From positions 325,793-389,792 of the forward strand of contig OY762213.1 of the NCBI GenBank assembly GCA_963665385.1: a stretch of 64,000 bases of DNA. The letters run 5' to 3'. The notes under the pieces are model-generated. The model saw nothing but the letters and a program-made list of their open reading frames with translations, was not told where the DNA came from and did not search any database. The position numbers and the translations under genes are program-made. This DNA comes from Dehalococcoidia bacterium (GTDB lineage Bacteria > Chloroflexota > Dehalococcoidia > UBA6926). Shown here piece by piece: positions 1 through 64,000 of this stretch. Position 1 is the stretch's first letter. Each line of letters starts with the position of its first letter.

Positions 1-130
1 GGACGCGCATGCCGGGCTCCAGTTTCGGGAGCAGGTACGCCGCGTGACTCTCTGCCTTGCGTCGATCCAGCAACTGCAAAAAGTCCTCGCCGTAGCCCAT
101 CGTGTATTCAGGCGAGTGCTGTTCAGCCAT
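1..130 (-). CDS. SAM-dependent methyltransferase, N-terminal part (gene continues beyond window start)
   Basis: Reverse translation from ATG at 130 gives MAEQHSPEYTMGYGEDFLQLLDRRKAESHAAYLLPKLEPGMRV..., a typical class I methyltransferase N-terminus; AGGAG SD 9 nt upstream. Confidence 0.5.
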   Translation of the reverse strand, partial: MAEQHSPEYTMGYGEDFLQLLDRRKAESHAAYLLPKLEPGMRV

Positions 131-200
131 GTCGCGTACTCCTAAAGAAAGGGAACATTCTTCCGGGCGCTGGTCTCCACCGTATAACATCTCCATCCAC

Positions 201-257
201 CTCCGTCATTCCCGCTCCCCCCTCCGTCATTCCCGCGAAGGCGGGAATCTGAATCTC
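201..257. repeat. Interspersed hairpin repeat, family R1 (two copies, TCATTCCCGC...GCGGGAATC)
   Basis: ctccgtcattcccgc occurs twice; second copy forms 8-bp stem attcccgc/gcgggaat with GAAG loop; same element recurs at 17.6, 23.2, 23.7, 30.5 kb. Confidence 0.55.
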
Positions 258-390
258 ACTGCGCCAGCCATACACGCGCGCGAGTTCCTCCTTGACACCT
301 GTATAAAGTGATATAAACTAGTTTGTGTTGCAAACTAAAGCAGGGAATCGACAGGTGGGACTTACCCGAACAAGGGTAGAGGAGGACGCG

Positions 391-1023
391 ATGCAATCGG
401 CAGCAGGAGACGGACGAGAGCTTTCACCTCAACAGGGATGGGAAGATATCCACGCTACGATGGACCAGCTCCGCAGCTCCATGTACGTGGCCGGGACAGC
501 GACGATACTGCTTGTGTGGGGCGCAGTAATCTCGCTGGGCTACTTCGCGGAATATTCGTTCACGACGTTCCTTGAGGAAATGGCCGCCGACAGGCCCTGG
601 ATCAGGGCCCCGCTGTGGTTTGGGCTGGTGGCAGTGGGCATGGTCGCCAGCGCCATCATCGGCAGTCGGGCCGGGCAGAAGACCGGCGCGGGAGAGGCGG
701 CCAGATCCGCCGGCATCCGCACCTTCCTGTTCTGGCTCACCATCGGCATCGCCGCATTCGTGATGCCCGCCGCGCTCGGCCTCTGGGTGGAAGGCAACGC
801 CCAACAGATCGGCGGGGTGTCCATAGGCATCGCGATGCTCGGCTACATCCTCTTCGGAATCATGCACCGGCCCATCATCGCCGTCCTGGGCCTTGTATTC
901 CTCGCGGCGTACTTCATCCCCTACGCGCTGGAGGGCGATGCCGCTCTCCTCTACTCCGCCATCCTGACCTTGGCGACGGCCGCCGCAGGCTGGGCGCTCA
1001 TCCGCCGGAGCGACGTCCCGTGA
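391..1023 (+). CDS. Hypothetical polytopic membrane protein
   Basis: ORF with several hydrophobic helices; ATG at 391 preceded by GAGGAGGA SD; stop overlaps GTG start of downstream regulator (GTGA). Confidence 0.55.
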   Translation: MQSAAGDGRELSPQQGWEDIHATMDQLRSSMYVAGTATILLVWGAVISLGYFAEYSFTTFLEEMAADRPWIRAPLWFGLVAVGMVASAIIGSRAGQKTGAGEAARSAGIRTFLFWLTIGIAAFVMPAALGLWVEGNAQQIGGVSIGIAMLGYILFGIMHRPIIAVLGLVFLAAYFIPYALEGDAALLYSAILTLATAAAGWALIRRSDVP

Positions 1024-1198
1024 CGACAAACGGCGCCCCGGGCCTCGACGAGACGATCCCCCAACCAACGCGCTTGCGAATCCTGACCTTGGCGACGGCC
1101 ACCGCAGCCTGGGCGCTCATCCGCCGGAGTGACGTCCCGTGACGACAAACGACACCCCGGACCTCGACGAGATGATCCACCAACCGACGCGACTCCGG
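961..1198. repeat. 119-bp tandem duplication spanning membrane-protein 3' end / regulator 5' end
   Basis: 961-1079 and 1080-1198 are about 90% identical (atcctgaccttggcgacggcc...gacgtcccgtgacgacaaacg...). Confidence 0.8.
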
Positions 1199-1510
1199 AT
1201 CATGACGATGCTTGCCGCGCAGGGAGCCGATGACCGAGTCGCCTACGGCTACGTCCAGAAGGAATTGGCCCTGACCGGCGGAAACCTGACAATCCACCTG
1301 CGCAAACTCGAAGACGCGAGCTACGTCGCCATCACAAAAGACTTCATCGACGCGAAGCCCCGCACCTGGATCCAAACGACAGAGACAGGCCGCAACGCCT
1401 ACGCCCGCTACGTGCACAACCTCCGCCAAACCCTAAACCTACAACCCCCCCAACCCCGCCGGCAGACCTCTGGCCAAGAGACTGAGGAAAATCAGCCCAA
1501 ACTCTGGTGA
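1139..1510 (+). CDS. Winged-helix transcriptional regulator (HTH_34/ArsR-PadR-like wHTH)
   Basis: HQPTRLRIMTML...GYVQKELALTGGNLTIHLRKLEDASYVAI matches wHTH (helix-turn-helix plus wing) pattern; GTG start. Confidence 0.6.
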   Translation: MTTNDTPDLDEMIHQPTRLRIMTMLAAQGADDRVAYGYVQKELALTGGNLTIHLRKLEDASYVAITKDFIDAKPRTWIQTTETGRNAYARYVHNLRQTLNLQPPQPRRQTSGQETEENQPKLW

Positions 1511-1832
1511 TGTGGCGTCAAACCCACCCGCCGAACCAATCCCCCGTACCGCATCCTCGACCCACGCCAAATCCTTGCTCCTCTTCTTCCTGCTGCCTGC
1601 CTGCTGAGGAAATGGCTGCGATTGTGACAGCGTCAAATTGCAGGGGATCATTTGGTACCATGACAAAAGCCCCAACATCCCAGCGATGGACTCCTTTTAA
1701 TAAAGCCCCTTAAGTGCGGGCAGAAATTCAAGGAGCCATACTTGACAGGCACTCAGTCCCGATAATAGAATCGTCAAGGCCTTCGAGAGTAAGGTGCGGG
1801 ATCGCAGATTCACTTGTAAGTGAGGATATTTC

Positions 1833-4800
1833 ATGACACAGACGATAGTGCGGCCATGGAACCCAGTGCAGGTACTGGTTCTTGTTCTCGTAGGAGCATT
1901 GATTTCAGCGCTGGTGTTAGCCTTCGCTGTTCCGGCCATTGTGCAAGCGCAATCAAACGAAGCCATCGAGTACGCCGAGAACGGCAAAGACGCGGTGGCC
2001 ACCTTTACGGCCAACGACCCGGAGGGAGGCACGTCGATTACGTGGGGAATTGCGGGCGTGGCGCCGGCACCCGATCTTCTCAGCAGCATTAATGCTACTG
2101 ACAATGAGGACTCCGCTATCTTCACGATCGATGGGGACGGGACGCTTGAATTCGCGAACCCGCCTGACTACGAAACGCCCGGGGACGTGGGCACCAACAA
2201 CATCTACCAGGTGGTGGTGACGGCCACCGACGCTGCCACAAACGGGCTGACGGGCTTCCACGAAGTTACTGTCAAGGTCACGAACGTACCAGAGCAGGGT
2301 AAGGTGACCTGGACCGTCGCACCGGACGGCAGCACCGCCGAGTCGGTAACGCAGTTCGATGTCGGCGCACTCCTAACCGCCACCGCGACAGATGGCGACA
2401 TATCAGGGGCGACTAAGACTGTAAGCAATGCCATCTGGCGGTGGTACAGGTCGGCGGACGATACCTCTACGGGGACGTTGATAGAGGGCGCAGACGCCCA
2501 AGACAATACCTACACCACCACGCTCGATGACGCGGGCATGTACCTGCGGGCCGTGGCGCACTATGTCATCTCGGGTAACGTGGACCAGGAAACCGCCTCT
2601 TTGACCTCCGACTATCCCGTGTTGGCGGAACGGGTCGGGACCAACCAACTCGAGTTCGACCCGCTCACGGAGTCCAGGGAGGTTGCCGAGGGCGACGCGG
2701 GCAGGAACGTCGGCGCCCGGGTGACGGCGGAGGGCAACCACGGCGCGGTGTACTACACGCTAGGCGGCACCGACGTGACCAAGTTTGACATCGACGAGAA
2801 GACCGGCCAGATAACGACCATGGTGGACCTGGACTTCGAAGCGGCTGCGGGGGACGGTTCTGATAACTGCTCCGCAACGAACGCCTGCCAAGTCACCGTC
2901 ACGGCGAGAGACGCCTCCGGCGATGTAACCGACACGCCGGCGACCGTGAATATCAAGATAACGGACGTGGACGAGCCGCCGACATTCCCAGCAAGCGCAG
3001 TAACGGCAGTAACGGTGCCGGAGGGCCGGACAGACCTGTTCCACGCGTCGGACAGTGAGTTCAGTGAAACAGCGGAAACTAGCGTCACCTATACGGCCAC
3101 GGATCCGGAGACCCGAAACATTGTCTACACGCTGATGGGACTGGATTCGGCAAGGTTCAAGCTCAGCAACGCACAGGTCCTCTCCTTCAGGGCGAATCCT
3201 GACTTCGAGACTCCTACGGACAGGGACAGGGATAACGTGTACGAGGTGACCGTGCGGGCATCGGACGGCACGATGAACACCGACCGGGCGGTCAAAGTTA
3301 CCGTCATCGGCATCAACGAAGCCCCGGTTGTAACGGGCAGAGACAGCGTCAACTATACGGAGAACAGCGAGAGCGTGGTTGCCACCTTCACGGCCAACGA
3401 CCCGGAGGGAGGCACGTCGATTACGTGGGGAATTGCGGGCGTGGCGCCGGCACCCGATCTTCTCAGCAGCATTAATGCTACTGACAATGAGGACTCCGCT
3501 ATCTTCACGATCGATGGGGACGGGACGCTTGAATTCGCGAACCCGCCTGACTACGAAACGCCCGGGGACGTGGGCACCAACAACATCTACCAGGTGGTGG
3601 TGACGGCCACCGACGCTGCCACAAACGGGCTGACGGGCTTCCACGAAGTTACTGTCAAGGTCACGAACGTACCAGAGCAGGGTAAGGTGACCTGGACCGT
3701 CGCACCGGACGGCAGCACCGCCGAGTCGGTAACGCAGTTCGATGTCGGCGCACTCCTAACCGCCACCGCGACCGACGGCGACATAGCAGGTGGCACTAAG
3801 ACCGTGGTATCACCCGGCGCCACGAACATCGTATGGCGGTGGTTCAGAGGAGGCGCTGTCATCCAGGGCGAGGCAGGACTCACATACACCGTGGCTCTCG
3901 GCGACGTGGGCCAGCGCATCCGCGCTTCGGTGACATACCAGGTTGGGACAAGCACAGTCCAGGAAACCGCCTCTTTGACCTCCGACTATCCCGTGTTGGC
4001 GGAACGGGTCGGGACCAACCAACTCGAGTTCGACCCGCTCACGGAGTCCAGGGAGGTTGCCGAGGGCGACGCGGGCAGGAACGTCGGCGCCCGGGTGACG
4101 GCGGAGGGCAACCACGGCGCGGTGTACTACACGCTAGGCGGCACCGACGTGACCAAGTTTGACATCGACGAGAAGACCGGCCAGATAACGACCATGGTGG
4201 ACCTGGACTTCGAAGCGGCTGCGGGGGACGGTTCTGATAACTGCTCCGCAACGAACGCCTGCCAAGTCACCGTCACGGCGAGAGACGCCTCCGGCGATGT
4301 AACCGACACGCCGGCGACCGTGAATATCAAGATAACGGACGTGGACGAGCCGCCGACGTTCGATAGCGGGGCCGAGACGGTAACAATCGACGAAGGCGTG
4401 CAGATAGTAAGGGCCGACAGTAGCGGCGACGGTGTCTTCGACAGCAGCGACACTGCCAATCTCTACGTGGCGACGGACGAGGATGGACTCAACGTCAACC
4501 TATCCCTGTTGGGGCCGGACGCAGCCGACTTCAGCCTCAGTTCCGCTGGCGTCCTCTCCTTCGTGTCGAAGCCCGACTACGAGAATCCGGTGGACGTGAA
4601 CACAGACAACCTGTACGAGGTGACCGTGCGGGCCTCAGACGGCACGAAGCACGCCGACCGGAAGGTCAGAGTTACCGTGGAAGGCATCAACGAGGCGCCG
4701 GTGATCGCCCTCGTGCCTGCAAGCGGCCTGAGGGTGTCAGGAGACGACAGAGTGTCGGTGGCCGAGGGCACAACCGCAGTGACCAGCTACACGGCCAGTG

Positions 4801-5189
4801 GCCCGAACCAGGCGTCGGCCAGGTGGACGCTGTCGGGCACGGACGCCGGAGACTTCAGGATCGGCAGCGGCAGCGGCGTGCTCACGTTCGCGGCCACGCC
4901 GGACTTCGAGGCGCCTGCGGACGGCAACGGTGACAACGTGTACGAGGTGACCGTGACGGCCACTGACAGCGAGGGCGCCAGCGACGACATAGACGTGACG
5001 GTGACAGTCACGGACGTGGATGAGACGACGCCAAGCGATCCGTTGCTTGCCGAGTTCGATCCGAACGGTGACGGCAGGATCGAGGTGGCCGACATGCGGC
5101 GGGCAGTAGGCGACTTCTTCGGAGCTATTCCAACATTCTCCGAGGCTGACATGCGGAGGCTGGTAGGCATCTTCTTCACCCAGTCGTAG
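1833..5189 (+). CDS. Secreted cadherin-like repeat protein with C-terminal dockerin/EF-hand-like Ca-binding motif
   Basis: N-terminal signal peptide; repeated VTVTATD...VTDVDE(P/A)P cadherin-type modules; C-terminus DPNGDGRIEVADMRRAV resembles dockerin type I repeat; GAGGA SD. Confidence 0.7.
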   Translation: MTQTIVRPWNPVQVLVLVLVGALISALVLAFAVPAIVQAQSNEAIEYAENGKDAVATFTANDPEGGTSITWGIAGVAPAPDLLSSINATDNEDSAIFTIDGDGTLEFANPPDYETPGDVGTNNIYQVVVTATDAATNGLTGFHEVTVKVTNVPEQGKVTWTVAPDGSTAESVTQFDVGALLTATATDGDISGATKTVSNAIWRWYRSADDTSTGTLIEGADAQDNTYTTTLDDAGMYLRAVAHYVISGNVDQETASLTSDYPVLAERVGTNQLEFDPLTESREVAEGDAGRNVGARVTAEGNHGAVYYTLGGTDVTKFDIDEKTGQITTMVDLDFEAAAGDGSDNCSATNACQVTVTARDASGDVTDTPATVNIKITDVDEPPTFPASAVTAVTVPEGRTDLFHASDSEFSETAETSVTYTATDPETRNIVYTLMGLDSARFKLSNAQVLSFRANPDFETPTDRDRDNVYEVTVRASDGTMNTDRAVKVTVIGINEAPVVTGRDSVNYTENSESVVATFTANDPEGGTSITWGIAGVAPAPDLLSSINATDNEDSAIFTIDGDGTLEFANPPDYETPGDVGTNNIYQVVVTATDAATNGLTGFHEVTVKVTNVPEQGKVTWTVAPDGSTAESVTQFDVGALLTATATDGDIAGGTKTVVSPGATNIVWRWFRGGAVIQGEAGLTYTVALGDVGQRIRASVTYQVGTSTVQETASLTSDYPVLAERVGTNQLEFDPLTESREVAEGDAGRNVGARVTAEGNHGAVYYTLGGTDVTKFDIDEKTGQITTMVDLDFEAAAGDGSDNCSATNACQVTVTARDASGDVTDTPATVNIKITDVDEPPTFDSGAETVTIDEGVQIVRADSSGDGVFDSSDTANLYVATDEDGLNVNLSLLGPDAADFSLSSAGVLSFVSKPDYENPVDVNTDNLYEVTVRASDGTKHADRKVRVTVEGINEAPVIALVPASGLRVSGDDRVSVAEGTTAVTSYTASGPNQASARWTLSGTDAGDFRIGSGSGVLTFAATPDFEAPADGNGDNVYEVTVTATDSEGASDDIDVTVTVTDVDETTPSDPLLAEFDPNGDGRIEVADMRRAVGDFFGAIPTFSEADMRRLVGIFFTQS
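1998..4368. repeat. Intragenic direct repeat, 1383-bp period, mosaic near-identity
   Basis: 1998-2395 matches 3381-3778 and 2563-2990 matches 3943-4368 almost base-for-base, separated by diverged blocks. Confidence 0.85.
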
Positions 5190-5210
5190 AGAAGCGCAAG
5201 AAAAAAGCCG

Positions 5211-5255
5211 CGGCGGGGCTGACGACGGAATAGACGTCCGCCCCGCCGTGTTGCA
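5211..5255 (+). terminator. Possible intrinsic terminator after cadherin-like gene
   Basis: gcggcggggc...gccccgccg inverted repeat followed by tgttg; weak T-tract. Confidence 0.3.
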
Positions 5256-5285
5256 TGAGGCAACTTAGGAGAACGTAGGACCGCC

Positions 5286-7730
5286 ATGAAGAGATCGCTG
5301 AAGATTGCTGTGGTGACCGCGATAGTAGCTGTCTTGGGAACGCTGGCGCTGATACAAGTGGCGGCGCAGCAACCCACAACGACGAGAGAAATCAGCCCCG
5401 CAACGCTGCCGGCGAGTGGAGGTGAGGCAACCGTGACCATCACGATCGCCGGTTCCTACGGCGGAGTTGGAGTGGTGGTGGAGACCCTGCCGGACGGATA
5501 CTCCTACGTTGATGGATCGGGGAGCATAACGCCGACAGTGAGCGGGCAGGATCTCACCTTCGCCCTGGTGGCCGATACGTCGTTCTCCTACAAGGTGATG
5601 GTCGCAGCAGATGTGGAAGCATCAGACGCCCTGATGGGCGTGCTGACATACGGGCTTACTACGAAGAGCAATGTGCCCGTGACGGGTCATACAAGCGTGA
5701 CGGTGGAACCGTCGCAGCAGCCGACAGGCGTCACAGTGACGAGGGGGATTACTCCCGCGGCGGTGGCGGCTGGCGAAGAGGCAACCGTGACCATCACGAT
5801 CGCCGGTTCCTACGGCGGAGTTGGAGTGGTGGTGGAGACCCTGCCAACCGGGTTCTCCTATGTAGCAGGATCGGGGACCATAACGCCGACAGTGAGTGGG
5901 CAGGATCTCACCTTCGCCCTGGTGGCCGATACATCGTTCTCCTATAAGGTGACGGCGTCAGACTCGGAAGGCCAACACGCCTTGGCCGGCGTGCTGACAT
6001 ACGGGCTTATGACGAAGACCAATGTGCCCGTGACGGGCGATGCCAGCGTGACAGTGCAGGCGGCACAGCCGACCGGCGTCACGGCAGCGCGGGCCATCAA
6101 CCCCGCCGCGCTTCCGGCAGGCGGAGAGGCAACCGTGACCGTCACGATTACAGGCGACTACGGCGGAGTTGGGGTGGTGGTGGAGACCCTGCCAACTGGG
6201 TTCTCCTATGTATCAGGATCGGGGACCATAACGCCGACAGTGAGCGGGCAGGATCTCACCTTCGCCTTGGTGGCCGATACATCGTTCTCCTATAAGGTGA
6301 CGGCGCCGGCTGCGGTAAGCCAGCACGTGTTTGCCGGCGAGCTGATATACGGGCTTACTACGAAGACCAATGTGCCCGTGACAGGTGATACGGCTGTGAC
6401 GGGGACGACGGCGTCCCTCACCGTATCGAGGTCCCTCAGCCCTTCTAATGTGCCGCAGAGCGGCGGCCAAGTGACGGTGAGAATCAACATCGTCGGCGAT
6501 TACGGCGGAGTTGGGGTGGTGGTGGAAACCCTGCCAAATGGGTTCTCCTATGTATCCGGATCGGGGAGCATAGCGCCGGAAGTGAACGGGCAGGATCTCA
6601 CCTTCGCCCTGGTGGCCGATACATCGTTCTCCTATAAGGTGGCGGCGCCGGCCTCGGTAGGCCGACACTCGTTTGCCGGCGAGCTGAGATACGGGATTCA
6701 GCAACCTAGATCCGTCCTCTCCGTTACAGGCGATAGGCGCGTGACAGTGGAGGCGCCGCGGACACCGTCTGACCCAGGTGGTCAGCCTCAGGCTAACCGT
6801 TCCCCGGTATTCGAGGAAGGTCGCAGCGCGACGCGCTCGATCGACGAGAATTCCGAGCCCGGGACGGCCGTCGGAGACCCGGTCACCGCCAGGGACCGTG
6901 ACGACGACACACTGATGTACAGCCTCTCTGGGGCAGATGCGGCGCTCTTCAACATCAACGAGAGCAACGGCCAAATTACGACTGCCCAGGGTACGACCCT
7001 GGACTACGAGGCCAGGAACTCCTATGACGTCACCGTGCGGGTCACTGACCCAACCGAAAGAGAAGACGACATCGACATCGCCATCAGGGTGACCAACGTT
7101 GACGAGGCTGGCGCGGTTACACTGTCGCCACAGCAGCCGATGGTCGACACGGAACTGATGGCGACCCTGACGGACCCTGACGGGTCGTTGTCGAGTCTCA
7201 GCTGGGCGTGGGAACGCTCCGCAGACAACACGACCTGGGCCGCCATAGGGGGAGCGGGGGCGAGCGCCTACACGCCGGTGGAGGCGGACGAAGGCCACTA
7301 CCTGAGGGCGACGGTGGCGTACGCCGACGGCCACGGCGGGAACAAGAGCGCGATGATGGCGTTCGCCGACCTGGTGCCGACTACAGCCACACCGGAGCCC
7401 ACAGCCACACCGGAGCCCACGGCCACACCGGAGCCCACGGCCACACCGAGGCCCACGGCCACACCGAGGCCCACAGCCACACCGAGGCCCACAGCCACAC
7501 CGGAGCCCACAGCCATACCGGAGCCCACAGCCATACCGGAGCCCACAGCCACACCGGAGCCCACAGCCATACCGGAGCCCACGGCTGCACCGGAGCCTAC
7601 GGCCACGGTTGGTCCGCCCGTGGAGCCTGAAGATGACGGCGGGTTCCCGCTATGGGCGATTGCCCTGATCGTCATCGGAGTGTTGGTAGCGGGAGGTCTC
7701 GTCTTCTACCTGATCCGGTTGAGGTCGTGA
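5286..7730 (+). CDS. Secreted surface protein: four ~110-aa repeats, cadherin-like module, (TATPEP)n linker, C-terminal TM anchor
   Basis: Signal peptide; repeats of ATVTITIAGSYGGVGVVVETLP...SFSYKV; cadherin-like VTVRVTDP...NVDEAG; C-terminal hydrophobic helix + RLRS tail (sortase/exosortase-like sorting signal); AGGAG SD. Confidence 0.7.
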   Translation: MKRSLKIAVVTAIVAVLGTLALIQVAAQQPTTTREISPATLPASGGEATVTITIAGSYGGVGVVVETLPDGYSYVDGSGSITPTVSGQDLTFALVADTSFSYKVMVAADVEASDALMGVLTYGLTTKSNVPVTGHTSVTVEPSQQPTGVTVTRGITPAAVAAGEEATVTITIAGSYGGVGVVVETLPTGFSYVAGSGTITPTVSGQDLTFALVADTSFSYKVTASDSEGQHALAGVLTYGLMTKTNVPVTGDASVTVQAAQPTGVTAARAINPAALPAGGEATVTVTITGDYGGVGVVVETLPTGFSYVSGSGTITPTVSGQDLTFALVADTSFSYKVTAPAAVSQHVFAGELIYGLTTKTNVPVTGDTAVTGTTASLTVSRSLSPSNVPQSGGQVTVRINIVGDYGGVGVVVETLPNGFSYVSGSGSIAPEVNGQDLTFALVADTSFSYKVAAPASVGRHSFAGELRYGIQQPRSVLSVTGDRRVTVEAPRTPSDPGGQPQANRSPVFEEGRSATRSIDENSEPGTAVGDPVTARDRDDDTLMYSLSGADAALFNINESNGQITTAQGTTLDYEARNSYDVTVRVTDPTEREDDIDIAIRVTNVDEAGAVTLSPQQPMVDTELMATLTDPDGSLSSLSWAWERSADNTTWAAIGGAGASAYTPVEADEGHYLRATVAYADGHGGNKSAMMAFADLVPTTATPEPTATPEPTATPEPTATPRPTATPRPTATPRPTATPEPTAIPEPTAIPEPTATPEPTAIPEPTAAPEPTATVGPPVEPEDDGGFPLWAIALIVIGVLVAGGLVFYLIRLRS
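7381..7606. repeat. 15-bp tandem repeat (about 15 copies) encoding T-A-T/I-P-E/R-P
   Basis: acagccacaccggagccc unit repeated with point variants (gag/agg, aca/ata). Confidence 0.9.
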
Positions 7731-7765
7731 TAGTATCCAGGGCTTAGCTAAGACCAAGGGAAAAA

Positions 7766-7796
7766 GAGGGGGCTTCACATGAAGCCCCCTTTTCTT
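7766..7796 (+). terminator. Rho-independent terminator
   Basis: agggggcttcacatgaagccccct followed by tttcttg. Confidence 0.7.
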
Positions 7797-8304
7797 GTCT
7801 CTGCACGACTGGAGTACGGCCGAGACTTACAGGTGCAGAACCAATGTCAGGGTGAACGCCTGGGAAAGCTCGCCCTCGCAGGTGGTCAGCAGACCGGTTC
7901 TTTGATGCGCCGTCAGTAGTCCCCCCACTATCTGTCGCCTCTTATCCAACCCCGGCCACCCCCAATTCGACTGTTCATGAGAACAGTCTATTTTTGTGTC
8001 TAGTGGGAGACAGAAACGTCGTCCGGCACTGGGGCGGCAGATTCCCAACCTCCATCTAAACAAACTCTTCTCGCTGATGGATGCGTTGACCGTGCAGCGG
8101 GATCGAACGTTCATCGAGGAGAACTACAAGAACGAGAAGTTCAGAGACGGGACGCCATAAACGGGATGGCCAGGGCGCGATACGGTAAGTCTCTACTGGC
8201 GGTGCTCATCGGCGTGGCTGCATGGGGTGTCGGACGGCCATTCACGATGTCCTGCGGGGCAGCCTTGACTTGGGGACAGGTTCATTGTGATGGGGCTGTG
8301 AGGA

Positions 8305-8760
8305 GTGCTCTACTGGCTCCTCTTCAGCGTTTTTGCATGGACACTCGCCCGGCTGCTGACTGTCTACTTCGATGTCGAAGTGGAGAGCGTGACGTACCTC
8401 CAGTTCGTCCGCAGGTTCGGCTTCGTGTTTGCACCCGGCCTCCTCTTGATCGTGGCGCTCCTTGCCGCGCAGGGAGCCGATGACCGAGTCGCCTACGGCT
8501 ACGTCCAGAAGGAACTGGCCCTGACCGGCGGCAACCTCACAATCCACCTGCGCAAACTCGAAGACGCGAGCTACGTCGCCATCACAAAAGACTTCATCGA
8601 CGCGAAGCCCCGCACCTGGATCCAAACGACAGAGACAGGCCGCAACGCCTACGCCCGCTACGTGCACAACCTCCGCCAAACCCTAAACCTGCAACCCCCC
8701 AACCCCGCCGCACCAACCCCCAAGAAGACCCAGACCAGAACCAGCCACGCCTCAACCTGA
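8305..8760 (+). pseudogene. Divergent or degenerate paralog of the wHTH regulator (N-terminal helix replaced by hydrophobic segment)
   Basis: 8462-8706 is about 98% identical to 1210-1452 (C-terminal 85 aa identical to regulator at 1139); only GTG start with poor SD spacing. Confidence 0.4.
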
Positions 8761-8808
8761 AGCGCAAAGCGGTCCCGGCTATCCGGAGTCAGCGATGCGG
8801 GCGCCCCG

Positions 8809-9686
8809 TCACCCGCAGAAGGGCAAGCCGAGTTTGTCGAAGTCGTTGTTGGGCACGCCCTGCAATACACTGGGTACGCACCCGCTCAGCTGGTTGCCGG
8901 AGAGGCTCAGGACTACGAGATTGGAGAGGTTTCCCAGCTCCGGCGGTATCTCCCCGCTCAAGTCGTTGGAGCGGAGGTGCAGCCATTCAAGGTTGACGAG
9001 GTTTCCCAGCTCCGGCGGTATCTCCCCGCTCAAGTCGTTGGACCCGAGATACAGCTTTTGAAGGTTGGAAAGGCTGCCCAACTCCGGCGGTATCTCCCCG
9101 CTCAAGTCGTTGGAGGTGAGGTCCAGCTCCACAAGGTTGGCGAGGTTTCCCAGCTCCGGCGGTATCTCACCTCTCAATTCGTTGCCGCCGAGGTCCAGCT
9201 CCACAAGGTTGGCGAGGTTTCCCAGCTCCGGCGGTATCTCTCCGCTCAACTCGTTGGTGTAGAGGATCAGCCATTCAAGGTTTGCGAGACTGCCCAGCTC
9301 TGGCGGTATCTCCCCGGTCAAGTCCCTGGTGTTGAGGATCAGCGCTATGACCCGGCCGTTGGCGTCGACCCCGACGCCGTGCCAATTATCCAGCGGCGCG
9401 TCGCTCAGCCAGAACGCGTTCCAGCCATGCCAGTTGGGGCCGTCCGTGGCGTTGTATAGCGCCTCCAGCACCTCCCGGTCCTCAGACAGAGGTCCGCTGT
9501 CGGATACGGAAACAGGCGTAGATGTCTCCGTAGACGCTGGCGCCGGCGTATTGCCGGGCGTCATGCCGGGAGCTTGGGTTGACTGCGTGGCCCCTCTGTC
9601 GGCGATTCACCGCCGCAGGCCAGCAAAGCTGTGGAGAGGACCAGCGAGAGACTTATGAGAATTAGATTTCTCGTGATGTCAACCAT
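8809..9686 (-). pseudogene. Plant-type LRR lipoprotein, frameshifted copy
   Basis: 24-residue LRRs LxxLxLxxNxLSGEIPPELGNL; lipoprotein signal MVDITRNLILISLSLVLSTALLACGG (ATG 9686, GGGGGA SD) is out of frame with the LRR body (ATG 9564) because of a 1-bp deletion near 9587 relative to paralog at 9754-10881. Confidence 0.6.
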
Positions 9687-9753
9687 TCATATCCCCCGTT
9701 GAGATAATGGAGAAGGCCCGCTGGATCCTGGTTCCGACGAAAGCCGGCGAGCA

Positions 9754-10881
9754 TCAGCAGTACGGCAGGCCGCCGAGTTCGGACCGGTTCAATTGGCCTT
9801 GCAGGGAACTCGGCACACACCCGCTCAGCTGGTTAACGGAGAGCCACAGCTCCGTTAGGTTGGCGAGGTTGCCCAACTCGGGCGGTATCTCCCCGCTCAG
9901 CTGGTTACTGTAGAGCCGCAGGTCCGTCAGGTTGGCGAGGTTGCCCAGCTCCGGCGGTATCTCCCCGCTCAGCTGGTTATCGTAGAGCAGCAGGTCCGTC
10001 AGGTTGGCGAGGTTGCCCAACTCCGTCGGAATCTCCCCGCTCAGCTGGTTACTGCCGAGCCGCAGGTTCGTCAGGTTGGCGAGGCTGCCCAACTCCGGCG
10101 GAATCTCCCCGCTCAACTGGTTACTGGAGAGGATCAGGTCCGTCAGGTTGGCGAGGTTGCCCAACTCGGGCGGAATCTCCCCGCTCAACTGGTTACCGTT
10201 GAGGTCCAGGTCCCGCAGGTTGGCGAGGGCGCCCAACTCCGTCGGAATCTCCCCGCTCAACTGGTTACTGCCGAGCCACAGGTCCGTCAGGTTGGCGAGG
10301 CTGCCCAACTCGGGCGGAATCTCCCCGCTCAACTGGTTACCGTTGAGGTCCAGGTCCCGCAGGTTGGCGAGGGCGCCCAACTCCGGCGGAATCTCCCCGC
10401 TCAACTGGTTCCAGGCGATCCACAGGTTCGTCAGGTTGGCGAGGTTGCCCAACTCCGGCGGAATCTCCCCGCTCAACTGGTTACTCTGGAGGATCAGCTT
10501 TACGACACGGTCGCTGTTGTCGGTAGTAACGCCGTTCCAGCTGCCCAGCGGTTCGTCGGTCAGCCAGTTGTCACTGTACTTCCAGTTGGGTCCGCCCGTG
10601 GCGTTGTAGAGGGCGACTAGAGCGTCTCTGTCCCGGGACGGAGACCCGCTGTCAAGCGCGGGGATGAAGCTGGGCGCGTCGGCGGACGCGGGCGCCGGCG
10701 TATTGCCGGGCGTCATGCCGGGAGCTTGGGTTGACTGCGTTGGCCCCTCCGTCGGCGATTCACCGCCGCAGGCCACCAGGGACGCCGCGGCAAGCGTCGT
10801 CAGCAGGAGGGCTAGGGTCGCTTGCCGGGCTTTCCTCCGCAGGTCGCGTGGATCCACGTAGACGGACCAGCCTTTGATCAT
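9754..10881 (-). CDS. Plant-type LRR lipoprotein (about 12 LRRs, LRRNT-like cap, C-terminal Cys pair)
   Basis: MIKGWSV...LLTTLAAASLVACGG lipobox; ALYNATGGPNWKYSDNWLTDEPLGSWNGVT cap; repeats GEIPPELGNLANLTxLxLxxNQLS; AGGAGA SD before ATG 10881. Confidence 0.75.
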   Translation of the reverse strand: MIKGWSVYVDPRDLRRKARQATLALLLTTLAAASLVACGGESPTEGPTQSTQAPGMTPGNTPAPASADAPSFIPALDSGSPSRDRDALVALYNATGGPNWKYSDNWLTDEPLGSWNGVTTDNSDRVVKLILQSNQLSGEIPPELGNLANLTNLWIAWNQLSGEIPPELGALANLRDLDLNGNQLSGEIPPELGSLANLTDLWLGSNQLSGEIPTELGALANLRDLDLNGNQLSGEIPPELGNLANLTDLILSSNQLSGEIPPELGSLANLTNLRLGSNQLSGEIPTELGNLANLTDLLLYDNQLSGEIPPELGNLANLTDLRLYSNQLSGEIPPELGNLANLTELWLSVNQLSGCVPSSLQGQLNRSELGGLPYC

Positions 10882-11007
10882 TCTATCTCTCCTTTCCCAG
10901 GCGGCTGAGGCGCTCCCATCAGCGCCTGCGAAAGGTGCCTGGGCGTAGGCCTCGTCAGCTCTGTCTTCTCCGCCAGGCGCCAAGGCCAACCTGTGCGGTG
11001 ACGTGCC

Positions 11008-11961
11008 TCATCCCCTGCTGCGGCGCCTGTTCAGGCCGGGGATGAGCTGGAGCGCGAATATGACCGTGAAGCAGACGCTGGCCAGTAATACGCCAAGGAA
11101 GGGGAACGTCGCCGCGCCGACCCCGGGCGGGGCGAAGTCTGCAAAGAAGTGCTTCGCGAATAGCTGCTCCCCGAGGAAGTAGAGCCACGAGAAGGAAGTA
11201 ACGAGGAAACCTGCAACAGCGACGATTGCCACCACAAAGCGGGGCAGCACGATTGAGGCGATGCTCAACAGAGCCAACACGAGCAGGATGCCGAAGAGCA
11301 CGCGGGGTTGGGCCATCTCCAGCGTGTCGGCTGCCGCCAGGAGGGTGTAACTCATGCTCTGCCACTCCTCCTGGATGCCCCTCCACACCTCTTGATCGTA
11401 GGACACCGAGAAGATGACCCATGGCATGAAGAGGCTGAGCAGCGTGACCACGCCGAGGATCGCGCTTCCGACGCCGGCGGGGTTCATTCGCACGAATCCG
11501 GGGAGGTCGCTATCCCCTAACAGCGTCGGGGCCTGGGCGCTCTGGCCATCTCCGGCTGCGGCTACAGATTCCGCCTCTTCACCGGCGTCACCACCGCCGT
11601 TGGCTAGACCGGACCGGCGCGCCTGAGCGCTTTTGAGCACTGTACTCAGCCATGCGATGGTGGCCGGGTTCCGTTGCAACGCATGGCGATGCTGGAACTG
11701 TAAGGCGGCAATGGCCCCGAACGACAACAGAATCAGCAAGAAGGCCGTAGAACTGACGATGAGCAGGATGATCAGTCCCAGCGCGGCTATAGCTATCCTT
11801 GTCTCCACCTGCACGGCGTGGGGCACGAAATAGGTGCCTGTTGCCGCCAGTCCGAGAAGCCCCAGGAGGAGTTTGTAGACTAGCGGGACGCCAAGTATGA
11901 AGGCGGATAGTAGGATGACGACGCCAAGGCCGGGAACGATGAGCCGTTCTTGGATTTGCAT
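11008..11961 (-). CDS. Hypothetical polytopic membrane protein
   Basis: 317-aa ORF, multiple hydrophobic helices, no recognisable motif. Confidence 0.45.
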   Translation of the reverse strand: MQIQERLIVPGLGVVILLSAFILGVPLVYKLLLGLLGLAATGTYFVPHAVQVETRIAIAALGLIILLIVSSTAFLLILLSFGAIAALQFQHRHALQRNPATIAWLSTVLKSAQARRSGLANGGGDAGEEAESVAAAGDGQSAQAPTLLGDSDLPGFVRMNPAGVGSAILGVVTLLSLFMPWVIFSVSYDQEVWRGIQEEWQSMSYTLLAAADTLEMAQPRVLFGILLVLALLSIASIVLPRFVVAIVAVAGFLVTSFSWLYFLGEQLFAKHFFADFAPPGVGAATFPFLGVLLASVCFTVIFALQLIPGLNRRRSRG

Positions 11962-12352
11962 TTGCTCAACTCCTAACGATGATGGGCCGCGTCGTGGTTG
12001 TTACCGCCCCAGGCGTTGACCGTTCCGTCGCATCCCAGGAGGAACCCTACGTGCGGGAGAGTTGGCGGCGCGAGTCGCCTCGAGCGCAGGCTTCACCTCG
12101 ACTGCCGCCGGTGTCGATGCTGTTGCCTGTTCAGGTTTTCTCTGTCGAAAGCCAAGCGGACACACCCCTTCCGGGAAAATCCACTGAGAAGATATCATAA
12201 AATGTGTAACGAAGGTGTAACAAATGGGCGAATTACCATAACAATGTGTAATCATTCGCAGAAACTGGCACAATTGCCCCTGCTGACGCCAAATTTCTGT
12301 GTCCCGTGACGGCGGGAGCGCCCGGGGCCCCGGCGCCCATCGAGGTGACGAA

Positions 12353-12589
12353 ATGAAGCCACCGGACGACATGATGCGAGAGAACGAGGCCCTGCGGGAG
12401 CGCCTCTCGCGCCTGAGCAGGGCCAGCCTCCGCATCAACGAGAGCCTCGACTTCGACGCGGTGCTCCAGGAGATGGTGGACGGCGCTAGGGCGCTGACGG
12501 CCTCAAGCCAGTCGTTCTCAATGATCCACCGCCGGATATTGCTTTCTCTCTGCCCGGCATCACCTGTCAAGAGCGAACTGCCGCTGTGA
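12353..12589 (+). pseudogene. N-terminal fragment of a GAF-domain sensor-like protein
   Basis: MKPPDDMMRENEALRERLSRLSRASLRINESLDFDAVLQEMVDGARALTA resembles N-termini of GAF sensors, but ORF terminates after about 80 aa. Confidence 0.3.
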
Positions 12590-12769
12590 ACCTCTGTGAT
12601 TCAGCAGTAGCCGTCGGGTCGACCGGCTCGGGGGAGGAAGAACAAGCCCATGAGAAGATGGCAAGAGAAGCCATTGCCAGAATAAGTAAGCCGAGTCGGG
12701 AGGATACGGTGAATCCGGGGAGGGTGGACATCTAAGGAGATCCCTATCCCAGCCTTGACGCTGCGACCT

Positions 12770-13537
12770 CTAGTACGCGGTGTCCAGGTATTCGTCTATA
12801 ACCGCAGAAACCACGTCGAATGCAGGTGCGCCCACGAACTTGGTCATCTGGTCACCGCTAAGGATGAAGATTGTCGGCTCGGTAGTTACGCCGTATTCTT
12901 TTGCCTGGGCCAAGTCCCCGTCGACGATGTGCCTGTAGGTCCCGTTGTCCATGCAAGCGTTAAACTGGGGCCTGTCTAGAACGAGGCTTCCGCCCCGGAC
13001 TTTCACACCAGTCCTGCCTTGGACACCGGTCCGGTTCTGGAACACGCTGTCATGGTATTCCCAGAATGCACCTTGTTCTCCGGCACACTCGGCGCCTTGG
13101 GCCATGATCGGGGAATCGGCTCCGACGACGGCGTAGTGACGGTATTCCATTTTGACCCGTCCGTCGTCCAAGTAGGCGGACCTGATCTCCTGGGCCGTAC
13201 CAAGGGCCCAGCGCCTACAGCTGGGGCATTGGAAGTCGTTGTACTCCAGGACGGTGACTAACGCGTCCCGTGAGCCGAGGACGTTCCAGTCTCGGGTGCT
13301 GGTAGCAGGGGGCGCGGCATCAGGCTCTTCGGTATCGGCGGGGGTTTCTGTGGGATCAGGGGCCTCAGCAGGCGCCGTGGTGGCGGTAGGGTTGGGGGTA
13401 TCCGTTGACCCGCCGCAGGCCCATGCCGCGCCAATTACAAGCGAAAGTAGAAGCAGCGCCACAACCGGCGCTCTCGTGCGTCTACGGAGGAGGACAGACA
13501 AAGTCAACATGCTTGCTTGTACTGGGTCCTGAGGCAA
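12770..13537 (-). CDS. DsbA-family thiol:disulfide oxidoreductase lipoprotein
   Basis: Lipobox AAWACGG; thioredoxin-fold CPSC active site (NDFQCPSCRRW); T/P-rich linker. Confidence 0.7.
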   Translation of the reverse strand: MPQDPVQASMLTLSVLLRRRTRAPVVALLLLSLVIGAAWACGGSTDTPNPTATTAPAEAPDPTETPADTEEPDAAPPATSTRDWNVLGSRDALVTVLEYNDFQCPSCRRWALGTAQEIRSAYLDDGRVKMEYRHYAVVGADSPIMAQGAECAGEQGAFWEYHDSVFQNRTGVQGRTGVKVRGGSLVLDRPQFNACMDNGTYRHIVDGDLAQAKEYGVTTEPTIFILSGDQMTKFVGAPAFDVVSAVIDEYLDTAY

Positions 13538-13979
13538 CGGGTGCAGACCTACATCCGCTGCCTTTTACCATTTATCAAAAGCCGAACGGGATGAACGTTG
13601 GGCCGATACATCCTAGGTGTGTGCCTGTTGGAGTGGGTAACGTTCCTGCCGAAGCGGGGTACCTTGTTACATATTTCGCACTCGGCCAATTTAATCGCCT
13701 TTAGTGTACAATCAGCGCCTATCACCATAGCATATGAGGCCCAGATTTAGAATCTGTAATACCTTAACGGCCTACGCGAGGAAGATGAGCTAGTTCCTTC
13801 GAACAAGCGACCTGACGGAATCTAAGGCGTTTGTTCATTCGTTCGTGAAGAACATCGCCGGCAGATGCAACGAGGCAGTGATTTCCCACATCGTCCCCAT
13901 GCCGGAAGATAGCCCAATCAGAAGGTCCACGAAGCACGTCGTAGACTGGGAAAAAGCCAGTTCGTTCCACCATACCGCA

Positions 13980-14056
13980 TGGTAGCGCGTACGGGATTCG
14001 AACCCGTGATCTCCGCCTTGAGAGGGCGGTGTCCTTGGCCACTAGACGAACGCGCC
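13980..14056 (-). tRNA. tRNA-Glu (anticodon CUC)
   Basis: Cloverleaf GGCGCGT...TTCGAATCCCGT...ACGCGCTACCA; anticodon loop CTCTCAA; close to canonical tRNA-Glu D-arm TTCGTCTAGTGGCC. Confidence 0.85.
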
Positions 14057-14118
14057 ACACCGGTGAACGTTCTCCCAGTTTAACCGCCGCGCCGAGGAAT
14101 CGCCAATGCCTGCTCCGA

Positions 14119-15003
14119 CTACATTTCCGCCGCGGCCTCTCGCACCTTCTCTATCAGCGTCTCCGCCGGCGTGGACAACGCCCGCCCGCGCAGCGTGATC
14201 AACCCCGCACGATCCGTCGGCAGAATATGACCCAACGGCACGATACCCAACGTGTCCTCGTCCCCCGGCTCAGCGACCACCCGCGGGATCACCGAGACCC
14301 CGTACCCGTGCCCCACGTACCGCTTAATCAGATCCAGTGAGTCCGCCTCCATCACGACGTCGAATTCCAGGCCCTTCCGCCGAAACTCGGACTCCACCGC
14401 GGACCGCGTGTACGTGCCCGGCCCCATCATGATCAACGGGTGCTCGGCGACGGGATCCATCGACGTAAGCGGCGATTCTTCCAGCAAGGGATGGTTGAGA
14501 GGAGTGATCAGGAGCCGCTCATAGGGGAACAGGCTCTCAAACTCCAACGCCGGATCCGGATCAATACCGGGCACGATGCCGAAATCTACCTCGCCCTGCG
14601 ACACCAACTCGATTACCTCGGAACGCAGACGCGACCTCAGTCGCATGTGTACCCGTGGATTCTCATCGCGAAACGCCTCCACGGCGCCAAGCAGGAAGTG
14701 CGACATCAGATTAGCGGTGGCAGCCACCGTCACCGGCCCCTCCGTCTGCGCCTGCTGAGTGTTGACGGCCAGCCCTTCGACCCCTTCAACAAGTGGGCCG
14801 GCCAGATCGAGCAGTTTTTCGCCCGCCAGGGTCAGCCGTATCGGCCGCCGGATGCGGTCGAATAACTGCGTCCCCAGCTCCTGCTCCAGCTTCTTGATGT
14901 GTGTGGACACCGTCGGCTGACCGATGTCCAACAGCTCCGCCGCCCGTGAAATGCTGCGCAGACGAGCCGCGATGGTGAAGCTGCGCAATTCCCGAATATC
15001 CAT
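14119..15003 (-). CDS. LysR-family transcriptional regulator
   Basis: N-terminal HTH MDIRELRSFTIAARLRSISRAAELLDIGQPTVSTHIKKLEQELG; LysR substrate-binding domain. Confidence 0.85.
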   Translation of the reverse strand: MDIRELRSFTIAARLRSISRAAELLDIGQPTVSTHIKKLEQELGTQLFDRIRRPIRLTLAGEKLLDLAGPLVEGVEGLAVNTQQAQTEGPVTVAATANLMSHFLLGAVEAFRDENPRVHMRLRSRLRSEVIELVSQGEVDFGIVPGIDPDPALEFESLFPYERLLITPLNHPLLEESPLTSMDPVAEHPLIMMGPGTYTRSAVESEFRRKGLEFDVVMEADSLDLIKRYVGHGYGVSVIPRVVAEPGDEDTLGIVPLGHILPTDRAGLITLRGRALSTPAETLIEKVREAAAEM

Positions 15004-15042
15004 ATCCAGCCTTTCATCCCCCGTAACAGCCCATATTATAGC

Positions 15043-15099
15043 ATCGCAGAATCAAATAAGAACTATCGCAGAATATCCCTTGATGCGATTCTACAGAAT
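15043..15099. promoter_or_regulatory. Repeated ATCGCAGAAT / CAGAAT motifs in LysR divergent promoter region
   Basis: atcgcagaat at 15043 and 15065, cagaat again at 15094; AT-rich intergenic region. Confidence 0.3.
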
Positions 15100-15162
15100 T
15101 GGCACTATGGATACATGAATAAGAGAGACAAGAGAGAAAGCGCAGAAAGAGGGAGGACCCCG

Positions 15163-15321
15163 ATGCCCCAGACCATAGAAACAATCAACCCCGAACTGAG
15201 CGGGCCCGACAGCCAGCTCGCAATCGTCCGCCCCGTCAAGACCGGCAAGGTCGCAATCGAGGCAAGGGCCAGCGTTGACAGGATCGTCGCGCTGAACGCA
15301 AACCTGCTGGCAGCCGCATAA
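15163..15321 (+). CDS. Small hypothetical protein divergent from LysR gene
   Basis: GGGAGG SD 6 nt before ATG; terminator-like hairpin + T-tract downstream at 15405-15449. Confidence 0.3.
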   Translation: MPQTIETINPELSGPDSQLAIVRPVKTGKVAIEARASVDRIVALNANLLAAA

Positions 15322-15404
15322 GGGGTCTGCCCAAACAACCTCCCCCGTCAGGCCCTCAGGGGCCGGGGGAACCAAAAACGAAATACCACCACCACACACC
15401 TCCT

Positions 15405-15449
15405 CCCCGGGAGAAGCTCCGCACCACACCGCGGGGCTTCTTTCTTTTT
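15405..15449 (+). terminator. Putative intrinsic terminator
   Basis: Nested hairpin (agaagc/gcttct, ccgc/gcgg) followed by ttctttcttttt. Confidence 0.4.
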
Positions 15450-15502
15450 GGGACTATACGGCGCCCAGGCCGTTCGGCGAAGGCGAGAAGCGTCGGCCCC
15501 GA

Positions 15503-16795
15503 TCAGGCTGTGATTGCAGCCCCGATCGCCTCCGCATCGAGCGAAACATCACCCTGCTCGCTCGTATCCAGATCGCGTAGAGCCGCCGTGCCCTTGGCGA
15601 CCTCATCGTCGCCGATGATCAGGGCGTAGCGCGCATTCGCCGCCCCCGCGGAGCGTAACTGCGCCCGCAAACTACGGCTCCCCGTCGGGAGCGAAACACT
15701 GACCCCCGCATGCCGCAACTCCGCCGCCAACCGCAGCGCGTGGCCGTGTGCCGTTTCTCCGAGATACACGATATACAGGTCCGTCCGTGGCGAGAGTGAT
15801 TCCGGCGGCGTCAGCCCCGCGTCGCGCAAATTCATGATGATCCGCTCGATGCCCGACCCAAACCCGACCCCCGGAGTCGGCGACCCACCAAGCTGCTCAA
15901 TGAGACCGTCGTACCGCCCGCCCGCCCCAAGCGCCGTCTGCGAGCCCTCGACAGCGGGATGCACCTCAAACACGGTCCGCGTGTAATAGTCCAGACCGCG
16001 CACGAGCCTGGGGGTGATCTCATACGGAATCCCCCACAGCTCCAACAGTGAACGAAGCCGTGTGAAGTGCTCCGCGCAATCGTCGCAGAGGCTGTCCGCC
16101 GGCGTCGGTGCGCCCGCAATCACCGTCTGGCATCGGGCCTCCTTGCAGTCCAAGAGCCGCAAGGCGTTCTTCTCATACCGCGTGTGGCAGTCCTCGCAGA
16201 CGTCATCCAGTCGCGTCGAATAATAGTCTCGGAGCGACTGTAGAAACTGCGGCCGGCACTCGCCGTCACCGATGGAGTTCACGTGCAGAGTCAGGTTCGT
16301 CAGCCCCAGCTCCTGGAACAGGCTCCACAGGACGTGGATGACCTCGGTGTCGATCTCCGGATTCGGATCTCCGATGGCCTCAATGCCGAACTGGTTGTGC
16401 TGCCGCAGCCGCCCCGACTGCGGCCGCTCATACCGAAAGATGGGCGTGATATAGAAGGCGCGCACCGGCTGTGGCAGCGTGTGCATCCCGTGCTGGATGT
16501 ACGCGCGGCACACGGGCGCCGTCCCCTCCGGTCGCAGTGTCAGCATGTCGTCGCCGCGGTCCGTGAACGTGTACATCTCCTTCTCGACGATGTCCGTGCC
16601 CTCGCCGACCGTGCGCACAAACAGAGCCGTCTCCTCGAACACGGGCGTGTCGATTCGTTTGAAGCCGAAACGATGCGCAACGCTCTGCGCCGCCGCCCGC
16701 ACCCAATCCCAATACGGCTGATCGTCAGGCAGCGTATCGTTCGTGCCGCGAACGGTCTGGAATCGACGCCGCTCGCCGCTCTCGCCTGATGTCAT
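15503..16795 (-). CDS. hisS: Histidine--tRNA ligase
   Basis: Class II aaRS motifs; HisRS signature TLRPEGTAPVCRAY, FRYERPQSGRLRQHNQFGIE. Confidence 0.9.
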   Translation of the reverse strand: MTSGESGERRRFQTVRGTNDTLPDDQPYWDWVRAAAQSVAHRFGFKRIDTPVFEETALFVRTVGEGTDIVEKEMYTFTDRGDDMLTLRPEGTAPVCRAYIQHGMHTLPQPVRAFYITPIFRYERPQSGRLRQHNQFGIEAIGDPNPEIDTEVIHVLWSLFQELGLTNLTLHVNSIGDGECRPQFLQSLRDYYSTRLDDVCEDCHTRYEKNALRLLDCKEARCQTVIAGAPTPADSLCDDCAEHFTRLRSLLELWGIPYEITPRLVRGLDYYTRTVFEVHPAVEGSQTALGAGGRYDGLIEQLGGSPTPGVGFGSGIERIIMNLRDAGLTPPESLSPRTDLYIVYLGETAHGHALRLAAELRHAGVSVSLPTGSRSLRAQLRSAGAANARYALIIGDDEVAKGTAALRDLDTSEQGDVSLDAEAIGAAITA

Positions 16796-16811
16796 CGGTA
16801 GTATGGGCGCG

Positions 16812-17585
16812 TTACACGCCGGCGATCTGATAGCCGCCGTCGATGGGCAAAATGTGACCGGTGATGCCGCTTGAAAGATCGCTCAGCAGGAACAACGCCG
16901 CCTTGGCGACCTCATCGTGTGTGATGTTGCGCTGTATTGGCGACCGTTCCGCCTGGATGCGCTTCATGTCCACGTAGCCGTGAATCGCGCGCGATGACAG
17001 CGTGTCCAGAGGCCCCGGCGAGAGAGCGTTCACGCGGATGCCGCGAGGCCCCAACTCATACGCCAACTGCTTGACCTCATTCTCCAGCGCAGCCTTGGCC
17101 GTGCCCATGATGTTGTAGCCGGGGAAGACGCGGTCAGACGCCTGGAACGTCAGCGTCACGATGGTCCCGCCCTCAGGCATCAGTGGCGAAGCGTACCGAG
17201 CGACGGGAATCAGAGAGTACGCGCTCACCTCCAGCGCAATGCGAAATCCGTCGCGCCCCGTCTGTGAGAAATCGCCGCCCAGGTCATCCCGATTCGCAAA
17301 GGCGATGCTGTGGATCAGGAGGTCGACGGACGCCCCGTCCGCCGCAATCTGCCCAAAGGCCGACTCAACATTCTCGTCCTCGGACACATCGCACTCGATG
17401 AGCGTGACGTTCTTCATGCCGTCCGTCAGCTTGCGGATACCGTCGCCGAGCCGCTCGTTCTGGTAGGTCAGATAGAGATTCGCGCCCGCGGAATGCAGCG
17501 CCTGCGCGATGTGCCACGCGATGCTGCGATGATTCGCCACCCCCAGCACAACCGCATTCTTCCCCGAAAGATCAATCGAATACAT
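16812..17585 (-). CDS. fabI: Enoyl-[acyl-carrier-protein] reductase (NADH)
   Basis: GKNAVVLGVANHRSIAWHIAQAL N-terminus and SDR Y-x6-K architecture typical of FabI. Confidence 0.85.
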   Translation of the reverse strand: MYSIDLSGKNAVVLGVANHRSIAWHIAQALHSAGANLYLTYQNERLGDGIRKLTDGMKNVTLIECDVSEDENVESAFGQIAADGASVDLLIHSIAFANRDDLGGDFSQTGRDGFRIALEVSAYSLIPVARYASPLMPEGGTIVTLTFQASDRVFPGYNIMGTAKAALENEVKQLAYELGPRGIRVNALSPGPLDTLSSRAIHGYVDMKRIQAERSPIQRNITHDEVAKAALFLLSDLSSGITGHILPIDGGYQIAGV

Positions 17586-17597
17586 ACCACCGCCCCG

Positions 17598-17771
17598 TCA
17601 TTCCCGCGAAAGCAGGAATCCAGAAATCCATGTCACACAGCGATTCCTATTGTAGCGCGGAGCGGGCAGAGCCTCCGAATCCCCCGCGTAGGCGGGAGCC
17701 CACGGCGCCCGCAGGGCGCTTCCTCTCCGCCATTCCGCCGCTCATGTCATTCTGAGCGCAGCGAAGAATCC
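17598..17771. repeat. Interspersed hairpin repeats R1 (17598-17624) and R3 (17746-17771)
   Basis: gtcattcccgcgaaagcaggaatc and gtcattctgagcgcagcgaagaatcc, same families as at 23.2 and 30.6 kb. Confidence 0.6.
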
Positions 17772-17794
17772 AAAGCCTCTAGGCGCTTGCAGGC

Positions 17795-19357
17795 TCATTC
17801 GGTGGGCCGATGAAAGTACGAAGACGGCCCATCCAACCACCTGTTCTCCAGCTGCGTCTCAACGAGATCTTCGACCCGAGCCATCTCGACACTGTCGGCC
17901 TTTACAGGAGCGCCTGGTTTGACCACCCCTCCAGCAACGTAGACGTGCCGTTTTTCGTAAAGGTAGTCGCATCCAAAAAGGCAGAGCGGCATGACGATGT
18001 AAGGATCACGACGCTCCCCTTCGTTGCAATGCTCGCGACGCTTCTTGTGAGCCGTCACTAAAGCCTCAACAGCAAACTCGCGACCACAGAGGGCGCACAG
18101 TTCCCTTTCTTTGTCCTCGAAGAGCCATTCACTCAAAATGTGTTGCTCCGTGCGTGCCGACTGTTCAGAAGTGGAGTCCGTGTCCCTGAGTTCATCCAGA
18201 CGGTTCCTAAATGTCAGGTAGCGCTCCAACGCCGGTTCGTTTGGGCGCACAGAATCCTGTGTCTCAACGGTTGAATACCTGTAGTTTTGTCTGCCATAGG
18301 ATTCGTCAACAAAGACTAGAGGAGAATTCGTGAGAGCCTTCTGAATAGCGGCCTCAGAATACCTCCCGATATTCTTATCTTCCAAGAAGCGCCTAATTTC
18401 TGGTAGTTGTGTTTCACCCCGTTCCTTCAAATATTGAACTGCATCATTCTCCAACGGACTTAAGGCTGGGGCTCTACCCTTAGGTCTAAAGGTCCGTGAG
18501 AGGCTGAGATTATTGCCTTGCGCAACGAAGAGCCGAGATGTGCGAAGATACTGCTCAATTGTTTCGACGGGGGGAAGCAGGTCCTCGTTTATCCGCTTTA
18601 GTGCCCTATGAATTGACGGAGCCAATTTACCCACGTCGCATACTTGGAAAGCAGTCAGGGCCTTTCTTGCGGCGTTGATTAGGGCATTCTGTTTTTCTTC
18701 GAACAAATACCAAGTGACACCTCCCGCCTCTCTAGTCCACGTGGTGGGGTTGCCGCGGATGATTTGGATTGCAAACCCCTTGTTAACGCGATAGAAATTG
18801 TCTACCATCTCCAGATCCTCGAAACGAACGATGCCCCGTAGTCCCTGAAGCTTCCTTGCTGTGGCAAGGTGCGCCTTAAGAGAGTCCAATTGGCCTTGGT
18901 CTACCAAGAAGAAGTCATTTGAATCGTATGTGCCACTGCTGGTGACTCTTTGGAGTTCGGGGGTGTAGGAATCGTGTCTGTGGGGCAGACTCATGTCGTC
19001 GGCTAGGCGCAAGAGGCCCGGTAAGCTCAAGGATCCTATGGGAAAGCCCCGACGTAGTGATTCTGCTTGAAGTTCAGAAGCAGTCCAAAACGCCCGAGAC
19101 TCTACCGTATCTAGGACTTTCTGCAATGACGGCAATGTGGCGAAAGGCGATTGACTGCGGAAGTCTCTCTGCAAGATCTGTCCAACCCGCTGTTTACTCA
19201 AACCGAAGTCGTCCCCAGCTTGTTGAAGCGTTGGCAATGGTGGTTGCCCAAAGCCGTAGTAATGGCAAATGAGGTCGATGTTTCGAAGTTTTTCTCCCCG
19301 CGAATGCTCTCTAATATTCTTGTCAAGGAATGCACGTATTTCGCCAAGTATAGTCAT
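17795..19357 (-). CDS. Orphan protein with N-terminal sigma-70 region-4-like HTH and C-terminal HNH nuclease motif
   Basis: N-terminal LSKQRVGQILQRD HTH; C-terminal CALCG...VTAHKKRREHCNEG...PLCLFGCD fits CxxC...H...N...C...C HNH pattern; local GC about 50% vs about 62% flanks. Confidence 0.55.
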   Translation of the reverse strand: MTILGEIRAFLDKNIREHSRGEKLRNIDLICHYYGFGQPPLPTLQQAGDDFGLSKQRVGQILQRDFRSQSPFATLPSLQKVLDTVESRAFWTASELQAESLRRGFPIGSLSLPGLLRLADDMSLPHRHDSYTPELQRVTSSGTYDSNDFFLVDQGQLDSLKAHLATARKLQGLRGIVRFEDLEMVDNFYRVNKGFAIQIIRGNPTTWTREAGGVTWYLFEEKQNALINAARKALTAFQVCDVGKLAPSIHRALKRINEDLLPPVETIEQYLRTSRLFVAQGNNLSLSRTFRPKGRAPALSPLENDAVQYLKERGETQLPEIRRFLEDKNIGRYSEAAIQKALTNSPLVFVDESYGRQNYRYSTVETQDSVRPNEPALERYLTFRNRLDELRDTDSTSEQSARTEQHILSEWLFEDKERELCALCGREFAVEALVTAHKKRREHCNEGERRDPYIVMPLCLFGCDYLYEKRHVYVAGGVVKPGAPVKADSVEMARVEDLVETQLENRWLDGPSSYFHRPTE

Positions 19358-19396
19358 AGATTAAAGTCACTCCTTAGGTTAGTGCCTGCGCTTGCC

Positions 19397-20683
19397 CTAC
19401 CCCCCCGCCGTCCGCGCCGCCACCCGCACATCCCTAGCGAAGCTGGTCCGTAGTGCGAGAGCAATTGCGAACATCACCGCGATCGCCCCGCCGATGCCCA
19501 CCGCCGTCGGCGCGCCGAACCACTCCGCCAGCGCCCCCACCTGCAGGCCGCCCAGCGGAATCAGGCTGTACGTCAGGCTGAACACGCCCATCACCCGGCC
19601 CCGCAGGTCCTCCGGCACCGCGCTCTGCAGCAGCGTCAGATTGGTTATTTGGGACAACGAGTTAAAGGTTCCCGATAGGAATAGCGCGCCAAGCGACAGC
19701 CACAGGACCGTGCTGAATGCGAACAGCATCACCATCGCCCCAAACAGTCCGCCGCCGCCCAGCAACAAGACGAGCGGCCAGCGACCCTTCACCCAGAACG
19801 CCGCAAGGCCCGTGCCGATGAGCCCGCCCGCCGCCGATGCCCCCAACATCATCCCCATGCCGTCCGCGCCTATGCCCAGGATGTCCCGCGCGAAGACCGG
19901 CATCAGTTGGATATACGCCACGCCAAAGAAACTGTCCACGAACGTCAGCAGGATAAGACTCGCGAAGAGGTTGCGACGTGCGATGAACGTGATCCCCTCG
20001 AACAGTTCCTTGAACACGTTGCCGCGAACCCGATCCACGCGGGGAATCCGCACGAAAAAGAGGAGCAGCGTGCCAAGTCCGTAGCCCAGGGTTACCGACC
20101 CGAACGTCGCCGCGGAACCGATGCGCTCGATCAGCACTCCGCCCAGACCCGGGCCAAACACCCGTGTCCCTTGCCACACGGACGAGCTGAGCGCCAGGGC
20201 GTTCATCAGCAGCCGTCGGTCCGGAATCAGCGCCGGGACCACCGCCGTGCGTGTCGGCTGATCGATTCCCTGGATGACTCCGATGGCTGCGGACGCCGCC
20301 AGCAGGTGCCACGGTGCGAGTACCTCCCCAAATGTCAGCATCATCAGGACCGTCACCGTGATGGTCATGCAGACCTGCGTGGCGATAAGCAGTGCCAGCC
20401 GACTGACCCGGTCTGCCGCCACCCCACCAATCAGGTTCACGCTGATCGTGCCGAACCCCATGGCGAAACCCAGGTAGCCGAGGAAGATCTCCGAATTGGT
20501 CAGCTCATACCCCTCCCACGCAATGACGATGCGCAGGATCTGCCAGCCCATCACGAACGAGACCGCGCTGAACCAGTAATTCCGGAAATTGGGGACGGCC
20601 AGAGAGCCGAGAGGAGACGTAACGGCGCGGTGCGTCTGCTCTTGCTCCTGCTGTTCAGTATCCGTTTCGCGCGGAGTGGACAT
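19397..20683 (-). CDS. MFS transporter
   Basis: 12 predicted TM helices, MFS-like loop motifs; start MSTPRE (alternative upstream ATG 20722). Confidence 0.75.
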   Translation of the reverse strand: MSTPRETDTEQQEQEQTHRAVTSPLGSLAVPNFRNYWFSAVSFVMGWQILRIVIAWEGYELTNSEIFLGYLGFAMGFGTISVNLIGGVAADRVSRLALLIATQVCMTITVTVLMMLTFGEVLAPWHLLAASAAIGVIQGIDQPTRTAVVPALIPDRRLLMNALALSSSVWQGTRVFGPGLGGVLIERIGSAATFGSVTLGYGLGTLLLFFVRIPRVDRVRGNVFKELFEGITFIARRNLFASLILLTFVDSFFGVAYIQLMPVFARDILGIGADGMGMMLGASAAGGLIGTGLAAFWVKGRWPLVLLLGGGGLFGAMVMLFAFSTVLWLSLGALFLSGTFNSLSQITNLTLLQSAVPEDLRGRVMGVFSLTYSLIPLGGLQVGALAEWFGAPTAVGIGGAIAVMFAIALALRTSFARDVRVAARTAGG

Positions 20684-20934
20684 TAACCTCGTTCCGCGAA
20701 TCCCAGGGCAAGCCTGCCCCATACGTGATAGGGGCGGGGGCGGGGAGGAATCCGTAGGCGCATATAATACAGCGGATGCCGTTGCCCACGCCGCCGGTGT
20801 GGACTCTCACCGGGGCGCCAGTGCGAGCGGCATCTCTGGGGGATACGTGTCCGCATTCGTTGAACAGAGTGCCGGTCCGCGCGAATCGCGTCGGCAACGC
20901 CGCGCGCCCTCTGGCAAACGCAACCGCTCAAGCA

Positions 20935-22271
20935 TCATGGGCATGGCGCTGCACCTCATCGCCGCCCTCCTGATCATCGTCGGATTCGGCGGCCTCGCCA
21001 TATCCGCCGCTCCCGTCTTCCAGGAAAGTTCCGGCGGACACGCCGCCCTCGTCGAAGTCGACGGCACGATTCAACCGGTGACCGTTCGTTATGTCTCCCG
21101 CGCCCTCAGCAGGGCCGCCGACGACAATGCCGAGATCGTCATCATCCGTCTCGACACCCCCGGCGGCTTGCTGGACTCAACCCGCGACATCGTTGAGGAG
21201 ATATTCGCCAGCCGTGTTCCCGTGGTTGTGTACGTCGCCCCCAGCGGCGCGCAGGCCGCCTCCGCAGGCACGTTCATCACGGCGGCAGGCCATGTTGCCG
21301 TCATGTCCTCCGCCACCAACATCGGCGCGGCGTCCCCGGTCGGCGGTGGGGGCGAAGACCTGCCTGACACGTTGGAATCCAAGGCGAGGCAGGACGCCGC
21401 CGCCTTCCTCAGGAGCATCGGAGAGCGGACGGGCCGCAACCCGCAGGCATTGGAGGCGACCGTTCTGGAAGCCCGTTCCTACACCGCTGTTGAAGCCCTC
21501 GACGAGGGCATCATCGACTTCCTCGCTGAAGACATCGACGACCTTCTCGCAAACTTGGACGGGCGCACGGTGACCATAAGCGGCAGCGAAATCATCCTTG
21601 AAACCGACGGTCTCCCCTTGCGAGACATCGAGAAGACGGCCCTGGAAGGCTTCCTGGAGATCATCTCCAACCCCAACATCGCCTTCCTGTTGCTCACTGT
21701 GGGCGGGCTCGGAATCATCATTGAGCTCATCAGCCCCGGCTTCCTTGGGCCCGGCATCGTCGGCCTTATCGCGCTCGCGCTGGCCTTCGTCGCCCTTGGC
21801 AACCTGCCGGTCAACTGGGTCGGGTTCGGCCTCATCGTGGCTGCGATGGTTTTCTTCTACATGGAGATGCAGGCCCCGGGAGTCAGCGTCTTCGGCATCG
21901 GAGGCGCTTTCAGCTTCCTTATCGGTGGCTTCCTCTTATTCGGCAGTTTCGAGGCGCCGCCCATAGATTCGCCCAGTTTCCGTGTCAGCTACTGGATGCT
22001 GGGCGCAGTCGGTATCGCCGTGTTCGCCGGCCTCGGCCTGACCTTCCGGGCGCTGGCTCAATACCGAGGGGCCGATTACACCTCGCCAACGACAATCCCT
22101 GTGGGCATGTCCGGCAGGGTTACCGATGCCATCAACCCCACCGGCTCAGTGCGTGTGCACGGCGAAATCTGGACTGCCGAGTCCGCAGACGGTGAGCCGA
22201 TAGAGGAGGGAGCGGCAATCGTCGTCGTCGGGATGGACGGTTTGATCGTGACAGTTAGAAGAGAAGAGTGA
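20935..22271 (+). CDS. NfeD-family membrane-bound serine protease (ClpP-class)
   Basis: ClpP-like domain IRLDTPGGLLDSTRDIVEEI...YVAPSGAQAASAGTFI, C-terminal TM segments and OB-fold; upstream of SPFH gene. Confidence 0.8.
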
Positions 22272-22305
22272 GCCGTTCACACGAACGGACGAAAGGAGCA
22301 GGCAA

Positions 22306-23160
22306 ATGATCCCGTATATCGCGGTAGTCAAGCAATACGAGCGCCTGGCGGTTTTCACGCTCGGCAAGTACTCCGGCATGAGACAGCCCGGACTCAATCT
22401 CCTTGTGTGGCCATTCCAGGCCACGCAAAAGGTCGATCTCCGCGAATTCGTTATCGATATCCCTCGCCAGACCAACATCACCCTCGACAACGCCCCCATA
22501 GACATCGACTTCCTCGTCTACATGCGGGTGCAGGAATCCGACGCCGAACGAGCCGTTCTGGAGGTCGTCGACTTCCGCTCCGCCGTCGTCGGCATTGCCA
22601 CCACCAACCTGAGAGCCGTCATCGGTGAGATGAACCTTGACGATGTCCTCTCACAGCGAGAGCGCATCAACGAATCCCTGCGCACCAAGCTTGACGAGGT
22701 CACGGAACGCTGGGGCATCAAGGTCACCCAGGTTGAGATTCGCGAGGTCGAGCCCAACCGTGACATCCAGGAGGCCATGAACCGCCAGATGTCCGCGGAG
22801 AGAATCCGTCGCGCAGCCGTCACGGAGGCAGAGGGAACTCGACAGGCCGCAATCACCGTCGCCGAGGGCGAAAAGCAGTCCGCGATCCTCAGGGCCGAGG
22901 GTGAACGGCAGGCCGAGATTCTGAATGCCGAGGGCGATCAACAGGCCGCCATCCTCCGAGCTGACGGCTTCGCCACCGCCCTTGACCGCATTTCAGGCGT
23001 CGCGCGCGGCATAGACACCAACACCCTCAGCCTGCAGTACCTGGAGACTCTCAAGGACGTGGGCGCAGCGCCGTCGACCAAGTTCATCTTCCCGATGGAG
23101 TTCACCAGCCTCCTCCGCCCGTTCACAAACATGGTGTCACCCAACGACGACAACGAATAG
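22306..23160 (+). CDS. SPFH/Band-7 (stomatin/prohibitin-like) protein
   Basis: SPFH domain with coiled-coil EAEG/RAEG repeat region; canonical NfeD-SPFH operon. Confidence 0.85.
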   Translation: MIPYIAVVKQYERLAVFTLGKYSGMRQPGLNLLVWPFQATQKVDLREFVIDIPRQTNITLDNAPIDIDFLVYMRVQESDAERAVLEVVDFRSAVVGIATTNLRAVIGEMNLDDVLSQRERINESLRTKLDEVTERWGIKVTQVEIREVEPNRDIQEAMNRQMSAERIRRAAVTEAEGTRQAAITVAEGEKQSAILRAEGERQAEILNAEGDQQAAILRADGFATALDRISGVARGIDTNTLSLQYLETLKDVGAAPSTKFIFPMEFTSLLRPFTNMVSPNDDNE

Positions 23161-23200
23161 CCTGCTAGCACCTGAGCCACCGTCATACGGGACATACAGT

Positions 23201-23310
23201 CGTCATTTCCGCGAAAGCATGCCCGCGTCCCCATTCACCCTGAGCCTGTCGAAGGGTGCTCCAATGGCATCCTGAGCCTTCCTATGTCATTCTGAGCGCA
23301 GCGAAGAATC
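23201..23310. repeat. Cluster of hairpin repeats R1(degenerate)-R2-R2(partial)-R3
   Basis: cattcaccctgagcctgtcgaagggtg (6-bp stem caccct/agggtg) and gtcattctgagcgcagcgaagaatc. Confidence 0.6.
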
Positions 23311-23331
23311 ACATACCAACGGGAGCAGCAA

Positions 23332-23661
23332 GTGCCGGCATTCGATGATTTCACAGGAACCGTGCGGGGGACGCCCGTCGTCACCCGCGTCATGGAGAGC
23401 ATGATGATAGAGGCCGCGCAGGCCCTGCGAGACATCTGCCGCACCTTCCAGGCGACGGGCGAGCCGATGGGCGGTCACCACCTCCCCGCCGGCGGCTACA
23501 TGGGTGAAATGATCGTCCGCGCGCTCATCGAGGCCGATCTCATCGAGGAAGTCGAGGGAGAAGAGCGCGGCTTCATGCGACGCTACAAGCCCACCAAGAA
23601 CGGCGAAAAGACCTACGCCAAGCTAGACAAAGAAGACGCCTTCTCCCGCCGCGCAACCTAG
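23332..23661 (+). CDS. Hypothetical protein flanked by repeat elements
   Basis: GTG start with GGGAG SD; no recognisable motif. Confidence 0.3.
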   Translation: MPAFDDFTGTVRGTPVVTRVMESMMIEAAQALRDICRTFQATGEPMGGHHLPAGGYMGEMIVRALIEADLIEEVEGEERGFMRRYKPTKNGEKTYAKLDKEDAFSRRAT

Positions 23662-23664
23662 ACC

Positions 23665-23688
23665 GTCATTCCCGCGAAAGCGGGAATC
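23665..23688. repeat. R1 hairpin repeat copy
   Basis: attcccgcgaaagcgggaat perfect 8-bp stem. Confidence 0.6.
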
Positions 23689-23771
23689 CAGAGACGCCTA
23701 AGACTCCGATGCCGGAACGCGGCGAACCAACGTATTCAATAACCCAATACGAATCGCGAACCGAGAAAAAA

Positions 23772-23845
23772 TCGGGGCGCCCGGATTTGAACCGGGGACC
23801 TCCGCGTCCCGAACGCGGCGCGCTGCCAAACTGCGCTACGCCCCG
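23772..23845 (-). tRNA. tRNA-Pro (anticodon CGG), CCA not encoded
   Basis: CGGGGCGTAGCGCAGTTTGGCAGCGCG CCGCG TTCGGGA CGCGG ... CCCGG TTCAAAT CCGGG CGCCCCG A. Confidence 0.85.
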
Positions 23846-23957
23846 ACCGACAAACAAACCGCGGGCAGCAAAACCGCCCGCTCGCTTAAGAGTATACGGG
23901 TATCCGCCCCACAAAGAATCCCCTCCCTCACAGAGGGGGGAGGGTTAGGGTGGGGGG

Positions 23958-24704
23958 CTAATCGGTCAAGATAGATCGGGCAATTGGTTCGAGCACGCGC
24001 TGGACTTCCTCATCAAGCTCGTCCTGCGGGTAGTGGACGGGTTGCTTGGCCGCGCCGGGCCCGCGGCCGGGCCATCGTTTGGCTAGAGCTTTTGCAAGGT
24101 GAGGGAATTCCTTAAAGTCAAGTAGCCTACACCGACTCTGGGCATCTATATTCTGAAGCCAACCTTGGAGTGAAATACGGAGCTTTAGAGATCTCAATGC
24201 AGAGCGGGTATGGATTTCACGGGCATTGGTCAGACTAGAACCAAATGTGAATTGGGCGTCTTTCAATTCCTGATCCTGTAACCAGAGGCCACGGGCGAAC
24301 ACATCCCGTTCAATTCGTTCGGGGTCGGATTCTCGTGCCGGAATAAGTTCTTGCCAACTGGAGTTTGTCAGGCCCGAATTCCGTATACCTAACCGACATT
24401 TGGCCCCAAGGGCTTGCCAGAGAAACTTCTGCTCGCCTGGCTCGAGATTCGTGGATTTGAGCAAGTGTGAAATCGACAGTGCCCGCCCCAATGACCACCG
24501 CCGTACGAATGCTAACTCTGCTTGAGATTCAGCCTCGACGGAGATGACGAGTTCCAGTGCATTGTCCAGCATGTCGTCGATTTCACGGTCAAGATCCTCG
24601 GCAATGGCTCGGTGCTCCTCTTCTCCGAACCGGTAACGGCGTGTTGTGCGCACGCGATCATCGTGACTACCAGAATCAGATTCTGACCAGAGCAAGACCG
24701 GCAT
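23958..24704 (-). CDS. Hypothetical protein, third gene of HARE-HTH/GHKL operon (translationally coupled)
   Basis: ATGA start/stop overlap with upstream ATPase gene; 248 aa, no recognisable motif. Confidence 0.5.
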   Translation of the reverse strand: MPVLLWSESDSGSHDDRVRTTRRYRFGEEEHRAIAEDLDREIDDMLDNALELVISVEAESQAELAFVRRWSLGRALSISHLLKSTNLEPGEQKFLWQALGAKCRLGIRNSGLTNSSWQELIPARESDPERIERDVFARGLWLQDQELKDAQFTFGSSLTNAREIHTRSALRSLKLRISLQGWLQNIDAQSRCRLLDFKEFPHLAKALAKRWPGRGPGAAKQPVHYPQDELDEEVQRVLEPIARSILTD

Positions 24705-27253
24705 CAGTGACTCTCCTCATACATGCGCATCATGTGCGCGGCGCAGTTCCGAAAATCCTCCACAAAGTCTATGTACGGCACCTCAGACTGGTTCCCGCCA
24801 GCCCCCTCCAGCAATTCCATCATCTCCACAAAGCGCCCCCACTTTTCGCTGTCAACCCCCGGCGGCTCACTTGTGCAGAGATCGTCCAGACGAGTTCTGT
24901 CATGGTCTTTCCAAGCTGGCTCTAGTGCCCATTGGATAAGCGCTTCGCAGGTGATTTCAAGCAAAAAAGAGTTGCGCCTTTCGGTTCCATTGGCTGCATC
25001 TGCCTCCATCAATTCCCGGTTTGTGGCATATCGCTCAGGGAACTGGAGCACTGTCTCTCCGTCGATTTCCTTGAGCTGCCAACGAGGTAGCCTCTCGTCT
25101 GGCCGTTGGTCTAGTCGGAACGGTAATCCCCCTTGATTCGGCGGATCAACTTCAATGTGGAGCATGTAAGACGCCGCAGCGGAATCAAGGCTACCATCGG
25201 TATCAAAGAGATCAGCGTTTAACTGATGTCGACCTGGCTCAACTGGGATAGCGATTGCGTTCTCGTCAGGCAAGGGTAACTTATCCGGTGCCACGAAGAT
25301 AATGTCACCCATCCAGACTGCGTGCTGATCGGACGTGTCTCCTTCTGGTGTACCACGGAGAGAACGTGGCTCTCCATCGGCAAGCATTGGGGTTGCCTCC
25401 GAAAGACTGGCATTCAGAGAAACGTCTATAACTCTAGGCGTATTGTTGTGAGCGTTTATCTGCGCCGCCACCCTTTCACCATAGTTAATGCGTTCCCTGC
25501 CCGAGGCGGATCGTGTCTGGTTTTCGACTGAGATGGATAATGTGAGTGGATCACGCTCAGGGTTCTGCGGGTCTTGATGCACGTAAATGGAACGAGAAGC
25601 GCGTGCAACCTGTCGCCCATCATGCTGAACGCGCGCCGTCAGCTTCCATTTGCCCTGCAGAGCAAGCTGAAGCTGATCCGGTCTAGCGGCATTGCGGACT
25701 ATCTGGAGATTACCGACCTTCAAATTCCCTTCTCTGTTATAGAAGCTAATCGCCTCATCTGTTCGTACTGAGACCCTTACCGATTCATCCACGTGCTGAG
25801 CCTCTAGAGAGACGGTCACATTTGCGGGGAAAGACGAAGAACTTGTGACAAGCACCTGAATATTCTCCAGTAGCTGTCCCCAATCGACGCGTGCTACTGT
25901 CGAATCAGGGAAAGACAAGGAGAGTGAGCAGTTCCAGGACTCCGTTGGCTGCTTCCCGCTGGTTCCGAACCATTGCAGAATTTCGCGGGCAATGTCCGTC
26001 TGTAGTGCTGGCGTAGGTGGACGCGCCGGTTCCTGCATCCACCCCAAGTCCTTCGCGAAGGCTTCGACAGCGCTCTCGACTTGTCTGTAGATTGCCTGCA
26101 CAAGACCTTGTTTCCTGTCAAACTTGTGATGCTGTGGCGACTCAAGATTACGAAGTTCCTTTTCCAACGATTGATCGAATTCCACGAATCCCCGGAACCC
26201 GGACCGCCTGCCTGGGGGAATAAAGCCCGACAACTCTCTATCCCCGCTACCTATAGTTGTTATCCACTGGTGACCGCGTAGAAGCTGAACGCCTTCAAAT
26301 TGCGCATCATCACTCTCCGCATCCGTGGATTGCAGCCGTTCGTCATGTATGAGGACGATTCGCTTTATCCGCAATCCGTCCCCAAGGTCTACATTCTCAG
26401 TTGATCGCACTTCGACACCTTTAGGCTGTGAGCCTATCCAGGGTTCGTCTTGCCACCATGATGGGACGGTAACTGTATCCTCGCGCCGTGTCTCCTCATC
26501 AATCACTCTAATCTCTAGCGCACCGGTCTGGACGGCGCGCCACCAGCAGCGCCGCAGCCACTGCACCAGTTCTCCATTCTTGACGGCCGTCACCGCCTCC
26601 TCAGACAGGTAAGGGACGGCAACACGGGTGCCGACTTTTTTGAGCGGCTCAAGTCCGAGGTCTATCTCTATTCCGGTTTCGTCCGTGAATTGACCACTGA
26701 CCAATTCCTCTGCTTCGGAATCTTGCCAGGGGGGTGACTGAATTGTGTCTACAGGATTAGCGTTGCGAACACCCAGCCTATATAGGCCGTCGGCAAGAAG
26801 CGTGTCGTACAACATCATCATACGGCGTCGTCCGGGTGCAGAAGGTGGCGAGGAATGATACAGGAAGGCCGACTTACCCTGTCCCCTCGATCCTCGAGCT
26901 GAATCATCTGACTTCTTGGTAAAGCCCTGACCCTCGAATGCAGCCCAATTCTCATCCGTTTCCAATTCGTAACCCCGCTCACTGAGTTCAGCCTGAGAAA
27001 GGGCAGGGCCGCGTAGGCCGTAAGTGCCGGAATCCGTCACTGTCAAGAGGTGACGTGTTCCCTCGTATCGTGACTCCTGTTTTCGAAGCCGATACTCCAC
27101 TCTGACTATCGGACTAGCGTGCTTGGCGTCCAAAGAGTTTTGTACCGGCTCCTGGGCAAGCGCCCGAATTGGGCCATTGTCGCCGTAACTCTGGATGATC
27201 GATTGGACTTGTTGCACCATATCGCTTGGCGCAGGTTGATAGTTTGAAGCCAT
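24704..27253 (-). CDS. MORC/MutL-like GHKL (Bergerat-fold) ATPase, large multidomain protein
   Basis: N-box EPVQNSLDAK, G1 box VTDSGTYGL, G2 box GSRGQGKSAF (MORC-type GxGxKSA); about 600-aa uncharacterised C-terminal region; start MASNYQ at 27253 with GAGAGGGGAGGG SD (longer ORF to 27391 would overlap upstream gene). Confidence 0.65.
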   Translation of the reverse strand: MASNYQPAPSDMVQQVQSIIQSYGDNGPIRALAQEPVQNSLDAKHASPIVRVEYRLRKQESRYEGTRHLLTVTDSGTYGLRGPALSQAELSERGYELETDENWAAFEGQGFTKKSDDSARGSRGQGKSAFLYHSSPPSAPGRRRMMMLYDTLLADGLYRLGVRNANPVDTIQSPPWQDSEAEELVSGQFTDETGIEIDLGLEPLKKVGTRVAVPYLSEEAVTAVKNGELVQWLRRCWWRAVQTGALEIRVIDEETRREDTVTVPSWWQDEPWIGSQPKGVEVRSTENVDLGDGLRIKRIVLIHDERLQSTDAESDDAQFEGVQLLRGHQWITTIGSGDRELSGFIPPGRRSGFRGFVEFDQSLEKELRNLESPQHHKFDRKQGLVQAIYRQVESAVEAFAKDLGWMQEPARPPTPALQTDIAREILQWFGTSGKQPTESWNCSLSLSFPDSTVARVDWGQLLENIQVLVTSSSSFPANVTVSLEAQHVDESVRVSVRTDEAISFYNREGNLKVGNLQIVRNAARPDQLQLALQGKWKLTARVQHDGRQVARASRSIYVHQDPQNPERDPLTLSISVENQTRSASGRERINYGERVAAQINAHNNTPRVIDVSLNASLSEATPMLADGEPRSLRGTPEGDTSDQHAVWMGDIIFVAPDKLPLPDENAIAIPVEPGRHQLNADLFDTDGSLDSAAASYMLHIEVDPPNQGGLPFRLDQRPDERLPRWQLKEIDGETVLQFPERYATNRELMEADAANGTERRNSFLLEITCEALIQWALEPAWKDHDRTRLDDLCTSEPPGVDSEKWGRFVEMMELLEGAGGNQSEVPYIDFVEDFRNCAAHMMRMYEESH

Positions 27254-27272
27254 GGCTCGAGCCCTCCCCTCT

Positions 27273-27755
27273 CTAGCCGCCCCGCGTCCGGCGCCGCGCC
27301 GGCCGTTGCCGCGCCCCCACATTTCGGGCATTTGGAAAGTCCTTACGAAGACCATAGAAGCCCTTGGACGTAGGCCGCACGAAGCGTTCATCTAGTACGA
27401 GTCGCGCCACCAGCGTGGCAGGAGGATCGTTGCCGTTGATTTGTCCACCGAGCCGCTGCACTTCCTTCGCTAGGTCCTTGTAATACATCGGCTTGTTCGG
27501 CTGCTGCAGCAACACCTTCTCCGCTAGATCGGTTATCGATTCTCCATCGGAGCGATGTTCAGCTGGACTGCTTGCTGTTGAACTGTCCGTCGACGTTTCA
27601 ACATGCTCATCGGCAAGTAGACCGTCCACGTGGCGGAGCCGTTCAATGATTTTGGCCAAGCGTTGTTCTGATTCGGCAATCTTTTCTCGGACCTCTTCCA
27701 ACTCCGCCCGCAGGCTTGTTCGTTCCGTCTGTAACATTCGCTCTAACACGGTCAT
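27273..27755 (-). CDS. Coiled-coil + HARE-HTH domain protein
   Basis: N-terminal coiled coil; C-terminus MYYKDLAKEV...ATLVARLVLDERFVRPTSKGFYGLRKDF matches HARE-HTH / RNAP delta N-domain pattern (DGRF...WGLR); GGAGGGG SD. Confidence 0.55.
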   Translation of the reverse strand: MTVLERMLQTERTSLRAELEEVREKIAESEQRLAKIIERLRHVDGLLADEHVETSTDSSTASSPAEHRSDGESITDLAEKVLLQQPNKPMYYKDLAKEVQRLGGQINGNDPPATLVARLVLDERFVRPTSKGFYGLRKDFPNARNVGARQRPARRRTRGG

Positions 27756-27773
27756 GTTATACCCCTCCAGAAT

Positions 27774-27804
27774 CTGTTATGCAGAAAAATAACACGCATA
27801 ACAG
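27774..27804. promoter_or_regulatory. Putative operator: inverted repeat CTGTTATGC-N13-GCATAACAG upstream of HARE-HTH operon
   Basis: Perfect 9-bp arms immediately upstream of SD in an AT-rich promoter region. Confidence 0.4.
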
Positions 27805-28143
27805 GAACGTGTCAAGATAATAACACCATACAAGCACGGTCTATGTATTACGGTGCGACCATCAGAATCTGCGGGCGATCCGTTGAATCATGTTTGGGAT
27901 ACGGTGCCGAGTGGCCCGAACTAGTGGCGCATTACGCCGCCGTGCCCTGCCGTGTTGTAGATGTCGCGAACTGCGAGGCCGATATCGTCCGGTCAACCCT
28001 CAGTCGTGCGGAAGTACGAGTTGACGTCACGGGTGTCCAGGATCTGCGCCGCCTCCGCGCCGAACAGAACCGTAGAAACGAACCGGCGCGCGCGTCTCCA
28101 CGTGCCGCCCATCGGCCGAGACATAGCGTCGGTCACGTCGCCC

Positions 28144-28449
28144 TCAGTCGACGTACCCGCGGGCGCGGAGCGCATTGTTGACGTTGACATCGCCCACCCA
28201 CACCTCTGCCTTCAGCCTGCCGAGACTGTCCGATTCCGTGGCCTCATAAAACACTATTGTATCCGCCACCAGCTCGGACAGGTATGCATGCGCCTGCGCG
28301 TACCGATCAGGATTCGTCGGCAGCGTAATGCCCGCCAATACCAGCCGCTCAGCGTCCTCCATGTAAATCACGCCGCCCTCGATGACGTCCGCAACCCGAC
28401 CCCACCTGCGCGGCCGCGGAGAATCGCCTGGTTCACCGGTCGAGGTCAT
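28144..28449 (-). CDS. Hypothetical protein (weak thermonuclease/SNase-like pattern)
   Basis: VIEGGVIYMEDAERLVLAGITLPT loosely resembles v.DGDT...vRLiGIDaPE of SNase-like proteins. Confidence 0.3.
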   Translation of the reverse strand: MTSTGEPGDSPRPRRWGRVADVIEGGVIYMEDAERLVLAGITLPTNPDRYAQAHAYLSELVADTIVFYEATESDSLGRLKAEVWVGDVNVNNALRARGYVD

Positions 28450-28467
28450 GCCTGAAGTGACGCCGGC

Positions 28468-29037
28468 CTACGCCGCAGGGGCGACGACTATGACGAGGGT
28501 CAATAATGCAAGCGCCCGGCCAATGAGTGTCCCCACGATTACCGCCACCGCCGCCAGCGGCATGCTGCACGACAACGACTCCCGAGTCGCAATCATCATG
28601 GCCGTCGCGATCCAGATCGTAGTGGCGAGCGCGGCAGCCCCGCCGATAACCGGCAGAGGGACAAGAATCATGAGCAGGGCGGGCGACGCCGTGAAGCCGA
28701 CGCTTCGGATGAACTGCAAAAACGTGCCGCCCAGGAAACCCGACGCGGACGTTCCTGCAATCACGGACACGATCATGTACGAGAACAGCGCCGAGAGCGT
28801 CCACCCCAGACCCGTGAAGATGAGAGAGGAGATGAACACGGTTGAGGCCGTCTGCCCCCCGTCTCCATAGAGCGTCGCAACCGACGCCACAAGGCCATGG
28901 ATGACTGACACGAGGATGACCACAAAGACCGCCTGTCGGATCGCCCCCGGGTCTCGCCGCAACTCGTCGTACAGCTGCGAATCACCCAGGGCCGAGCGCA
29001 TCATGCGCACGTGGAAAGCGTCAGGCGCACCTAGCAT
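28468..29037 (-). CDS. Yip1-domain membrane protein
   Basis: Five TM helices with N-terminal cytosolic segment typical of YIP1 family. Confidence 0.5.
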   Translation of the reverse strand: MLGAPDAFHVRMMRSALGDSQLYDELRRDPGAIRQAVFVVILVSVIHGLVASVATLYGDGGQTASTVFISSLIFTGLGWTLSALFSYMIVSVIAGTSASGFLGGTFLQFIRSVGFTASPALLMILVPLPVIGGAAALATTIWIATAMMIATRESLSCSMPLAAVAVIVGTLIGRALALLTLVIVVAPAA

Positions 29038-29063
29038 CGTTCCTCACTCCTTCCATCCCCGCT

Positions 29064-29109
29064 CGCCCTGAGCGTAGTCGAATGGTCTCCCTGAGCCTGT
29101 CGAAGGGCC
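29064..29109. repeat. Two R2 repeat copies (one degenerate)
   Basis: ccctgagcctgtcgaagggcc. Confidence 0.5.
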
Positions 29110-29184
29110 CCACCCGCCAAAACCGATAACGTACCTTAGAGTATAGGAACGAGGCCGAACGAGTCGCAGGAGGGCATCGCGCCG

Positions 29185-30447
29185 ATGAGCACAAATGATG
29201 TTGAAGTGCTGCGTGGAGAGATTATCTCCATCGGCACGGAGATCCTGCTTGGCGCGCTGGTAGACACCAACGCCAATTACCTCGCGTCCCAACTCCCAGG
29301 CATTGGCATCGGCAACTACCGTGTCACGACCGTCGGTGACAACAAGGACCGCCTCGCCCGTGTCTTTGAAGAAGCGTGGAGTCGCTCGGACGTCGTCGTC
29401 GCCACGGGCGGCCTCGGTCCTACGGAGGATGACGTCACGCGCGAAGCCATCGCCCAATTCCTCGGTGAAGAGTTGTATTCCGACGCCACGCTTGAGAAAG
29501 AGTTGAGAGAGTTCTTTGATCGGCGCGGCATCGCCATGGCGGAGCGCAACCTCAAGCAGACCATGCTCATCCCCTCCTCACAGCCCCTGCCAAACCCACG
29601 CGGCACCGCGCCAGGCTGGTGGGTGCAAAAGGACAAAAAAATCATCATCGTCATGCCGGGCGTCCCGCGTGAGATGTACGGCATGTGGGAGGAGCAGGCT
29701 TTGCCGCGCCTCCGCCTCCAACTCATGGGCAATGACGCCGTCATCCACTCCCGCACCATCAAGACCTTCGGTCTCAGCGAGGCGAGCGTCGATGAACGAC
29801 TCGGCGAGCTGCTGCGCGGCCTCAACCCCACCATCGGTGTCTATGCGAAGTCGGACGGTATTCATATCCGCCTCTCCGCCCGCGCCTCGAGCGAACTGGA
29901 TGCGACACAACTCATCACCCCGGTCGAGGACGAAGTCAAAGACCGCCTCGCGACCCACCTTTGGGGGCAGGACGACGACACCCTTGAGGGCGTTATCCAG
30001 CGCGTCTATACCGAGCGCGGCCTGTCAGTCGCCACCATGGAATCCTGCACGGGCGGCAACCTTGCCAACATCCTCACTGACGCCCCCGGCGCGTCAGCCT
30101 ACTTCCGCGCCGCCTACGTCACCTACACCAATGAGATGAAAATCGCCATGGGCGTCCCTGCCGAGATCATCGAGAATCACGGCGCGGTCTCCGGAGAATG
30201 CGCCATCGCCATGGCAGACGCCGCCCGCGAGCGATCCGGGGCGTCCATCGGCGTCGGCATAACGGGCGTCGCCGGGCCCGGTGAGCTGGAGGGCAAGCCT
30301 GTCGGCCTCGCCTACATCGGCATCTCCGACGCAAACGACCACAAGATGCGAGAAGGACGCTACCCCGCCCAGCGCCTCGACTTCAAACTCCGCGTCGCCC
30401 GCACCGCCATGTTCGAACTCCGCGGCTGGGCCCTCGCCCGCGACTAA
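29185..30447 (+). CDS. cinA: CinA (competence/damage-inducible protein; MoCF-like N-domain + PncC-type NMN deamidase C-domain)
   Basis: N-terminal IISIGTEILLGALVDTNANYLA; C-terminal CinA domain ESCTGGNLANILTD. Confidence 0.85.
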   Translation: MSTNDVEVLRGEIISIGTEILLGALVDTNANYLASQLPGIGIGNYRVTTVGDNKDRLARVFEEAWSRSDVVVATGGLGPTEDDVTREAIAQFLGEELYSDATLEKELREFFDRRGIAMAERNLKQTMLIPSSQPLPNPRGTAPGWWVQKDKKIIIVMPGVPREMYGMWEEQALPRLRLQLMGNDAVIHSRTIKTFGLSEASVDERLGELLRGLNPTIGVYAKSDGIHIRLSARASSELDATQLITPVEDEVKDRLATHLWGQDDDTLEGVIQRVYTERGLSVATMESCTGGNLANILTDAPGASAYFRAAYVTYTNEMKIAMGVPAEIIENHGAVSGECAIAMADAARERSGASIGVGITGVAGPGELEGKPVGLAYIGISDANDHKMREGRYPAQRLDFKLRVARTAMFELRGWALARD

Positions 30448-30458
30448 TCATGCCTTCC

Positions 30459-30701
30459 GTCGTTCCCGTGCTTGACACGGGAACCCAGCCCCCCGTTCAT
30501 CCTGAGCCTGTCGAAGGGTGACCCTCTCCCGTCACCCCCGCCCCCTCTTCGTCATTCCCGCGCAGGCGGGAATCTGAATCACGGTATGCAGCCAACCTCC
30601 GTGACGCTCCCCCCTCATTCCGGCGAATGCCGGAATCCATCGGAACTCCCCGCATGGTGGACTGGCCTAGCGGTCTGTCATTCTGAGCGCAGCGAAGAAT
30701 C
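30459..30701. repeat. Dense cluster of five hairpin repeats (R1 variant, R2, R1, R1', R3)
   Basis: gttcccgtg-cttga-cacgggaac; catcctgagcctgtcgaagggtg; cattcccgcgcaggcgggaatc; cattccggcgaatgccggaatc; gtcattctgagcgcagcgaagaatcc. Confidence 0.7.
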
Positions 30702-30767
30702 CAAGACCGTGTTTGACACAGCAGATGTACACATCACCATGTATGTACTACGTGAGAGGAGTAAACC

Positions 30768-31571
30768 GTGGACCTATTGGAGGCATGGAAGAATTGGCAA
30801 CCGGGCGACAACCCGCCGTACGCATTGGAGATGGATGCCGACGAATTGAATTCACGCCGCTGGCAAAGAAAGGCCGTAACTTTCACACCGGATCAGGCCA
30901 GAGAAGATACCGCTCTGTCGCAGGCAATTAACGACCGCCGGTTGCACTTGGGCCTGTTCCCGCTTCCATTCATTGGGGATCTCAAAAACGCCTCAATCTA
31001 CGTGCTGATGGCAAACCCGGGTCTCAACCATAGCGATTATGACAACGTGACGGACGGCGACGCGAATTGGTTGCGGGGCCAACTCACACAAGAATTCGGC
31101 GACTCATTGCCATTCGGAACAGCGTTTGACCCGAAAAATGTGGAAAAGGGAGGCAAGGACTATACGCGTGACAAATTGAAGCGGACGGTAGAATTCATCG
31201 CCGAGCGCAGCGCAAGGTCCTATTCCGAAACTCTCAAGGAATTCGCCTTGAAGCTCGCCGTCATCCAGCTGGTTCCTTACCACAGCAAGAAATTCGTTAG
31301 TGGGGCGAACATGCTGCCGTCCGCTGACCTCGTGGTCAAATTCGTCAAAAACACAGTCGTGCCGCGTGTCAGGAATGGAGAAGCAATCCTGATTGTCACC
31401 CGGCGCATCAAGGATTGGAACCGCAATCAGGGCCTGCCGAGAGACCTTGTCGATGCTGGGCGTATAGTGCTTTACGATAGGCCGGGCGAACCCCTTTCGG
31501 CGTCCTTGGGCCCCCGCTCTCGCGGCGGCAAGGCAATCCTCCGCCACTTTGGCATTCCCGCAGACGACTAA
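30768..31571 (+). CDS. Hypothetical protein in lower-GC patch
   Basis: 267-aa ORF, about 53% GC, directly after repeat cluster; no confident motif. Confidence 0.4.
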   Translation: MDLLEAWKNWQPGDNPPYALEMDADELNSRRWQRKAVTFTPDQAREDTALSQAINDRRLHLGLFPLPFIGDLKNASIYVLMANPGLNHSDYDNVTDGDANWLRGQLTQEFGDSLPFGTAFDPKNVEKGGKDYTRDKLKRTVEFIAERSARSYSETLKEFALKLAVIQLVPYHSKKFVSGANMLPSADLVVKFVKNTVVPRVRNGEAILIVTRRIKDWNRNQGLPRDLVDAGRIVLYDRPGEPLSASLGPRSRGGKAILRHFGIPADD

Positions 31572-31619
31572 CCCTCCACGCACCTTGACCCCCCGTCTAC
31601 AATGGGACGGACAAGCGCA

Positions 31620-32603
31620 ATGCGACAGATTGGCATTCTCACCAGCGGGGGAGACGCGTCCGGAATGAACGCGGCGATTCGTGCCGTCGTCCGTGCAGCT
31701 GCGTCCGTTGGTATCCGCAGCCTTGGAATCCGCAACGGCTTTGACGGCCTCATGCGCGGCGATTTCCAGCGACTTGGCCCTCGCTCCGTCGCCCACATCC
31801 TCCAGCGCGGCGGCACCATTCTCGGAACCGCTCGCGCCCCCGATATCGAGACCGAAGACGGACGTTCCCGCGCTGCGGAACAGATGGAAGCGTCCGGGCT
31901 CGACGGGCTCGTCCTGATCGGAGGGGAGGGGACTCTGAGGGCCGGTCTTAAACTCCACGAGGAACAGGGAAGCAAGATCGTTGCTATCCCCGCCACCATC
32001 GACAACGATATCGCCGGCGTGGACATGTGCATCGGCTTCGACACCGCCGTCAACGCCGCTGTCGAGGCGATGGATCGCATCCGCGACACCGCCGAATCCA
32101 GCGGCCGCGTCTTCTTCGTTGAGGTCATGGGTCGCACCCGCGGCCTCATAGCCCTCTATGCCGGCCTCTCCGGCGGCGCGGACGCAATCGTCATCCCCGA
32201 AGAACATGAAGATATCGATGTCCTGTGCCGCCGCCTTGTCACGGCGCACCGGGGCGGCAAACGCAGCCTGCTCGTTGTCGTGGCGGAAGGCGAAGAGGCA
32301 GGTGGCGCGTTCTCAGTTGCCGACAAAGTTCAGCAGCAACTCAACGGCAGGTTGCAAGTGGATTACCGCGTGACAGTGCTCGGACACCTCCAGCGTGGTG
32401 GCGTGCCGACGGCGGCGGACAGGATTCTCGGCACTGTGCTTGGCGCCGCCGCCGTGGAATGTCTCAATGACGGCCTCGATCACCACATGGTCAGCGAGGT
32501 GGGCAACACCCCCGTCTTCACCCCACTTGAAGACGTGCTTGCAACAACCAAGGAACTCCCGTCAGACCTGATGCACCTGCTCCACACCGTCGGCCAGTCA
32601 TAG
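31620..32603 (+). CDS. pfkA: ATP-dependent 6-phosphofructokinase
   Basis: MRQIGILTSGGDASGMNAAIRAVV; GGEGTLRGA-like; MGRxxG motif VEVMGRTRG. Confidence 0.9.
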   Translation: MRQIGILTSGGDASGMNAAIRAVVRAAASVGIRSLGIRNGFDGLMRGDFQRLGPRSVAHILQRGGTILGTARAPDIETEDGRSRAAEQMEASGLDGLVLIGGEGTLRAGLKLHEEQGSKIVAIPATIDNDIAGVDMCIGFDTAVNAAVEAMDRIRDTAESSGRVFFVEVMGRTRGLIALYAGLSGGADAIVIPEEHEDIDVLCRRLVTAHRGGKRSLLVVVAEGEEAGGAFSVADKVQQQLNGRLQVDYRVTVLGHLQRGGVPTAADRILGTVLGAAAVECLNDGLDHHMVSEVGNTPVFTPLEDVLATTKELPSDLMHLLHTVGQS

Positions 32604-32969
32604 GCCTAGCCCCTTCAATTGCGCGCTGATAAACTCAGCGATCCCACGAAGCCCTTTCCTCCCTGATGTAGTCGTCAACGTCCTTGGCAGACTTGAATAG
32701 TAGGTGGCCCGGCGCCTCCGCCATGATGTCCGCAATCGAACGCTTCTTTGGCGTGGGTTCTTCTGACGCGGGTGCAATCGTCACGTCGACGTCCTCGCCC
32801 TCGGTCATCCTCCGAGGTCAATATTAACGCAATCGACCGAAAGTGGCGGCTGCTTCTTGTCCGCAAGGCGCCACGCCGCCGAAGCTCCACCCGAATAGGC
32901 GTATACTTATGTTCTCGCTACGAATCAGTAAATCGTCATATCGCTCTCGTTAATCGACAGGACACTTTC

Positions 32970-34517
32970 ATGGCATCTCAGGCAGGGCAGAGGCCGGGCG
33001 ACGGCCCGCCCGCGGCAGGCGGCCCCCCCAATGGCGGCCCTGGTGGTCCACCAGGAGGATGGGGCGGCGGAGCACCCGTCAATGAGGCAGGCGGCCCGTT
33101 CCGCGCATTCCAGTCAAGGAGCTACACGTATTACTGGGTCGGCTCCATCCTCTCAATCACCTCATTCTTCATGCTCATCATCGCCCGTGGATGGTTGACA
33201 TTCGACCTCACAGACTCTGAACTGTGGGTGACGCTTATCAGTGCCGCGTCGCTCCTTCCCGCGCTTTCCCTCTCCGTATTTGGCGGCGTCATCGCTGATC
33301 GATTCAACCGCAAGCACATCCTGATCGCCAGCGATGTCTCCAACTTCCTTACCCATATCACGCTGGCCTTGCTTGTCCTGACCGGCCTCATCAACGAGTG
33401 GCATCTGCTTGCGCTCTCACTTATACATGGCACGATGTTCGCGCTCTCGTCGCCCGCGCGGTTCTCCATGGTGCCAAGCCTCGTGCCGCCACAGCACATT
33501 GCCAACGCTACGGCGCTGTCATCAATCATGTTCAGCGGAGGCGCGCTGATTGGACCGGTCACCGCTGGATTCCTGCTGGACGTTGATCCGTCGTTGGCGT
33601 TCTTTGCGGGAGCCGCGCTTGTGGGTGTGTCCGTGCCGCTTTTTATGCTGATCCGGCTTTCCGCGGCGCCGGCTTGGGGACAAGGACAGCCCAAAGGCAG
33701 CGTAATCGAGAACATCACAGAAGGGCTGCGGCATATACGACACAGCCGTATCCTGCTTGGGCTCATCCTGCTTGGCATGATTGCCACGTTCTTCGGAATG
33801 CCCTATCAGACACTGCTGCCGGTCTTTGCGGAGGAAGTGTTGGAGGCGGGGCCGGCCGGTCTTGGCTACCTGGGCATGGCAGGCGGCATCGGCGGCACAA
33901 TCGGATCCCTCCTCATCGCCACATTCAGTTCCGTCAATCAACTCAAGATGTGGCTGTCCATCGGCGCCATAGGCGTTGGGCTGATGATTGCCGGATTCTC
34001 GCAGGCGACGGCCTTTGCGGAATTCCTCGGACTGGAGCTGTCAGGCCCAACATCGGGAGCGTTCATGATCGCGCTTGTCTTCGCGGCGATAGCAGGCTGG
34101 TTCTTCCAGCTTGTAATGACGGGGAATTTCTCACTGGTGCAGGTTTTGACACCTGACCACCTGCGCGGACGCGTGATGAGCGTCAGGCTCATCGTCTTCG
34201 GATTTCAGCCCCTCGCCCTGCTCATCACCGGCGTCATTGCAGAGCTGTACGGCGCCCCGCTTGCCGTCACGCTAACGGGCCTTGGCGCATTCTTCTGTTC
34301 CATCGCCCTGCTCGCATTCTTCCCGCAGCTTCGCACACGCGGGACAGAGACCGTACAGGTTCCCGGTGGGCATGGAGGCCCGCCACCTGGTCGCAGCGGC
34401 CCGCCCAACGGCGCGGTTGACGGACACGCCGGCCAGTCCACGGACGGAGAAGTTCCTGCTGGCCGACCACCCGCCGCGGTCGCCGAACGACCCGGCGGCT
34501 CCCCCTCAACCGACTAA
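32970..34517 (+). CDS. MFS transporter with Pro/Gly-rich N-terminal extension
   Basis: 12 TM helices; low-complexity PGG-rich N- and C-termini. Confidence 0.7.
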   Translation: MASQAGQRPGDGPPAAGGPPNGGPGGPPGGWGGGAPVNEAGGPFRAFQSRSYTYYWVGSILSITSFFMLIIARGWLTFDLTDSELWVTLISAASLLPALSLSVFGGVIADRFNRKHILIASDVSNFLTHITLALLVLTGLINEWHLLALSLIHGTMFALSSPARFSMVPSLVPPQHIANATALSSIMFSGGALIGPVTAGFLLDVDPSLAFFAGAALVGVSVPLFMLIRLSAAPAWGQGQPKGSVIENITEGLRHIRHSRILLGLILLGMIATFFGMPYQTLLPVFAEEVLEAGPAGLGYLGMAGGIGGTIGSLLIATFSSVNQLKMWLSIGAIGVGLMIAGFSQATAFAEFLGLELSGPTSGAFMIALVFAAIAGWFFQLVMTGNFSLVQVLTPDHLRGRVMSVRLIVFGFQPLALLITGVIAELYGAPLAVTLTGLGAFFCSIALLAFFPQLRTRGTETVQVPGGHGGPPPGRSGPPNGAVDGHAGQSTDGEVPAGRPPAAVAERPGGSPSTD

Positions 34518-34533
34518 CCGATACCCGTCGGCT

Positions 34534-35853
34534 TCATCTCCGCGTACCGCTTGACTCCGGCTCCGGCGGGATGATGACACGCCCGCGCGGGCGGACGATT
34601 CCTGGCCTCGGCAACACGACAAATACAAGGATCATTGCGAGGAAACTGAACGTCGCGAACAACAGGAAACCGTTCTGCATCCCGCCCAGATACTCATCGG
34701 ACAGCGTTGCCACATACGGCGACACAGATACTGCCATCGCCACCATCGTCCACAGAAAGCCCTGTGCCGCCCCGAACGCCCGCCGACCGAAGTACGTCGC
34801 AAGTAGCGCCGGCTGCAGCACGATGATTGCGCCGAACCCCGGAGAGAACGCGACAAAGAACAGTATCAGATACCAGTTCGCCTCCGGCCTGCTCAGGGCA
34901 AATGCCGCGATGCCGATGGCCTGCAGGAGCGTCGCAATAACCGTCCCCCGCCTCGGATCCATTTTGTCGGCCATCCAACCGCCCCCAACCCGCCCGACGA
35001 TCGTTATCAGCGCCATCGCCCCCACGGCGTCAGCCGCCGCCAGCCGCGAATAACCGGCGTCCTCCATGAACGGCGCTTGGTGGATTTGCAACGCGCCGAT
35101 TGGCCAGAACGAGAGGAACATCAGCAGGGACAGGAACCAAAACGTTGGCGTTCGAAGAACTTGTGTGAACGTCAGGCCGTATAGAATCGGCCCCTGCAAA
35201 GCGCCGGAGGCGTCCGCGCCCTCCGCCTCGTCTCCGTCCGGCCTCATTCCGTAATCCTCCGGTGATCGACGCAGCACGAACGCCATCGGCAAGAGGACGA
35301 TTATGATGATGGCTGCCATAAGGAGGAATGAGTCCCGCCAGCCGATCGCCTCCATCACGTACAGAGACGGACGCGTGAGAATACCGCCCGCCCCGAGCCC
35401 CACAACCGTGATCCCCACCGCGCGACCCCTCATGCGGTCGAACCAATTGACGACCGCTGAGACCCCACCGGCAAAGAAGACGATTGGCCCCAAGCCCGCC
35501 AACGTCAGGCCGATGTACAGGTGCCACGGCTCCGTCATCACGCCCATGATTGCGAACCCCGCCGCCCCCAGCAGCATCCCGCCGCCGACAACCGGCTTTG
35601 GCCCGCTCTTATCAAAGAATCCGCCCAAAAGCGGCGACACCACCGCGCCTAAAACGGTAGCCACGATGAACGCCGGCTCAATGGCAGCGCCCACGTCGGG
35701 AATGTCCTCACGGATGGGTGTTACAAAGAGCGTGAAGTCATAGAAAAAGAAACCGCTATAGATGAAAGCGACCATAAACGCAGCCAGCACGATCCACCAA
35801 CCGTAGAAAATCGACGTTGGCGATGGCACACGAAACCCGCTGCGTTGTTGCAT
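34534..35853 (-). CDS. MFS transporter, oxalate:formate antiporter (OFA)-like
   Basis: IFYGWWIVLAAF N-terminal motif shared with the two downstream paralogs. Confidence 0.7.
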   Translation of the reverse strand: MQQRSGFRVPSPTSIFYGWWIVLAAFMVAFIYSGFFFYDFTLFVTPIREDIPDVGAAIEPAFIVATVLGAVVSPLLGGFFDKSGPKPVVGGGMLLGAAGFAIMGVMTEPWHLYIGLTLAGLGPIVFFAGGVSAVVNWFDRMRGRAVGITVVGLGAGGILTRPSLYVMEAIGWRDSFLLMAAIIIIVLLPMAFVLRRSPEDYGMRPDGDEAEGADASGALQGPILYGLTFTQVLRTPTFWFLSLLMFLSFWPIGALQIHQAPFMEDAGYSRLAAADAVGAMALITIVGRVGGGWMADKMDPRRGTVIATLLQAIGIAAFALSRPEANWYLILFFVAFSPGFGAIIVLQPALLATYFGRRAFGAAQGFLWTMVAMAVSVSPYVATLSDEYLGGMQNGFLLFATFSFLAMILVFVVLPRPGIVRPRGRVIIPPEPESSGTRR

Positions 35854-35984
35854 TCCTGAACGTCCTGCGCGTGAGTTCGGAGAAAACCGCGTCTACCCGA
35901 CAATGCGAATGAAAGCTCATATAGCCTAGCATTCGCGCCCAACACCTCGTACTTGGGGTGACATAAGGGGCGTACCATGGATGA

Positions 35985-37391
35985 GTGACTGTCCCCAACG
36001 GTATGCCACCGCATGGCGCCATCGTTCCTAAGAAAAAGCCGCGTATCTTCTACGGCTGGTGGATTGTCATTGCCTCGGTCTTTCTAAACATCGTCTTTGG
36101 TGGAATCCTCTTCTACGGTTTCACCCTTGTGATTGATCCAATCACCGAGGAGATGAACTGGACCAAGACGCAGATTACCGCCGCCTATCTCTTCATGGGC
36201 TTGGGTATCGGAATCCTCGCCCCGTTGCTTGGTTGGATGTTTGACAAGGTTGGCCCGAGGCCGCTCCTCGCTTTTGGCCTGACGGGACTCGGATTCAGCC
36301 TCATCATGCTCCACTCCGTGGACAGTCTTTTTTGGTTCTACCTCTGGTTCTCGCTCGCCAACGCCAGCTCCGTTGGCATGTGGATGGCTGTCGGCCCGGC
36401 CGTCGCAAACTGGTTCGTGCGAATGCGTGGCCGCGCCGTTGGCATCTACTCCCTCGGATTCGCCTTCGCCGGATTCATGGCCCCGCCCTTCCTGTGGCTC
36501 GTTGACGGCGTCGACTACGGATGGCTCGTCTTTGCCGGTGTCGGATGGCGGGATGCGTTCTTCATTGCCGGTATTGTCTTCCTCATCATGATGCCGTTCG
36601 CAGTGCTCATAATCCGGCATCGCCCCGAGGACCTCGGCCTCTACCCGGACGGCGCGGACGAGCCACCGGCAGAAGCCTCGATGTCGCCCGGCGCCCAGGT
36701 CTCCGACGATGTTGAGGTCAATTCCACCGCGTCGCAGGCGCTCAGGACATCGGCATTCTGGCTGCTCGCCGTCGCATCCGCCTTCGGGTTCCTGGCGATT
36801 GCCACCCTGCAAGTTCACTGGGTGCCGTATCTCGGCAGCACGGGATTCACACGCGAGACTGCGGCGTTTTACTTGACCCTTCTGCCTCTGAGCACCGTCA
36901 TGGGCAGGCTCACTTTCGGATTCCTCGCCGATTTCATGGACAAGCGGCGTGTGACCGCTCTCGCTTTCGGTGTTCAGGCCTGTGCCGTCTTCACGCTTGC
37001 ATGGGTGGATGAATCGCGCCAATGGAGCATTTTCCTCTTCCTTGGTTTCTGGGGCTTCGGCTTTGGAGGCACGGTGGTCACGCGAATGGCATTGCAGGGC
37101 TTCCTCTTTGGCCGCAACTCATTTGGCGCGCTTCAGGGCGCGCTTTCCATGACCAGCGAGGCCGGCTTTGCCCTGGCGCCCTTCATTGCCAGCATGGTCT
37201 TTGAAGGTTTGGGCACCTATCGCCCTGCCTTCCTCGCCTTCGCTTTCCTCTGCTTTATGTCCGTCCCGCTAACCCTCTTGATCCGACGCCCCGGGCTGGC
37301 CGCGAGAGGATTCGTCCCGGCCATCCGCACGGACGACGATATAGAAGAGACTGCCGACGAGGAGCCCGCCCCGGTACCGCGCGCCCCATAG
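35985..37391 (+). CDS. MFS transporter, OFA-like (paralog 2)
   Basis: KKPRIFYGWWIVIASVFLNIVFGGILFYGFTLVIDPITEEM; GTG start (ATG 36003 alternative). Confidence 0.7.
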   Translation: MTVPNGMPPHGAIVPKKKPRIFYGWWIVIASVFLNIVFGGILFYGFTLVIDPITEEMNWTKTQITAAYLFMGLGIGILAPLLGWMFDKVGPRPLLAFGLTGLGFSLIMLHSVDSLFWFYLWFSLANASSVGMWMAVGPAVANWFVRMRGRAVGIYSLGFAFAGFMAPPFLWLVDGVDYGWLVFAGVGWRDAFFIAGIVFLIMMPFAVLIIRHRPEDLGLYPDGADEPPAEASMSPGAQVSDDVEVNSTASQALRTSAFWLLAVASAFGFLAIATLQVHWVPYLGSTGFTRETAAFYLTLLPLSTVMGRLTFGFLADFMDKRRVTALAFGVQACAVFTLAWVDESRQWSIFLFLGFWGFGFGGTVVTRMALQGFLFGRNSFGALQGALSMTSEAGFALAPFIASMVFEGLGTYRPAFLAFAFLCFMSVPLTLLIRRPGLAARGFVPAIRTDDDIEETADEEPAPVPRAP

Positions 37392-37586
37392 TCGCCCCGT
37401 ACCCACACTCCCTCCCCGCCATTCCCCAACACTCCCGACACGCCACTACGCGGAAAACCAGACATCAAGCACGGCATGTCGGGGCCACCGGTCTATGACC
37501 GTCAATGCCGGAACGCGGAGTCAAACCTCATAGGCAAATCAAAGTTGACCGCGAGCCGAGAAAACAAAGGGGCGTACCATTGATGA

Positions 37587-38981
37587 ATGGCAAGCCCTAA
37601 CGGCGTCCAGCCGCCCACCGGTTACATAACGCGCAAGAAGCCGCGCATCTTCTACGGCTGGTGGATTGTCATCGCCGCCGTCCTCCTGAACATCCTGCAG
37701 GGCGGCATCCTGTTCTACGGGTTCACCCTTGTGTTGGACCCGGTGACGGAAGAAATGGGCTGGACCAAGACCCAGTTGACCATCGCCTATCCCATCATGG
37801 GCATTGTTATTGGCATCTTCTCGCCATTCCTGGGCGGGCTGTTTGACCGGATCGGACCCCGACCATTGATCGGCGGCGGCATGGTCATCGTCGCCGTGAG
37901 CATGATAATGCTCCATTACGTTCAGAGCCTCCCCATGTTCTACCTGTGGTTCTCACTGCTGAACCTCGGCTCCATGGGAATCTGGCTTTCCGTTGGGCCC
38001 ACGGTGGCCAACTGGTTCGTGCGTGCTCGCGGCCGCGCGCTCGGCACCTATTCGCTGGGATTTGCGTTGGCCGGCCTCATTGCCCCACCCCTGTTCTGGC
38101 TGATCGACGGTGGAGTGATTCTAGGATTTGAATTTGATGGCCTGGGATGGAGGGACACCTTCTTCATTCTTGGCGTGATGTTTCTGGTTCTTATGCCGGT
38201 CACCATTCTCATCTTTCGACACCGGCCCGAGAACATGGGCCTCTATCCGGATGGGGCTGACTATCCCCCGCTAGAGGTCAGCCCGGGTGCGGAGATGTCG
38301 GACGACGCCGAGATGACCACGACGGCCATGCAGGCGCTGCGTTCCCAGGCCTTCTGGTTGATGGCGATCTGTTCAGGCCTGACATTCCTCACGATTGCGA
38401 CCTTAACCGTGCATTGGGTGCCCTACATGGGCAGCATCGGCATGGAGCGTGAGGCCGCGGCATTCTTCTTGCCGCTGCTGCCGCTTGGAACAGTGCTTGG
38501 GCGGATCACGTTCGGGTTCCTCGCCGATCTGTATGACAAGAAGCGCGTCACGGCGCTTGCCTTCTGTGTGCAGGCGGCGGCTGTGCTCATGCTCTCCCAG
38601 GTCGATGCCGCGCGCGAGTGGACGCTCTTCGTTTTCCTAGTCTTGTGGGGATTCGGTTTCGGAGGCACGATCGTCGCGCGAATGGCGCTGCAGGGCTATC
38701 TCTTTGGCCGCAACTCATTCGGCGCGCTGCAGGGCTTGCTGTCAATGACCACTGAGGCGGGTTTCGCGTTGTCTCCGCTCATTGCGAGCATCGTGTTTGA
38801 GGATATAGGCACCTATCGCCCGGTGTTCCTGGCATTTGCCGTGCTGGCCTTCATCGCCGCGCCATTGACAATGCTCATCCGCCGACCCACGCCGCAATTT
38901 GCCATCGGATACGCAACGGCCCAGCCTGCCGACGGCGAGCCTGAAACGCCCACTCCCGCCGCTGCCCGCGAAGACTCCTAG
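37587..38981 (+). CDS. MFS transporter, OFA-like (paralog 3)
   Basis: About 60% identical to 35985 gene including conserved 5' leader AAGGGGCGTACCAT. Confidence 0.7.
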   Translation: MASPNGVQPPTGYITRKKPRIFYGWWIVIAAVLLNILQGGILFYGFTLVLDPVTEEMGWTKTQLTIAYPIMGIVIGIFSPFLGGLFDRIGPRPLIGGGMVIVAVSMIMLHYVQSLPMFYLWFSLLNLGSMGIWLSVGPTVANWFVRARGRALGTYSLGFALAGLIAPPLFWLIDGGVILGFEFDGLGWRDTFFILGVMFLVLMPVTILIFRHRPENMGLYPDGADYPPLEVSPGAEMSDDAEMTTTAMQALRSQAFWLMAICSGLTFLTIATLTVHWVPYMGSIGMEREAAAFFLPLLPLGTVLGRITFGFLADLYDKKRVTALAFCVQAAAVLMLSQVDAAREWTLFVFLVLWGFGFGGTIVARMALQGYLFGRNSFGALQGLLSMTTEAGFALSPLIASIVFEDIGTYRPVFLAFAVLAFIAAPLTMLIRRPTPQFAIGYATAQPADGEPETPTPAAAREDS

Positions 38982-39562
38982 TAATGATCCTCGTAGTGAT
39001 CGCCTGCGAGTGACCGCGTGTGGCGGCGCGTGTCGTAGACATATCGCTGCGGATCATCCGGCCCGGACGCCAGGAGCATCAGAACGACCGCCGGCATCGA
39101 TGACGTCACCTCTGTCGAGTGGATGTCCATCTCCGGCGGCAGAATTGCCGTGACGTCGCCCGGCTTGAGCCGCCGTCGCGTCGTGCGTTTAATCACAGAG
39201 CCGTCGTCCACCTTCTCAAGATTCGGGACATAGGACACCTCTTGCGCCCCCCCCTGGTAGATGCCCGCCAATCCCCAGCGCGCCCCGTGGTCGTGTATGG
39301 GGGTCTTGTGCTTGGGTGGAATCACGGAAACCACCAGATTCAGGGAGCGATCCGACGAGCGAAAGAGGACCCACCGACTGACTTCATTCGGGGGAGTATC
39401 CCGGTATTCGTCCGGCAAAAAGTTCTCCATCAGCAAGTGCCGAAAGGGATCGAGCGTCCTCCGAATCAGCGACACGGGATCTGCCACGCTCACTGCAACG
39501 CCCCCCAGCTGCCCAAGGAACGTCCCGAGAGCGGGATGGTCGACACGTAGATCAGAAGTCAC
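38978..39562 (-). CDS. Cupin-fold protein (cysteine dioxygenase type I / PCO-ADO-like)
   Basis: HDHGARWGLAGIYQG cupin motif with H-x-H; size and pattern like thiol dioxygenases. Confidence 0.45.
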   Translation of the reverse strand: MTSDLRVDHPALGTFLGQLGGVAVSVADPVSLIRRTLDPFRHLLMENFLPDEYRDTPPNEVSRWVLFRSSDRSLNLVVSVIPPKHKTPIHDHGARWGLAGIYQGGAQEVSYVPNLEKVDDGSVIKRTTRRRLKPGDVTAILPPEMDIHSTEVTSSMPAVVLMLLASGPDDPQRYVYDTRRHTRSLAGDHYEDHY

Positions 39563-39583
39563 GGTACGAACCGGTCTCGATGC

Positions 39584-41479
39584 CTACACCTCGCGGAACT
39601 CGCCCTCAACCGTCTCCGAATCGTCGGCGGATGCCTCGCCGCTCGCGCCATTCGCGCCGCCTGCGTCCGCGCCCTGTTGCGCGTACATGGACTGCCCGAT
39701 TTCCTGCACGAGCCTGCTCAACTCCTCTGTCAGTGTACGCAGTTGCTCCGCAGGCGCATTTTGCTCCAGTGCCTGCCGCACCTCCGTCACCTTGGCCTGC
39801 ACGCGGTCCCGGACATCATCTGTAATGGCTTCCTTGTGCTCCTCAAGCAGCCGTTCTGCGGCGTAGGCTGCGGAGTCCGCCGTGTTGCGAATCTCCACCT
39901 CCTCGCGGCGTTGGGCGTCCTCTGTGGCATGCGCCTCCGCATCCTTCGTCATCTGCTCGATCTCGTCGCTGCTGAGGCCGCTGCCGGCCTGGATGACGAT
40001 CTTCTGCTCGCGGTTCGTCGCCTGATCCTTCGCGTTCACGTTCAGGATGCCGTTCGCGTCGATGTCGAACGTCACCTCGATCTGCGGCATCCCCCGAGGC
40101 GAAGGCGGAATACCGTCCAGCATGAATCGACCAAGCGACTTGTCATCGCTGGCCATCGAACGCTCTCCCTGCAGCACGTGAATCTCCACGCTCGTCTGTC
40201 CGTCCGCTGCCGTCGAGAACGTCTGGCTCTTCGAAGTTGGAATCGTTGTATTGCGCGGAATGATGGGCGTCGCAACGCCGCCCAGCGTCTCGATACCGAG
40301 TGAGAGCGGTGTTACATCCAGCAGCAGCAGGTCCTGCACGTCGCCAGTCAGCACGCCGGCCTGGATTGCCGCGCCGGCGGCGACGGCCTCATCAGGGTTT
40401 ACGGAGCGATTGGGCTCCTTCTGGAAGATCTGCGTAACCTTCTCCTGGATCGCAGGCATCCGTGTCTGGCCGCCGACAAGAATGACCTCATTCACTTGCC
40501 CTGCGGACAAGCCGGCGTCCTCCAGCGCCTGGCGGCACGGGCCGGCAGTCCTCTCAACCAGCGCTGCGGTCAGGGATTCCAACTGTGCCCGCGTCAAGTT
40601 CATCGCAAGGTGCTTCGGGCCGGAAGCGTCCGCCGTGATGAACGGCAGATTCAGCTCCGTCTGCGTGACGGTGGACAGCTCCAACTTGGCGCGTTCCGCC
40701 GCCTCACGGAGTCGCTGCATCGCGCTCCGATCCGACCGCAGATCGATGCCCTCTTGCTTGAGAAACTCGTCGATCATCCAATCGACGACGGCATTATCGA
40801 AGTCGTCCCCGCCCAGGTGCGTGTCGCCTGCCGTTGACCGTACGTGGAACGTCCCCTCCCCAATCTCGAGGATGGAGATGTCGAACGTCCCGCCGCCGAG
40901 GTCGAAGACGGCGATGATCTCTTCGCCCTTCTTGTCCAGCCCGTAGGCCAGCGAAGACGCTGTCGGCTCATTGATGATCCGAAGAACGTTGAGACCGGCG
41001 ATTGTGCCTGCGTCCTTGGTCGCCTGCCGCTGGCTGTCGTTGAAATACGCCGGAACGGTGATTACGGCGTCCGTGACCGTCTCTCCCAGGTATGTTTCCG
41101 CGTCTGCCTTGAGCTTCTGCAGGATCATCGCGGAGATCTCCTGCGGGCTGTACTGGTTGTCGCCCATGGTGACCCGCACATCTCCGTTCGGAGCAGCCGC
41201 GACGGGGTAGGGCACCAGCTTGGTGTCCTGCTGCACGTCCGCCTCATTTTGCTTGCGGCCGATGAACCGTTTGACGCTGAATATCGTCTGATCGGGGTTC
41301 GTCACCCCCTGTCGCTTGGCGACAAGCCCAACAAGACGTTCGCCATTCTTGTTCAGAGCGACCACAGACGGCGTCAGCCGATTGCCCTCCGGCGTCGGGA
41401 TGACCGTCCCCTCGCCGCCCTCCATGACCGCGACAACGCTGTTCGTCGTTCCCAGGTCGATTCCGATTGCCCTTGCCAT
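39584..41479 (-). CDS. dnaK: Chaperone DnaK (Hsp70)
   Basis: [22 protein letters not shown], full-length Hsp70 signatures. Confidence 0.95.
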
Positions 41480-41534
41480 TCTTTACGTGTCTCCTTGTGT
41501 TCCCTGTGTTGTTGTTTCTCTCTCGTCGGCGAGC

Positions 41535-42107
41535 TTAGTCGTCTGCCAACTCGGCTACAGACCCGTCGCTCGCCCCACCGGACGTCGAACCGTCCCCCAC
41601 CTGCACAAGCGCCGGCCTCAGCACGCGGTCATGGAGCATATACCCCCTTTGGAGCACCTCCACGATGCGTCCCTCCGGCCCCGGCACCCGTGAGATCGCT
41701 TCATGCAGATTCGGATCGAACGCAGCCCCTGCCGCCTCGATTTCCGTCACGCCGCTCGATTCGAGCGTCCCTTGCAGCTTCCGGTAGATGAGCAGAATGC
41801 CCTCCACCCACGTCATACGAAGCATCGTGTCCGGGATGGACCCGAAAGCCCGCTCCAGGTCGTCCACGCTTGAAAGCAACTGTGTCAGAACTGGCGCCGT
41901 CGCGTACTGAAGTTCCGCCGAGTGCCGCTCTCCGGCGCGCCGCGAGAAATCAACCGCATCCGAGTATGCGCGGTGATACCTGTCCTTCTCTGCTATCGCC
42001 TCATCAAGCTGCGCCTGGAGCGATTCGAGTTCGGACTTCTCGCCGTCACCGTCCTTGGAGTCCGGCTCTGCGACTCCCGAAGCGTCGTCTTTCCTCTCGT
42101 CTACCAT
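41535..42107 (-). CDS. grpE: Nucleotide exchange factor GrpE
   Basis: GrpE coiled-coil plus beta-domain; position between hrcA and dnaK. Confidence 0.85.
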   Translation of the reverse strand: MVDERKDDASGVAEPDSKDGDGEKSELESLQAQLDEAIAEKDRYHRAYSDAVDFSRRAGERHSAELQYATAPVLTQLLSSVDDLERAFGSIPDTMLRMTWVEGILLIYRKLQGTLESSGVTEIEAAGAAFDPNLHEAISRVPGPEGRIVEVLQRGYMLHDRVLRPALVQVGDGSTSGGASDGSVAELADD

Positions 42108-42110
42108 GCC

Positions 42111-42908
42111 CTACACGTACTCCCTGTTCTGATAAACGGCGTCGAGTGTTTCCGCCATGTTCGACAGCAGCTCTCCCAGGTAGCGAACGGCCGGAATAGC
42201 CGCCGCATAATCCATCCGTGTCGGTCCCAGGGCCACAACGGCTCCGCGTTGGTCGCTCAACTCTGTTGGGCCGTAGGTCGACATGACCGCCGCATATGGA
42301 TGAAGGAACGGCTCATCGTGCTCGTTTCCAATGACGACCCGCAGCCCGGTAGCGGGCAGATCGTCCGTGTGCAGTGCGGGCGCAAGACGGCCGCTTTCCA
42401 CGGCGTCCAACAGCTCCCGCACCATGTCGATGCGATCGATGAGTTCCGGCTGATTCACAACCTGGCTGATCCCGTACACCACCGGCTCGTCCATCCCGTG
42501 CTCTGTGTGGCCCGGCAGGGGCGTCACGATGGCCAGAGCCTCGGACAACCGTGCCAGCGTCGCAGCCGCCAGCCGCGCCCACAGGAAGACGTCCTCCGAC
42601 TCCACCTGGTGGAACTGGTGACGAATCGTCTCCTGGCGGCTGGTCGGTACCTCGGATGACCGCAACAAAACCTCCACGTAATACCGATACGCCCGCCCCG
42701 TCGGCGTTGCCCCTGCAGACGAGTGTGTGCGTTCTACATAACCCTCAGACTCAAGCTCGGCAAAAGTGTTTCTCACAGTCGCCGAACTCACCTCGAGTTC
42801 ATGCCGCTCCACCAGCCCGCCCGAACTCACGGGCGCCGCCGTCGCGATATACTGCTCCACCAACAGCCGCAGCAACTCCGATTGCCGCTCTGCCAAGTCC
42901 TGAGTCAT
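42111..42908 (-). CDS. hrcA: Heat-inducible transcription repressor HrcA
   Basis: N-terminal wHTH LTERQSELLRLLVEQYIATAAPVSSGGLV...SSATVRNTFAELESEGYV; start MTQDL at 42908 (the longer ORF to 43004 would include the CIRCE). Confidence 0.85.
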   Translation of the reverse strand: MTQDLAERQSELLRLLVEQYIATAAPVSSGGLVERHELEVSSATVRNTFAELESEGYVERTHSSAGATPTGRAYRYYVEVLLRSSEVPTSRQETIRHQFHQVESEDVFLWARLAAATLARLSEALAIVTPLPGHTEHGMDEPVVYGISQVVNQPELIDRIDMVRELLDAVESGRLAPALHTDDLPATGLRVVIGNEHDEPFLHPYAAVMSTYGPTELSDQRGAVVALGPTRMDYAAAIPAVRYLGELLSNMAETLDAVYQNREYV

Positions 42909-42981
42909 CGTTTTCACCGTTACATTGTGAATTTTGTCACCGGCCTGCCGCCTGCTGTTTTCGTGGTCGTCAGGCTGTTGA

Positions 42982-43020
42982 CGGGAATTAGCAGTCTCAT
43001 TCATTGACTGCTAATTCCCG
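42982..43020. promoter_or_regulatory. CIRCE-like operator (HrcA binding site), variant TTAGCAGTC-N9-GACTGCTAA
   Basis: Perfect 15-bp inverted arms cgggaattagcagtc / gactgctaattcccg with 9-bp spacer, about 75 bp upstream of hrcA start. Confidence 0.8.
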
Positions 43021-43159
43021 TTCAGACTACTCATGCACACTACCCATGTCAAGCCAATCCACCCACCATTCCCTCGTTGACCACCAATCGGCCTCATTGC
43101 TACAGTTGTCGAGGTGCTTATCGTGCCCGGTAGTTCCCACAATCATTCCAGAGGTTCTT

Positions 43160-43888
43160 ATGGCTGCAACACATATGACAGGCGCACTTACCCTCTCTGA
43201 TTACGTTTTTGGGGGTCTCGTGCCCCGATACCGCGCGGCCCTTCTTGTAGTGGCGGGCGCCCTCTTCGTCGCCGTCGCCGCGCAGGTTTCATTTACACCC
43301 CCGCAATGGTACGCAACTGTCTTTAGCTCCGTTGGCCTTCCAATTGAAGGCACCCCTGTGCCGATTACACTTCAGACCCTCGCCGTCGGCCTGACCGGTG
43401 CGGCGCTTGGCAGCCGACTCGGCAGCATGAGCCTGCTGCTCTATCTGTTTGCGGGCATCGCTGGCCTCCCGGTCTACGCTGGATCGGTCGGGGATATCCT
43501 GTCAGGAGAAGTCGCCTTTGGTGCAACTGATGGCAGTCTCTGGGGCGGTGCAACGTCCTTCTGGTCAATGCCGTCTTTCGGCTACATCATTGGATTCGTT
43601 ATCGCCGCCACACTCATTGGCCGCCTGGCCGAGCGAGGATGGGACCGCAGTTTCCTTTACACAGCCCTGGCTATGCTCGCAGGAAGCGTTGTGATCTACG
43701 CCTTCGGACTCCCGTGGCTCTACATGTCTTTCGACAACATGACAATAAGCCTTACTCTGGATTGGGGACTGTGGCCGTTCGTTCCCGGCGACATCCTCAA
43801 ACTCCTCGTGGCGGCCGGCGCCCTACCAGGCGCGTGGGTACTCCTCCGCCGTGAGCCGAAGTTGAAAGAATCGGAGGATCAACTCTAG
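43160..43888 (+). CDS. bioY: BioY-family biotin transporter (ECF S-component)
   Basis: PITLQTLAVGLTGAALG motif and 6-TM architecture typical of BioY. Confidence 0.7.
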   Translation: MAATHMTGALTLSDYVFGGLVPRYRAALLVVAGALFVAVAAQVSFTPPQWYATVFSSVGLPIEGTPVPITLQTLAVGLTGAALGSRLGSMSLLLYLFAGIAGLPVYAGSVGDILSGEVAFGATDGSLWGGATSFWSMPSFGYIIGFVIAATLIGRLAERGWDRSFLYTALAMLAGSVVIYAFGLPWLYMSFDNMTISLTLDWGLWPFVPGDILKLLVAAGALPGAWVLLRREPKLKESEDQL

Positions 43889-43890
43889 AC

Positions 43891-44604
43891 GTGGACATTA
43901 CCTATCTCGGTGGATCAGGCTTTCAACTGCGAGGTAGAGACGCATCTCTTTTCGTCGACCCGTCAACCTCGCCGGATCGCCGTGCCAACGCGCGTGCCGT
44001 CCTCATGAGCGGCTACGGCACGGAGCCCGCCGTCGATGTCGGTGATGCACGAGTAATCAGTCGCCCGGGCGAATATGAAGTCTCAGGCATTCTGATTCGC
44101 GCCATCCGCACCAGCAGAGCTGCTAGCGACGATGCCTCCAATCTCGGCGGCATGGCCTACGCTGTCTCCATCGATGGTGTCGTAATCTGCCATCTCGGCC
44201 ATCTGAGTCGCGTGCTCTCCACAGGAGAAGTCTCCGAACTCGGCGAGACTGACGTTGTCCTTCTCCCTGTTGGCGGCGAGGAGACCCTCGCCCCCAATCT
44301 CGCTGCACAGGTTGCTACGCAACTCGGTCCCAAGATCATCATTCCCATGCTCTGGCAGGGTGAAGTGGAGCGTTCGATTACCGAAGCCGTTACGGCTGCG
44401 CCCGCGCAGGACGAGGCCGAAGATGGGGCAGGTGACGCTGAGGAAGCCACTCCGGCCCCCGTAGAGACCGTCAACGTCCCCTCTCTTGAACCGTTCCTCC
44501 GGGAACTGGGCATCCGTTCCCTGACTCCCCATGACCGACTCTCAGTCACACCCACCAATCAGCCCGCCACCCAACAAGTCAGCCTGCTCCTGCCCCGCTC
44601 CTGA
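43891..44604 (+). CDS. MBL-fold hydrolase-like protein (UPF0173-like), metal-binding motif degenerate
   Basis: MDITYLGGSGFQL... resembles MKITYLGHSCF of UPF0173/MBL proteins but HxHxDH is replaced. Confidence 0.45.
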   Translation: MDITYLGGSGFQLRGRDASLFVDPSTSPDRRANARAVLMSGYGTEPAVDVGDARVISRPGEYEVSGILIRAIRTSRAASDDASNLGGMAYAVSIDGVVICHLGHLSRVLSTGEVSELGETDVVLLPVGGEETLAPNLAAQVATQLGPKIIIPMLWQGEVERSITEAVTAAPAQDEAEDGAGDAEEATPAPVETVNVPSLEPFLRELGIRSLTPHDRLSVTPTNQPATQQVSLLLPRS

Positions 44605-44703
44605 TTGGTCGCCTGGGTCGGGCGCCAATAGACGGCAAAGGCCGATCTCAGTGACGATCCCGACAGCAGGACATGCGCCTTCCGCGCAGCCGGTTACCTG
44701 TGG

Positions 44704-46434
44704 TTAGTCAGCCCGCTCCACGTGCACCGTCACGATATCAAGCCCGTAATATTTGCTGTGTCGCACGGACGCCGCATAGTGACGCAATAGACGATAGGAC
44801 AGCTCATTCTCGTCCGTAATCTCTGGTGATTCCCCAAGGAGGGCAAGTCGATCCTCCAGGTTCCCTTCCGACGGCCCGGACACGAGCTCCAGTTCGGCTG
44901 ATGTGCCCACCATTCTGATGGACGCCATTGCTTTCCTGTCGTCACTGGAATCAGAGCCGTCTTCCGCGAGAAGCCCGGAAAGCGCCTCCTCACCCACCAG
45001 AGTCAGCCGGCTTGTTGCGTCCTCCGACCATTTTGATTTGCCACCAAAGTCCTGTAGGAAGTCCCGCAGCTGGGTGAATCCCGCCGTTCCACCCTCCAGG
45101 CGAAGACGCTTCCGTCGTTGGGAGGTCAACTCAAGGAACAAGACCATGATGAGCGCAACTATCGCTCCGCCCGTCATGCCGTTCTCAAGAAGGAGACTCA
45201 CGAATCCGTCCCCCAATGATTCACCGAAGATCTGCGCGTTCGTAAAGCCCACGCCCGCCCAGAATGCCAGCCCGATGATGGCCGCCTTCCGGTGATCCAC
45301 GCCGTCGTTGATGACAATCTTCATTCCCTGTACAAACAACAGGCCGATGAGCACGGTCATATACGCGCCGGCCACCGGTGAGGGTATCGCCACCAGGATC
45401 GCCGTTATCTTAGGGAAAAACGCAAACAGGATGAACGTCAGGCCAATCACCACTCCTACGCGCCGCGCCCCGACGCCTGTGATTTCAACCATGGAAACAC
45501 TGCTGGAATATGTCGTGTTCGGCACGGTGCCGGAGAGTCCTGACAGGAGATTCCCCACCCCGTCCGCATTGATTGCCCCTTGCGCCACGCGGAAATCCGG
45601 CGCGGGCGGGTTCCTTCGCGACACTCGTTGAATCGCTACGCCGTCTCCCAACGTTTCAATTGCGCCGACAGCTGTCACCATCGCAAAGGCGGGAAGCAGC
45701 GCCCAGAAATTCGCGCCAATATCCAACGATAGACCCGGCCATTCCTCGAATGGCGCGCCGATCCAGGCAGCCTCTGTGATGACGCTGGTGTCATACAGTC
45801 CGAACACCGCTGCCGTCGCCGTTCCCGCCGCGATTCCTATGACCGGCGACCACAGGCGCAGCGAAGGCGGCGCCCGAAGAACGAGACCGACCGTTATCGC
45901 CAGTGTCACGGCAGCGGATGCCATCGCTCCCTCCACGGGTTGCCCGGGTTCCACAGCGTCAAGCAGCCCGAAAGCGATGGGCATCACTGTCGCAGCGATG
46001 AGCATAATGACCGTGCCGGTCACCACGGGGACAAATATCCGCCTGGTCAAAGACAGCTTCATGCCGATCAGGAATTGCATGAGGGACGATGCGACGATCA
46101 GCGAGGCCATCAGTGCCGGTCCGCCATTAGCAAGCGCGGCAACGCATGCGGCCAGGAACGCCCCTGATGTTCCCATGATGAGAATGTGACCGGAGCCGAA
46201 ACGCCAGAACCGAACTGCCTGCAAGATCGTCGTGGATCCGCTCACCAGAAGCGCCGCGAAAACCGCCCAGGAAGTGTAGGACTGTGACTGATCACCAACG
46301 CGCATCACGATGACGACCCCCAACACAACGGCGCCAACGATAATCATTGCGCCCTGTACCCCGGCCCCCAGGGTCATGAGAAGGGGCGGGTGCTCGTCAG
46401 GTTCGAATCGTACGTGTTGGTTGACTTGGGACAT
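44704..46434 (-). CDS. NCS2/xanthine-uracil permease-like transporter with about 170-aa C-terminal cytoplasmic domain
   Basis: About 12 TM helices with Gly-rich helices typical of NCS2/SulP-type permeases; hydrophilic acidic C-terminal domain. Confidence 0.5.
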   Translation of the reverse strand: MSQVNQHVRFEPDEHPPLLMTLGAGVQGAMIIVGAVVLGVVIVMRVGDQSQSYTSWAVFAALLVSGSTTILQAVRFWRFGSGHILIMGTSGAFLAACVAALANGGPALMASLIVASSLMQFLIGMKLSLTRRIFVPVVTGTVIMLIAATVMPIAFGLLDAVEPGQPVEGAMASAAVTLAITVGLVLRAPPSLRLWSPVIGIAAGTATAAVFGLYDTSVITEAAWIGAPFEEWPGLSLDIGANFWALLPAFAMVTAVGAIETLGDGVAIQRVSRRNPPAPDFRVAQGAINADGVGNLLSGLSGTVPNTTYSSSVSMVEITGVGARRVGVVIGLTFILFAFFPKITAILVAIPSPVAGAYMTVLIGLLFVQGMKIVINDGVDHRKAAIIGLAFWAGVGFTNAQIFGESLGDGFVSLLLENGMTGGAIVALIMVLFLELTSQRRKRLRLEGGTAGFTQLRDFLQDFGGKSKWSEDATSRLTLVGEEALSGLLAEDGSDSSDDRKAMASIRMVGTSAELELVSGPSEGNLEDRLALLGESPEITDENELSYRLLRHYAASVRHSKYYGLDIVTVHVERAD

Positions 46435-46529
46435 TGCTGGATCCGATCCGGGATTGTGGGAAATGAGGACGGGGGTGAATCATTCACCCCCGTCCTTTAG
46501 TTTCGCCTCGTGGCAAATGCCATCAAGAT

Positions 46530-48104
46530 TTAGGCAGGATCCGTAATCGGCTCCGTGTACATCTGCTTCAAGTCCCGCTTCAGAACCTTGCCCAGCGGGT
46601 TGCGTGGGAGAGGCTCCTCGGAAAACACCACGTGCTCCGGCCTCTTGAAACTGGCCAGCCGTTGGCGTGAGTACTCGATCAACTCATCCTGCGAAGCCGC
46701 CTGACCGGACTTGAGCACAACGACAGCGCGAACACGCTCGCCCCATTGCTCATCCGGGATGCCGATGATTGCCGCCTCGTCAACGGCGGGATGGGACATC
46801 AGTGTCTGCTCCACCTCTTCAGGAGAGATCATCTCGCCGGCGCGCTTGATGAAGTCCTTGGCCCGACCGGTGAGGAAGATGTAACCCTCATCGTCCTGGT
46901 AGCCAAGGTCGCCCGTGAACAGCCAGCCGTTCTTGATCGTCTCCGCCGTCACGTCGTCCTGCTGCCAGTAGCCCTTCATGAGCTGCGGACCGCTGGCGAT
47001 GATCTCGCCTTGCTCGTTGGTGGGGACATCGGTGCCGTCCTCATCCACGATGCGGATCTCGACGCCGGGGAGCGGCTTGCCGATGGAGCTGAGTCGCTCG
47101 AACTTCTTCTCGCGTTCCTCCTCGGACAGGCCCTTCACGTTGTGATCATCCGGCATCAGCGCCGTGATCGTCGCGGAGGCCTCGGTCTGGCCGAAAGCGT
47201 TGATGAACTGGGTGTCCTCTAGCTCGATAATGGCGCGTTTGATGACCTCCTTGGGCATCGGCGCAGCGCCATAAGTAAGCACATCCAGGCTGGAGAGGTC
47301 GTAGTTCGGGCGCGCCTCGTGGTCGAGGAGCATCTTGAGCATCGTCGGCACCATCATGGCGCGCGAGACCTTCTCATCCTGCACCAGCTTCATCCAGGAT
47401 TCCGCCTCAAACTGGCGCTGGATGACAAGTGTGCGCATCCCGAATATCGCGGAGATAACGGCCTGCATCCCTGCCACGTGGTACAGCGGAACGGTCAGGA
47501 TGTTCTTCTCTACCTGGTCCGGCTCCACCGGCGTCACGTTGCTAAGGCTGTAGCTGCTGACGCCGCCAAAGGTCAACATCACGCCCTTGGGCAGGCCTGT
47601 CGTGCCCGCCGTGAACATAAGGATTGTCGTGTCGTCGTCGTCCACCTCGGCCGTGATGTCATCCGTCGGCTGCCCCGAAAGGACATCCTCGTACGCCTCC
47701 CAGCCGTCTGCCGTGCCCTCTAGTGAGACATAGTGCTCGACCGTGTTCAGTGATGGCCGCAGCTCATCAACCATGCCCAAGTAACGCGAGCCCGCGATAA
47801 CCACCTTGGACTCCGACGCATTGACCATGTGGCGAATTTCCTCCGCCCGACCCCGGAAGCTCAGCGGCACAAAGATCGCGCCGAGCTTGGCCGCAGCGAA
47901 GTAGGTCTCGATGACCTCGTTGCAGTTCACCTGCATGATGCCGACGCGGTCTCCGCTGCCAACACCCCAGGACTGCATTTGGCTGGCCAGCTGATTTGAT
48001 CGCGCGTTCAACTCCGCGTACGAAAGTCGCGTGTCTTCAAAAACAATCGCTTCCTTGTCAGGCGCAATCATGTTCGCGATTGACAAAAATTCAGCAGTGT
48101 TCAT
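46530..48104 (-). CDS. AMP-dependent synthetase/ligase (acyl-CoA synthetase)
   Basis: AMP-binding motifs TAGTTGLPKGV, GYGxTE-like, C-terminal KRPEHVVFSEEPLPRNPLGKVLKR; start MNTAEF with GGGAGGGG SD. Confidence 0.85.
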   Translation of the reverse strand: MNTAEFLSIANMIAPDKEAIVFEDTRLSYAELNARSNQLASQMQSWGVGSGDRVGIMQVNCNEVIETYFAAAKLGAIFVPLSFRGRAEEIRHMVNASESKVVIAGSRYLGMVDELRPSLNTVEHYVSLEGTADGWEAYEDVLSGQPTDDITAEVDDDDTTILMFTAGTTGLPKGVMLTFGGVSSYSLSNVTPVEPDQVEKNILTVPLYHVAGMQAVISAIFGMRTLVIQRQFEAESWMKLVQDEKVSRAMMVPTMLKMLLDHEARPNYDLSSLDVLTYGAAPMPKEVIKRAIIELEDTQFINAFGQTEASATITALMPDDHNVKGLSEEEREKKFERLSSIGKPLPGVEIRIVDEDGTDVPTNEQGEIIASGPQLMKGYWQQDDVTAETIKNGWLFTGDLGYQDDEGYIFLTGRAKDFIKRAGEMISPEEVEQTLMSHPAVDEAAIIGIPDEQWGERVRAVVVLKSGQAASQDELIEYSRQRLASFKRPEHVVFSEEPLPRNPLGKVLKRDLKQMYTEPITDPA

Positions 48105-48315
48105 CCGTGATATCCCCTCCCGATTACCTTTTCCGGTTGGGTAACTCGCCATCGCGGCAATAGTGCCGTGATCGGCGAAACCCCCTCCCGATCTGCCCCA
48201 CCACGTGGGCTACTGTAGCAAGCAGATACTAGCAGAGCGACGCCTTATTGTCACCATTCTGAGGCATGTCAGGCGGCGTAAAATGCCACCTGACATGCAC
48301 ATAATCGTCTGCGCC

Positions 48316-49104
48316 TCAGCCGGCGATCGGCGTCACCTCAGGCTGCCCTTGGCCGACCTCACATGCGAGTGCAGCCGCAAACAGGTTTTGCATAGCCATT
48401 TCGGCTTGCGCCTCATCACTCAGCATGGCCAGGAGAGCCTCCTCGCCGCCAAGCTGTTCCTCAAGGCACTGCAGTGCCGATGGCGGTGGCAATTCCATCC
48501 CCTGGCTTGCCGCCCAGGCTGCGGCCTCATCGTCACTAAGACACAGTTGGATGCGAACGGCCCCGGCGATGACCTCACCAAAACTCTCCGGCGGCGGCCC
48601 CATGCCAAGAACGCCGGGATTCTCAGTTGCAATACCTGAGATGCAGCTGCGAGTCTCGGAACTCAGCCCACCTGCCTCCGCGGAGAGGTATGCCACTGTA
48701 AATCCAATTGCGCTTTCCGTGCCCAGGCACTGGATCGGGAAGTCCGCAGTGCCTCCTTGAAGACTGGACACGGGAACATCTGCAATCAGAGTGAACGCGT
48801 CAGCCCCAATAGCCTCACGTATGCACGTTCCTTCTTCTTCAGAGAATGCTGCAACAACTTCGCGCACAGTTGTCGTTGCGGTTATATCCAGTTCATTGAT
48901 GGAGACAGCGACCGGGGCGGGAGTCGGCTCCGGCGTCGCTGTAGCCGTGGGAGTGGGCGGGATAGGTGTAGCGGTTGGGATCGGTGTAGGCGTCGGTTCC
49001 GATTCGCATGCCCCTGCAAACAACAGAATGCCGGCAATCGCCGCAAGTGCCGCGCTGCTAACAACAAAAAGCCTAATACTCCGTGCCAAGACCTTGCCTT
49101 TCAC
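48316..49104 (-). CDS. Hypothetical lipoprotein with TP-rich linker
   Basis: Signal peptide + GAC lipobox; PTPTPIPTATP linker; Cys-containing C-domain. Confidence 0.5.
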   Translation of the reverse strand: MKGKVLARSIRLFVVSSAALAAIAGILLFAGACESEPTPTPIPTATPIPPTPTATATPEPTPAPVAVSINELDITATTTVREVVAAFSEEEGTCIREAIGADAFTLIADVPVSSLQGGTADFPIQCLGTESAIGFTVAYLSAEAGGLSSETRSCISGIATENPGVLGMGPPPESFGEVIAGAVRIQLCLSDDEAAAWAASQGMELPPPSALQCLEEQLGGEEALLAMLSDEAQAEMAMQNLFAAALACEVGQGQPEVTPIAG

Positions 49105-49223
49105 TCTTCCAATGCGGATGTCACCTATCCAGTCTACGAGTCGACCAAGTTCTTGGGCAGGTAATAGCCGGTAGTCGTCGGGACTGACCCGTTACCGAGA
49201 ACCGCTGGATCAAGGGCGTGAAC

Positions 49224-50015
49224 CTAAAGAGTTGCTGCTAGCGCCGCCTCTATTCGCAAACCATCTGCCAGCGTGACGTCCGCCCCCCGCCGCAATGCAG
49301 CCTTCGTCGCCGCCCGTGCTTCACGCGGCAGCCAACGTGCCTCTGTCAGCAAGCTATCGGTCGCCTCTGCCAAGCGCTCCGCAGGCACAGCTCGGTGTAT
49401 TAATCCCGACCGAAGAGCCTCCTCCGAATCAAACCAACGGCTTGTCAAGAGCAGGTCCAGTGCCCGTGCTCGCCCAATCACACGCGGCAAGGACTGACTT
49501 CCAGTCGCGAACGGAATCATTCCCAGCGCCACCTCAGGCAGTCGGAACCGCGCATCATCCGTCGCGATGCGAAAATCGCAGCACAGGGCCATCTCCAATC
49601 CTGAGCCGATGGCGAATCCGTGCATCGCCGCCACCGTCGGTACGGGCAGGGTGCGCAGCAGCGACCACACATCGCGCAGGTACCGCGCCTCACGAGCAAT
49701 GACACGCGATGGTGCGGTCCCAAACTCCGTCAGGTCCGCTCCCGAGCAAAATGCCCGCTCACCTGCGCCTGTAATCAGCACGGCGTCCAGGTCAGGATTC
49801 GCGTGGAGCTCTGTCAGGATGGCGAAAAGGTCGTCCCGCATCTGAACATTGAATGCATTCAGTTGCGTAGGGCGATTGAGCGTGATGTGCGCGAGACCGG
49901 AATCATCCACCTCGCACAGAGCCGCCGGCCCGTCCTGTCCCGACTCCGTCATTAGACCGGCCCGGGTGGCCTCTCGGGCCGGGGTGATTCGTTCTCCACG
50001 GCGGCCTCCTGCCAA
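49224..50015 (-). CDS. Enoyl-CoA hydratase/isomerase (crotonase family)
   Basis: Crotonase fold motifs ITGAGERAFCSGADL, oxyanion hole residues. Confidence 0.8.
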   Translation of the reverse strand: MAGGRRGERITPAREATRAGLMTESGQDGPAALCEVDDSGLAHITLNRPTQLNAFNVQMRDDLFAILTELHANPDLDAVLITGAGERAFCSGADLTEFGTAPSRVIAREARYLRDVWSLLRTLPVPTVAAMHGFAIGSGLEMALCCDFRIATDDARFRLPEVALGMIPFATGSQSLPRVIGRARALDLLLTSRWFDSEEALRSGLIHRAVPAERLAEATDSLLTEARWLPREARAATKAALRRGADVTLADGLRIEAALAATL

Positions 50016-50027
50016 ACCGAGTCCACT

Positions 50028-50546
50028 CTATTTCAGGAAACCGATGGACAGAATGTACCCGGGCGGATCCCCTCGACTTGCCCGCACTGCCGCAACAATC
50101 GTCCACACAATTGAAACGATGCTGAGCCCGATGACGAACGGGATGCCGATGAGCAAGAAAGAGAACAGGACGGCAATCACTATCCAGATGGTCAAGCTGA
50201 TCTGAAAGTTGAGCGCCCGCTTTCCGTGGAAGTCGACCATGTCTGAGCGCGCTCGGAAAATGAGCCAGACAACCAGAGGAGCAATAATATTAGCGAAAGG
50301 GAAAAGCAGTCCGGCAAATGCGCTCAGATGCACCAGGAGCGACCAATTGCGCTCCTCAGGGTTGCTCACCGGGCCGTAGTATGCCTGGCTGCCCACGCCC
50401 GGAGAGGAGCTTGCCATAGCGGGATCGGCAGCTGAGCCCGGCACGTAATCCGCCTGCTGACTTTCCTCAGCCTGGGGCTGCTGATCGTTATCGTCTGATT
50501 CGTCGTCCGGCCTATCCTGCTCCGCCTGCGTCATCGCACACCTCAA
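50028..50546 (-). CDS. DUF4870-like small membrane protein
   Basis: Acidic N-tail followed by NWSLLVHLSAFAG...LVVWLIFRARS two-TM architecture. Confidence 0.45.
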   Translation of the reverse strand: MRCAMTQAEQDRPDDESDDNDQQPQAEESQQADYVPGSAADPAMASSSPGVGSQAYYGPVSNPEERNWSLLVHLSAFAGLLFPFANIIAPLVVWLIFRARSDMVDFHGKRALNFQISLTIWIVIAVLFSFLLIGIPFVIGLSIVSIVWTIVAAVRASRGDPPGYILSIGFLK

Positions 50547-50605
50547 TCCTGCCTATAAGGCGCCACCAATTGTGAACCTGGGGCGGGAAGGCGTCAAAGA
50601 AGTCC

Positions 50606-51424
50606 CTACTCCCCTCTGAACTCCGGATCCCGCCGCTCAAGGAAAGACTGAATCCCCTCCTCGCGATCCTTCGTCGTTTGCAGGATCATCGTGAGGTCAG
50701 TCTCCAGCAGGATGCCCTGGTCAAGCGTCATCTCAGAGCCTGTCGAGATAACTTCTTTCGCATAACGCGCCGCAATCGGCCCGCCGGCAAGTATCTGCGC
50801 TGCTATCTCCTGAGCGGTAGTCAAAACGTCGGCGGGTGGCGCCACCCGATTGACCAACCCCATACCTAGCGCCTCTTCGGCTCCAATGGTTCTGCCGGTC
50901 AGCAAGAGATCCGTCGCATGGGCAGGCCCCACGATGCGTGGCAGGCGCTGAGTGCCACCGTCCCAGGGAATGAGTCCTTGCAGCGCCTGACCCATCCGGA
51001 ACTGAGCCGTTTCCGCGACCACGCGGATATCTGCCGCCAGAGCCAACTCGAGGCCCTGATCATATGCGTCTCCATTAATGGCGGCGATAACGGGAAACGG
51101 TAGAGAGGCGACGGCGCTTGCGCATCGATAGCTGTCAAACAACGCTTGAGCCACGCTTCCTGATGTGGCTTCCGCAGATTCAGTAAGGAAAGACCGGCTT
51201 GCCCCTCGTGAGAAAGCAGCCGTATCGCCGCTGGGCCCATCCTTCGATTGATCGTCCCCGGTGACTATCAGTGCATCAAACGGGCTGTCCTCCCGTAATG
51301 ACGCGCACAGATCCCTCAAGGCGAACGCCAATGCGCGGTCGATGAGATTGTCGGGAGGGCGGTTTAGGACGGCAATCAGCAGACGGCCCTCAGGCCGAAG
51401 TGTGATTGAATCGTTGGTGCTCAT
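50606..51424 (-). CDS. Enoyl-CoA hydratase/isomerase family protein (second copy)
   Basis: Crotonase fold (LLIAVLNRPPDN..., AAINGDAYDQGLELALAADIRV); start MSTNDS. Confidence 0.7.
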   Translation of the reverse strand: MSTNDSITLRPEGRLLIAVLNRPPDNLIDRALAFALRDLCASLREDSPFDALIVTGDDQSKDGPSGDTAAFSRGASRSFLTESAEATSGSVAQALFDSYRCASAVASLPFPVIAAINGDAYDQGLELALAADIRVVAETAQFRMGQALQGLIPWDGGTQRLPRIVGPAHATDLLLTGRTIGAEEALGMGLVNRVAPPADVLTTAQEIAAQILAGGPIAARYAKEVISTGSEMTLDQGILLETDLTMILQTTKDREEGIQSFLERRDPEFRGE

Positions 51425-51559
51425 GTATGCTGCACGGCTGTCCTTGCCACGTAACACGATTGTAACCCTCGTGTAACTGGCACGACACAGAACCGGCACA
51501 GCATTGGTGATGTTACGCGGGCAAAGCCGCGTCGTTTGGTGTTCTGGAAGGAGGACAGG

Positions 51560-52786
51560 ATGGGCGAGTTCAATAGCGGCGATACTGCCTGGATGTTGAT
51601 GTCGACAGCACTGGTGCTGTTCATGACACCGGGCCTTGCTTTCTTCTATGGCGGACTGGTGCGTGGACGAAACGCCATCAGCACGATTTCACTCAGCTTT
51701 GTGTCGATGGCCGTGGCCAGCCTTGTCTGGGTGCTCTGGGGATACAGCCTGGCATTCGGCGACGGCGGAGACCTTAACGCATTTGTAGGCGATCTTTCCT
51801 ACATAGGCCTCTCCGGCATCGGCATCAACGACGGAGGGAACATTCCTGATCTCCTCTTCGTTGCATTCCAGATGATGTTCGCCATCATCACACCCGCCCT
51901 TATCACGGGCGCAATCGTGGAGAGGTTTAAGTTCACAACGTACATCGTCTTCCTTGTCCTGTGGCTAACCCTCGTCTACGCCCCCATATGTCACTGGGTC
52001 TGGGCCGAGGGCGGCTGGCTCTTTGAAATGGGCGCGCTTGATTTCGCGGGCGGCACAGTCGTCCACATCAACGCGGGCGTCGCGGCGCTCATCGCCGCTG
52101 TCCTTGTGGGACGCAGGCGCAGGCCGGCACTTGAGCCGCACAACGTCCCGTACGTCGTACTGGGCGCGGGCATCCTCTGGTTCGGTTGGTTCGGCTTCAA
52201 CGCCGGTTCTGGCCTGGCGGCCAACGGGCAGGATGCAAACGCACTGCTCGTCACCAATACGGCTGCGGCTGCAGCAGCGCTGACGTGGGGCATCCTTTCT
52301 TACATCCAGACCGGTCGAATTAGCACTGTCGGCATCGCCACCGGCGCAGTGGCCGGCCTGGTTGCCATCACACCGGCTGCGGGATTCGTCAATGTCATGG
52401 GCGCTCTTGTGCTCGGAATAGGTGCAGGCATCATCCCGTACCTCTTCGTGCTCTATAGGCCGCGAATGGGTTTCGACGATGCGCTTGACGTCTTCGGCAT
52501 ACACGGCGTCGCAGGAATCTGGGGCGCGCTTGGTACAGGAGTCTTCGCCATTGAGGCTATTGGCGGCACGGCGGGACTGCTTGAAGGCAACCCGGAGCAG
52601 ATGGGAGTGCAGGTGGTCGGTGTTGTCGCCACCCTCGCCTACTCCGGCGTCGCCACATTCGTCATCCTCAAGGTGCTGGACTTGATCCCCGGTCTTGGAC
52701 TGAGGGAGCCAGAGCCTGCCGAAGATGAGGGTCTTGACCTGGCTGCGCACGGTGAGCGCGCGTATGTCGCGGACGGCGCAGACTAG
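51560..52786 (+). CDS. amtB: Ammonium transporter
   Basis: Amt/MEP signatures DFAGGTVVHINAG, GALAERxKF-like, 11 TM; GGAGGA SD. Confidence 0.9.
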   Translation: MGEFNSGDTAWMLMSTALVLFMTPGLAFFYGGLVRGRNAISTISLSFVSMAVASLVWVLWGYSLAFGDGGDLNAFVGDLSYIGLSGIGINDGGNIPDLLFVAFQMMFAIITPALITGAIVERFKFTTYIVFLVLWLTLVYAPICHWVWAEGGWLFEMGALDFAGGTVVHINAGVAALIAAVLVGRRRRPALEPHNVPYVVLGAGILWFGWFGFNAGSGLAANGQDANALLVTNTAAAAAALTWGILSYIQTGRISTVGIATGAVAGLVAITPAAGFVNVMGALVLGIGAGIIPYLFVLYRPRMGFDDALDVFGIHGVAGIWGALGTGVFAIEAIGGTAGLLEGNPEQMGVQVVGVVATLAYSGVATFVILKVLDLIPGLGLREPEPAEDEGLDLAAHGERAYVADGAD

Positions 52787-52896
52787 ACCTGCCTAGAGGA
52801 ATGACTACAATCGGGAGCAACGCGAGAGCGGGAACCGATCCCGCGGCCCGGCGGTCCAACACCGCCGGGCCGCCCAGAAGGGAATAGGAGACAACG

Positions 52897-53250
52897 ATGC
52901 TGAGCATAGAGGCGATTATCAGGCCTGAAACAATTGAAGATGTGGTAGGAGAGTTGGAGGCCGTTGGCTGCCGCAAGTTCTACTACGCCAATGTCACCGG
53001 CACGGGCCGACAGGGCGGAGTTGAAGTGTTCGTCGGCCGCGCGGGGCAAATGACCCGCCGCCACGAACGCCCAAGGACGATTCTCCGGGCCGTCGTCGAA
53101 GACGGTATGAAAGATGACGTGATCAATGCCATCATCCGTGGCGCCCGAAGCCCGGGCGACGGTGAGGTTGGCGATGGCAAGATCTTTGTTTCTAGTGTGG
53201 AGGATGTCATCCGCGTTAGGACTGGCGAATCGGGCGAGGCAGCCATCTGA
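52897..53250 (+). CDS. glnK: Nitrogen regulatory protein P-II (GlnK-like), atypical T-loop
   Basis: MLSIEAIIRPE..., GDGKIFV, IRVRTGE motifs; T-loop lacks Tyr51 (RAGQMTRRHERPRT). Confidence 0.8.
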   Translation: MLSIEAIIRPETIEDVVGELEAVGCRKFYYANVTGTGRQGGVEVFVGRAGQMTRRHERPRTILRAVVEDGMKDDVINAIIRGARSPGDGEVGDGKIFVSSVEDVIRVRTGESGEAAI

Positions 53251-53399
53251 CGGGGAAAGGCGTGTGGGGGGACATATCCGCGGCGGGCACTGCCTGCCGC
53301 GGATACGCTTTTTGGCGCGTCCCTCTATCACCAGGCTTCAAAATTCCCTATAGTTTGTAGGGACGGTGAATCCTTCTGGCGAATGGGAGACAGGCAACG

Positions 53400-53741
53400 A
53401 TGACATCTGCGGCAGAACCCTTTGAGCGAGTTGACATCGATAGAGCACGAGAACTTATTGATAGCGGCAGCGTTGCGCTGATTGATGTCCGCGAACAGGA
53501 AGAATGGGACGACGGTTACATTGATGGCGCAACCCGCATTTCTGTGAACGACATAATCAGCATGAGCGCCGTTGATGATCTACCCAAGGATCAACCCATC
53601 GTCTTCTACTGCGCCGCCGGCGTCCGCTCCGCCCTGGCTTCGGAACTTGCCGCCTCTGTGGGAGTCCCCGGCCCGCTTTACAGCATGGAGGGTGGCTTTG
53701 ACGCCTGGAAGAAGGCCGGCCATCCCACTGCGCAGGACTAA
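53400..53741 (+). CDS. Rhodanese-domain sulfurtransferase
   Basis: VALIDVREQEEWDDGYIDGA...IVFYCAAGVRS active-site Cys loop. Confidence 0.8.
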   Translation: MTSAAEPFERVDIDRARELIDSGSVALIDVREQEEWDDGYIDGATRISVNDIISMSAVDDLPKDQPIVFYCAAGVRSALASELAASVGVPGPLYSMEGGFDAWKKAGHPTAQD

Positions 53742-53755
53742 GCCTGCGCCATCCG

Positions 53756-55369
53756 TTGACTACTGACCCGTACGAAGCCCAGCGTCCCATCATTGACGCC
53801 CTTAGTTCCCCTGCAACATATCCGCCTCGAGACGGCGTAAGCACCGTCGAAGTCCGCGAAACCCACACCGCCGTCGTCTTCCTTGCCGGCAACCGCGCCT
53901 ACAAGATGAAGAAGGCTGTCGACTACGGCTTCCTGGACTTCACCACCCTGCGAAAGCGCCGCCACTTCTGCTACCAGGAACTCTTTCTCAACCAACGCGC
54001 CGCCCCGGACATCTACCGTGAAGTCCGCGCCGTTATACCGAATGGGCGGGGCGGCTACCGTATCGTCGCGGAGGAAAACCCCGCAGCCGTCGAATACCTC
54101 GTCCAGATGATTCGCCTGCCGGAAGACATGATGCTGGATGCCCGGCTTGAGCGAAGCGAGGTCACACCGGAGATGATGGCTGAACTCGGGCGCATAGTCG
54201 CTAACGTGCATGATCATGCGGAGACAAGCGACAAGATAGCTGCCGCAGGCGATCTCACAGGCGTCCGCTTCAACGTCGAAGAGAACTTTGAACAGACCGA
54301 GGCCTACATCGGCCGTACCATCTCGCAAGATACATACGACACCGTCTCGCAATACGCCCGCCGGTTTATGGAGCAGCGCGAGACACTGTTCCATTCCCGT
54401 TCACAGAACAGATTTGTCCGTGACACGCACGGAGATCTCCACGCCCAACAGATCTGCATTGAGGCCAATGGCCGCATCTCCGTCCTCGACTGCATCGATT
54501 TCAATGAGCGATTCCGCTACGGGGACGTTGCCTGGGACGTGGGGTTCATGGCCATGGACCTCGAAGCCCGCGGCCACCCGGACCTTGCCCGCGCCTTTGT
54601 CGACGGCTACCTGGATCAGGCTGATGATCCCGGGATGCCGGAACTCCTGAACTTCTACCAGTGCTACCGCGCGTACGTTCGCGGCAAGGTTGAAGGCTTT
54701 CGACTGGATCAGCCCGACCTGTCCGACCAGGAAGCCGCAGAAGTCAGGGAGCGGGCCGAGGCCTATTTCCGCCTCGCTGAGCAATACGCCCGCACCATGA
54801 TCGGCCCCAACATCGTCCTCATAGGCGGTCTTATGGGAAGCGGCAAGAGCACCCTGTCAGAGGGCCTCGCGCGGGAGCGCGGCCACACCTACCTTTCGAG
54901 CGACATTGTCCGCAAGAACCTTGCCGGCGTCCCTGCTGATGAACGCCACTTCGTTGGGTGGAACGCCGAAATCTACACTCCCGAGATGACCGAGCGAACC
55001 TACGATGAACTCGCTCGTCTCGCCGCCGAAGCCCTGCAGGATGGCCGATCCGTCGTCATCGACGCTGCTTTCTCCAAGGACCAACAACGCAGGCGATTCT
55101 CAGACCTCTCACGCTCCTCAGGCGTCCCCCTCCTTATGGTCATCTGCGAACTCTCTGAAGAGGAAACCCGCCAGCGCCTTGACGCCCGGGTTGAAACCGG
55201 AGGCGTCACAAGCGATGGCCGCTGGGAAATCTACGCAGCCCAACGCGACTCATTCCAACAGCCCGACGAACTTCCCGCCGATTCTGTCATCCGCCTTGAC
55301 ACCGCCGCCTCCCCGCAATCCATCACCGATACCCTCGTCTCGCGCCTGGACGCGGACACGATAGAATAG
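53756..55369 (+). CDS. Bifunctional APH-like phosphotransferase / P-loop kinase (AAA_33)
   Basis: N-terminal protein-kinase-like fold (HGDLHAQQICI, IDFNERFRYGD); C-terminal Walker A GGLMGSGKST. Confidence 0.75.
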   Translation: MTTDPYEAQRPIIDALSSPATYPPRDGVSTVEVRETHTAVVFLAGNRAYKMKKAVDYGFLDFTTLRKRRHFCYQELFLNQRAAPDIYREVRAVIPNGRGGYRIVAEENPAAVEYLVQMIRLPEDMMLDARLERSEVTPEMMAELGRIVANVHDHAETSDKIAAAGDLTGVRFNVEENFEQTEAYIGRTISQDTYDTVSQYARRFMEQRETLFHSRSQNRFVRDTHGDLHAQQICIEANGRISVLDCIDFNERFRYGDVAWDVGFMAMDLEARGHPDLARAFVDGYLDQADDPGMPELLNFYQCYRAYVRGKVEGFRLDQPDLSDQEAAEVRERAEAYFRLAEQYARTMIGPNIVLIGGLMGSGKSTLSEGLARERGHTYLSSDIVRKNLAGVPADERHFVGWNAEIYTPEMTERTYDELARLAAEALQDGRSVVIDAAFSKDQQRRRFSDLSRSSGVPLLMVICELSEEETRQRLDARVETGGVTSDGRWEIYAAQRDSFQQPDELPADSVIRLDTAASPQSITDTLVSRLDADTIE

Positions 55370-55404
55370 ACACTCCCGCCGCCACCAACAATCAATAGGA
55401 GAAT

Positions 55405-56688
55405 GTGCTACCAATGACCGTTACAGATATCGCCCATGACATAGCCAACCTGGCCCTCGCTGACGAGGGACAAAGGCGAATTGAGTGGGCCGCGCGGGAA
55501 ATGCCCGTCGTCAAACTGATACAAGAGCGTTTCCGCGAGGAACGACCGTTGGAAGGGCAGCGTATCGCCGCCTGCCTGCACGTCACATCTGAAACGGCCA
55601 ACCTCATGCTCGCCCTCAAAGAAGGTGGCGCGGAAGTTCGCCTGTGCGCCTCCAACCCGCTCTCGACGCAGGACGATGTTGCCGCAGCGCTCGTCACCAA
55701 TCACGGCATCTCCGTCTTCGCCATCCACGGCGAGAACACGGAGACGTACTACAAGCACATCAACCAGTCCCTTGACGGCAACCCCACCATCACAATGGAT
55801 GACGGCGCAGACCTCGTCGCCACCATTCACGGGGAGCGCACGGATCTGATTGAGGGCCTCCGCGGCGGCAGCGAAGAGACGACCACCGGCGTCATCCGCC
55901 TGCGCAGCCTCGCCCAGCAGGGCAAGCTCATGTACCCCGTCATCGCCGTCAACGATGCTGATACCAAACACCTCTTTGACAACCGCTACGGCACCGGCCA
56001 GTCCACGCTGGACGGCATCACGCGCGCCACCAACATCCTCTGGGCCGGCAAGACGGTCCTCGTCGCAGGCTACGGCTGGTGCGGGCGCGGCGTCGCAATG
56101 CGGGCCCGTGGAATGGGCGCGCAGGTCATCGTCAGTGAATTCGACCCCATTCGCGCCCTGGAAGCCCTGATGGACGGCAACCGTGTGATGACAACTGCGG
56201 AAGCCGTGCCGGAGGCCGATGTCATCATCACCGTTACAGGCGACATCCACGCCATCGGCCGCAACCACATCCCTCTTCTCAAGGACAACGTCGTTCTGTC
56301 CAACTCCGGCCACTTCAATGTCGAAATCGATATCCCGGCCCTGGAAGAAGCCAGCAACGGCACACGCGAGATGAGGTCGAACGTCGTCGCCTATGCAATG
56401 AAGGACGGTCGCACAGTCAATCTCCTGGCCGAAGGTCGCCTTATCAACCTCGCCGCCGCAGAGGGCCACCCGTCCGCCGTCATGGATCTCTCCTTTGCGG
56501 ACCAGGCGCTCGCCGCCGAGTATCTCTCCGGTGGTGAAGGCGCAGACCTTTCCAATGATGTCCACACCCTGCCGCGTGAACTTGATTCGGAAGTCGCACG
56601 ACTCAAGCTCCATTCCGTTGGCATATCGATTGACTCGCCAACTGAAGAGCAGACCAAGTACCTCGGCAGTTGGGAGATGGGCACCTGA
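55405..56688 (+). CDS. ahcY: Adenosylhomocysteinase
   Basis: SCN(P/I)LSTQD-like CASNPLSTQDDVAAAL, NAD-binding GYGWCGRGVAMRARGMGAQV. Confidence 0.9.
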   Translation: MLPMTVTDIAHDIANLALADEGQRRIEWAAREMPVVKLIQERFREERPLEGQRIAACLHVTSETANLMLALKEGGAEVRLCASNPLSTQDDVAAALVTNHGISVFAIHGENTETYYKHINQSLDGNPTITMDDGADLVATIHGERTDLIEGLRGGSEETTTGVIRLRSLAQQGKLMYPVIAVNDADTKHLFDNRYGTGQSTLDGITRATNILWAGKTVLVAGYGWCGRGVAMRARGMGAQVIVSEFDPIRALEALMDGNRVMTTAEAVPEADVIITVTGDIHAIGRNHIPLLKDNVVLSNSGHFNVEIDIPALEEASNGTREMRSNVVAYAMKDGRTVNLLAEGRLINLAAAEGHPSAVMDLSFADQALAAEYLSGGEGADLSNDVHTLPRELDSEVARLKLHSVGISIDSPTEEQTKYLGSWEMGT

Positions 56689-57242
56689 GTCGCCCAAACG
56701 CAATACAGGCAAACGCGTCCGACAGGTCCGAAGCCGTGTCGATTCGAGCAACCGCGACCCTTGAGGAGCAGGAGCGATACGGCCATTGCTTCGCTTGCGG
56801 TGTCGCCAATGAATCCGGCCTCAACCTGGAATTTGAGGCGATTGAGGATGGCGGCGTCACCGCACTCTACGTTCCACAGGAACGGCATCAGGGTTGGCCC
56901 AGTGTCCTCCACGGAGGCATAGTAGCCACGATCCTCGATGAGGCAGCCGCCTATGTTGCATATGCGCGCGGCCAACACGCCGCCACCGCGCGGCTGAATG
57001 TACGCTACAGCCGCGCTGCGCCCCTTGACGCACCCCTGCGTGTGACCGCAACACTGGCAAAAGACACCCGGCGCATGCTTACTATAGAAGCCCGTGTAAC
57101 AACCCTCGACGAAGAGAAGATCGCCAACGCGGAGGCCACACTCCTCCTCCTGACGCCCAAACAGGAGCAGGAATACGGCCTGATTCCGCCGACCACTGAG
57201 CCGAACGACGACAGGCAGGGCAACGCCCAGGGAGGAAACTGA
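56670..57242 (+). CDS. Hotdog-fold thioesterase (PaaI/YbgC-like)
   Basis: HCFACGVANESGL...LHGGIVATILDEAAAY signature; start site uncertain (19-nt overlap with ahcY). Confidence 0.65.
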   Translation: MGDGHLSRPNAIQANASDRSEAVSIRATATLEEQERYGHCFACGVANESGLNLEFEAIEDGGVTALYVPQERHQGWPSVLHGGIVATILDEAAAYVAYARGQHAATARLNVRYSRAAPLDAPLRVTATLAKDTRRMLTIEARVTTLDEEKIANAEATLLLLTPKQEQEYGLIPPTTEPNDDRQGNAQGGN

Positions 57243-57245
57243 TAG

Positions 57246-58514
57246 ATGACCACGTTCCTGCAAACGAGCGAATCAGTGACAGAAGGTCACCCGGACAAAC
57301 TGTGTGACCAAATCTCCGACGCGGTTCTTGACGCAATCTTCGCAGATGATTCCACCGCCCGCGTCGCTTGTGAAACCCTCGTCACCAGGGGCTTAGTCTT
57401 CGTCACTGGCGAGATCACCACCAGCTCTTATGTCGATATCCAGGCCATCGTGCGGAATACCGTCAGGGAAGTGGGCTATACCGATTCCGACTACGGCTTT
57501 GACGCAAATACTTGTGGGGTCATCGTCTCGATTAATGAGCAGTCGCCGGACATCAAGACTGGCGTCGACGAAGCCGAAGAAATTCGTGGCGAGGGCGCTG
57601 CAGATGCCATTGCGAACCTCGGAGCGGGTGATCAGGGATCAATGGTTGGCTATGCTTGCCGCGAGACTGAAGATGCACTCGGAACCGACAACATCTTCAT
57701 GCCCTTGCCCATCTATCTGTCACACCGATTGGCAGAGAAGCTGGCCGAAGTTCGCAAGAACGGTTCGCTCCCCTATCTCAGGCCCGATGGGAAATCCCAG
57801 GTCACCGTCGAATACGAGGATGGCAAGGTTCGACGAATCGACAGCATCACGCTGGCTGCCCAACATGACCCTGAAGTAAGCAATGACACGCTCCGCCGAG
57901 ACCTCAATGAATTGGTCATTCGGGAAGTTGTGCCGCACAACTTGATGGACAAGGAGACGAAGTTCCATATCAACTCCTCCGGTCGTTTCGTGATTGGCGG
58001 GCCCATGGCGGACGCGGGGTTGACCGGCCGCAAGATTCTCGTTGACACCTACGGCGCCGGCTACAAGCATGGCGGCGGCGCTTTCTCCGGTAAGGATCCG
58101 ACGAAGGTCGACCGCTCCGGCGCATACTACGCCCGCTACGTGGCCAAGAATGTCGTCGCAGCTGGCCTCGCCGAGCGTTGTGAGGTCCAACTCGCATACG
58201 TCATTGGGCGACGCGAACCCGCGTCCGTGTCCATTGAGACATTTGGCACCGGCACAATCCCCAATGATAGGATTGAAGAGCTGGTTCGTGAGAACTTCGA
58301 TATGACTCCGGGTGCAATCATCACGCAACTGGACCTCATGAGCGCAGATGCCGGACGGCGGCCCCGATATCGTCGGGTTGCGGCGTATGGCCACTTCGGG
58401 CGGAACCATATCAATCGCACCGACGGAACTCACATTGAAGTCCCCTGGGAGCGTACGGATAAGGCTGATACTCTCCGCAAGGAAGCCGGCCTGCCCGACG
58501 AGCAAGACAGCTGA
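57246..58514 (+). CDS. metK: S-adenosylmethionine synthase
   Basis: [47 protein letters not shown] motifs. Confidence 0.95.
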
Positions 58515-58535
58515 CCGGCCCGGCTTGCGCGGCTC

Positions 58536-59588
58536 ATGTTGACCGGAGGCCTAACCGCAGTTGTCCTCGCCGGTGGTCAGGGCACACGCCTCCGACCCCT
58601 CACCAATGAACTGCCCAAACCGGTCCTGCCCGTCGCAAACCGCCCCTTCTTTGAGTACATGCTGGATCACCTCAAGGAGGCCGGTGTTACGCGCGTCATC
58701 ATGGCGCTCGGCTACCGTGCTGAGCCGCTAATCGAGAGTTTCGGCAATGGCAGCGCCTACGGCCTCCGTATTGACTACGAGGTCGAGGACCAACCGCTCG
58801 GCACGTCGGGAGCGGTCCGTGCCCTCCTGCCGGAACTCAAAGAGACCTTTCTTGTCCTCAACGGCGATTGCGTGACAGAGATCGACATCGCCGCCATGGT
58901 GGAACAACACGTGGAACGCCGTGAATACGCCACCCTCGCCGTCCACACCGTCGATGACCCGTCGCGCTACGGCGTCGTCGTCATCGACGGCATCGGCTAC
59001 GCTAGCCGCTTCATTGAGAAGCCACCCGGCCCCCGTTTCCCCGCCTACACCGTCAATAGCGGCGTCTATGCGCTGGAACCGGAGATGTTCAACTTCATCA
59101 GCGAAGGCTTCACCATGTTTGAAAAAGACCTCTTCCCCACCGCTCTCATGGCCGGTGTTGAGATCGGCACGTTCCCGTGGGAAGGCTACTTCATGGACAT
59201 GGGGACGCCGGCCAGGTTTCTGCAACTCAATCGCGATGTCCTGACAGGGACCGCCCCAACACGACGCCCCCTCTCCGAACCCGCCACCGCACCCGTCATC
59301 GACGAGTCCGCCCGGCTCGACGGCCCTGTCAACTGCGGTAACGGCGTCACTGTCGGCGCAAACGCCCGCATCATCGGCCCCGTCGTCGTCGGCGACGGCG
59401 TGACGATTGCCGACTCAACCCACATCGAGGAAAGCGTCATCCTGGCCGGAGCGCGTATCAACACAGGTGCCACCATTCGAGGCGCAATCGTTGCCCAAAA
59501 CACTGTTGTGTCGGACGGAGCCACAGTCGAGCCCGGCAGCGTGTTTGACGGCGACGCAGCAGCCACTGCAGACGCTACAAGCGTCTAG
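58536..59588 (+). CDS. Sugar-phosphate nucleotidyltransferase (NTP-transferase domain + left-handed beta-helix)
   Basis: AVVLAGGQGTRLRPLT pyrophosphorylase motif; C-terminal hexapeptide-repeat region. Confidence 0.8.
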   Translation: MLTGGLTAVVLAGGQGTRLRPLTNELPKPVLPVANRPFFEYMLDHLKEAGVTRVIMALGYRAEPLIESFGNGSAYGLRIDYEVEDQPLGTSGAVRALLPELKETFLVLNGDCVTEIDIAAMVEQHVERREYATLAVHTVDDPSRYGVVVIDGIGYASRFIEKPPGPRFPAYTVNSGVYALEPEMFNFISEGFTMFEKDLFPTALMAGVEIGTFPWEGYFMDMGTPARFLQLNRDVLTGTAPTRRPLSEPATAPVIDESARLDGPVNCGNGVTVGANARIIGPVVVGDGVTIADSTHIEESVILAGARINTGATIRGAIVAQNTVVSDGATVEPGSVFDGDAAATADATSV

Positions 59589-59596
59589 CGTGCGCC

Positions 59597-60853
59597 ATGG
59601 CAGCGCCCACTGACGGGCCCCCACAGGAATCCGTCCCCTCTTTTCTTGCGGGCCCGCTCCGGACCCTCCAATTCCGCGATTTCCGTATCCTTTGGGTCGC
59701 CACCATGGCCATGTCCATGGGCTTCTGGATGCAGCAGCTCACGTTGGGCTGGCTGGTGCTCGAGATCTCGGATTCAGCATTCTGGGTAGGCGCTGCCGAA
59801 GCTGCCCGCCTCGCCCCGTTCCTGCTCTTCGGCCTCGTCTCCGGCACCATCGCGGACCGCTTGGAACGGCGCATCCTCCTCCGGGTCATCGTCAGCTGCA
59901 ACATCGTGCTAAGCGTCGCGCTCGGAATGCTGGAACTGAACGGGATGCTTAGCGTCCCAGTTGCCATAGGCGGCGCATTCCTTTACGGCACGGTCAACGC
60001 CTTTCTCATGCCCACCCTCCAGGCGTATGTCCATGACATCGTTGGCAGTCGCCACATCGTGAATGGCCTCGCCCTCAACCAGACGGCGCAGCGCCTCATG
60101 GGCGTCTTTGGCGGGCTCCTGGGCGGCACCCTGCTGTTTGTCCTGGGTATCGGCGGCACATTCCTCGTCATGGCGGTTGGCTATGCGATTGCGCTGTCCA
60201 TATTGCTATTCACTCGCACGTCGTCCCGCCCCGGATTCGGCACGCCGGAACAGCCGTCAGTCCGCCAATCATTTATTGAGGCGCTCGGTCTCGTCGGGCA
60301 CAACCCGTCAGTCCGCGCCCTCCTCCTCCTCTCCGTCGCGACGGAGATATTCGCCTTTTCGCACATCGTCATGATCTCAATCTTCGCCCGCGATGTGCTG
60401 GAGATCGGCCCGCAGGGATTCGGTATCATGGTCGCCGCCCGAGCCGTCGGCTCTGTCATCGGTGTCGTCGCCCTGGCTTCTATCGGCGATAGACTCCCCA
60501 AGGGCAAGACGCTGCTCGTGGCAAGCGCCCTGTTCGGCCTCAGCCTCGCCGCATTCGGCTCACAGCCGTGGATAGTTACCGCGCTGTTCTTCCTGGGCGT
60601 TGCCGGAATAATGGCGTCGATTTTCGACCTTCTCCAGCAGGCTTCCCTGCAGCTCGCCGTGGGCGAAGATCAGCGGGGCAGGGCAATGGGCATCTGGGTC
60701 ATGGGTGTCGGCGCTGGCCCCGTTGGCCACCTGGAGGTCGGCCTGCTCTCCGATTTCACGAACCCGCAATTCGCAATAGTCTTCAACGGCCTAATGCTGG
60801 TTGTCCTGGTCATCCTCGTCACGATGACCACCTCGCGCCTCCGCCGCATCTGA
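59597..60853 (+). CDS. MFS transporter
   Basis: 12 TM helices, MFS topology. Confidence 0.7.
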   Translation: MAAPTDGPPQESVPSFLAGPLRTLQFRDFRILWVATMAMSMGFWMQQLTLGWLVLEISDSAFWVGAAEAARLAPFLLFGLVSGTIADRLERRILLRVIVSCNIVLSVALGMLELNGMLSVPVAIGGAFLYGTVNAFLMPTLQAYVHDIVGSRHIVNGLALNQTAQRLMGVFGGLLGGTLLFVLGIGGTFLVMAVGYAIALSILLFTRTSSRPGFGTPEQPSVRQSFIEALGLVGHNPSVRALLLLSVATEIFAFSHIVMISIFARDVLEIGPQGFGIMVAARAVGSVIGVVALASIGDRLPKGKTLLVASALFGLSLAAFGSQPWIVTALFFLGVAGIMASIFDLLQQASLQLAVGEDQRGRAMGIWVMGVGAGPVGHLEVGLLSDFTNPQFAIVFNGLMLVVLVILVTMTTSRLRRI

Positions 60854-60889
60854 CCGCCTGTCGTTCCGCCCCCGGACAGGCGATCCTCT

Positions 60890-61333
60890 CTACAGCCGGT
60901 CAGGACGCAGTGGGTGTTGCCAACGCAACCCCGGAAACCGCCCGAAATCGGCGTCCGTTGAAACCATCGTGCAGCCGTGCTCAATCGCAACAGCCGCGTG
61001 CTGCGCGTCGGCGACCAACTTTCCCCTGGCCCCGGATTCACGGCAAAGCCTCTCAAAGATACCCAGGTGATCCGGGCCTGGCCCAATCACACGCGCAGTC
61101 GGGCGCTCCAGGAGCGACGTCACGAACGCAAAAGAGTAATCAAGAGTCGATGGAGGATCGAAGACGCGAGAATTCGTGACCACCCGGACGAATCCCGCCA
61201 AGACAAGCAAGGAGAGCGCGAACGGCTCCGGCCCCGTCGCGAGTCGGGTTAGCCAATTCGCATACTCTGCGTGATCCGCAGTGGAGTCCTCAACGTGGGC
61301 ATAGATCAGGACATTGACATCTGGCAGCAACAT
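60890..61333 (-). CDS. vapC: PIN-domain toxin VapC
   Basis: MLLPDVNVLIYA N-terminus with conserved acidic residues (D5, E, D of PIN); immediately downstream of RHH antitoxin. Confidence 0.75.
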   Translation of the reverse strand: MLLPDVNVLIYAHVEDSTADHAEYANWLTRLATGPEPFALSLLVLAGFVRVVTNSRVFDPPSTLDYSFAFVTSLLERPTARVIGPGPDHLGIFERLCRESGARGKLVADAQHAAVAIEHGCTMVSTDADFGRFPGLRWQHPLRPDRL

Positions 61334-61339
61334 CTTGGA

Positions 61340-61597
61340 CTACCAACCCTTCTCCCTCCAACGACCCTCATCATCCTGGACGTCGAGCGCTCGTGGCTGA
61401 TCCAGATCCACGCCGGGAACGGGTCGTACCCCTCCCACCGTGATCAGCCGGAACGGCGGCGAGGCCGGAGGCCCCGCGCGTTTTAGCGCATCATCCAACG
61501 TCTCGGCAATAAAGGCGCTGACGCTCACACCACGCGCTTCGGCGGCACGACGCACTTGGCGGGCAAGCTGTTCATCCAATGAAATTGTAGTTCGCAT
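61340..61597 (-). CDS. vapB: Antitoxin VapB (RHH/CopG-like)
   Basis: MRTTISLDEQLARQVRRAAEARGVSVSAFIAETL ribbon-helix-helix. Confidence 0.7.
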   Translation of the reverse strand: MRTTISLDEQLARQVRRAAEARGVSVSAFIAETLDDALKRAGPPASPPFRLITVGGVRPVPGVDLDQPRALDVQDDEGRWREKGW

Positions 61598-61644
61598 GAT
61601 GCATAGCATAACGCCACTGCATCACTGCATCAACTTATGGCTAG

Positions 61645-62151
61645 CTACCCGCTCGCGTCCTCCAGTTGCTCCCACAACTGCCGTGTCAGCGCCACGTGCC
61701 CCAGGTGCTCACCCAGATGCCGCGCCATCAAGATAATCAGCCCTGCTCCCGTCGACTCATTCCCAACAAATTCCCGTGTGCTGGCAAGCATCTCTGCCGT
61801 CGTCGTGGAGAGCGCCTGCTCAACCTTCGCCTGCGTATCGTCGATCAGCTTGAGAAGATCCGCTGACTTCGTTCCGGCTGCGGCGAATTCAGCCGCGCGG
61901 TCACGCTGCGGCTCCTCGCCACGCGCGACGGCGCACATCCCGCCTGCCATTCCCATCATGTGGGAAACGAGCATGTAGATCGAACTGCTCTCATCGCCGA
62001 CCGGACGCCAATTCAGAGCCTCGCCGTCCAGCCCGTCCACCGCCTGCCTCAGATCGTTCAGCACCGTGTTGAATTGAACCTGTACTCCGGCGATAGTCGC
62101 TTCCGTCAGTGTCATTTTCGTAGTCACTTCCTGTCTGAGGGTGTCTCTCAC
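61645..62151 (-). CDS. DinB/YfiT-like (DinB_2) metal-dependent four-helix-bundle protein
   Basis: His-rich motifs LVSHMMGMAGG and HLGEHLGHV typical of DinB_2 family. Confidence 0.6.
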   Translation of the reverse strand: MRDTLRQEVTTKMTLTEATIAGVQVQFNTVLNDLRQAVDGLDGEALNWRPVGDESSSIYMLVSHMMGMAGGMCAVARGEEPQRDRAAEFAAAGTKSADLLKLIDDTQAKVEQALSTTTAEMLASTREFVGNESTGAGLIILMARHLGEHLGHVALTRQLWEQLEDASG

Positions 62152-62226
62152 GCTATTACCCAGCGTGGTGGGGAAATAAGTGTAGCCTATTGGTCAATGG
62201 GGCGCATCGGGAGCGTTGCCGCCATC

Positions 62227-63108
62227 CTACGCCGGCAGTTGAACCCGCACCACGCGTGGTATCCCGGCTAGGTCAAGCGCCATGTCCACCACCGTCCCCT
62301 CCGGAAAGACCTCCATGGCAACATCCACCATCAATGGCGCCTGCCCGTATCCGACCTCCATCAGGAGCCGCCCCCCGGGTCTCAGGTAGTCAGGCGCCCC
62401 GCGAACCAGCCTCTCGGCGATCGTCATACCGCCCGCCCCGCCGTCCACCGCGACGCGTGGCTCGTGGTCTCGTATCTCCGCTTGCAAGCCAGGAAGATTC
62501 TCTGCCGGGATGTAGGGTGGGTTGCCGATGATGATGTCCATGGGCTCGGACAGCGGCTCTAGTAGGTCGCCTACGCTGAACGTGATCCGATCCGCCGCCC
62601 CGTGCCGCTCCGCGTTGGCGCGCGCTACCTCCACGGCTTCCGCCGAAATATCCGTGGCAATGAATCGCGCCCCCGTGAGCACCGTTGCCGTGGCCACGAC
62701 GATGCAGCCGGAACCCGTGCCGATGTCGGCAATCAAGAGCCCTGCGCCGTCCGCGTGGGCATCGCCCATGTCCGATACCGCGGCGATGGCCTCTTCAACG
62801 AGAAGTTCAGTCTCTGGTCGCGGAATAAGCGCCCGAGCGTCCACGTAGAATGGCAGGCCATAGAACTCCCGCTCACCTGTGATATAGAAGAGTGGTTCGC
62901 GATTCAGCCGCCGACCAAGCGCCTCCCGAAACCGCAATTCTGCACCAGCCGACACTTCCTGATCCGGCTCTGCAAGCAGTGATTCGGGAACAACATCGAT
63001 CGCGTATGCCAGCAGCAGCCGCGCCTCAAGTGCTGCGGAATCGACCCCGGCCGCCTGCAGTTGCGCGCGAGCTTCTGTGAGAAGTCCGCGGGCCGGTTTC
63101 GAGCTCAA
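62227..63108 (-). CDS. prmC: Release factor glutamine N5-methyltransferase
   Basis: NPPY motif ([10 protein letters not shown]), SAM-binding DIGTGSG; overlaps prfA stop. Confidence 0.9.
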
Positions 63109-64000
63109 GACACGGATTCGGCGAGCAGCCGTTCCTGCTCCGCCTCGCGCAGTGCATCAAGCAGGGGATTGAGTTCGCCGTCGGTCAACCTGTCCAGCGA
63201 ATGAAGCGTCACTCCGATTCGGTGATCCGTCACGCGGTTCTGTGGAAAGTTGTAGGTGCGAATCTTCTCGGACCGATCCCCCGTCCCCACCTGGGATCGC
63301 CGTGTGCTCGCCAACTCCTGCTCTTGCCTCTGCGTCTCAATCTCCAGCAGCCGCGCCCGCAGAATCGCGATGGCCTTCGTCCGGTTCTGCAACTGCGAAC
63401 GCTCATCCTGGCACGTCACGACGATACCCGTCGGCGCATGCGTCAGCCGTATTGCCGTCGCCACCTTGTTCACGTTCTGACCGCCCGCGCCGCCCGCGTG
63501 GAATACGTCCACACGCACGTCCGACATATTCAGTTCGACGTCCACCTCTTCCGCCACCGGCAGCACGGCCACCGTCGCGGTTGATGTGTGGATGCGGCCC
63601 TGAGATTCCGTTTCTGGCACCCGCTGAACACGATGCACACCGGACTCATGCTTGAGCCACGCGTACGCCGACGCGCCCTGCACGCCGAACGTGACCTCCT
63701 TGAGACCTCCACCGCCCGTCTCGTTCGTGTTCATTAAGTCCGTCGACCACCCGCGCGACTGCGCATAGCGTGTGTACATGCGGAAAAGGTCGCCTGCGAA
63801 CAGAGCCGCCTCGTCTCCGCCCGCCCCGGCACGGATTTCCACGATAATGTCGCGGTCATCCAGCGGGTCGCGAGGCGTCAGCGCGAGCCGCAACTCATGC
63901 TCCAGGTCCTGCGCCGTCGCCGCCAGCTCCTCAGCCTCAGCGGTGGCAAGACCCACCATGTCCTTATCGCCGGACGCCAGCACGTCGCGTGCCTGTTGCA
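63105..64000 (-). CDS. prfA: Peptide chain release factor 1 (N-terminus beyond window end)
   Basis: GGQ motif [13 protein letters not shown], PxT-region; about 60 N-terminal residues missing from window. Confidence 0.9.

Follow-up and report, generated by a model that had tools for sequence, protein, structure and literature searches.

The 64-kb window analysed here, a continuous stretch of 64,000 nucleotides from a Dehalococcoidia bacterium, carries short hairpin-forming repeats between its genes, and the question raised by this locus is what kind of element these repeats are, whether they work as RNA or as DNA, and how they have spread. An initial annotation, made from the letters of the sequence, had described three families (R1, R2 and R3) that recur in fixed order, lie at the edges of lower-GC genes and mark insertion boundaries, and had considered them either REP/BIME-like or MITE-like. 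We find that the units are REP-class elements of 25-30 nt, in which a hairpin is preceded by a 5' tag (CGTC, TGTC, CCTC or CGTT) and followed by a short tail: the element is of a known kind, and its R2/R3 variant appears to be new. CGTC-type REPs have no linked enzyme, and for this reason their mode of spread has been under question since 2013. This question is now testable, given a strand polarity that is confined to unpaired units and relatives in which the same sites are filled, differently filled or empty.

Hairpin units in the window and their class

Thirteen full and about seven partial units are situated in six intergenic regions within positions 204-30703; they are arranged head-to-tail on the + strand throughout, and no unit occurs past 31 kb in the window. 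A covariance-model scan of both strands detected no genuine copy on the - strand, the lone 19-bit match (40022-40052) being DnaK codons. Full units number 13 in 31 kb of the window, all of them intergenic, and 8 in the 21-kb relative L312. The R1 pattern, with up to three mismatches, is present at 5 sites versus 0.33 expected (0 of 100 shuffles), and the R2 core and R3 have three exact copies each versus 0.03 and 0.00 expected. All previously cited coordinates hold on re-reading the sequence. An assembly artefact can be dismissed, since the pair at 29060-29110 is also present in an independent contig from a metagenome (L121; identity 97%) and relatives possess orthologous units.

The first region holds a partial R1 head, read from the sequence (204..215; tag CGTC and 5' arm ATTCCCGC, lacking the 3' arm), and an R1 of the CGTC-1 type, CGTC-ATTCCCGC-GAAG-GCGGGAAT-CTG(AATC), at 225..255, with a DNA fold of -8.9 kcal/mol (z = -5.0); the two form a tandem with a 21-nt period, and a similar array of heads is found in L312. 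Cluster B (17596-17772) begins with a match to the R1 pattern that has a CCA tail and a single C.A mismatch in its stem (17596..17622), and that lies antisense to fabI, between the start codon of this gene and its promoter. Its middle part (17673..17719) comprises a degenerate R1-like hairpin, CCCGC-GTAG-GCGGG (17683-17696), and a further hairpin, GCGCCC-GCA-GGGCGC (17705-17719), both within a block of ~38 nt that is missing from the relative L001. The cluster ends with an R3, TGTC-ATTCTGAGC-GCA-GCGAAGAAT-CCA (17745..17772; 44 bits in the covariance model), which is identical and in the same position in L001. In the third region (23170-23312), the sequence at 23170..23219 reads as two partial heads, ACCTGAGCC and CCGTCATAC, along with an R1 that is truncated, CGTCATTTCCGCGAAAGCA. 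These precede an R2 recognised by its core, CATT-CACCCTGAGC-CTGT-CGAAGGGTG (23232..23261), a truncated R2/R3 head read as CATCCTGAGCC (23268..23278) and an R3 identified by the covariance model (23285..23312), which has an orthologous copy in L313 and is followed after 22 nt by the GTG start codon of the conserved ORF109.

Directly 3' of the ORF109 stop codon follows a match to the R1 pattern with a GAAA loop and a CCA tail (23664..23690), with orthologous copies in L312 and, decayed, in L313. The fifth region, between a 189-aa gene and the divergent CinA gene, contains a degenerate R2-like unit (29060..29086), which has six substitutions relative to L121, and an R2 core match, CCCTGAGCCTGTCGAAGGG (29085..29110). 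Cluster F (30458-30703) opens 3' of the CinA stop codon with a unit of the CGTC-3 type, CGTC-GTTCCCGTG-CTTGA-CACGGGAAC-CCA (30458..30487; fold -10.4 kcal/mol, z = -4.2), and continues with an R2 core match, CGTT-CATCCTGAGC-CTGT-CGAAGGGTG-ACC (30494..30523), and a partial head read as CGTCACCCCC (30530..30539). Its remaining three units are orthologous in L312, L315 and L317: an R1 with a GCAG loop and the 21-mer ATTCCCGCGCAGGCGGGAATC (30550..30580), identical in these relatives, an R1 variant, CCTC-ATTCCGGC-GAAT-GCCGGAAT-CCA, with a compensatory C-G to G-C stem change (30613..30639), and an R3 (30676..30703) located 65 nt upstream of the orphan gene 30768-31571. The partial 5' half-units (204-215, 23170-23188, 23201-23219, 23268-23278 and 30530-30539), the degenerate R2-like unit and the two extra hairpins had escaped the first reading. 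A nested-insertion model of the half-units was given up, as orphan 3' arms are missing downstream of them, and the counts of 5' and 3' half-units are too noisy for comparison.

The clusters at 17596-17772, 23170-23312 and 30458-30703 are mixed, with two to four unit types each. R3 comes last in all three, but the R1-R2-R3 order is not fixed as had been supposed: the cluster at 30458 reads CGTC-3, R2, R1, R1, R3, and the relative L008 has R2, R3, R1.

The tag is CGTC in four R1 units and CCTC in one, TGTC in the three R3 units and CGTC in the 9-bp form; that of R2 (CGTT or CATT) is a further variant. In R1 the stem measures 8 bp and the loop 4 nt, the loop of the 9-bp form is the pentanucleotide CTTGA, the stems start with AT, and the tail is CCA in six of the nine full R1, CGTC-3 and R3 units of the window, the other three having CTG or CAC. 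Judged by these sequence features, R1 is CGTC-1 and the 9-bp form is CGTC-3, within a CGTC-tagged REP superfamily that has been reported from five phyla, Chloroflexota not among them (Di Nocera, De Gregorio and Rocco 2013, PMC3733652). The REP/BIME-like reading is upheld, as the units match this superfamily feature by feature and the mixed clusters are like the intergenic mosaics of Neisseria. Its alternative, that the units are MITEs, derived by deletion from an insertion sequence and bounded by terminal inverted repeats, would suit small, interspersed and non-coding units. However, these are single hairpins of 25-30 nt without terminal inverted repeats around an internal segment, their flanks are unrelated and lack target-site duplications, and no related transposase was found; we regard a MITE origin as highly improbable.

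R2 and R3 as one structural family

R2 and R3 had been listed as separate families. Both are real repeats, but they are two sub-types of one family with the core CTGAGC-loop-CGAAG, recognisable by its Y-GTC tag, by covariation in the stem, by an unvarying tandem G·A pair and by an apex of the GNA "mini-hairpin" type. The stem has nine positions, tandem G.A included, and the loop 3-5 nt. Among 37 distinct R3-family variants 95.8% of cells are paired and five of seven pairs change on both sides, which 0 of 500 shuffles reach; the tandem G.A is constant and all triloops are GNA. Nearest-neighbour folds of R2 and R3 are weak (about -2 kcal/mol, z about 0); the evidence for their stability is therefore the covariation, together with what has been published on mini-hairpin DNA, in which GCGNAGC and GCGNNAGC form extremely stable hairpins with a Tm of 70-76 C (Hirao review, PMC13037366). 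This tie to a DNA-specific, extremely stable hairpin motif argues for action at the DNA level over action at the RNA level.

The exact R3 25-mer is present in at least 13 phyla, with unrelated flanks among the matches listed, and also in phages. Across phyla the tail is looser (C, then TC, CC or CA), and the R3 pairs seen in other phyla conform to the pairing rule of the published superfamily, with 37 having tags outside, 4 tags inside and 6 being direct. Translated into spurious peptides, such 25-mers can seed false cross-phylum homology, and annotators would therefore gain from recognising them. No match to the R2/R3 family was found in Rfam or in the searchable literature, a search that strings printed only in figures escape, and the pipeline of PMC3733652 dropped repeats with more than one stem mismatch, so that units of this type would go uncatalogued. 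The family appears to be undescribed, and appears to extend tagged REPs to Chloroflexota and many other phyla. In Rfam, two tRNAs alone pass the gathering threshold, and no hit with E below 1 came from permissive scans of two clusters. A hammerhead or kink-turn reading of CUGA...GAA was rejected, the core having neither the hammerhead NGA nor a 3-nt bulge, and a tRNA-like minihelix ending in CCA was discarded, the R3 tails across phyla being mostly CTC or CCC.

It is conceivable, though in our judgement unlikely, that R2/R3 represents a nearly pan-bacterial branch that is read as single-stranded DNA by a conserved fork-associated factor and not by a private transposase; such a factor would explain the 25-mer across phyla, the lack of a linked transposase and the consistent direction. 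The invariant parts under such a reading are the Y-GTC tag, the tandem sheared G.A pair and the GNA mini-hairpin tip.

Strand polarity, inheritance and spread

With GC skew taken as a proxy, and only a proxy, for replication direction (the gene-orientation check was uninformative, at 51%), the tagged strand of single R3 units lies on the C-rich strand in 51 of the 60 loci with |skew| > 0.05 (51:9, p = 3e-8), and inverted R3 pairs have no strand bias (8:7). The bias persists inside genes on either strand and amounts to 25 of 28 once the coding-strand effect is removed. R2 leans to the C-rich strand likewise, R1 in viral contigs has no skew bias (46 of 86), and every unit is carried by the C-rich strand in the window (strand effect -0.058), in L312 (locus skew -0.113) and in L317 (locus skew -0.082). 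The direction of R3 is unrelated to that of genes: among the 86 classified of 129 listed copies, 25 have the same direction, 18 the opposite, 21 are convergent and 22 divergent.

These data bear on the possibility that the units are transcribed hairpins which terminate, insulate or stabilise mRNAs. Published CGTC REPs do lie mostly downstream of genes (Di Nocera et al., PMC3733652), and in the window an R1 directly follows the ORF109 stop, the CGTC-3 unit follows the CinA stop, and R3 lies 22-65 nt before two starts. However, a T-run follows no unit, and no unit is among the 10 terminator-like sites found from 17000 to 31500. Two of the repeat sites have divergent genes on their two sides, cluster B runs antisense to the gene on either side of it, and Rfam holds no matching family. 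Likewise the 22 divergent R3 copies and an orientation bias that tracks strand composition, not transcription, speak against function as RNA, which we consider distinctly improbable; the terminator role first suggested is not borne out.

We favour, as probable but far from assured, that the units are CGTC-class REPs acting as single-stranded DNA, spread and homogenised by a fork-linked enzyme encoded elsewhere in the genome. They would act as DNA, not as RNA: one strand would fold to an unusually stable hairpin with a 'mini-hairpin DNA' tip (GCGNAGC or GCGNNAGC), and a strand-specific, fork-linked process would copy units to new intergenic sites and keep their sequence uniform, which would explain their uniform direction here whatever the gene direction. 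The enzyme would most plausibly be a RAYT-type HUH/Y1 nuclease; Y1 transposition of IS200/IS605 is coupled to the replication fork (PMC5027513). Units may then pile up head-to-tail in dispensable intergenic DNA beside accessory genes, as long-lived mosaics inherited as blocks, with gain and loss mainly at the 5' edge. The RAYT gene that the initial annotation proposed to look for, or any Y1 gene, was found neither in the 64-kb window nor in the 2.48 Mb surrounding 311 sampled loci with repeats, bar one 58-aa fragment, and no other transposase lies near these loci; tblastn and a profile seeded from the E. coli RAYT (sequence verified against PDB 4ER8) were used, and as the homologues listed were all Enterobacteriaceae this narrow profile may miss distant RAYTs.

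Comparison with related Dehalococcoidia, which had also been proposed, reveals inherited blocks, single-lineage gains and empty sites. Orthologous units are identical (24/24 and 25/25) and their spacers about 70% identical, and the R1-spacer-R1c-R3 block of cluster F is conserved in four genomes. The site of 29085..29110 carries an R1 in L312 and is empty in L314, L316 and L317, so sister lineages with CinA about 88% identical have different unit families at one intergenic site. The slot between CinA and PFK, filled by cluster F in the window, is empty in two relatives and holds an insertion sequence in another. A metagenome scan for CinA relatives yielded one close contig only, and no record was found for the exact CinA protein or for P0122.

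On the one hand, such patterns might be expected of inert relics of an ancient hairpin-repeat burst, now immobile and just inherited, the bias resulting from more frequent deletion (for example by hairpin cleavage or slippage) when the stable strand is the lagging-strand template. Clusters do pass vertically as blocks, decayed copies exist (29060-29086; L313), truncated heads are common, no nearby transposase was found, and Di Nocera et al. likewise saw none beside CGTC repeats and proposed that the mobilising elements are extinct (PMC3733652). On the other hand, sister lineages gained different families at the same site, and the identity of units despite spacer drift, together with the exact 25-mer persisting across phyla, needs ongoing copying, gene conversion or strong constraint. 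We rate the relic interpretation as unlikely.

Finally, the hairpins might be docking sites, recognised by site-specific recombinases or insertion sequences and serving as hot spots for foreign genes. The claim that repeats mark insertion boundaries holds in part, as synteny with L001 stops at the R3 of cluster B and the CinA-PFK slot is variable. All three R3 copies of the window adjoin genes without a Pfam match, an rve-type insertion sequence lies beside an R3 pair in L313, and in L317 an R1 head has a DDE transposase about 175 nt away. The dRS3 repeat of Neisseria is a target of filamentous prophage and IS110-type elements. However, cluster F and its neighbour gene are inherited together in four genomes, so that the cargo is not different each time and repeats may simply collect in dispensable DNA, and half of the six sites sit between ordinary genes. 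The edges of low-GC genes, too, are adjoined at three of six sites but not at the others, and ORF 23332 has a normal GC content of 0.64. Docking is quite improbable as the whole explanation, but could be compatible with fork-linked copying and need not replace it. The 'HNH' label given to 17795-19357 is without Pfam confirmation. Genes recurring beside R3 belong only to large generic families (Gfo/Idh/MocA, ABC transporters, histidine kinases), and the 267-aa genes beside R3 in the window and in L001 proved unrelated to each other.

Comparison with known systems

The published CGTC superfamily (PMC3733652) shares with our units the tags CGTC, TGTC and CCTC, a CCA-like tail, stems of 8 or 9 bp starting from AT, loops of 4 or 5 nt, the intergenic position and the lack of an adjoining transposase, and CGTC-3 of R. 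palustris has the CTTGA loop of the unit at 30458..30487. In contrast, published copies form mostly inverted pairs with tags outside, head-to-tail arrangement being 'negligible' and clusters rare, whereas the window units are all head-to-tail in mixed clusters without an inverted pair.

The R1 21-mer at 30550..30580 is identical to the Neisseria dRS3/REPIN master sequence, which is linked to a Group 2 RAYT (Bertels and Rainey, bioRxiv 10.1101/2021.07.10.451892). In both systems units stand in mosaic intergenic clusters, interleaved with other repeats. However, the Neisseria elements are inverted doublets (REPINs) of a phylogenetically distant host with a Group 2 RAYT, whereas no RAYT was seen in the window and doublets, which make up 29% of R3 copies elsewhere, are absent from it.

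The REP/BIME elements of E. coli are likewise short tagged hairpins in intergenic mosaics, and their TnpA-REP (RAYT, PDB 4ER8) is a proposed model of single-strand recognition by an HUH/Y1 enzyme; they differ in the tag (GTAG, not CGTC), in the alternating orientation of BIMEs and in a RAYT gene flanked by its own REPs. IS200/IS605 elements, which move by 'peel and paste' (PMC5027513), resemble our units in having hairpin ends that are strand-specific and an orientation linked to the direction of replication, but are autonomous and carry tnpA. The lagging-strand template carries their active strand, whereas it is the C-rich strand that carries the tagged R3 strand; should the tagged G.A strand be active, it would be the strand opposite to this precedent. 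Mini-hairpin DNA is known biophysically and from phage and plasmid priming sites, and no genome-wide repeat family with such a core has been described; the apexes of R3 (GCGCAGC) and of R1 (GCGAAAGC, GCGAAGGC and GCGAATGC) are exactly its GCGNAGC and GCGNNAGC motifs (PMC13037366).

Hairpin units and the R2/R3 family

The hairpin repeats that the initial annotation had placed between 201 and 30701 are indeed present there, and all copies lie on the + strand, with none past 31 kb in the window. R1, which forms a hairpin with an 8-bp stem, was observed at 5 sites where 0.33 were expected (pattern with up to 3 mismatches), and the exact copies of the R2 core and of R3, 3 in each case, compare with expectations of 0.03 and 0.00, respectively. 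The clusters also hold partial 5' half-units, one degenerate R2-like unit and two additional hairpins. Of the intergenic regions longer than 90 nt, units occupy 6 of 14 before 31 kb vs none of 12 after it, a split with a hypergeometric p of about 0.013 (computed by hand). An R3-family covariance model, scanned over both window strands with filters off, recovered the three known copies at 44-46 bits and no genuine R3 copy on the - strand. A 19-bit match at 40022-40052 (-) was rejected: it represents the DnaK codons for GILNVNAKD, and conserved coding sequence can thus look like these repeats by chance. All three R3 copies adjoin genes without a Pfam or PADLOC match (17795-19357, 23332-23661 and 30768-31571). 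The first of these, a 520-aa gene with a GC of 0.51, had been labelled 'HNH', but no HNH match was found.

R2 and R3 are a single family, built alike from a Y-GTC tag, an outer stem arm, CTGAGC, a loop, CGAAG and the other outer stem arm. In a set of 37 distinct variants from many genomes, pairing is found in 95.8% of cells, and both-sided changes occur at 5 of the 7 pairs, a level reached by none of 500 shuffles. The G.A/A.G pair is invariant, even where the adjacent T-A is changed to C-G, and the loops are GCA, GAA, GGA and GTA. The inner GCGNAGC and the R1 apexes GCGAAAGC, GCGAAGGC and GCGAATGC are 'mini-hairpin DNA' motifs; such DNA has a Tm of 70-76 C, and GNA is its sole working triloop type (Hirao review, PMC13037366). 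Standard nearest-neighbour folding gives -8.9 kcal/mol (z = -5.0) for R1 and -10.4 kcal/mol (z = -4.2) for the unit with a 9-bp stem (CGTC-3), and lends no support to R2 and R3 (about -2 kcal/mol, z about 0), a shortfall which, we infer, arises because the folding model scores the tandem G.A like any other internal loop.

Distribution in relatives and other hosts

A comparison of presence and absence in related genomes, which the initial annotation had proposed, was run, and the sites beside CinA proved to be filled, filled by another family, or empty. The CinA homologues that carry names are annotated as Dehalococcoidia or Chloroflexota. A block 3' of CinA (R1, spacer, R1 variant, R3 and a homologous orphan gene) is common to the window and the related contigs L312, L315 and L317, with identical units and drifted spacers; CGTC-3 and R2 are extra at its 5' edge in the window alone, and two tandem half-units are extra in L312. 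In L313 the R3 is a variant whose inner stem is longer; it has an inverted partner, and an rve-type IS comes next. In L314 and L316 CinA adjoins PFK across gaps of 68 and 75 nt, with neither repeats nor gene. That the hairpins serve as landing sites for other mobile DNA seems unlikely to us. On the 5' side of CinA, an R2 pair is present in the window and L121, R1 in L312, and nothing in L314, L316 and L317.

The region 13980-17586 is syntenic and 78% identical to a Dehalococcoidia MAG chromosome (L001), which together with the names of the CinA homologues points to a host of the class Dehalococcoidia. The R3 upstream of the fabI promoter is exactly the same in both, its flanks align poorly, and past it the genes are unrelated. 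Just before this conserved R3, at 5130-6236 of L001, a ~240-bp duplication (fabI 5' end and promoter) flanks a ~650-bp insert with a 135-aa ORF and part of the 520-aa gene known from the window. At ORF109 (23332-23661), R1 after the stop codon is kept in 3 genomes and R3 before the start codon in 2. The repeats could be inert hairpins that are only inherited, which we consider rather unlikely. The exact R3 25-mer occurs at at least 120 loci in species-representative genomes, with hosts among the matches listed in Chloroflexota, Acidobacteriota, Verrucomicrobiota, Planctomycetota, Nitrospirota, Nitrospinota, Bacteroidota (including Chlorobiales), Bacillota, Pseudomonadota, Desulfobacterota, Armatimonadota, Omnitrophota and Binatota; Calothrix and Granulicella plasmids and 35 viral contigs likewise carry it. 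At least 120 viral contigs contain R1, and 34 contain R2. The flanks of R3 show no relation across phyla and short shared extensions within some lineages. Among the matches listed, R1, R2 and R3 co-occur in Dehalococcoidia loci only.

The window and its relatives hold several other features. Next to tRNA-Pro(CGG) (23771-23846) lies a low-GC block (23958-27755, 0.54-0.57) encoding proteins of 248, 895 and 160 aa, none with a Pfam match; it is retained in L314 and L317, its place is taken by a Type ISP restriction enzyme in L312 and L313, and the slot looks like a variable one of the defence-island type. At the place of the tRNA-Pro, L313 (3100-3400) has 4 tandem ~103-nt repeats, which may be attachment-site remnants, because the motif ccggaacgcgg is found both in them and beside the tRNA-Pro of the window. 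Two very large cadherin-domain proteins (1833-7730) have internal duplications, among them a pair of 300-nt stretches, at 2585-2884 and at 3959-4258, with 100% identity; an array of 18-nt repeats lies at 7347-7652. Two leucine-rich-repeat proteins (8809-10989) are made of 72-nt (24-aa) tandem repeats, and winged-helix (HTH_34) paralogues at 1139-1510 and 8305-8760, 7.2 kb apart, share 264 nt at 95% identity.

Strand polarity and a possible mechanism

Among loci that hold an unpaired R3 unit and have |skew| > 0.05, 51 out of 60 carry the Y-GTC tag on their C-rich strand (p = 3e-8), and for |skew| > 0.08 the figure is 39 out of 43; paired units, at 8:7, have no strand preference. The skew at R3 is -0.038 in same-strand genes, -0.095 in opposite-strand genes and -0.045 between genes, and with the coding-strand effect subtracted the polarity is found in 33 of 44 cases (25 of 28 at |s| > 0.04). 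R2 in viral contigs leans the same way (14 of 18), and R1 has no skew bias there (46 of 86). Every unit is on the + strand in the window (strand effect -0.058), in L317 (locus skew -0.082) and in L312 (-0.113; 8 full units and 9 heads). The orientation of R3 has no relation to gene direction, and it seems unlikely that the units work as transcribed hairpins. We read the R3 polarity as a tie to replication direction, for which GC skew is a proxy only and the gene-orientation check is uninformative.

5' half-units also form tandem arrays that repeat every ~20 nt, at 204-228 of the window, at 11295-11358 and 16977-17060 of L312, and in the repeat-bearing loci L033, L084, L106 and L127. Each arrayed half-unit consists of a C-rich leader, tag and 5' arm, and a full unit always lies downstream of the array. 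The arrays may have arisen by slippage at a stalled hairpin or by strand transfer that was abortive.

A search with the E. coli RAYT (REP-associated tyrosine transposase) sequence, verified against PDB 4ER8, and a profile of its homologues found no RAYT across the window and 2.48 Mb of repeat-bearing loci, bar one 58-aa fragment. This fragment (L015, 2326-2499, from an Acidobacteriota MAG) resembles the C-terminus of a RAYT (..LHNNHVRRGWV..DWPWSS), is without the catalytic tyrosine and lies 3.8 kb from R3. The families recurrent beside R3 are generic proteins. Among the mechanisms considered, a strand-specific one at the replication fork has the best support; in it the units would act through single-stranded DNA and the driving enzyme would be supplied in trans.

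Relation to known tagged REPs

The repeats of the window are tagged REP elements, a kind already known. R1 reads CGTC-ATTCCCGC-GAAR-GCGGGAAT-CCA/CTG and the 9-bp form CGTC-GTTCCCGTG-CTTGA-CACGGGAAC-CCA, in agreement with the CGTC-tagged superfamily (PMC3733652) in the tag (TGTC and CCTC variants included), the 8- or 9-bp stems beginning AT, the 4- or 5-nt loops and the CCA tail. Back-translation of the published R. palustris CGTC-3 peptide VIAGLDPAIH gives the CTTGA-loop hairpin of the window, and R1 at 30554-30574 is identical to the 21-mer REP master sequence of N. meningitidis, present 241 times in that species (bioRxiv 10.1101/2021.07.10.451892). The negative outcome of the RAYT search agrees with the 2013 CGTC survey of Di Nocera et al. 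(PMC3733652), but fits poorly with the RAYT correlation in Neisseria (bioRxiv 10.1101/2021.07.10.451892). The R2 and R3 strings have no match in searchable papers; the 2013 survey kept no repeat that had two or more mismatches in its stem. The published rule for CGTC-tagged REPs, inverted pairs with tags outward, is followed by R3 of other phyla (129 copies: 37 inverted partners with tags outside, 4 with tags inside, 6 direct), whereas the window departs from it, every unit being head-to-tail. New relative to the known tagged REPs are the R2/R3 family, mosaics in which all units point one way, and the polarity with respect to strand.

What the first reader, a model, noticed from the sequence alone, without database searches (positions are those of the whole stretch)
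8809..10881. Paralogous lipoproteins with plant-type LRRs; one copy inactivated by a 1-bp deletion
Both proteins consist of 24-residue LRRs with the plant-specific consensus LxxLxLxxNxLSGxIPxxLGxLxx. Each has an LRRNT-like cap (ALYNATxGPNW...W.GV) and a C-terminal Cys pair. This architecture is rare in bacteria and is usually linked to host or cell interaction. In the shorter copy the lipoprotein signal peptide (ATG 9686) is out of frame with the LRR body. A single base is missing near 9587 relative to the paralog: ctgcgtTggcccc versus ctgcgtggcccc. Possible explanations are a pseudogene, a sequencing error or a slippage-prone site.
Basis: seen in the sequence. Interest (0 to 1): 0.55.

Follow-up and report, generated by a model that had tools for sequence, protein, structure and literature searches.

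The report
Frameshifted plant-type LRR lipoprotein paralog
Two neighbouring genes encode surface lipoproteins built from plant-style leucine-rich repeats, a protein type that is common in Chloroflexota related to sponge symbionts; one copy has lost a single base, which cuts its export signal off from the rest of the protein, so this is an ordinary, very recent gene loss or a consensus error.

Summary
The long copy (9754-10881, minus strand) is intact: lipoprotein signal, linker, helical N-cap, ten exact 24-residue plant-specific-class LRRs and a C-terminal Cys pair. The short copy has the same plan with seven LRRs. It lacks one A of CCAACG at 9587/9588, nine codons after the lipobox Cys. This splits it into a 41-codon signal-peptide ORF (9561-9686) and a 251-codon LRR ORF (8809-9564).

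The only two public DNA relatives, both Chloroflexota MAGs, keep the base in frame. A distant homolog runs from the short copy's signal peptide into the LRR body in one frame. The short copy has no other lesion, and about 40 other window genes look full-length. I therefore favour a very young real frameshift (about 0.55) over a consensus error (about 0.3). Only reads can decide.

"Rare in bacteria" is not supported: the cap module matches 7301 cluster representatives, though their taxonomy was not checked. The site is not slippage-prone. The LRRNT_2 match is below threshold and the cap has no Cys.

Extra finding: the paralogs are mosaics. A roughly 90-nt block starting at the lipobox has been homogenised within this genome by gene conversion.

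Verdict: a new member of a known kind, of low to moderate interest.

The parts
9754..10881 (-). Long copy, intact CDS (375 aa from ATG 10881). An alternative GTG start at 10857 matches the start called in relative L003. A Shine-Dalgarno-like AAGGAGAG lies upstream of the ATG.
   Evidence: Pfam LRR_1/LRR_4/LRR_8/LRR_14
10768..10881 (-). Long-copy lipoprotein signal peptide, ending in the lipobox L-V-A-C (Cys38 codon at 10768-10770).
   Evidence: PROSITE-like rule is met from the GTG start; 87-97% nt identity to the L002/L003 signal region
10685..10776 (-). Long-copy version of the homogenised block (lipobox Cys plus GGESPTEGPTQSTQAPGMTPGNTPAPA), with CCAACG intact.
10507..10635 (-). Long-copy N-terminal cap (DRDALVALYNATGGPNW...W.GV).
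9787..10506 (-). Long-copy array of ten 24-residue PS-class LRRs (72-nt period). The last repeat carries Cys355; the final Cys375 is at the C-terminus (9757-9759).
9561..9686 (-). Short-copy orphaned signal-peptide ORF (41 codons, lipobox L-L-A-C, Cys24). GGGGGA lies 5 nt upstream of ATG 9686. After the deletion it reads out of frame and ends at TGA 9563-9561.
   Evidence: colinear with the signal peptide of P0088
9587..9588 (-). Site of the missing base: CCACG here versus CCAACG in the long copy and in L002/L003. This is a -1 frame change nine codons after the lipobox Cys.
9533..9623 (-). Short-copy version of the homogenised block. It is 97-100% identical to the long copy, which is more than either copy is to L002/L003.
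8809..9564 (-). Short-copy LRR body ORF (251 codons, no internal stops). Its first possible start is ATG 9564, which has no Shine-Dalgarno sequence and no signal peptide.
   Evidence: AlphaFold2 pLDDT 93.4
9561..9564 (-). ATGA overlap between the stop of the signal-peptide ORF and the first ATG of the LRR ORF, created by the frame change.
   Evidence: read
9352..9486 (-). Short-copy N-terminal cap (EDREVLEALYNATDGPNW...W.GV). Residues 25-39 of the 251-aa ORF are predicted as a helix.
8848..9351 (-). Short-copy array of seven 24-residue PS-class LRRs. All scaffold positions are intact, apart from the first repeat's V at position 1 and R in place of the conserved N. The last repeat carries the first Cys of the C-terminal pair.

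Best explanation
The locus holds two tandem, same-strand genes for single-module surface LRR lipoproteins.

Each protein has five parts, in order:
- a Sec/lipoprotein signal with a lipobox;
- a Pro/Thr-rich linker;
- a helical N-cap;
- a solenoid of exact 24-residue plant-specific-class LRRs;
- a C-terminal cap with two Cys.

Inferred mode of action. The protein is exported and lipid-anchored on the outer face of the membrane. It binds a partner through the concave beta-sheet face, whose positions 2, 3, 5, 7 and 8 are the only variable ones. In this lineage it belongs with the 'eukaryotic-like' LRR proteins that are proposed to mediate symbiont-host contact.

The downstream, shorter copy has lost one A nine codons after the lipobox Cys. 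As sequenced, the signal peptide is translated as a 41-residue dead-end peptide, and the LRR domain has no export signal. The copy is therefore a null allele, that is, a very young pseudogene.

The two genes evolve by recombination. A block of about 90 nt starting at the lipobox has been homogenised between them by gene conversion. Relatives carry other combinations of signal, linker and body.

Shown here: the anatomy, the deletion, the intact state in relatives, the fold class and the mosaicism.
Inferred only: lipidation, surface display, the binding function, and that the deletion is real rather than a consensus error.
For: - Deletion and frames.
- Both public relatives carrying the block (L002, a Dehalococcoidia MAG chromosome; L003, Chloroflexota APA_bin_2) keep CCAACG in frame. 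L002 encodes an intact 255-aa protein.
- Homolog P0088 is colinear from the short copy's signal peptide through the LRRs. Family members typically start with a lipobox.
- Youth of the lesion: there are no other stops in 251 codons, all LRR scaffold positions are intact, and the block differs from the long copy by about 2 substitutions.
- Assembly quality: about 40 other genes in the window give single long ORFs. Those with a Pfam family are mostly covered end to end, for example DnaK 1-598/599, PFK 1-277/277 and AmtB 1-399/399. Random indel error is therefore rare here.
- PS-LRR class: repeat length and consensus (consensus from PMC2946307). PDB phmmer top hit is FLS2 at 3.6e-169, followed by further plant receptor kinases. 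The AlphaFold2 model has pLDDT 93.4 with an N-cap helix. All 50 best Foldseek PDB hits are plant LRR proteins, mostly receptor ectodomains plus PGIP.
- Mosaicism and gene conversion.
- Context: cadherin-domain surface proteins and a DsbA-like gene lie nearby. LRR and cadherin Pfam families are the operational 'eukaryotic-like domain' classes in sponge symbionts (PMC11706023; PMC6306507).
Against: - No reads are available, so a consensus error cannot be excluded.
- 7 of the 120 best homologs in public assemblies also end in out-of-frame LRR tails. This could mean real turnover, or it could mean these GC-rich repeat genes attract assembly errors.
- dN/dS between the short copy and L002 is 0.68. 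That value fits diversifying selection as well as relaxed constraint, so it says nothing about when function was lost.
- No orthologous short copy from a close strain could be found.
- The binding partner and lipidation are untested.
- The window's own provenance is unknown.
Confidence: 0.55

Rival explanations
1. The missing base is a consensus or assembly error, and the organism carries two intact LRR lipoprotein genes.
For: There is only a single lesion and the ORF is otherwise perfect. The lesion lies inside a stretch that is nearly identical between the two paralogs, where polishing could go wrong. Out-of-frame tails are seen in 7 of 120 database homologs, as expected if such genes are error-prone in metagenome assemblies.
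Against: About 40 other genes in the 64-kb window are full-length, with no sign of indel noise. The site is a 2-base run, not a long homopolymer. Neither paralog nor either relative offers a template with the deletion, so paralog cross-mapping would not create it.
Confidence: 0.3
2. The frameshifted copy is still expressed. Ribosomes finishing the 41-codon ORF reinitiate at the overlapping ATG (ATGA, 9564-9561) and make a cytoplasmic LRR protein without a signal. Alternatively, a -1 ribosomal frameshift restores the lipoprotein.
For: The frame change happens to create an ATGA stop/start overlap. The LRR ORF is intact and folds confidently.
Against: There is no Shine-Dalgarno sequence before ATG 9564. 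The 45-nt overlap window contains no X XXY YYZ slippery heptamer (read). The same sequence is simply in frame in the paralog and in both relatives. A domain with a conserved Cys pair, in a family that is otherwise built for export, is unlikely to work in the cytoplasm.
Confidence: 0.08
3. The site is a phase-variation or on-off switch, or the short copy is a silent donor cassette for recombination-driven variation of the expressed long copy.
For: The genes show clear mosaicism and intragenomic gene conversion. Signal-plus-linker modules are shared between different bodies in other genomes (P0003, P0090, P0124, P0131 and P0134). The locus is rearranged in L003, and in L002 the gene lies inside a duplicated segment.
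Against: AA is far too short for slipped-strand phase variation. No invertase, no inverted repeats and no repeat tract lie at the site. The window holds only two copies. The block is not more conserved between genomes than its flanks are.
Confidence: 0.05

Closest known systems
Plant extracellular PS-class LRR proteins (PGIP; ectodomains of FLS2, PEPR1, MIK2, BRI1)
   Same: Both have 24-residue repeats of the form LxxLxLxxNxL(S/T)GxIPxxLGxLxx, an N-terminal helical cap, and Cys after the last repeat. The best sequence match is FLS2 at 3.6e-169. The best fold matches have TM-scores (query-normalised) up to 0.80, and PGIP scores 0.74-0.76. Variability is concentrated on the concave-face positions.
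   Different: The protein is bacterial and anchored by a lipobox rather than a transmembrane helix and kinase. The N-cap lacks the plant Cys pair and scores below the LRRNT_2 threshold. There are no island domains, only 7-10 repeats, and the scaffold is nearly invariant.
Eukaryotic-like LRR proteins of sponge-associated bacteria (the ELP/ELD class)
   Same: The proteins match the Pfam families used to define that class (PF00560, PF12799, PF13855, PMC11706023). The nearest DNA relative is a MAG whose name, APA_bin_2, follows a scheme used for Aplysina aerophoba MAGs. LRR genes have been reported in sponge SAR202 and Caldilineae genomes (PMC6306507). Cadherin-domain proteins lie next door.
   Different: That class is defined by domain content only, and no function is established for its LRR members. 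The window's own source is unknown. The lipoprotein architecture and the cap/LRR/Cys-pair module are more specific than the ELP label.
Leptospira LRR lipoproteins (LIC10831, LIC11098, LIC12759; PDB 4u06, 4u08, 4u09)
   Same: These are bacterial LRR proteins, which I recall (from memory) to be surface lipoproteins. They are found by sequence at E = 4e-49 to 4e-58.
   Different: They match far more weakly than the plant receptors do. From my own knowledge, they have a different repeat class and length. They lack the ALYNAT..G.NW cap and the C-terminal C...C motif.
Internalins and Xanthomonas T3SS LRR effectors (InlA, XopL, XopAE, XopAC)
   Same: They share generic LRR similarity (NCBIfam E-values 1e-7 to 1e-23).
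   Different: Scores of 29-84 bits are far below the family cut-offs of 450-1600 bits. The window proteins have no LPXTG or GW anchor and no effector domain, so they are not members.

Membership tests
Plant-specific (PS) class of LRRs | Repeat length of 23-25 residues with consensus LxxLxLxxNxL(t/s)GxIPxxLGxLxx (PMC2946307) | tested here: met
   All repeats are exactly 24 residues. Positions 4, 11, 13-16, 18-20, 22 and 24 are invariant across 15 repeats.
Plant-specific (PS) class of LRRs | Closest sequence and fold relatives are plant extracellular LRR domains | tested here: met
   The phmmer search of PDB is led by FLS2, GSO1, RGFR and PEPR1, and plant receptor ectodomains fill the top of the list. 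All 50 top Foldseek hits are plant LRR proteins, mostly receptor ectodomains plus PGIP; the model has pLDDT 93.4.
Pfam LRRNT_2 (PF08263) N-terminal cap | Score at or above the gathering threshold (20.7 bits) | tested here: not met
   The long-copy cap scores 14.9 bits (E = 0.033). The short-copy and L002 caps give no hit. There is a sub-threshold PF18805 (LRR_10) match instead.
Pfam LRRNT_2 (PF08263) N-terminal cap | Cys pair in the cap (plant C.W.GV.C, stated from my own knowledge) | tested here: not met
   There is no Cys between the lipobox and the last LRR. The motif reads W.GV without Cys.
Pfam LRRNT_2 (PF08263) N-terminal cap | A helix that caps the first repeat | tested here: met
   The AlphaFold2 model has a helix at residues 25-39 (DREVLEALYNATDG) before the first strand.
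Bacterial lipoproteins (Lgt/LspA substrates) | n-region, h-region and lipobox [LVI][ASTVI][GAS]C within the first ~35 residues | tested here: met
   A PROSITE PS51257-like rule, written from memory, is met by the short-copy ORF (Cys24) and by the long copy from GTG 10857 (Cys30). From ATG 10881 the Cys is at position 38.
Bacterial lipoproteins (Lgt/LspA substrates) | Signal peptide in frame with the mature domain | tested here: not met
   This is met for the long copy but not for the short copy as sequenced.
Bacterial lipoproteins (Lgt/LspA substrates) | Actual lipidation, and presence of lgt/lspA in the genome | not testable with these tools
   Only a 64-kb window is available and there is no experiment.
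Sponge-symbiont eukaryotic-like proteins, LRR class | Carries PF00560, PF12799 or PF13855 (operational definition in PMC11706023) | tested here: met
Sponge-symbiont eukaryotic-like proteins, LRR class | The organism is a sponge symbiont | tested here: inconclusive
   The nearest DNA relatives are Chloroflexota APA_bin_2 (the name follows a scheme used for A. aerophoba sponge MAGs) and an uncultured Dehalococcoidia MAG. The window's own source is not given and was not found in any collection.
Internalins / Xanthomonas LRR effectors (NCBIfam) | Score at or above the curated cut-off | tested here: not met
   The proteins score 29-84 bits against cut-offs of 450-1600 bits.
Pseudogene | Reading frame disrupted relative to intact homologs | tested here: met
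Pseudogene | The disruption is present in the DNA of the organism, not only in the consensus | not testable with these tools
   No reads are available and no close strain was found.

The most novel reading that the evidence does not exclude
The block of about 90 nt that begins at the lipobox Cys codon acts as a shared recombination joint. Through it, promoter-plus-signal modules and LRR bodies are swapped among paralogs. The frameshifted copy would then serve as a silent reservoir for varying the displayed LRR surface. This would be a cassette-style surface-variation system in uncultured Chloroflexota symbionts.
Probability: 0.07. Interest if true: 0.6.

Novelty: new member of a known kind. 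Interest (0 to 1): 0.22.

Why it matters
The locus is a clean, well-resolved example of the LRR 'eukaryotic-like' surface proteins that are thought to mediate contact between uncultured Chloroflexota and their hosts.

It shows three things about them:
- they are lipoproteins built from a reusable cap/PS-LRR/Cys-pair module;
- the module is very widespread;
- the genes turn over quickly, through gene conversion, changes in repeat number and frameshifts.

For annotation, the short copy should be flagged as a frameshifted pseudogene or a candidate error, not called as a 251-aa cytoplasmic protein. Nothing here challenges current knowledge.

Tried and rejected
- Exact look-ups of four window proteins in the public gene index found nothing, so the source genome and its strains are not available.
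- A search of metagenome contigs for the block, allowing the base to be present or absent, gave 0 hits. A protein-guided metagenome scan with the short copy's N-terminus gave only weak signal-peptide matches. No strain-level comparison was therefore possible.
- A full-length protein search was swamped by repeat-rich relatives. A search with the N-terminus alone found one close partial relative, P0121 = L003.
- Programmed -1 frameshifting was rejected: there is no slippery heptamer in the overlap window. Slipped-strand phase variation was rejected: the run is only AA.
- LRRNT_2 membership was rejected on score and on the absence of Cys. Internalin and Xop effector membership was rejected on score.
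- dN/dS was computed but is uninformative about inactivation.
- Literature searches for the MAG accessions gave nothing. The meaning of 'APA' was taken from PMC11706023.
Full report

Yes. Three ORFs lie on the minus strand:
- 9754-10989 holds the long copy. Its best start is ATG 10881, preceded by AAGGAGAG.
- 8809-9564 is a 251-codon ORF that is LRR throughout.
- 9561-9686 is a 41-codon ORF, MVDITRNLILISLSLVLSTALLAC|GGESPTEGPRSQPKLPA, in another frame.

Aligning the two genes shows a block of about 90 nt. It starts just before the lipobox Cys codon and is 97-100% identical between the copies. It contains a single gap: GGGGCCAACGCAGTC in the long copy against GGGGCCACGCAGTC in the short copy. 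Adding one A back gives a continuous 292-aa protein. The block motifs occur exactly twice in the window, against 0 expected in shuffles.

**2. Anatomy.**

Both proteins have the same five parts, in order:
- a signal peptide with a lipobox (LVAC in the long copy, LLAC in the short copy). Both pass a PROSITE PS51257-like rule that I wrote from memory. The long copy passes only when started at GTG 10857, which is the start called in relative L003;
- a Pro/Thr/Ser-rich linker;
- a cap, DR(E/D)xLxALYNATxGPNW...W.GV;
- LRRs spaced exactly 24 residues apart, 7 in the short copy and 10 in the long copy (72-nt period);
- an ending LSGCVPSxLQ...LP(F/Y)C, which holds the only two other Cys.

Across 15 repeats the scaffold NxLSGEIPPELGxLxN is essentially invariant. 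Variation is confined to positions 2, 3, 5, 7 and 8 (1.9-2.7 bits), which form the concave beta-strand face of LRRs. This matches the published PS-class consensus LxxLxLxxNxL(t/s)GxIPxxLGxLxx, with length 23-25 (PMC2946307).

**3. Fold and nearest solved relatives.**

- Pfam finds only generic LRR families.
- A phmmer search of PDB is headed by plant receptor ectodomains: FLS2 at 3.6e-169, then GSO1, RGFR, PEPR1, MIK2 and BRI1. Bacterial LRR proteins such as the Leptospira LIC proteins come far behind.
- An AlphaFold2 model of the 251-aa ORF is confident (pLDDT 93.4, pTM 0.87). It shows an N-terminal capping helix followed by regular strand/short-helix units.
- All 50 best Foldseek PDB matches are plant LRR proteins, mostly receptor ectodomains plus PGIP.

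The 'plant-type' label is therefore justified. The cap is only LRRNT-like. The LRRNT_2 match is below threshold (14.9 against 20.7 bits, long copy only), and the plant Cys pair is absent.

**4. How common is this?**

- The full-length search returned at least 6809 proteins at E <= 1e-10 among the 8000 candidates scored.
- The best hits share the same plan of lipobox, cap, PS-LRRs and LSGC...LPFC ending.
- The 57-residue cap alone, searched against 1.84 billion cluster representatives, matches 7301 proteins at E <= 1e-3 and 1697 at E <= 1e-10. Many are giants of 1000-4900 aa with up to 20 copies of the module.
- Caveat: that library carries no taxonomy, and I did not check the source organisms beyond the best hits.

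The window genes are single-module members of a large family.

**5. Relatives and the state of the frameshift site.**

The source genome is not in the searchable collections. Only two public sequences carry the block:
- L002 is OX638292.1, an uncultured Dehalococcoidia MAG chromosome.
- L003 (= L001) is Chloroflexota APA_bin_2. 'APA_bin' names are used for Aplysina aerophoba sponge MAGs in PMC11706023.

Both keep CCAACG in frame. L002 encodes an intact 255-aa lipoprotein with 5 LRRs. JGI metagenome contigs gave nothing.

A more distant homolog, P0088, aligns from residue 6 of the short copy's signal peptide (RNLILISLSLVLSTALLACG against RNLVLLTITSVLSAILLGCG) straight through the cap and LRRs in one frame.

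**6. Real mutation or error?**

This cannot be decided without reads. The indirect evidence points both ways.

For a very recent event of either kind:
- The short copy has no other defect: no stops in 251 codons, and every scaffold residue of 7 repeats is intact.
- Its block differs from the long copy's by only about two substitutions.

Against a generally noisy assembly:
- About 40 other genes across the window are single long ORFs.
- Those with a Pfam family are mostly covered end to end: DnaK 1-598/599, PFK 1-277/277, AmtB 1-399/399, HisRS, MetK, CinA and others.

Against a technical cause specific to this site:
- The site is a 2-base run.
- No paralog or relative offers a deleted template.

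For a technical or recurrent cause:
- 7 of the 120 best database homologs end in tails that are out-of-frame translations of LRR DNA, such as ...GEIRRRSWAI and ...GGYRQSWATSPN. Frameshifts in this family are therefore frequent in public assemblies, whether biological or technical.

I put a real frameshift at about 0.55 and a consensus error at about 0.3.

**7. Consequence if real.**

- The body frame has no start upstream of ATG 9564, and that ATG has no Shine-Dalgarno sequence. Any product would lack the export signal.
- The frame change happens to create an ATGA stop/start overlap at 9564-9561. Some reinitiation is conceivable, but it would give a cytoplasmic protein from a family that is otherwise built for export and carries a conserved Cys pair.
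- The overlap window has no X XXY YYZ heptamer and no long homopolymer. Programmed frameshifting and slipped-strand phase variation are therefore unlikely.
- dN/dS values (0.68 for short copy against L002; 0.41 for short against long) fit a fast-evolving binding protein and do not date the loss.

**8. Mosaic evolution (beyond the finding).**

A sliding comparison shows a mosaic pattern:
- The signal region of the long copy is 87-97% identical to L002/L003, while the short copy's signal is unrelated.
- The block is most similar between the two window copies. They share a 6-nt insertion and about five shared base differences from L002/L003.
- The linker after the block is 87-90% identical between the short copy and L002/L003, but only 50-57% between the long copy and L002/L003.

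So the block has been homogenised within this genome by gene conversion, and signal and body modules have been recombined between lineages. Supporting observations:
- The long copy contains internal stretches of about 80 nt that are identical between repeat pairs.
- L003 has the locus rearranged.
- In L002 the gene lies between 300-nt direct repeats that are 99% identical.
- In other genomes, several different LRR bodies share one signal-plus-linker module (P0003, P0090, P0124, P0131 and P0134).

**9. Context and likely role.**

The genes sit in an ordinary chromosomal region (hisS, dnaK-grpE-hrcA, metK, ahcY, pfk). Immediately beside them are two large cadherin-domain surface proteins, a winged-helix regulator and a DsbA-like oxidoreductase.

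LRR and cadherin domains are among the 'eukaryotic-like domain' classes enriched in sponge symbionts and proposed to mediate host interaction (PMC11706023). LRR genes have been reported in sponge SAR202 and Caldilineae genomes (PMC6306507).

The mechanism I commit to is a lipid-anchored, surface-displayed binding module whose variable concave face recognises an external, probably host, ligand. This is inference; no member has been characterised.

**10. Verdict.**

- the architecture is not rare;
- the cap is not a bona fide LRRNT_2;
- the site is not slippage-prone.

This is a new member of a known kind, and the frameshift is an ordinary young pseudogene or a consensus error. Interest is low to moderate. 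The mosaic and gene-conversion pattern is the most interesting by-product.

Noticed in passing
window 23771-27755: Three minus-strand ORFs of 248, 895 and 160 aa lie directly next to tRNA-Pro(cgg) at 23771-23846. Only the 160-aa ORF has a Pfam hit (HARE-HTH). The stretch has 53-56% GC against about 61% elsewhere, and atypical codon use. This may be an island inserted at the tRNA, possibly a defence or restriction-like module.
   Followed up: partly
window 17795-19357: A 520-aa minus-strand ORF has no Pfam family and lies in a 51% GC pocket, so it looks foreign to the surrounding genes.
   Followed up: no
window 1833-7730: Two large plus-strand surface proteins carry cadherin domains (1118 and 814 aa). 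The second has four internal repeats of about 110 aa, a long (PTATPE)n linker and a C-terminal transmembrane helix. Together with the LRR genes they form a small cluster of 'eukaryotic-like' surface proteins.
   Followed up: partly
L002 4855-5154 and 6712-7011: In the Dehalococcoidia MAG chromosome the orthologous LRR gene (5829-6596) lies between 300-nt direct repeats that are 99% identical. By eye, and without a family search, nearby ORFs look ThiF/JAB (PRTRC-like). A further lone LRR unit sits at 7171-7238. This suggests a segmental duplication or a mobile context. The P0036 locus (L007) likewise has a relaxase, an IS66 transposase and an integrase next to the LRR gene.
   Followed up: partly
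L001/L003 1069-1520 versus window 11937-12175 and 8741-8848: In the APA_bin_2 contig the GAF gene and its intergenic region are 89-93% identical to the window. The 317-aa membrane-protein gene is missing. Instead, 109 nt matching the tail and downstream region of the short copy come directly before an LRR gene with a long-copy-type 5' end. The locus is therefore rearranged between close relatives, or the 2-kb contig is chimeric.
   Followed up: partly
proteins P0147-P0295: Many relatives are giant proteins of 1000-4900 aa that carry up to 20 tandem copies of the same cap-plus-LRR module.
   Followed up: no
window 32748-38981: Four consecutive MFS transporter genes (two on each side of a strand switch) lie in a row, and a fifth is at 19397-20722.
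   Followed up: no

Follow-up and report, generated by a model that had tools for sequence, protein, structure and literature searches.

The stretch of Dehalococcoidia bacterium DNA analysed here (64,000 nucleotides, referred to below as the window) contains, between a fabI-like gene and a transporter gene, a gene whose product begins like a sigma factor and ends like an HNH nuclease, raising the question of what such a protein does there. The open reading frame is complete and occupies positions 17795..19357 of the minus strand, encoding 520 amino acids from an ATG start codon, followed by a stop codon. A first-pass annotation of the window had picked out this frame, and both the frame and the motifs quoted from it are confirmed: LSKQRVGQILQRD corresponds to residues 53–65, CALCG to residues 421–425, VTAHKKRREHCNEG to residues 434–447 and PLCLFGCD to residues 457–464.

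Foreign cargo in a chromosomal slot

Flanking the gene are a fabI-like enoyl-ACP reductase gene (16812..17585, minus strand; 96–98% identity in syntenic genomes, matching adh_short_C2 in syntenic loci) and an MFS transporter gene (MFS_1/MFS_3; 19397..20722, minus strand; 89–96% identity), the stop codon of which precedes the focal ATG by 39 nt; these are the neighbours that the first-pass annotation had named. Its estimate of a GC content of about 50%, against about 62% in the neighbours, likewise holds, with 0.514 for the gene and 0.607 for the 6-kb flanks. GC content falls below that of the flanks at 45 of 54 loci of the family. Scans of the focal locus against Rfam and for promoters and terminators gave nothing above chance.

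Comparison with a near-identical strain (locus L078) delimits a swapped cassette at 17680..19395 (blastn breakpoints 19396 and 17679), over which the two genomes share no DNA homology. In that strain the same slot, between flanks that are 96–98% identical, holds an Abi-type gene (PF18864) and a small aspartyl-protease-like gene. The slot is empty in more distant relatives (L079–L082), and at a further locus (L058) it is filled by a four-gene cassette together with an HNH remnant. Alleles at the syntenic position are only 43–51% identical, compared with 84–98% for their flanks. Identity also differs by domain, being 27–48% in the winged-helix (WH) domains and 74–87% in the HNH core, with no DNA similarity detectable by blastn over the WH-coding kilobase. 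Elsewhere, one family copy is found on a plasmid amid IS elements, and one Escherichia coli copy at the accessory end of an SfIV-like prophage, adjoining prfC. The focal gene is foreign, swappable cargo in a chromosomal slot. The possibility raised at first pass, that it might prove to be a conserved chromosomal nuclease with syntenic context, fails despite synteny in related Dehalococcoidia, because the slot is empty or otherwise filled in close relatives.

The first-pass annotation had also described hairpin repeats bordering the gene. The repeats are present, at 17597–17623 and 17746–17770, but on one side only, and they are dispersed and do not delimit the insert. A REP-like hairpin (family D10, 17588..17626, five copies in the window) belongs to the shared flank, beyond the cassette, and folds better than shuffled sequences (z −2.4), and a second dispersed repeat (family D13, 17745..17777, three copies in the window) falls within the cassette and shows no significant hairpin folding (z +0.2). 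Further copies of the two REP-like repeats are found at 217, 23285, 23656, 30542, 30605 and 30676. As the repeats are dispersed and the breakpoints are elsewhere, we rejected them as island borders or att sites.

A sigma4-like head, four winged helices and an HNH domain

The AF2 model of the full protein (pLDDT 91.8, pTM 0.87) contains, in order, a sigma-70 region-4-like helix-turn-helix (HTH), four tandem WH domains, two linker helices and a C-terminal HNH domain. A Foldseek search with the full model returned tandem-WH proteins and VcaM4I, an EVE-HNH Type IV modification-dependent restriction endonuclease (PDB 6yex; PMC7897488).

At the N terminus is a four-helix HTH (residues 1–72; 19142..19357, minus strand), assigned from a profile comparison with the PDB, from PF04545 and from column counts. 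Its resemblance to sigma-70 region 4, already remarked on at first pass, is well founded: the family profile matches SigA/RpoD region 4 in the PDB with an E-value of 4e-7, PF04545 is reached by 7 of 69 family members, and the alignment of the first 70 residues with SigA/RpoD region 4 takes in TLEE and TRER[IV]RQI. The helix TRER[VI]RQI is the family consensus and is kept in most members; the window copy has diverged to SKQRVGQI, and the window protein scores 11.8 bits against PF04545, under the gathering score of 24.1. Sigma regions 1–3 are absent, and the protein is therefore not a sigma factor.

The roughly 350 residues in the middle, left unassigned at first pass, form the four WH domains, all on the minus strand and all recognized from AF2 and Foldseek. 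Most variable is WH domain 1 (residues 76–153; 18899..19132), with a family mean pairwise identity of 28%. A long connecting helix seen in the AF2 secondary structure (residues 154–176; 18830..18898) leads from it to WH domain 2 (residues 177–222; 18692..18829), WH domain 3 (residues 223–290; 18488..18691) and WH domain 4 (residues 298–364; 18266..18466), which are supported in addition by per-domain identity; a faint HTH_32 match covers residues 279–342. Below these, also on the minus strand, are the two linker helices (residues 372–414; 18116..18244), which carry a conserved R402-x-E404-Q405...WLF motif aligned to RRGQGIFRSRL of VcaM4I, and, beyond the HNH core, C-terminal helices (residues 483–520; 17798..17911) with conserved W507, G510, Y514 and F515. 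No PUA, SRA or EVE modification-reader domain was recognized in the protein, and the Foldseek search with the full model did not demonstrate similarity of its WH domains to the DpnI-type 6mA reader.

The HNH β-β-α core spans residues 415–482 (17912..18115, minus strand), with AF2 strands at 433–437 and 455–459 and a helix at 463–468. Modelled on its own (pLDDT 91.4), the domain has VcaM4I as its first Foldseek match (probability 1.00, TM 0.51), with weaker matches that include Cap5, Cas9 HNH, TagI, Gme HNH and Hpy99I as well as unrelated folds, and the VcaM4I HNH domain is the sole match of the C-terminal profile in the PDB (E 0.0044). The VcaM4I residues H224, D250 and D254, the catalytic role of which has been validated by mutagenesis (PMC7897488), align to H437 (invariant, 69 of 69 members), D464 (68 of 69, the exception being His) and E468 (68 of 69, the exception being Asp). 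From this alignment we propose H437 as the general base and D464 and E468 as metal ligands. The structural Asn at the position of VcaM4I N241 is missing, being replaced by I454 (Ile in 66 members, Val in 3). The substitution N241A impairs VcaM4I only mildly (PMC7897488), and this Asn is therefore not essential. Residues C421, C424, C459 and C463, with C444, make up a putative zinc site; this Cys4(+1) cluster is invariant in the family and would probably bind a structural zinc, whereas VcaM4I aligns at the first Cys only and zinc is not mentioned in its description (PMC7897488).

The C-terminal HNH/His-Me finger proposed at first pass is thus borne out by profile, fold and catalytic residues. 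The domain has the fold, the catalytic His and the metal-ligand residues of the HNH/His-Me finger superfamily, and on these grounds nuclease activity is predicted. Curated HNH models of Pfam and NCBIfam gave no match at E ≤ 10, and the HNH family phrog_3106 matches with an E-value of only 0.15; plasmid relatives of the C-terminal module carry the PGAP label ‘HNH endonuclease’.

Beyond the catalytic residues, the protein shares with VcaM4I the motifs R-x-[GE]-Q, AH[IK]K, ERLD and D-x-L-[FY]-[DE], helices preceding the HNH core, and a stand-alone organization without a methyltransferase. Sequence identity is about 12–15%, with the structural Asn replaced by Ile, and VcaM4I is a protein of about 309 amino acids with an N-terminal EVE (PUA) base-flipping reader, whereas the focal protein, of 520 amino acids, lacks a PUA domain and carries a sigma4-like HTH and four winged helices. 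Published wH-HNH Type IV enzymes, mostly from haloarchaea, have 224–283 amino acids with one wH or 375–496 with PUA and wH (PMC11037411). They are a precedent for combining winged-helix readers and HNH in a single gene that rarely adjoins a methyltransferase, but the focal protein has four WH domains and a sigma4 head, and no sequence link to their wH was found. The architecture of a sigma4-like head, four winged helices and HNH with a putative zinc site is not among the published winged-helix/HNH restriction enzymes, and our literature search found no description of a sigma4, four-WH and HNH architecture. The Type IIS enzyme FokI (PDB 1fok) shares the plan of a multi-HTH/WH-like recognition domain followed by a separate C-terminal cleavage domain, but its cleavage domain is PD-(D/E)XK rather than HNH, it has a cognate methyltransferase, and the Foldseek match to it is weak (E 0.29, probability 0.08).

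A rare family with variable neighbours

Described at first pass as an orphan, the protein in fact has 75 full-length relatives by word index, and an exhaustive profile search yields 309 cluster representatives at E ≤ 1e-30 from many phyla; it is an orphan solely in having no curated family. Its distribution is sparse, at about 55 of 185,579 reference species (about 0.03%, across many phyla) and 5 of 5,426 E. coli genomes, in which the allele is WP_032361615.1. No family match was found in 50,697 GenBank phage genomes. Pfam, NCBIfam and PADLOC do not represent the family, and direct scans of them gave nothing usable; PADLOC-DB v2 (5,027 models) has no matching family at E ≤ 10, and phmmer with the single focal sequence against the PDB was equally uninformative. 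Hundreds of representatives, including prophage-borne E. coli copies, are missed in this way, and one E. coli copy has been mislabelled ‘sigma-70 family RNA polymerase sigma factor’ by PGAP.

The two ends of the protein also occur in other combinations. In a natural domain swap (P0206), the same N-terminal module is joined to a canonical PF01844 HNH domain, and at another locus (L063) the same C-terminal HNH module lies between two m5C methylases, in a different architecture resembling a Type IIS operon. A search for new architectures with the C-terminal profile returned mostly truncated fragments. Two candidates were rejected: 320-aa proteins (L061/L062) considered as a sequence bridge to the EVE-HNH enzymes had no PDB match by phmmer, and among the ‘N-terminal-only’ proteins, which might have formed a sensor family of their own, at least P0169 is probably truncated, since a DDE transposase gene directly follows it.

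Clustering of all open reading frames of 65 loci identified no conserved partner gene. Recurrent neighbours are lineage-specific, namely a tRNA synthetase, a TPR/Trans_reg_C protein, GGACT, an M28 peptidase and a Schlafen-type helicase. By motif and PADLOC screening, of which the motif screen is crude, no methyltransferase lies within two genes on either side at nearly all of 47 loci or in the window. Methyltransferases adjoin the gene only at L003/L004 and L047, as parts of complete HpaII and Eco57I-type systems. As in Type IV enzymes, a linked cognate methyltransferase is lacking in the family. An 895-aa open reading frame with a DPPY motif, 5 kb from the focal gene, was checked as a possible methyltransferase and has no PDB relative.

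The defence or mobile context suggested at first pass applies to some loci. Neighbours there include Gabija, a Septu-like pair with a reverse transcriptase, GmrSD, and the restriction–modification systems Eco57I-type R-M and Vsr-Dcm-HpaII; Zorya, BREX and Dpd are found within 10 kb at some loci, and plasmid and prophage settings also occur. Many loci, the window included, have purely housekeeping neighbours. A near-versus-far comparison of PADLOC matches was rejected as an enrichment test, as the far set also holds strong defence matches.

A probable restriction enzyme and its rivals

As swappable foreign cargo with an HNH architecture, the gene most likely encodes a single-gene anti-phage restriction enzyme. 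We favour, with modest confidence, a stand-alone, horizontally mobile restriction-type DNA endonuclease, the most likely targets of which are phages or other incoming DNA. Its first ~365 residues, comprising the sigma4-like HTH and the four winged helices, would bind DNA and determine target specificity, and the C-terminal ~155 residues, a VcaM4I-type HNH domain, would cleave it, with H437 activating the attacking water and D464 and E468 holding the catalytic metal. Gating of the nuclease may fall to the two linker helices, a function that the linker helix has in VcaM4I. Because no methyltransferase accompanies the gene, self-DNA is probably spared through the need for a feature that the host lacks. 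Our favoured sub-hypothesis is that this feature is a DNA modification, which would make the protein a Type IV-like enzyme, and restriction by it is possibly modification-dependent. The Acinetobacter copy coexists with an m5C methylase and the Halobacillus copy with an m6A methylase, so the modifications that could be targeted are limited. Shifts in sequence specificity account for the hypervariable recognition array no less well than modification sensing does.

That specificity switching is one argument for a sequence-specific Type II/IIS-like enzyme built on the FokI plan and protected by a methyltransferase elsewhere in the genome. Such an enzyme would also accord with the succession of ~365 residues of HTH/WH recognition and ~155 residues of nuclease, mirroring FokI (a weak fold match), and with the HNH module found between two m5C methylases. 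We nevertheless judge it unlikely: methyltransferases are missing next to nearly all of the 47 loci, the two exceptions own complete R-M systems, and a cassette that swaps as one gene would kill the recipient on entry if it depended on an unlinked methylase. Improbable to a similar degree is selfish homing by a free-standing HNH endonuclease, which would cleave the unoccupied MFS/fabI slot or a different cognate site and spread through recombinational repair without benefit to the host. The lone HNH gene without a partner, its precise insertion between genes at a slot left empty in relatives, the sharp breakpoints and the low GC content would all be expected of it. Recent homing, however, would give near-identical copies, and the same-slot alleles are far more divergent (43–51%) than their flanks (84–98%); moreover, the same breakpoints enclose unrelated PF18864 cargo in L078, family members in other taxa are inserted at many unrelated sites, a search of 50,697 phage genomes gave no match, there is no intron or intein context, and defence-island neighbours occur at several loci.

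Phage anti-sigma factors such as T4 AsiA are known to target region 4 of sigma-70, and the protein could instead be a trigger-activated abortive-infection nuclease, in which sensing of a phage protein or of phage transcription takeover, by the sigma4-like head or by the WH array, frees an autoinhibited, non-specific HNH domain. Retention of the sigma4.2-like helix in most members, the Abi-type gene that is the alternative cargo of the slot and the non-specific toxicity of the VcaM4I HNH domain once its linker is removed (PMC7897488) point in this direction, but the simplest role for WH and HTH arrays is DNA binding and the window’s own helix has diverged; we regard this reading as rather improbable. 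Comparably speculative is a more specific role for the head, the −35-contacting helix of which is kept in most of the family: it may read promoter-like (−35-type) invader DNA or serve as a decoy for AsiA-like anti-sigma or appropriator proteins, with sensing of phage takeover releasing the autoinhibited HNH domain and the variable WH array tuning the target range. If true, sensing of phage transcriptional takeover would be a new principle for a single-protein immune nuclease. Least probable by far is a role in housekeeping or regulation, whether as a sigma or transcription factor or as a conserved repair nuclease of the chromosome. The region-4 similarity, the one PGAP label and the syntenic position in several Dehalococcoidia genomes would suit it, yet sigma regions 2 and 3 are missing, NCBIfam SigB scores 11 bits against a cut-off of 464 bits, the family is rare both among species and in E. 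coli, and the catalytic HNH residues are invariant. Presence/absence polymorphism of the slot in close relatives effectively refutes this reading.

Methyltransferase-free single-protein restriction enzymes are a growing and incompletely catalogued arm of bacterial immunity. If active as the restriction endonuclease that we favour, the protein could add a defence family to annotation pipelines, supply modular DNA readers that look programmable, and illustrate cleanly and on a small scale a defence hotspot in the streamlined marine Dehalococcoidia. In its natural alleles the family offers an experiment already set up: the HNH core is kept and the recognition array replaced, in a slot that otherwise holds an Abi-type gene or is empty.

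Architecture of the focal protein

The focal ORF (17795–19357, minus strand, ATG start) encodes 520 residues and contains, at the positions claimed for them, all the motifs quoted in the first-pass annotation. Searched alone, the sequence gave nothing above noise in Pfam, NCBIfam or PADLOC and matched no PDB chain. An AlphaFold2 model built on a 69-sequence alignment is confident (pLDDT 91.8, pTM 0.87), and the middle of the protein, previously left unassigned, can be assigned in it as four winged-helix-type units. Following a four-helix head (residues 1–72) are four three-helix-plus-hairpin units (76–153, 177–222, 223–290 and 298–364), with a long connecting helix (154–176) between the first and second; two long linker helices (372–414) precede a beta-beta-alpha unit (415–482) and a short helical tail. 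With the whole chain, Foldseek returned weak matches, mostly to tandem winged-helix proteins (UFL1/DDRGK1, RPC62, ScpB, cullins and PadR/MecI-type regulators), together with the restriction enzyme VcaM4I.

The likeness of the N terminus to sigma-70 region 4 noticed earlier is right at the profile level, since the family profile matched region 4 of primary sigma factors (E = 4e-7, with many further matches; alignment covering TLEE and TRER[IV]RQI) and 7 of the 69 members individually reach PF04545. Most members keep R57 (62/69) and Q60 (65/69); the region-4-like helix of the window copy has diverged (SKQRVGQI).

The HNH assignment of the C terminus is supported. A profile built on the last ~155 residues matched exactly one PDB sequence, the VcaM4I HNH domain (E = 0.0044), which also ranks first in a fold search with a domain-only model (pLDDT 91.4; probability 1.00, TM 0.51), the other matches being weak (E ≥ 0.35; Cap5, Cas9 HNH, TagI, Gme nicking HNH, Hpy99I and unrelated folds). 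In VcaM4I, H224 activates the water, N241 has a structural role and D250 and D254 bind the metal; activity is strongly reduced in H224A, D250A and D254A and only mildly affected in N241A (PMC7897488). Aligned with these residues are H437 for H224 (69/69), D464 for D250 (68/69, the sole exception being His), E468 for D254 (68/69, the exception being Asp) and I454 for N241 (66 Ile, 3 Val). The family has five invariant cysteines (C421, C424, C444, C459 and C463), of which four bracket the core in a CxxC...CxxxC fashion, like those of zinc-stabilized HNH domains, and may form a zinc site. The focal protein thus joins an array of DNA-binding domains to an HNH domain whose catalytic residues are intact.

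Two natural experiments also favour the C terminus as the nuclease module. In the protein P0206, the N-terminal module (1–363) common to the focal family is joined to a canonical PF01844 HNH domain (E = 8e-10) that replaces the focal C terminus. At locus L063 (471–4220 of Rickettsiales MAG NZHE01000004.1), a 464-aa protein with only the HNH module in common sits between two co-oriented PF00145 cytosine (m5C) methylases; by analogy the layout is that of a Type II/IIS operon, making this a candidate Type IIS-like restriction–modification system with an unannotated nuclease. Several plasmid proteins with only the C-terminal module in common are labelled 'HNH endonuclease' by PGAP. The P0206 gene (L158/L159:6001–7506), found on 13 contigs, sits inside a capsule/O-antigen cluster, between Wzt and a Capsule_synth gene.

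The slot between the MFS gene and fabI

Flanking the focal gene are a fabI-type enoyl-ACP reductase gene (16812–17585) and, on the upstream side, an MFS transporter gene (19397–20722), whose stop codon is 39 nt from the focal ATG. The low GC content first reported for the gene stands, at 0.514 versus 0.607 in the 6-kb flanks, with the sliding profile dropping to 0.49–0.53 across this gene only. Three related Dehalococcoidia genomes carry the gene in an identical MFS–fabI–hisS–LysR context, in which the flanking proteins are 84–98% identical (fabI 96–98%, MFS 89–96%, hisS 89–94%), whereas the focal protein is only 43–51% identical.

The slot was mapped in 80 marine metagenome loci retrieved with the window's fabI. 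In more distant relatives (L079–L082) it is empty, MFS and fabI being only 100–110 bp apart. In the metagenome contig of a near-identical strain (L078, LXNJ01000258.1; fabI and MFS 98%, hisS 96%), it holds a 1.7-kb filler without a focal homologue, comprising a low-GC gene of 303 aa (4343–5254) and, next after it, a 119-aa aspartyl-protease-like gene. All listed homologues of the 303-aa protein carry PF18864, given in the data by accession alone, which we take to be the AbiTii abortive-infection domain. Occupying the slot in the Dehalococcoidia MAG OZ242191.1 are four co-oriented genes (395, 418, 267 and 96 aa; 6507–10039) that have no Pfam or PADLOC match and could be an unknown multi-gene cassette; after them is a remnant of the focal HNH end (10001–10318). 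The blastn breakpoints between the window and L078 are 19396, which coincides exactly with the MFS stop, and 17679; 17680–19395 is therefore a swappable cassette. The slot acts like a small hotspot of defence genes, with the focal gene as foreign cargo in it. A conserved syntenic chromosomal nuclease, the opposing possibility named in the first-pass annotation and one that looked apt from the shared gene order, is effectively ruled out by the empty or otherwise filled slots.

Between the window allele and that of locus L001, blastn finds DNA similarity at just two places, the initial ~110 bp and the 3' end that codes for the HNH domain (~80%), and none over the ~1 kb encoding the winged-helix array. 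At the protein level, identity is 39–48% in the winged-helix domains and 79–87% in the linker and HNH core. The alleles therefore keep their nuclease and replace or diversify their recognition array, a pattern familiar from the target-recognition domains of restriction systems.

Distribution and probable function

The protein is not the orphan it was taken for. A word-indexed search gave 75 relatives, nearly all of 505–535 aa and every one unnamed or 'hypothetical', and a profile search run exhaustively over 1.84 billion cluster representatives gave 309 of them at E ≤ 1e-30 (1,771 at E ≤ 1e-10). With each species represented by a single genome, a pattern scan placed a full-length copy in ~55 of 185,579 species, including many Dehalococcoidia MAGs, Spirochaetia, Planctomycetota, Acidobacteriota, several Bacillaceae, Pseudomonas, Acinetobacter, Morganella, Halomonas, Vibrio, Moritella, Agrobacterium, Reyranella, Cupriavidus and Pandoraea; the distribution is cross-phylum, patchy and rare. 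Truncated copies are common in a C-terminal-profile search, and directly after at least one 'N-terminal-only' protein is a DDE transposase gene.

Clustering of all ORFs from 65 loci revealed no neighbour common to the whole family. In 45 of 54 loci the gene has a lower GC content than the DNA on either side (mean difference −0.08). The suggested defence-island setting applies in part: several loci have defence or mobile neighbours, and others are plainly housekeeping. Directly upstream of the gene in one Vibrio is a complete Gabija pair; in one Pseudomonas a Septu-like AAA_15 and HNH pair lies upstream and a reverse transcriptase downstream, with an integrase adjoining. Other neighbours are Vsr–Dcm–HpaII (Acinetobacter), an Eco57I-type pair (Halobacillus), GmrSD two genes away (Rubellimicrobium), a PhdYeFM–PIN pair, and Schlafen-type helicase, NERD–UvrD and PHP–AAA_15 proteins; Zorya III, BREX, Dpd or DISARM-like genes lie within 10 kb at some loci. 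We claim association for this subset rather than enrichment, because the far set of the near/far PADLOC comparison was also defence-rich.

The sole full-length plasmid copy has IS66 and IS3 transposase genes and an integrase gene around it. The gene is absent from GenBank phages and present on six IMG/VR contigs, one of them an SfIV/SfII-like enterobacterial prophage whose allele occurs in 5 of 5,426 complete E. coli genomes. In E. coli O39:NM F8704-2, the family member (WP_032361615.1; L161:9001–10554) lies in the accessory end of the prophage, past tail-fibre and sugar-modification genes, and adjoins dinI and the chromosomal prfC. Its PGAP label, 'sigma-70 family RNA polymerase sigma factor', is probably a misannotation from the region-4-like head alone.

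The focal gene has neither a partner gene nor a linked methyltransferase, which, with the architecture and the foreign-cargo slot, points most probably to a stand-alone restriction-type nuclease serving defence. A lone swappable nuclease gene would have to be harmless on arrival, favouring dependence on a feature missing from host DNA. The leading candidate for that feature, though still less likely than not, is a DNA modification, because VcaM4I, the nearest relative of the nuclease domain, is a Type IV enzyme and winged-helix/HNH Type IV enzymes are already published (PMC11037411).

A Type IIS-like enzyme, the type proposed for the L063 operon with its two adjacent methylases, would here need an unlinked methylase and is unlikely; a selfish homing-type element is equally unlikely. 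Rather improbable is a trigger-activated Abi-type nuclease, even with a presumed AbiTii protein filling the same slot in L078. A regulatory or housekeeping protein is very improbable, the housekeeping reading being effectively excluded by the presence/absence polymorphism of the slot. The preferred reading, a single-protein HNH restriction enzyme combining a winged-helix reader with HNH, is of a kind already known. No entry in Pfam, NCBIfam or PADLOC covers the combination of a sigma4-like head, four winged helices and a VcaM4I-type HNH with a putative zinc site in 520 aa, and a literature search for a sigma4-head, four-winged-helix and HNH architecture found no description. The family is of moderate interest, to which the clean slot polymorphism, the modular allele structure and the E. 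coli alleles, which make it directly testable, add something.

Repeats and other features of the window

The hairpin repeats described as flanking the gene exist (17597–17623 and 17746–17770) but are not borders: the first is in the conserved flank, the second is inside the cassette, and more copies occur at 217, 23285, 23656, 30542, 30605 and 30676. Both are genome-wide REP-like elements. Only the first folds more stably than shuffled sequence, as an 8-bp hairpin (z −2.4). Three short dispersed REP-like families (GTCATTCCCGCGAAAGCGGGAATCC, TGTCATTCTGAGCGCAGCGAAGAATC and CCTGAGCCTGTCGAAGGG) co-cluster in the window as intergenic, BIME-like mosaics, with sites at 217–255, 17588–17626, 23229–23694, 29080–29109 and 30491–30708; an Rfam scan of one cluster gave no match.

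An 895-aa ORF with a DPPY-like motif (24704–27391, minus strand) lies in a lower-GC stretch (0.53–0.55 around 24000–24800) and has no PDB relative. Just past the LysR gene is a second GC dip (0.515–0.525; 13400–14000), whose syntenic counterparts (L001:13782–15300 and L002:14470–16892) hold a HigB-toxin gene and a ~407-aa protein, with an AbiJ_NTD4 protein in the L002 counterpart of this neighbourhood, which suggests another variable region. Positions 1–10800 are extremely repetitive coding DNA, with a 72-nt-period array of 15 copies (8809–10623), an 18-nt-period array (7347–7652), ~350-nt repeats (5364–6707) and duplicated 1.37-kb blocks (1966–4702), and probably encode at least one giant surface protein rich in repeats.

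Follow-up and report, generated by a model that had tools for sequence, protein, structure and literature searches.

A Chloroflexota Gene Trio Encoding a HARE-HTH Protein, a Divergent MORC/SMCHD1-like GHKL ATPase, and a Conserved Partner Protein

Results

Organization of the Locus

The minus strand of the window (the 64-kb stretch of DNA analyzed here) carries three co-directional ORFs, g1, g2, and g3, which constitute a self-contained operon in the location given by the original prediction. The operon and its bordering features are:

27786..27815, minus strand: putative sigma-70-like promoter upstream of g1 (TTGACA, 18 nt, TG-extended TATTTT)
27273-27755, minus strand: g1, 160 aa, coiled coil and HARE-HTH
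24704-27253, minus strand: g2, 849 aa, GHKL ATPase
23958-24704, minus strand: g3, 248 aa, helical partner
23920..23938, minus strand: terminator-like G+C hairpin, 20 nt past the g3 stop (positional evidence only)
23861-23881: second terminator-like hairpin, just before tRNA-Pro (positional evidence only)
23771-23846, minus strand: tRNA-Pro(CGG)

The genes are closely packed in a single co-directional cluster, and the AT-rich spacer ahead of it contains a promoter-like site, a consensus match only (10 of 12 positions). A GGAGGGG ribosome-binding site directly precedes the g1 ATG. The linkage is as close as had been proposed, with small corrections to the junctions: g1 and g2 are separated by 19 nt rather than 20, a spacing that contains GGGGAGGG, and g2 and g3 share a 1-nt overlap in TGATG rather than an ATGA. 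The start of g2 is assigned to the ATG at 27253, as M1 is invariant in an alignment of 28 homologues; position 27391, the start of the longest ORF, was rejected because the conserved start lies elsewhere. The number of terminator-like hairpins in the region is not above shuffled expectation.

The trio has a G+C content of 54.6%, compared with 61.0% for the rest of the 64-kb window, a smaller difference than the approximately 50% and 62% first estimated. Hairpin repeats previously described as bracketing the trio flank it on a single side, and copies are scattered over the window, at 228, 17599, 23667, 30553, and 30616; an 18-mer likewise recurs at 23239, 29090, and 30501. The operon is located on the 5′ side of the tRNA-Pro gene and not at its 3′ end. 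The genes around the trio in the window are ordinary (NfeD, SPFH, Yip1-like, and CinA), with no defense genes among them.

The GHKL ATPase g2

The g2 protein is composed of four regions, such that the 600 residues following the ATPase, formerly left unassigned, resolve into a transducer, β-sandwich domains, and a helical domain:

residues 1-240 (26534-27253, minus strand): N-terminal strap and GHKL (Bergerat) ATPase
residues about 241-400 (26054-26533, minus strand): S5-fold transducer
residues about 440-742 (25028-25936, minus strand): β-sandwich domains (Ig/CARDB/MG-like)
residues 743-849 (24707-25027, minus strand): helical C-terminal domain

All three motifs of the GHKL superfamily are present: motif I (ExxxNxxD), motif II (DxGxG-like), and motif III, the glycine-rich lid (GxxGxG). 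The corresponding residues, E35/N39/D42, D74-S-G-T-x-G79, and G121-S-R-G-Q-G-K127, are invariant across the 28 homologues (38-91% identity) and confirm the complete Bergerat signature of the original prediction; the motifs are retained even in divergent type-B alleles of g2. After the Bergerat fold comes an S5-fold transducer, which contributes a conserved basic residue. Within this transducer, the candidate stretch G321-VQLLRGQQWI fits the MORC S5 motif GhXhhpXXRhl except at the R position, which is the invariant Q329, an equivalence judged by secondary structure. In the C-terminal part of the S5 domain, E371 and H375 (ExPQH) are invariant.

No Pfam GHKL model, including HATPase_c_3, matches g2 at E values up to 1, and a profile of the 28 sequences finds no GHKL protein in the PDB. 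The fold is confirmed by structure, with SMCHD1, MORC3, and MORC2 as the best structural matches, in agreement with the proposed MORC/MutL-like assignment. The g2 protein is a GHKL and S5 ATPase of the MORC/MutL class with all catalytic motifs intact, and is a very divergent MORC/SMCHD1-like ATPase. Housekeeping MutL, Hsp90, and histidine kinases had been named as competing identities, and g2 is none of these. It lacks the MutL C-terminal dimerization/endonuclease domain, its C-terminal half consisting of β-sandwiches and the helical domain, its best matches are MORC and SMCHD1 instead, and its family occurs in no more than 50 of the 185,579 species genomes. Neither HisKA/DHp nor Hsp90 middle and C-terminal domains are present.

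The only PADLOC model that matches g2 is PDC-M33A, over the 34 residues 27-60 (E = 4.7e-5).

The HARE-HTH Protein g1 and the Partner Protein g3

The domain architecture of the two smaller proteins is:

g1 residues about 1-45 (27621-27755, minus strand): N-terminal coiled coil
g1 (minus strand): acidic/Ser-rich linker between coiled coil and HARE-HTH
g1 residues about 73-141 (27333-27539, minus strand): HARE-HTH winged helix
g1 C-terminal tail: conserved, basic, YPNARNVGARRR
g3 (minus strand): N-terminal β-hairpin and helical bundle

Residues 73-128 of g1 match Pfam HARE-HTH PF05066 with an E value of 3.2e-8 and a score of 34.3 bits, above the gathering score of 25.9 that defines membership. 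By this profile match g1 is identified as a HARE-HTH protein, as anticipated. The orthologues at L051, L053, and L054 carry the same precomputed annotation, and the HTH and tail are conserved in an alignment of g1 orthologues (n = 43). Assignment of g1 as RNA polymerase δ (TIGR04567) was rejected, the score being 24 bits against an equivalog cutoff of 42 (E = 3.4e-5, sub-threshold). A likeness of the coiled coil to the RNA polymerase β′/γ clamp helices is weak and not significant (E = 0.07-0.17). Against PADLOC-DB v2, g1 gives coiled-coil noise only, and g3 gives no match.

The g3 motif RWPGRGPGSAKQPVHY is specific to Chloroflexota. Pfam, PADLOC, and other profile searches reveal no recognizable effector domain in g1, g2, or g3, and no recognizable nuclease, helicase, or methylase in the trio.

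A family of shorter GHKL proteins (~670 aa), a sister to the g2 family, is found in Proteobacteria and archaea and carries the motif ExPxHY. Of ~75 sister loci with a complete GHKL ORF, ~67 have a gene for a 215-255-aa partner no more than ~30 nt from the GHKL stop, in most cases 0-15 nt downstream, and profile-profile comparison shows this partner to be homologous to g3 (hhalign 96%, E = 2e-9). The g3 protein is the conserved partner of the GHKL clade of g2 across bacteria and archaea. Neighbors of the sister loci include C5-methylases (6 of ~30 loci), HhH-GPD family proteins (~7), and Vsr (3), as well as restriction endonucleases and GmrSD, which match the contexts of MORC/paraMORC genes (Iyer, Abhiman & Aravind 2008, PMC2292703). 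A member of this family matches PDC-M33A better than g2 does (6e-14); the partner proteins of the sister family have no PADLOC match.

Distribution and Evolution of the Trio

Matches to the g2 family were found in 50 species genomes, all Chloroflexota; these 50 loci represent one per species among 185,579 species genomes, a count over that whole set rather than a prevalence within Chloroflexota. No members were found outside this phylum in that set, and none occur in IMG/VR viral contigs, phage genomes, or plasmids. The three genes are co-conserved, with the order g1-g2-g3 kept in 44 of the 50 loci and g1 upstream of g2 in 48. In the window trio and these 44 loci, g1 and g3 are the only partners. 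One Chloroflexota homologue (L014) is without g1 and g3 and precedes genes for an SNF2 helicase and a SWIM protein.

In ~19 Anaerolineae species, the trio occupies a fixed housekeeping site between nuoA and rpoB, and nuoC/nuoD are close to it in four Dehalococcoidia loci. In the lineage of the window, it is located between CinA/Yip and tRNA-Pro, a synteny that persists in relatives with a CinA identity of only 85-89%. The nuoA-rpoB and CinA/Yip-tRNA-Pro sites reflect long-term vertical retention, which is unusual for defense islands. Adjacency to a tRNA is limited to the window and its three closest relatives (L004, L045, and L046), and 46 of the 50 loci have no tRNA within 8 kb. Insertion next to tRNA-Pro, as first suggested, is thus supported neither here, where the operon is 5′ of the gene with no integrase and no repeats above chance, nor as a general context, given the Anaerolineae site.

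At some Chloroflexota loci, the neighbors include type IIG restriction-modification, MADS-like, DndB, Vsr, and AAA_21 ATPase genes or toxin-antitoxin pairs. Among 139 neighbors at 31 variable Chloroflexota loci, a minority match restriction-modification, MADS, DndB, Vsr (two loci), or AAA_21 models and the rest are metabolic.

The G+C content of the trio is below that of its flanks in 41 of 47 loci (mean difference, -4.2 points). Comparison of the window with L046/L004 shows that the flanking CinA, orf101, MFS, and orf109 proteins are 83-89% identical, whereas g1 is 66-72%, g2 40-62%, and g3 56-61% identical. L015 and L036 are 95.4-95.7% identical in DNA as far as the g1 stop, and this level of identity resumes ~13 nt ahead of the g3 start. 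The intervening g2 ORFs show no similarity by blastn and encode proteins that are 33% identical and still carry the GHKL motifs. Here, g2 alone has been replaced by another allele. Copies of the trio are IS-disrupted or degraded in L038, L044, and L047. With its low G+C content, fast divergence, and g2-only replacement, the trio evolves like an immunity or conflict locus.

Discussion

Function of the Trio

We propose, with moderate confidence, that the trio is a chromosomally resident prokaryotic MORC/paraMORC module and that it most likely acts at the DNA level in genome conflict, restricting, excluding, or silencing foreign DNA. The low G+C content, rapid divergence, g2 replacement, lack of members found outside Chloroflexota, defense-gene neighbors at some loci, and restriction-modification context of the sister family suggest a role in defense. 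The lack of a recognizable effector, the stable synteny, and the absence from phage, plasmid, and viral-contig collections suggest otherwise, and the mostly metabolic neighbors at variable loci also speak against the conflict reading.

In such a module, g1 would dimerize through its coiled coil and bind DNA through its winged helix and basic tail, and may sense how the DNA is modified, a role also put forward for the HARE-HTH domains found in fusion with restriction endonucleases. By analogy to MORC, MutL, and GyrB, g2 would dimerize upon ATP binding to form a clamp, with specificity for a target or partner probably conferred by its variable C-terminal half of β-sandwiches and helical domain. 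The g3 protein could serve as an adaptor or effector. With no recognizable nuclease, helicase, or methylase in the trio, the output would either be non-nucleolytic, with DNA possibly trapped or compacted in an ATP-dependent manner as by MORC and SMCHD1, or fall to g3 or to a host enzyme encoded elsewhere. A more specific and rather doubtful version of this proposal is a nuclease-free immune or xenogeneic-silencing machine, in which a HARE-HTH reader loads the MORC/SMCHD1-like ATP-gated clamp and helical partner onto foreign or unmodified DNA, which is trapped or compacted and so neutralized; under an arms race, the clamp gene would be swapped as a cassette flanked by g1 and g3 as conserved arms. 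If correct, this machine would be a prokaryotic counterpart, and possibly an antecedent, of MORC/SMCHD1 silencing with an ASXL-type DNA reader.

The fixed nuoA-rpoB position and the nearby nuoC/nuoD genes would also fit a lineage-specific factor associated with the nucleoid or transcription and nearer to housekeeping, in which the HARE-HTH protein tethers the MORC-like clamp to the chromosome or RNA polymerase and so organizes or silences regions. The absence of a nuclease or methylase, the RNA polymerase δ fold of the HARE-HTH domain with its sub-threshold TIGR04567 match, the non-significant clamp-helix likeness of the coiled coil, and the chromatin-compacting activity of the top structural matches, eukaryotic MORC and SMCHD1, are consistent with such a factor. 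We nevertheless consider it unlikely: only 50 of the 185,579 species genomes gave a match (a count over the whole set, not a Chloroflexota prevalence), the G+C content remains below that of the flanks, divergence of the trio far outpaces that of the housekeeping genes in synteny with it, some copies are disrupted or degraded, and g1 falls below the δ cutoff with reversed domain order and a basic tail. The g2-only replacement between near-identical genomes argues in the same direction and points to which component is under selection.

Less probable again is a DNA-repair matchmaker, in which a MutL-like ATPase and its partner coordinate unlinked repair nucleases or glycosylases, for example at deaminated 5-methylcytosine, in parallel to the stimulation of Vsr by MutL. 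The recurrent C5-methylase, Vsr, and HhH-GPD genes beside the sister family, the two Chloroflexota loci with Vsr, and the damage-inducible protein CinA near the trio in the window point toward repair, but g2 has no MutL C-terminal dimerization or endonuclease domain and resembles MORC and SMCHD1 rather than MutL, the Chloroflexota trio is usually without a linked methylase or glycosylase, and a repair factor would not be expected to diverge rapidly or to undergo allele replacement. That the trio is cargo of a recent mobile island targeting tRNA-Pro is highly improbable. The lower G+C content and the adjacent tRNA-Pro in the window and its three closest relatives would favor an island, a reading largely refuted by the 5′ placement, the lack of an adjacent integrase-like ORF, a longest exact flanking direct match of 9 nt (the commonest value in shuffles), the tRNA-free surroundings of most loci, and the synteny kept with diverged CinA.

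Comparison with Known Systems

In keeping with the original prediction, which could name no matching defense system, no PADLOC system matches the trio. The similarity to PDC-M33A covers only the N-box and G1 region of g2, the partners have no PADLOC match, and the relationship is a distant one within the GHKL superfamily rather than membership of the PDC-M33A system. The HARE-HTH winged helix is common to g1, RNA polymerase δ (RpoE), and restriction endonucleases fused to HARE-HTH. In δ, the HTH is N-terminal and followed by an acidic tail, whereas g1 has a coiled coil, then a C-terminal HTH and a basic tail; unlike the endonucleases, g1 has no fused nuclease.

A prediction from 2008 assigned prokaryotic MORC-like ATPases to restriction systems (Iyer, Abhiman & Aravind 2008, PMC2292703). 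Similar to MORC and paraMORC1-5 of restriction-modification contexts, and to paraMORC2 in particular, g2 has an N-terminal GHKL domain in which every ATP-binding motif is present, together with an S5 domain and a C-terminal extension specific to its family, and related genes are found beside cytosine methylases, Vsr, and restriction endonucleases (sister family) or an SNF2 helicase (L014). It differs from the MORCs in having no HATPase_c_3 or other GHKL sequence match and, in the candidate S5 motif stretch, a Q in place of R. The hallmark of paraMORC2 is an ExxxH that is strongly conserved toward the C terminus of the S5 domain (PMC2292703), to which the invariant E371...H375 of g2 corresponds at the level of the published motif. 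The operon partners of paraMORC2 are an SFII helicase, an RE-fold nuclease, Dcm, or Vsr (PMC2292703). Such an operon is present neither in the window trio nor in 44 of the 50 loci, L014 and the sister-family contexts being exceptions; instead of a helicase, nuclease, or methylase, the trio contains a gene for a HARE-HTH protein and one for a novel helical partner.

In the literature surveyed, experimental tests have so far been limited to the nuclease-fused paraMORC3/Shedu form. VcSduA (paraMORC3-type, Shedu type I-D), a precedent for the proposed conflict role, is a validated anti-phage GHKL-nuclease that requires ATPase motif I for activity (PMC12137116). Like g2, it is a bacterial GHKL ATPase, in this case used for phage defense, but it unites the ATPase and a C-terminal DUF4263 PD-(D/E)xK nuclease in one protein, and g1, g2, and g3 give no Pfam match to such a nuclease domain. 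The GHKL family to which g2 belongs numbers hundreds of members and escapes sequence-profile libraries; it has no recognizable nuclease and pairs its ATPase with a novel helical partner and, in Chloroflexota, also with a HARE-HTH protein. If its role is indeed in immunity or silencing, the family would reveal how such a clamp can work with no nuclease of its own, offer a tractable bacterial model for MORC/SMCHD1 mechanics, and add a defense family for Chloroflexota, the source of none of the validated systems in the surveyed literature.

Eukaryotic MORC2/3 and SMCHD1 share the GHKL and S5 clamp architecture with g2, and eukaryotic chromatin proteins (ASXL) also carry HARE-HTH. Sequence identity to g2 is only 13-14%, and in place of the CW, coiled-coil, and SMC-hinge domains, g2 has a C-terminal half of β-sandwiches and a helical domain and works with two separate small proteins.

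Operon Organization and Surrounding Repeats

The three genes of the trio (g1, g2 and g3) are co-directional on the minus strand and occupy positions 23958–27755 of the window, between a promoter-like site and a G+C hairpin.

Features of the operon in the window
27815–27786, minus strand: promoter-like site (TTGACA, 18 nt, TG-TATTTT), a near-consensus match located within an AT-rich spacer
27273–27755, minus strand: g1, coiled-coil and HARE-HTH protein, 160 aa
ORF open from 27391, start ATG at 27253, minus strand: g2, MORC/SMCHD1-like GHKL ATPase, 849 aa from ATG 27253
23958–24704, minus strand: g3, partner protein, 248 aa
3′ of the g3 stop, minus strand: G+C hairpin, seen in the sequence
23771–23846, minus strand: tRNA-Pro(CGG), on the same strand as the trio and downstream of g3

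The start of g2 is placed at ATG 27253, where the N termini of 28 homologues align and M1 is invariant. The tight linkage described in the original prediction is confirmed, with corrected junctions: g1 and g2 are separated by 19 nt rather than 20 bp, with GGGGAGGG preceding the g2 start, and g2 and g3 meet at TGATG, sharing one base, rather than overlapping by ATGA. The trio is also lower in GC than its surroundings: 54.6%, against 61.0% in the remainder of the window, instead of the approximate values of 50% and 62% estimated earlier.

Two families of short intergenic repeats, both far above chance (0 expected), are dispersed through the window and are REP or MITE-like elements of this genome: a palindromic hairpin, CATTCCCGCGAAAGCGGGAAT, at 228, 17599, 23667, 30553, and 30616, and an 18-mer, CCTGAGCCTGTCGAAGGG, at 23239, 29090, and 30501. 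The hairpins had been thought to bracket the trio, but their scatter across the window rules them out as island borders.

Three further features of the window were observed. A 520-aa ORF (17795–19357, minus strand) lies in a low-GC patch (0.50–0.54) beside the hairpin at 17599; it combines an N-terminal sigma-region-4-like HTH string with a C-terminal Cys/His-rich, HNH-nuclease-like stretch, has no PDB sequence match, and is possibly a further gene of accessory or defence type. A 267-aa ORF (30768–31571, plus strand; GC 0.54–0.57), with the hairpins at 30553 and 30616 just upstream, has no Pfam or PDB match. Nothing in the syntenic relatives L046 and L004 corresponds to the segment from ∼30600 to 31520, which resembles a strain-specific insertion. 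An NfeD-SPFH pair (20589–23160) separates the MFS gene from orf109/tRNA-Pro and does not align to the 18.6 kb syntenic stretch of L046, where the orf109-MFS gap is ∼240 nt; this difference is a local rearrangement or indel beside the trio.

Folds and Motifs of the Three Proteins

The g1 protein is composed of a coiled coil, a HARE-HTH domain, and a conserved basic tail, in that order. The HARE-HTH assignment, made originally from sequence alone, is borne out by a Pfam match to residues 73–128 above the gathering score (E = 3.2e-8). The coiled coil (window 27621–27755, residues 5–50) shows a weak, non-significant likeness to the clamp-helix region of cyanobacterial RNA polymerase γ/β′ (PDB 8syi_D, E = 0.17; NCBIfam NF002729, E = 0.068). 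This resemblance probably reflects coiled-coil composition and is kept as a lead because the trio adjoins rpoB in Anaerolineae.

Searches of Pfam, NCBIfam, PADLOC, and the PDB (phmmer/hmmsearch) yield no usable annotation for g2 or g3. For g2 there is no Pfam or NCBIfam match, and PDB sequence searches find nothing either, even when run with a profile of 28 sequences; PADLOC matches no system at the locus, and its sole match to g2 is similarity to the candidate PDC-M33A over 34 residues. No record of the exact g2 sequence is present in the assembly collection. The fold of g2 is visible from structure only. The best structural matches are SMCHD1 (score 21.7, 306 residues aligned), MORC3 (20.6), and MORC2 (18.0), followed by MutL (15.9) and by Hsp90 and topoisomerase VI-B (both about 15), in agreement with the MORC/MutL-like GHKL ATPase originally proposed; the same comparison rules out a histidine kinase, Hsp90, or MutL ortholog. 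Across the 28 homologues, the catalytic and ATP-binding residues E35, N39, D42, D74, G79, and G121–K127 are invariant, as are K297/R298 and the ExxxH pair (E371, H375) of the S5 domain. Residues 743–848 fold into a helical domain. The g3 protein is likewise helical and has no fold relative in the PDB or BFVD.

Distribution and Genomic Context

More than 345 proteins of ∼850 aa make up the g2 family. None bears a name that indicates a function, and the few with any name are entered as hypothetical protein. When one genome was scanned for each GTDB species, 50 loci emerged, all in Chloroflexota; they belong to Dehalococcoidia and to the Phototrophicaceae/Aggregatilineales group of Anaerolineae. 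By tblastn, the order g1, g2, g3 is kept in 44 of the 50, and the three genes are thus co-conserved. Two of the six exceptions are contig ends (L029, L049), two are degraded copies represented by fragments only (L044, L047), and in one an IS21-type insertion with an IstB-like ATPase interrupts g2 (L038:8001–13980). In the sixth (L014:8001–14619), a g2 homologue of 37% identity stands without g1 and g3 and is followed, 46 nt 3′, by a SNF2 helicase (DUF3670, SNF2, and Helicase_C) and then a SWIM zinc-finger protein, an architecture resembling the MORC-SNF2 operons of Iyer et al. (2008; PMC2292703). In about nine more loci, g2 is broken up into two or three ORFs, through decay like that of the preceding copies or possibly, since many of these loci are long-read MAGs, through assembly frameshifts.

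Adjacency to tRNA-Pro is limited to the three closest relatives (L004, L045, and L046), which share with the window the order CinA, Yip1-like, orf101, trio, tRNA-Pro. The trio stands on the 5′ side of the tRNA, with no integrase beside it and no flanking direct repeats above chance. These observations speak against tRNA-targeted integration, which was rejected; the suggestion that the trio is a tRNA-targeted island is essentially refuted. In ∼19 Anaerolineae species, the trio is found between nuoA and a convergent rpoB, with nuoFEDCBA divergent from it, and nuoC/nuoD follow the trio in four Dehalococcoidia loci. The remaining Chloroflexota loci are variable and have mostly metabolic neighbours, with a minority of type IIG restriction-modification, MADS-like, DndB, Vsr, AAA_21 ATPase, transposase, and HigB/HigA genes. 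IMG/VR viral contigs, phage genomes, and plasmids yielded no member of the g2 family.

A Sister Family Shares the GHKL–Partner Core

Searching 1.84 billion representatives with a profile retrieved 412 relatives of g2. Among them, proteins of ∼660–690 aa form a sister family, alignable over profile positions 7–574, with members in Gammaproteobacteria, other Pseudomonadota, and archaeal MAGs. In 67 of the ∼75 sister loci with a complete GHKL ORF, a gene of 215–255 aa begins no more than ∼30 nt from the GHKL stop, mostly 0–15 nt after it. When 61 of these partners are combined into a profile, hhalign pairs it with the g3 profile from end to end (probability 96.3%, E = 2e-9); with g3 as a single sequence the comparison is not significant, and the 61-sequence profile is required. 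The conserved core is therefore the GHKL gene plus a g3-like gene; the HARE-HTH gene and an extra β-sandwich are additions in Chloroflexota.

Many sister loci carry a different upstream gene of ∼80 aa, which was considered as a g1 counterpart and rejected, having no similarity to g1. This ORF (∼75–85 aa) is conserved in at least 23 sister loci (L055–L138; e.g., L060:∼1020–1270), usually ≤∼40 nt before the GHKL start, with the consensus ...ERFxRxATxRTNxxLxxLxxLGNCSNxxxYxYxxxDxxKIFxxI.... It has no PADLOC match and may be a third component of the sister systems.

Neighbours of the sister loci include C5-cytosine methylases (6 of ∼30 loci), HhH-GPD family genes (∼7 loci, often directly 3′ of the partner gene), Vsr (3 loci), HpaII- and MTES_1575-type endonucleases, GmrSD, and a PLD-SNF2 helicase. 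Iyer et al. (2008) report the same contexts for prokaryotic MORC and paraMORC genes (PMC2292703).

Evolution of the Trio

In 41 of 47 loci, the GC content of the trio falls below that of the flanks (mean difference, −4.2 points). At the DNA level, it is the segment of lowest similarity in the region common to the window and its relatives. Protein identity of the window to L046 and L004 is 83–89% for the flanking CinA, orf101, MFS, and orf109, compared with 66–72% for g1, 40–62% for g2, and 56–61% for g3. Conservation within g2 is highest in the ATPase domain and lowest in the C-terminal half.

The Anaerolineae loci L015 and L036 show this divergence most directly. Their NuoD and RpoB are 98% identical and their g1 and g3 89% identical, whereas g2 is only 33% identical. 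By blastn, the two align at 95.7% up to the g1 stop and at 95.4% again from ∼13 nt before the g3 start, with no alignment across the g2 ORF. The nearly identical arms around an unalignable segment (L015:7919–10572 vs L036:7896–10524) indicate a cassette exchange in which g2 was swapped while g1 and g3 on either side stayed conserved; the GHKL motifs are present in both g2 types. Because two g2 allele types are present, a vertical-descent test of g2 divergence against NuoD and RpoB divergence gives an r of about −0.15.

Proposed Function

The trio is best explained as an uncharacterised paraMORC-type module acting on DNA. The g1 protein would be a DNA-binding reader, possibly modification-sensitive, and g2 an ATP-gated dimerising clamp that would take its specificity from the variable C-terminal half; g3 would serve g2 as a dedicated adaptor or effector. 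Folds, motifs, operon structure, co-conservation, and the pattern of evolution are observed, and DNA binding, assembly of a complex, and the output are predictions. No nuclease is recognisable in g1, g2, or g3; the module may thus have a non-nucleolytic output, or the activity may belong to g3 or to an unlinked enzyme.

That the trio is instead a lineage-specific nucleoid or transcription factor is unlikely. The stable nuo/rpoB synteny and the HARE-HTH domain, which is the fold of the RNA polymerase δ subunit, speak for it; the evolutionary pattern of the trio fits a gene in conflict that is under diversifying or balancing selection, not a housekeeping factor. A role as a repair matchmaker would accommodate the MutL-like structure of g2 and the Vsr and HhH-GPD genes beside sister-family loci, and seems distinctly improbable, with SMCHD1 and MORC proteins as the top structural matches. 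The first interpretation, a candidate defence module, is partly supported: the GHKL ATPase, HARE-HTH domain, and co-conservation stand, and the tRNA insertion does not.

Comparison with Known Systems

The paraMORC-type module proposed here would work like the MORC/paraMORC ATPases predicted in 2008 (Iyer et al., PMC2292703). In the literature searched, the only experimentally validated bacterial paraMORC is VcSduA, a nuclease-fused Shedu variant (PMC12137116), and no paper was found on a HARE-HTH + GHKL operon or on PDC-M33. The g2 protein, a candidate relative of paraMORC2, carries ExxxH, the hallmark of that family. Unlike the described MORC/paraMORC systems, the trio has no helicase, nuclease, or methylase partners, and g2 escapes the Pfam GHKL models; in the candidate S5 motif, g2 has Q where MORC has R. 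Its two partners, a HARE-HTH protein and a helical protein, are undescribed with MORCs in the literature searched.
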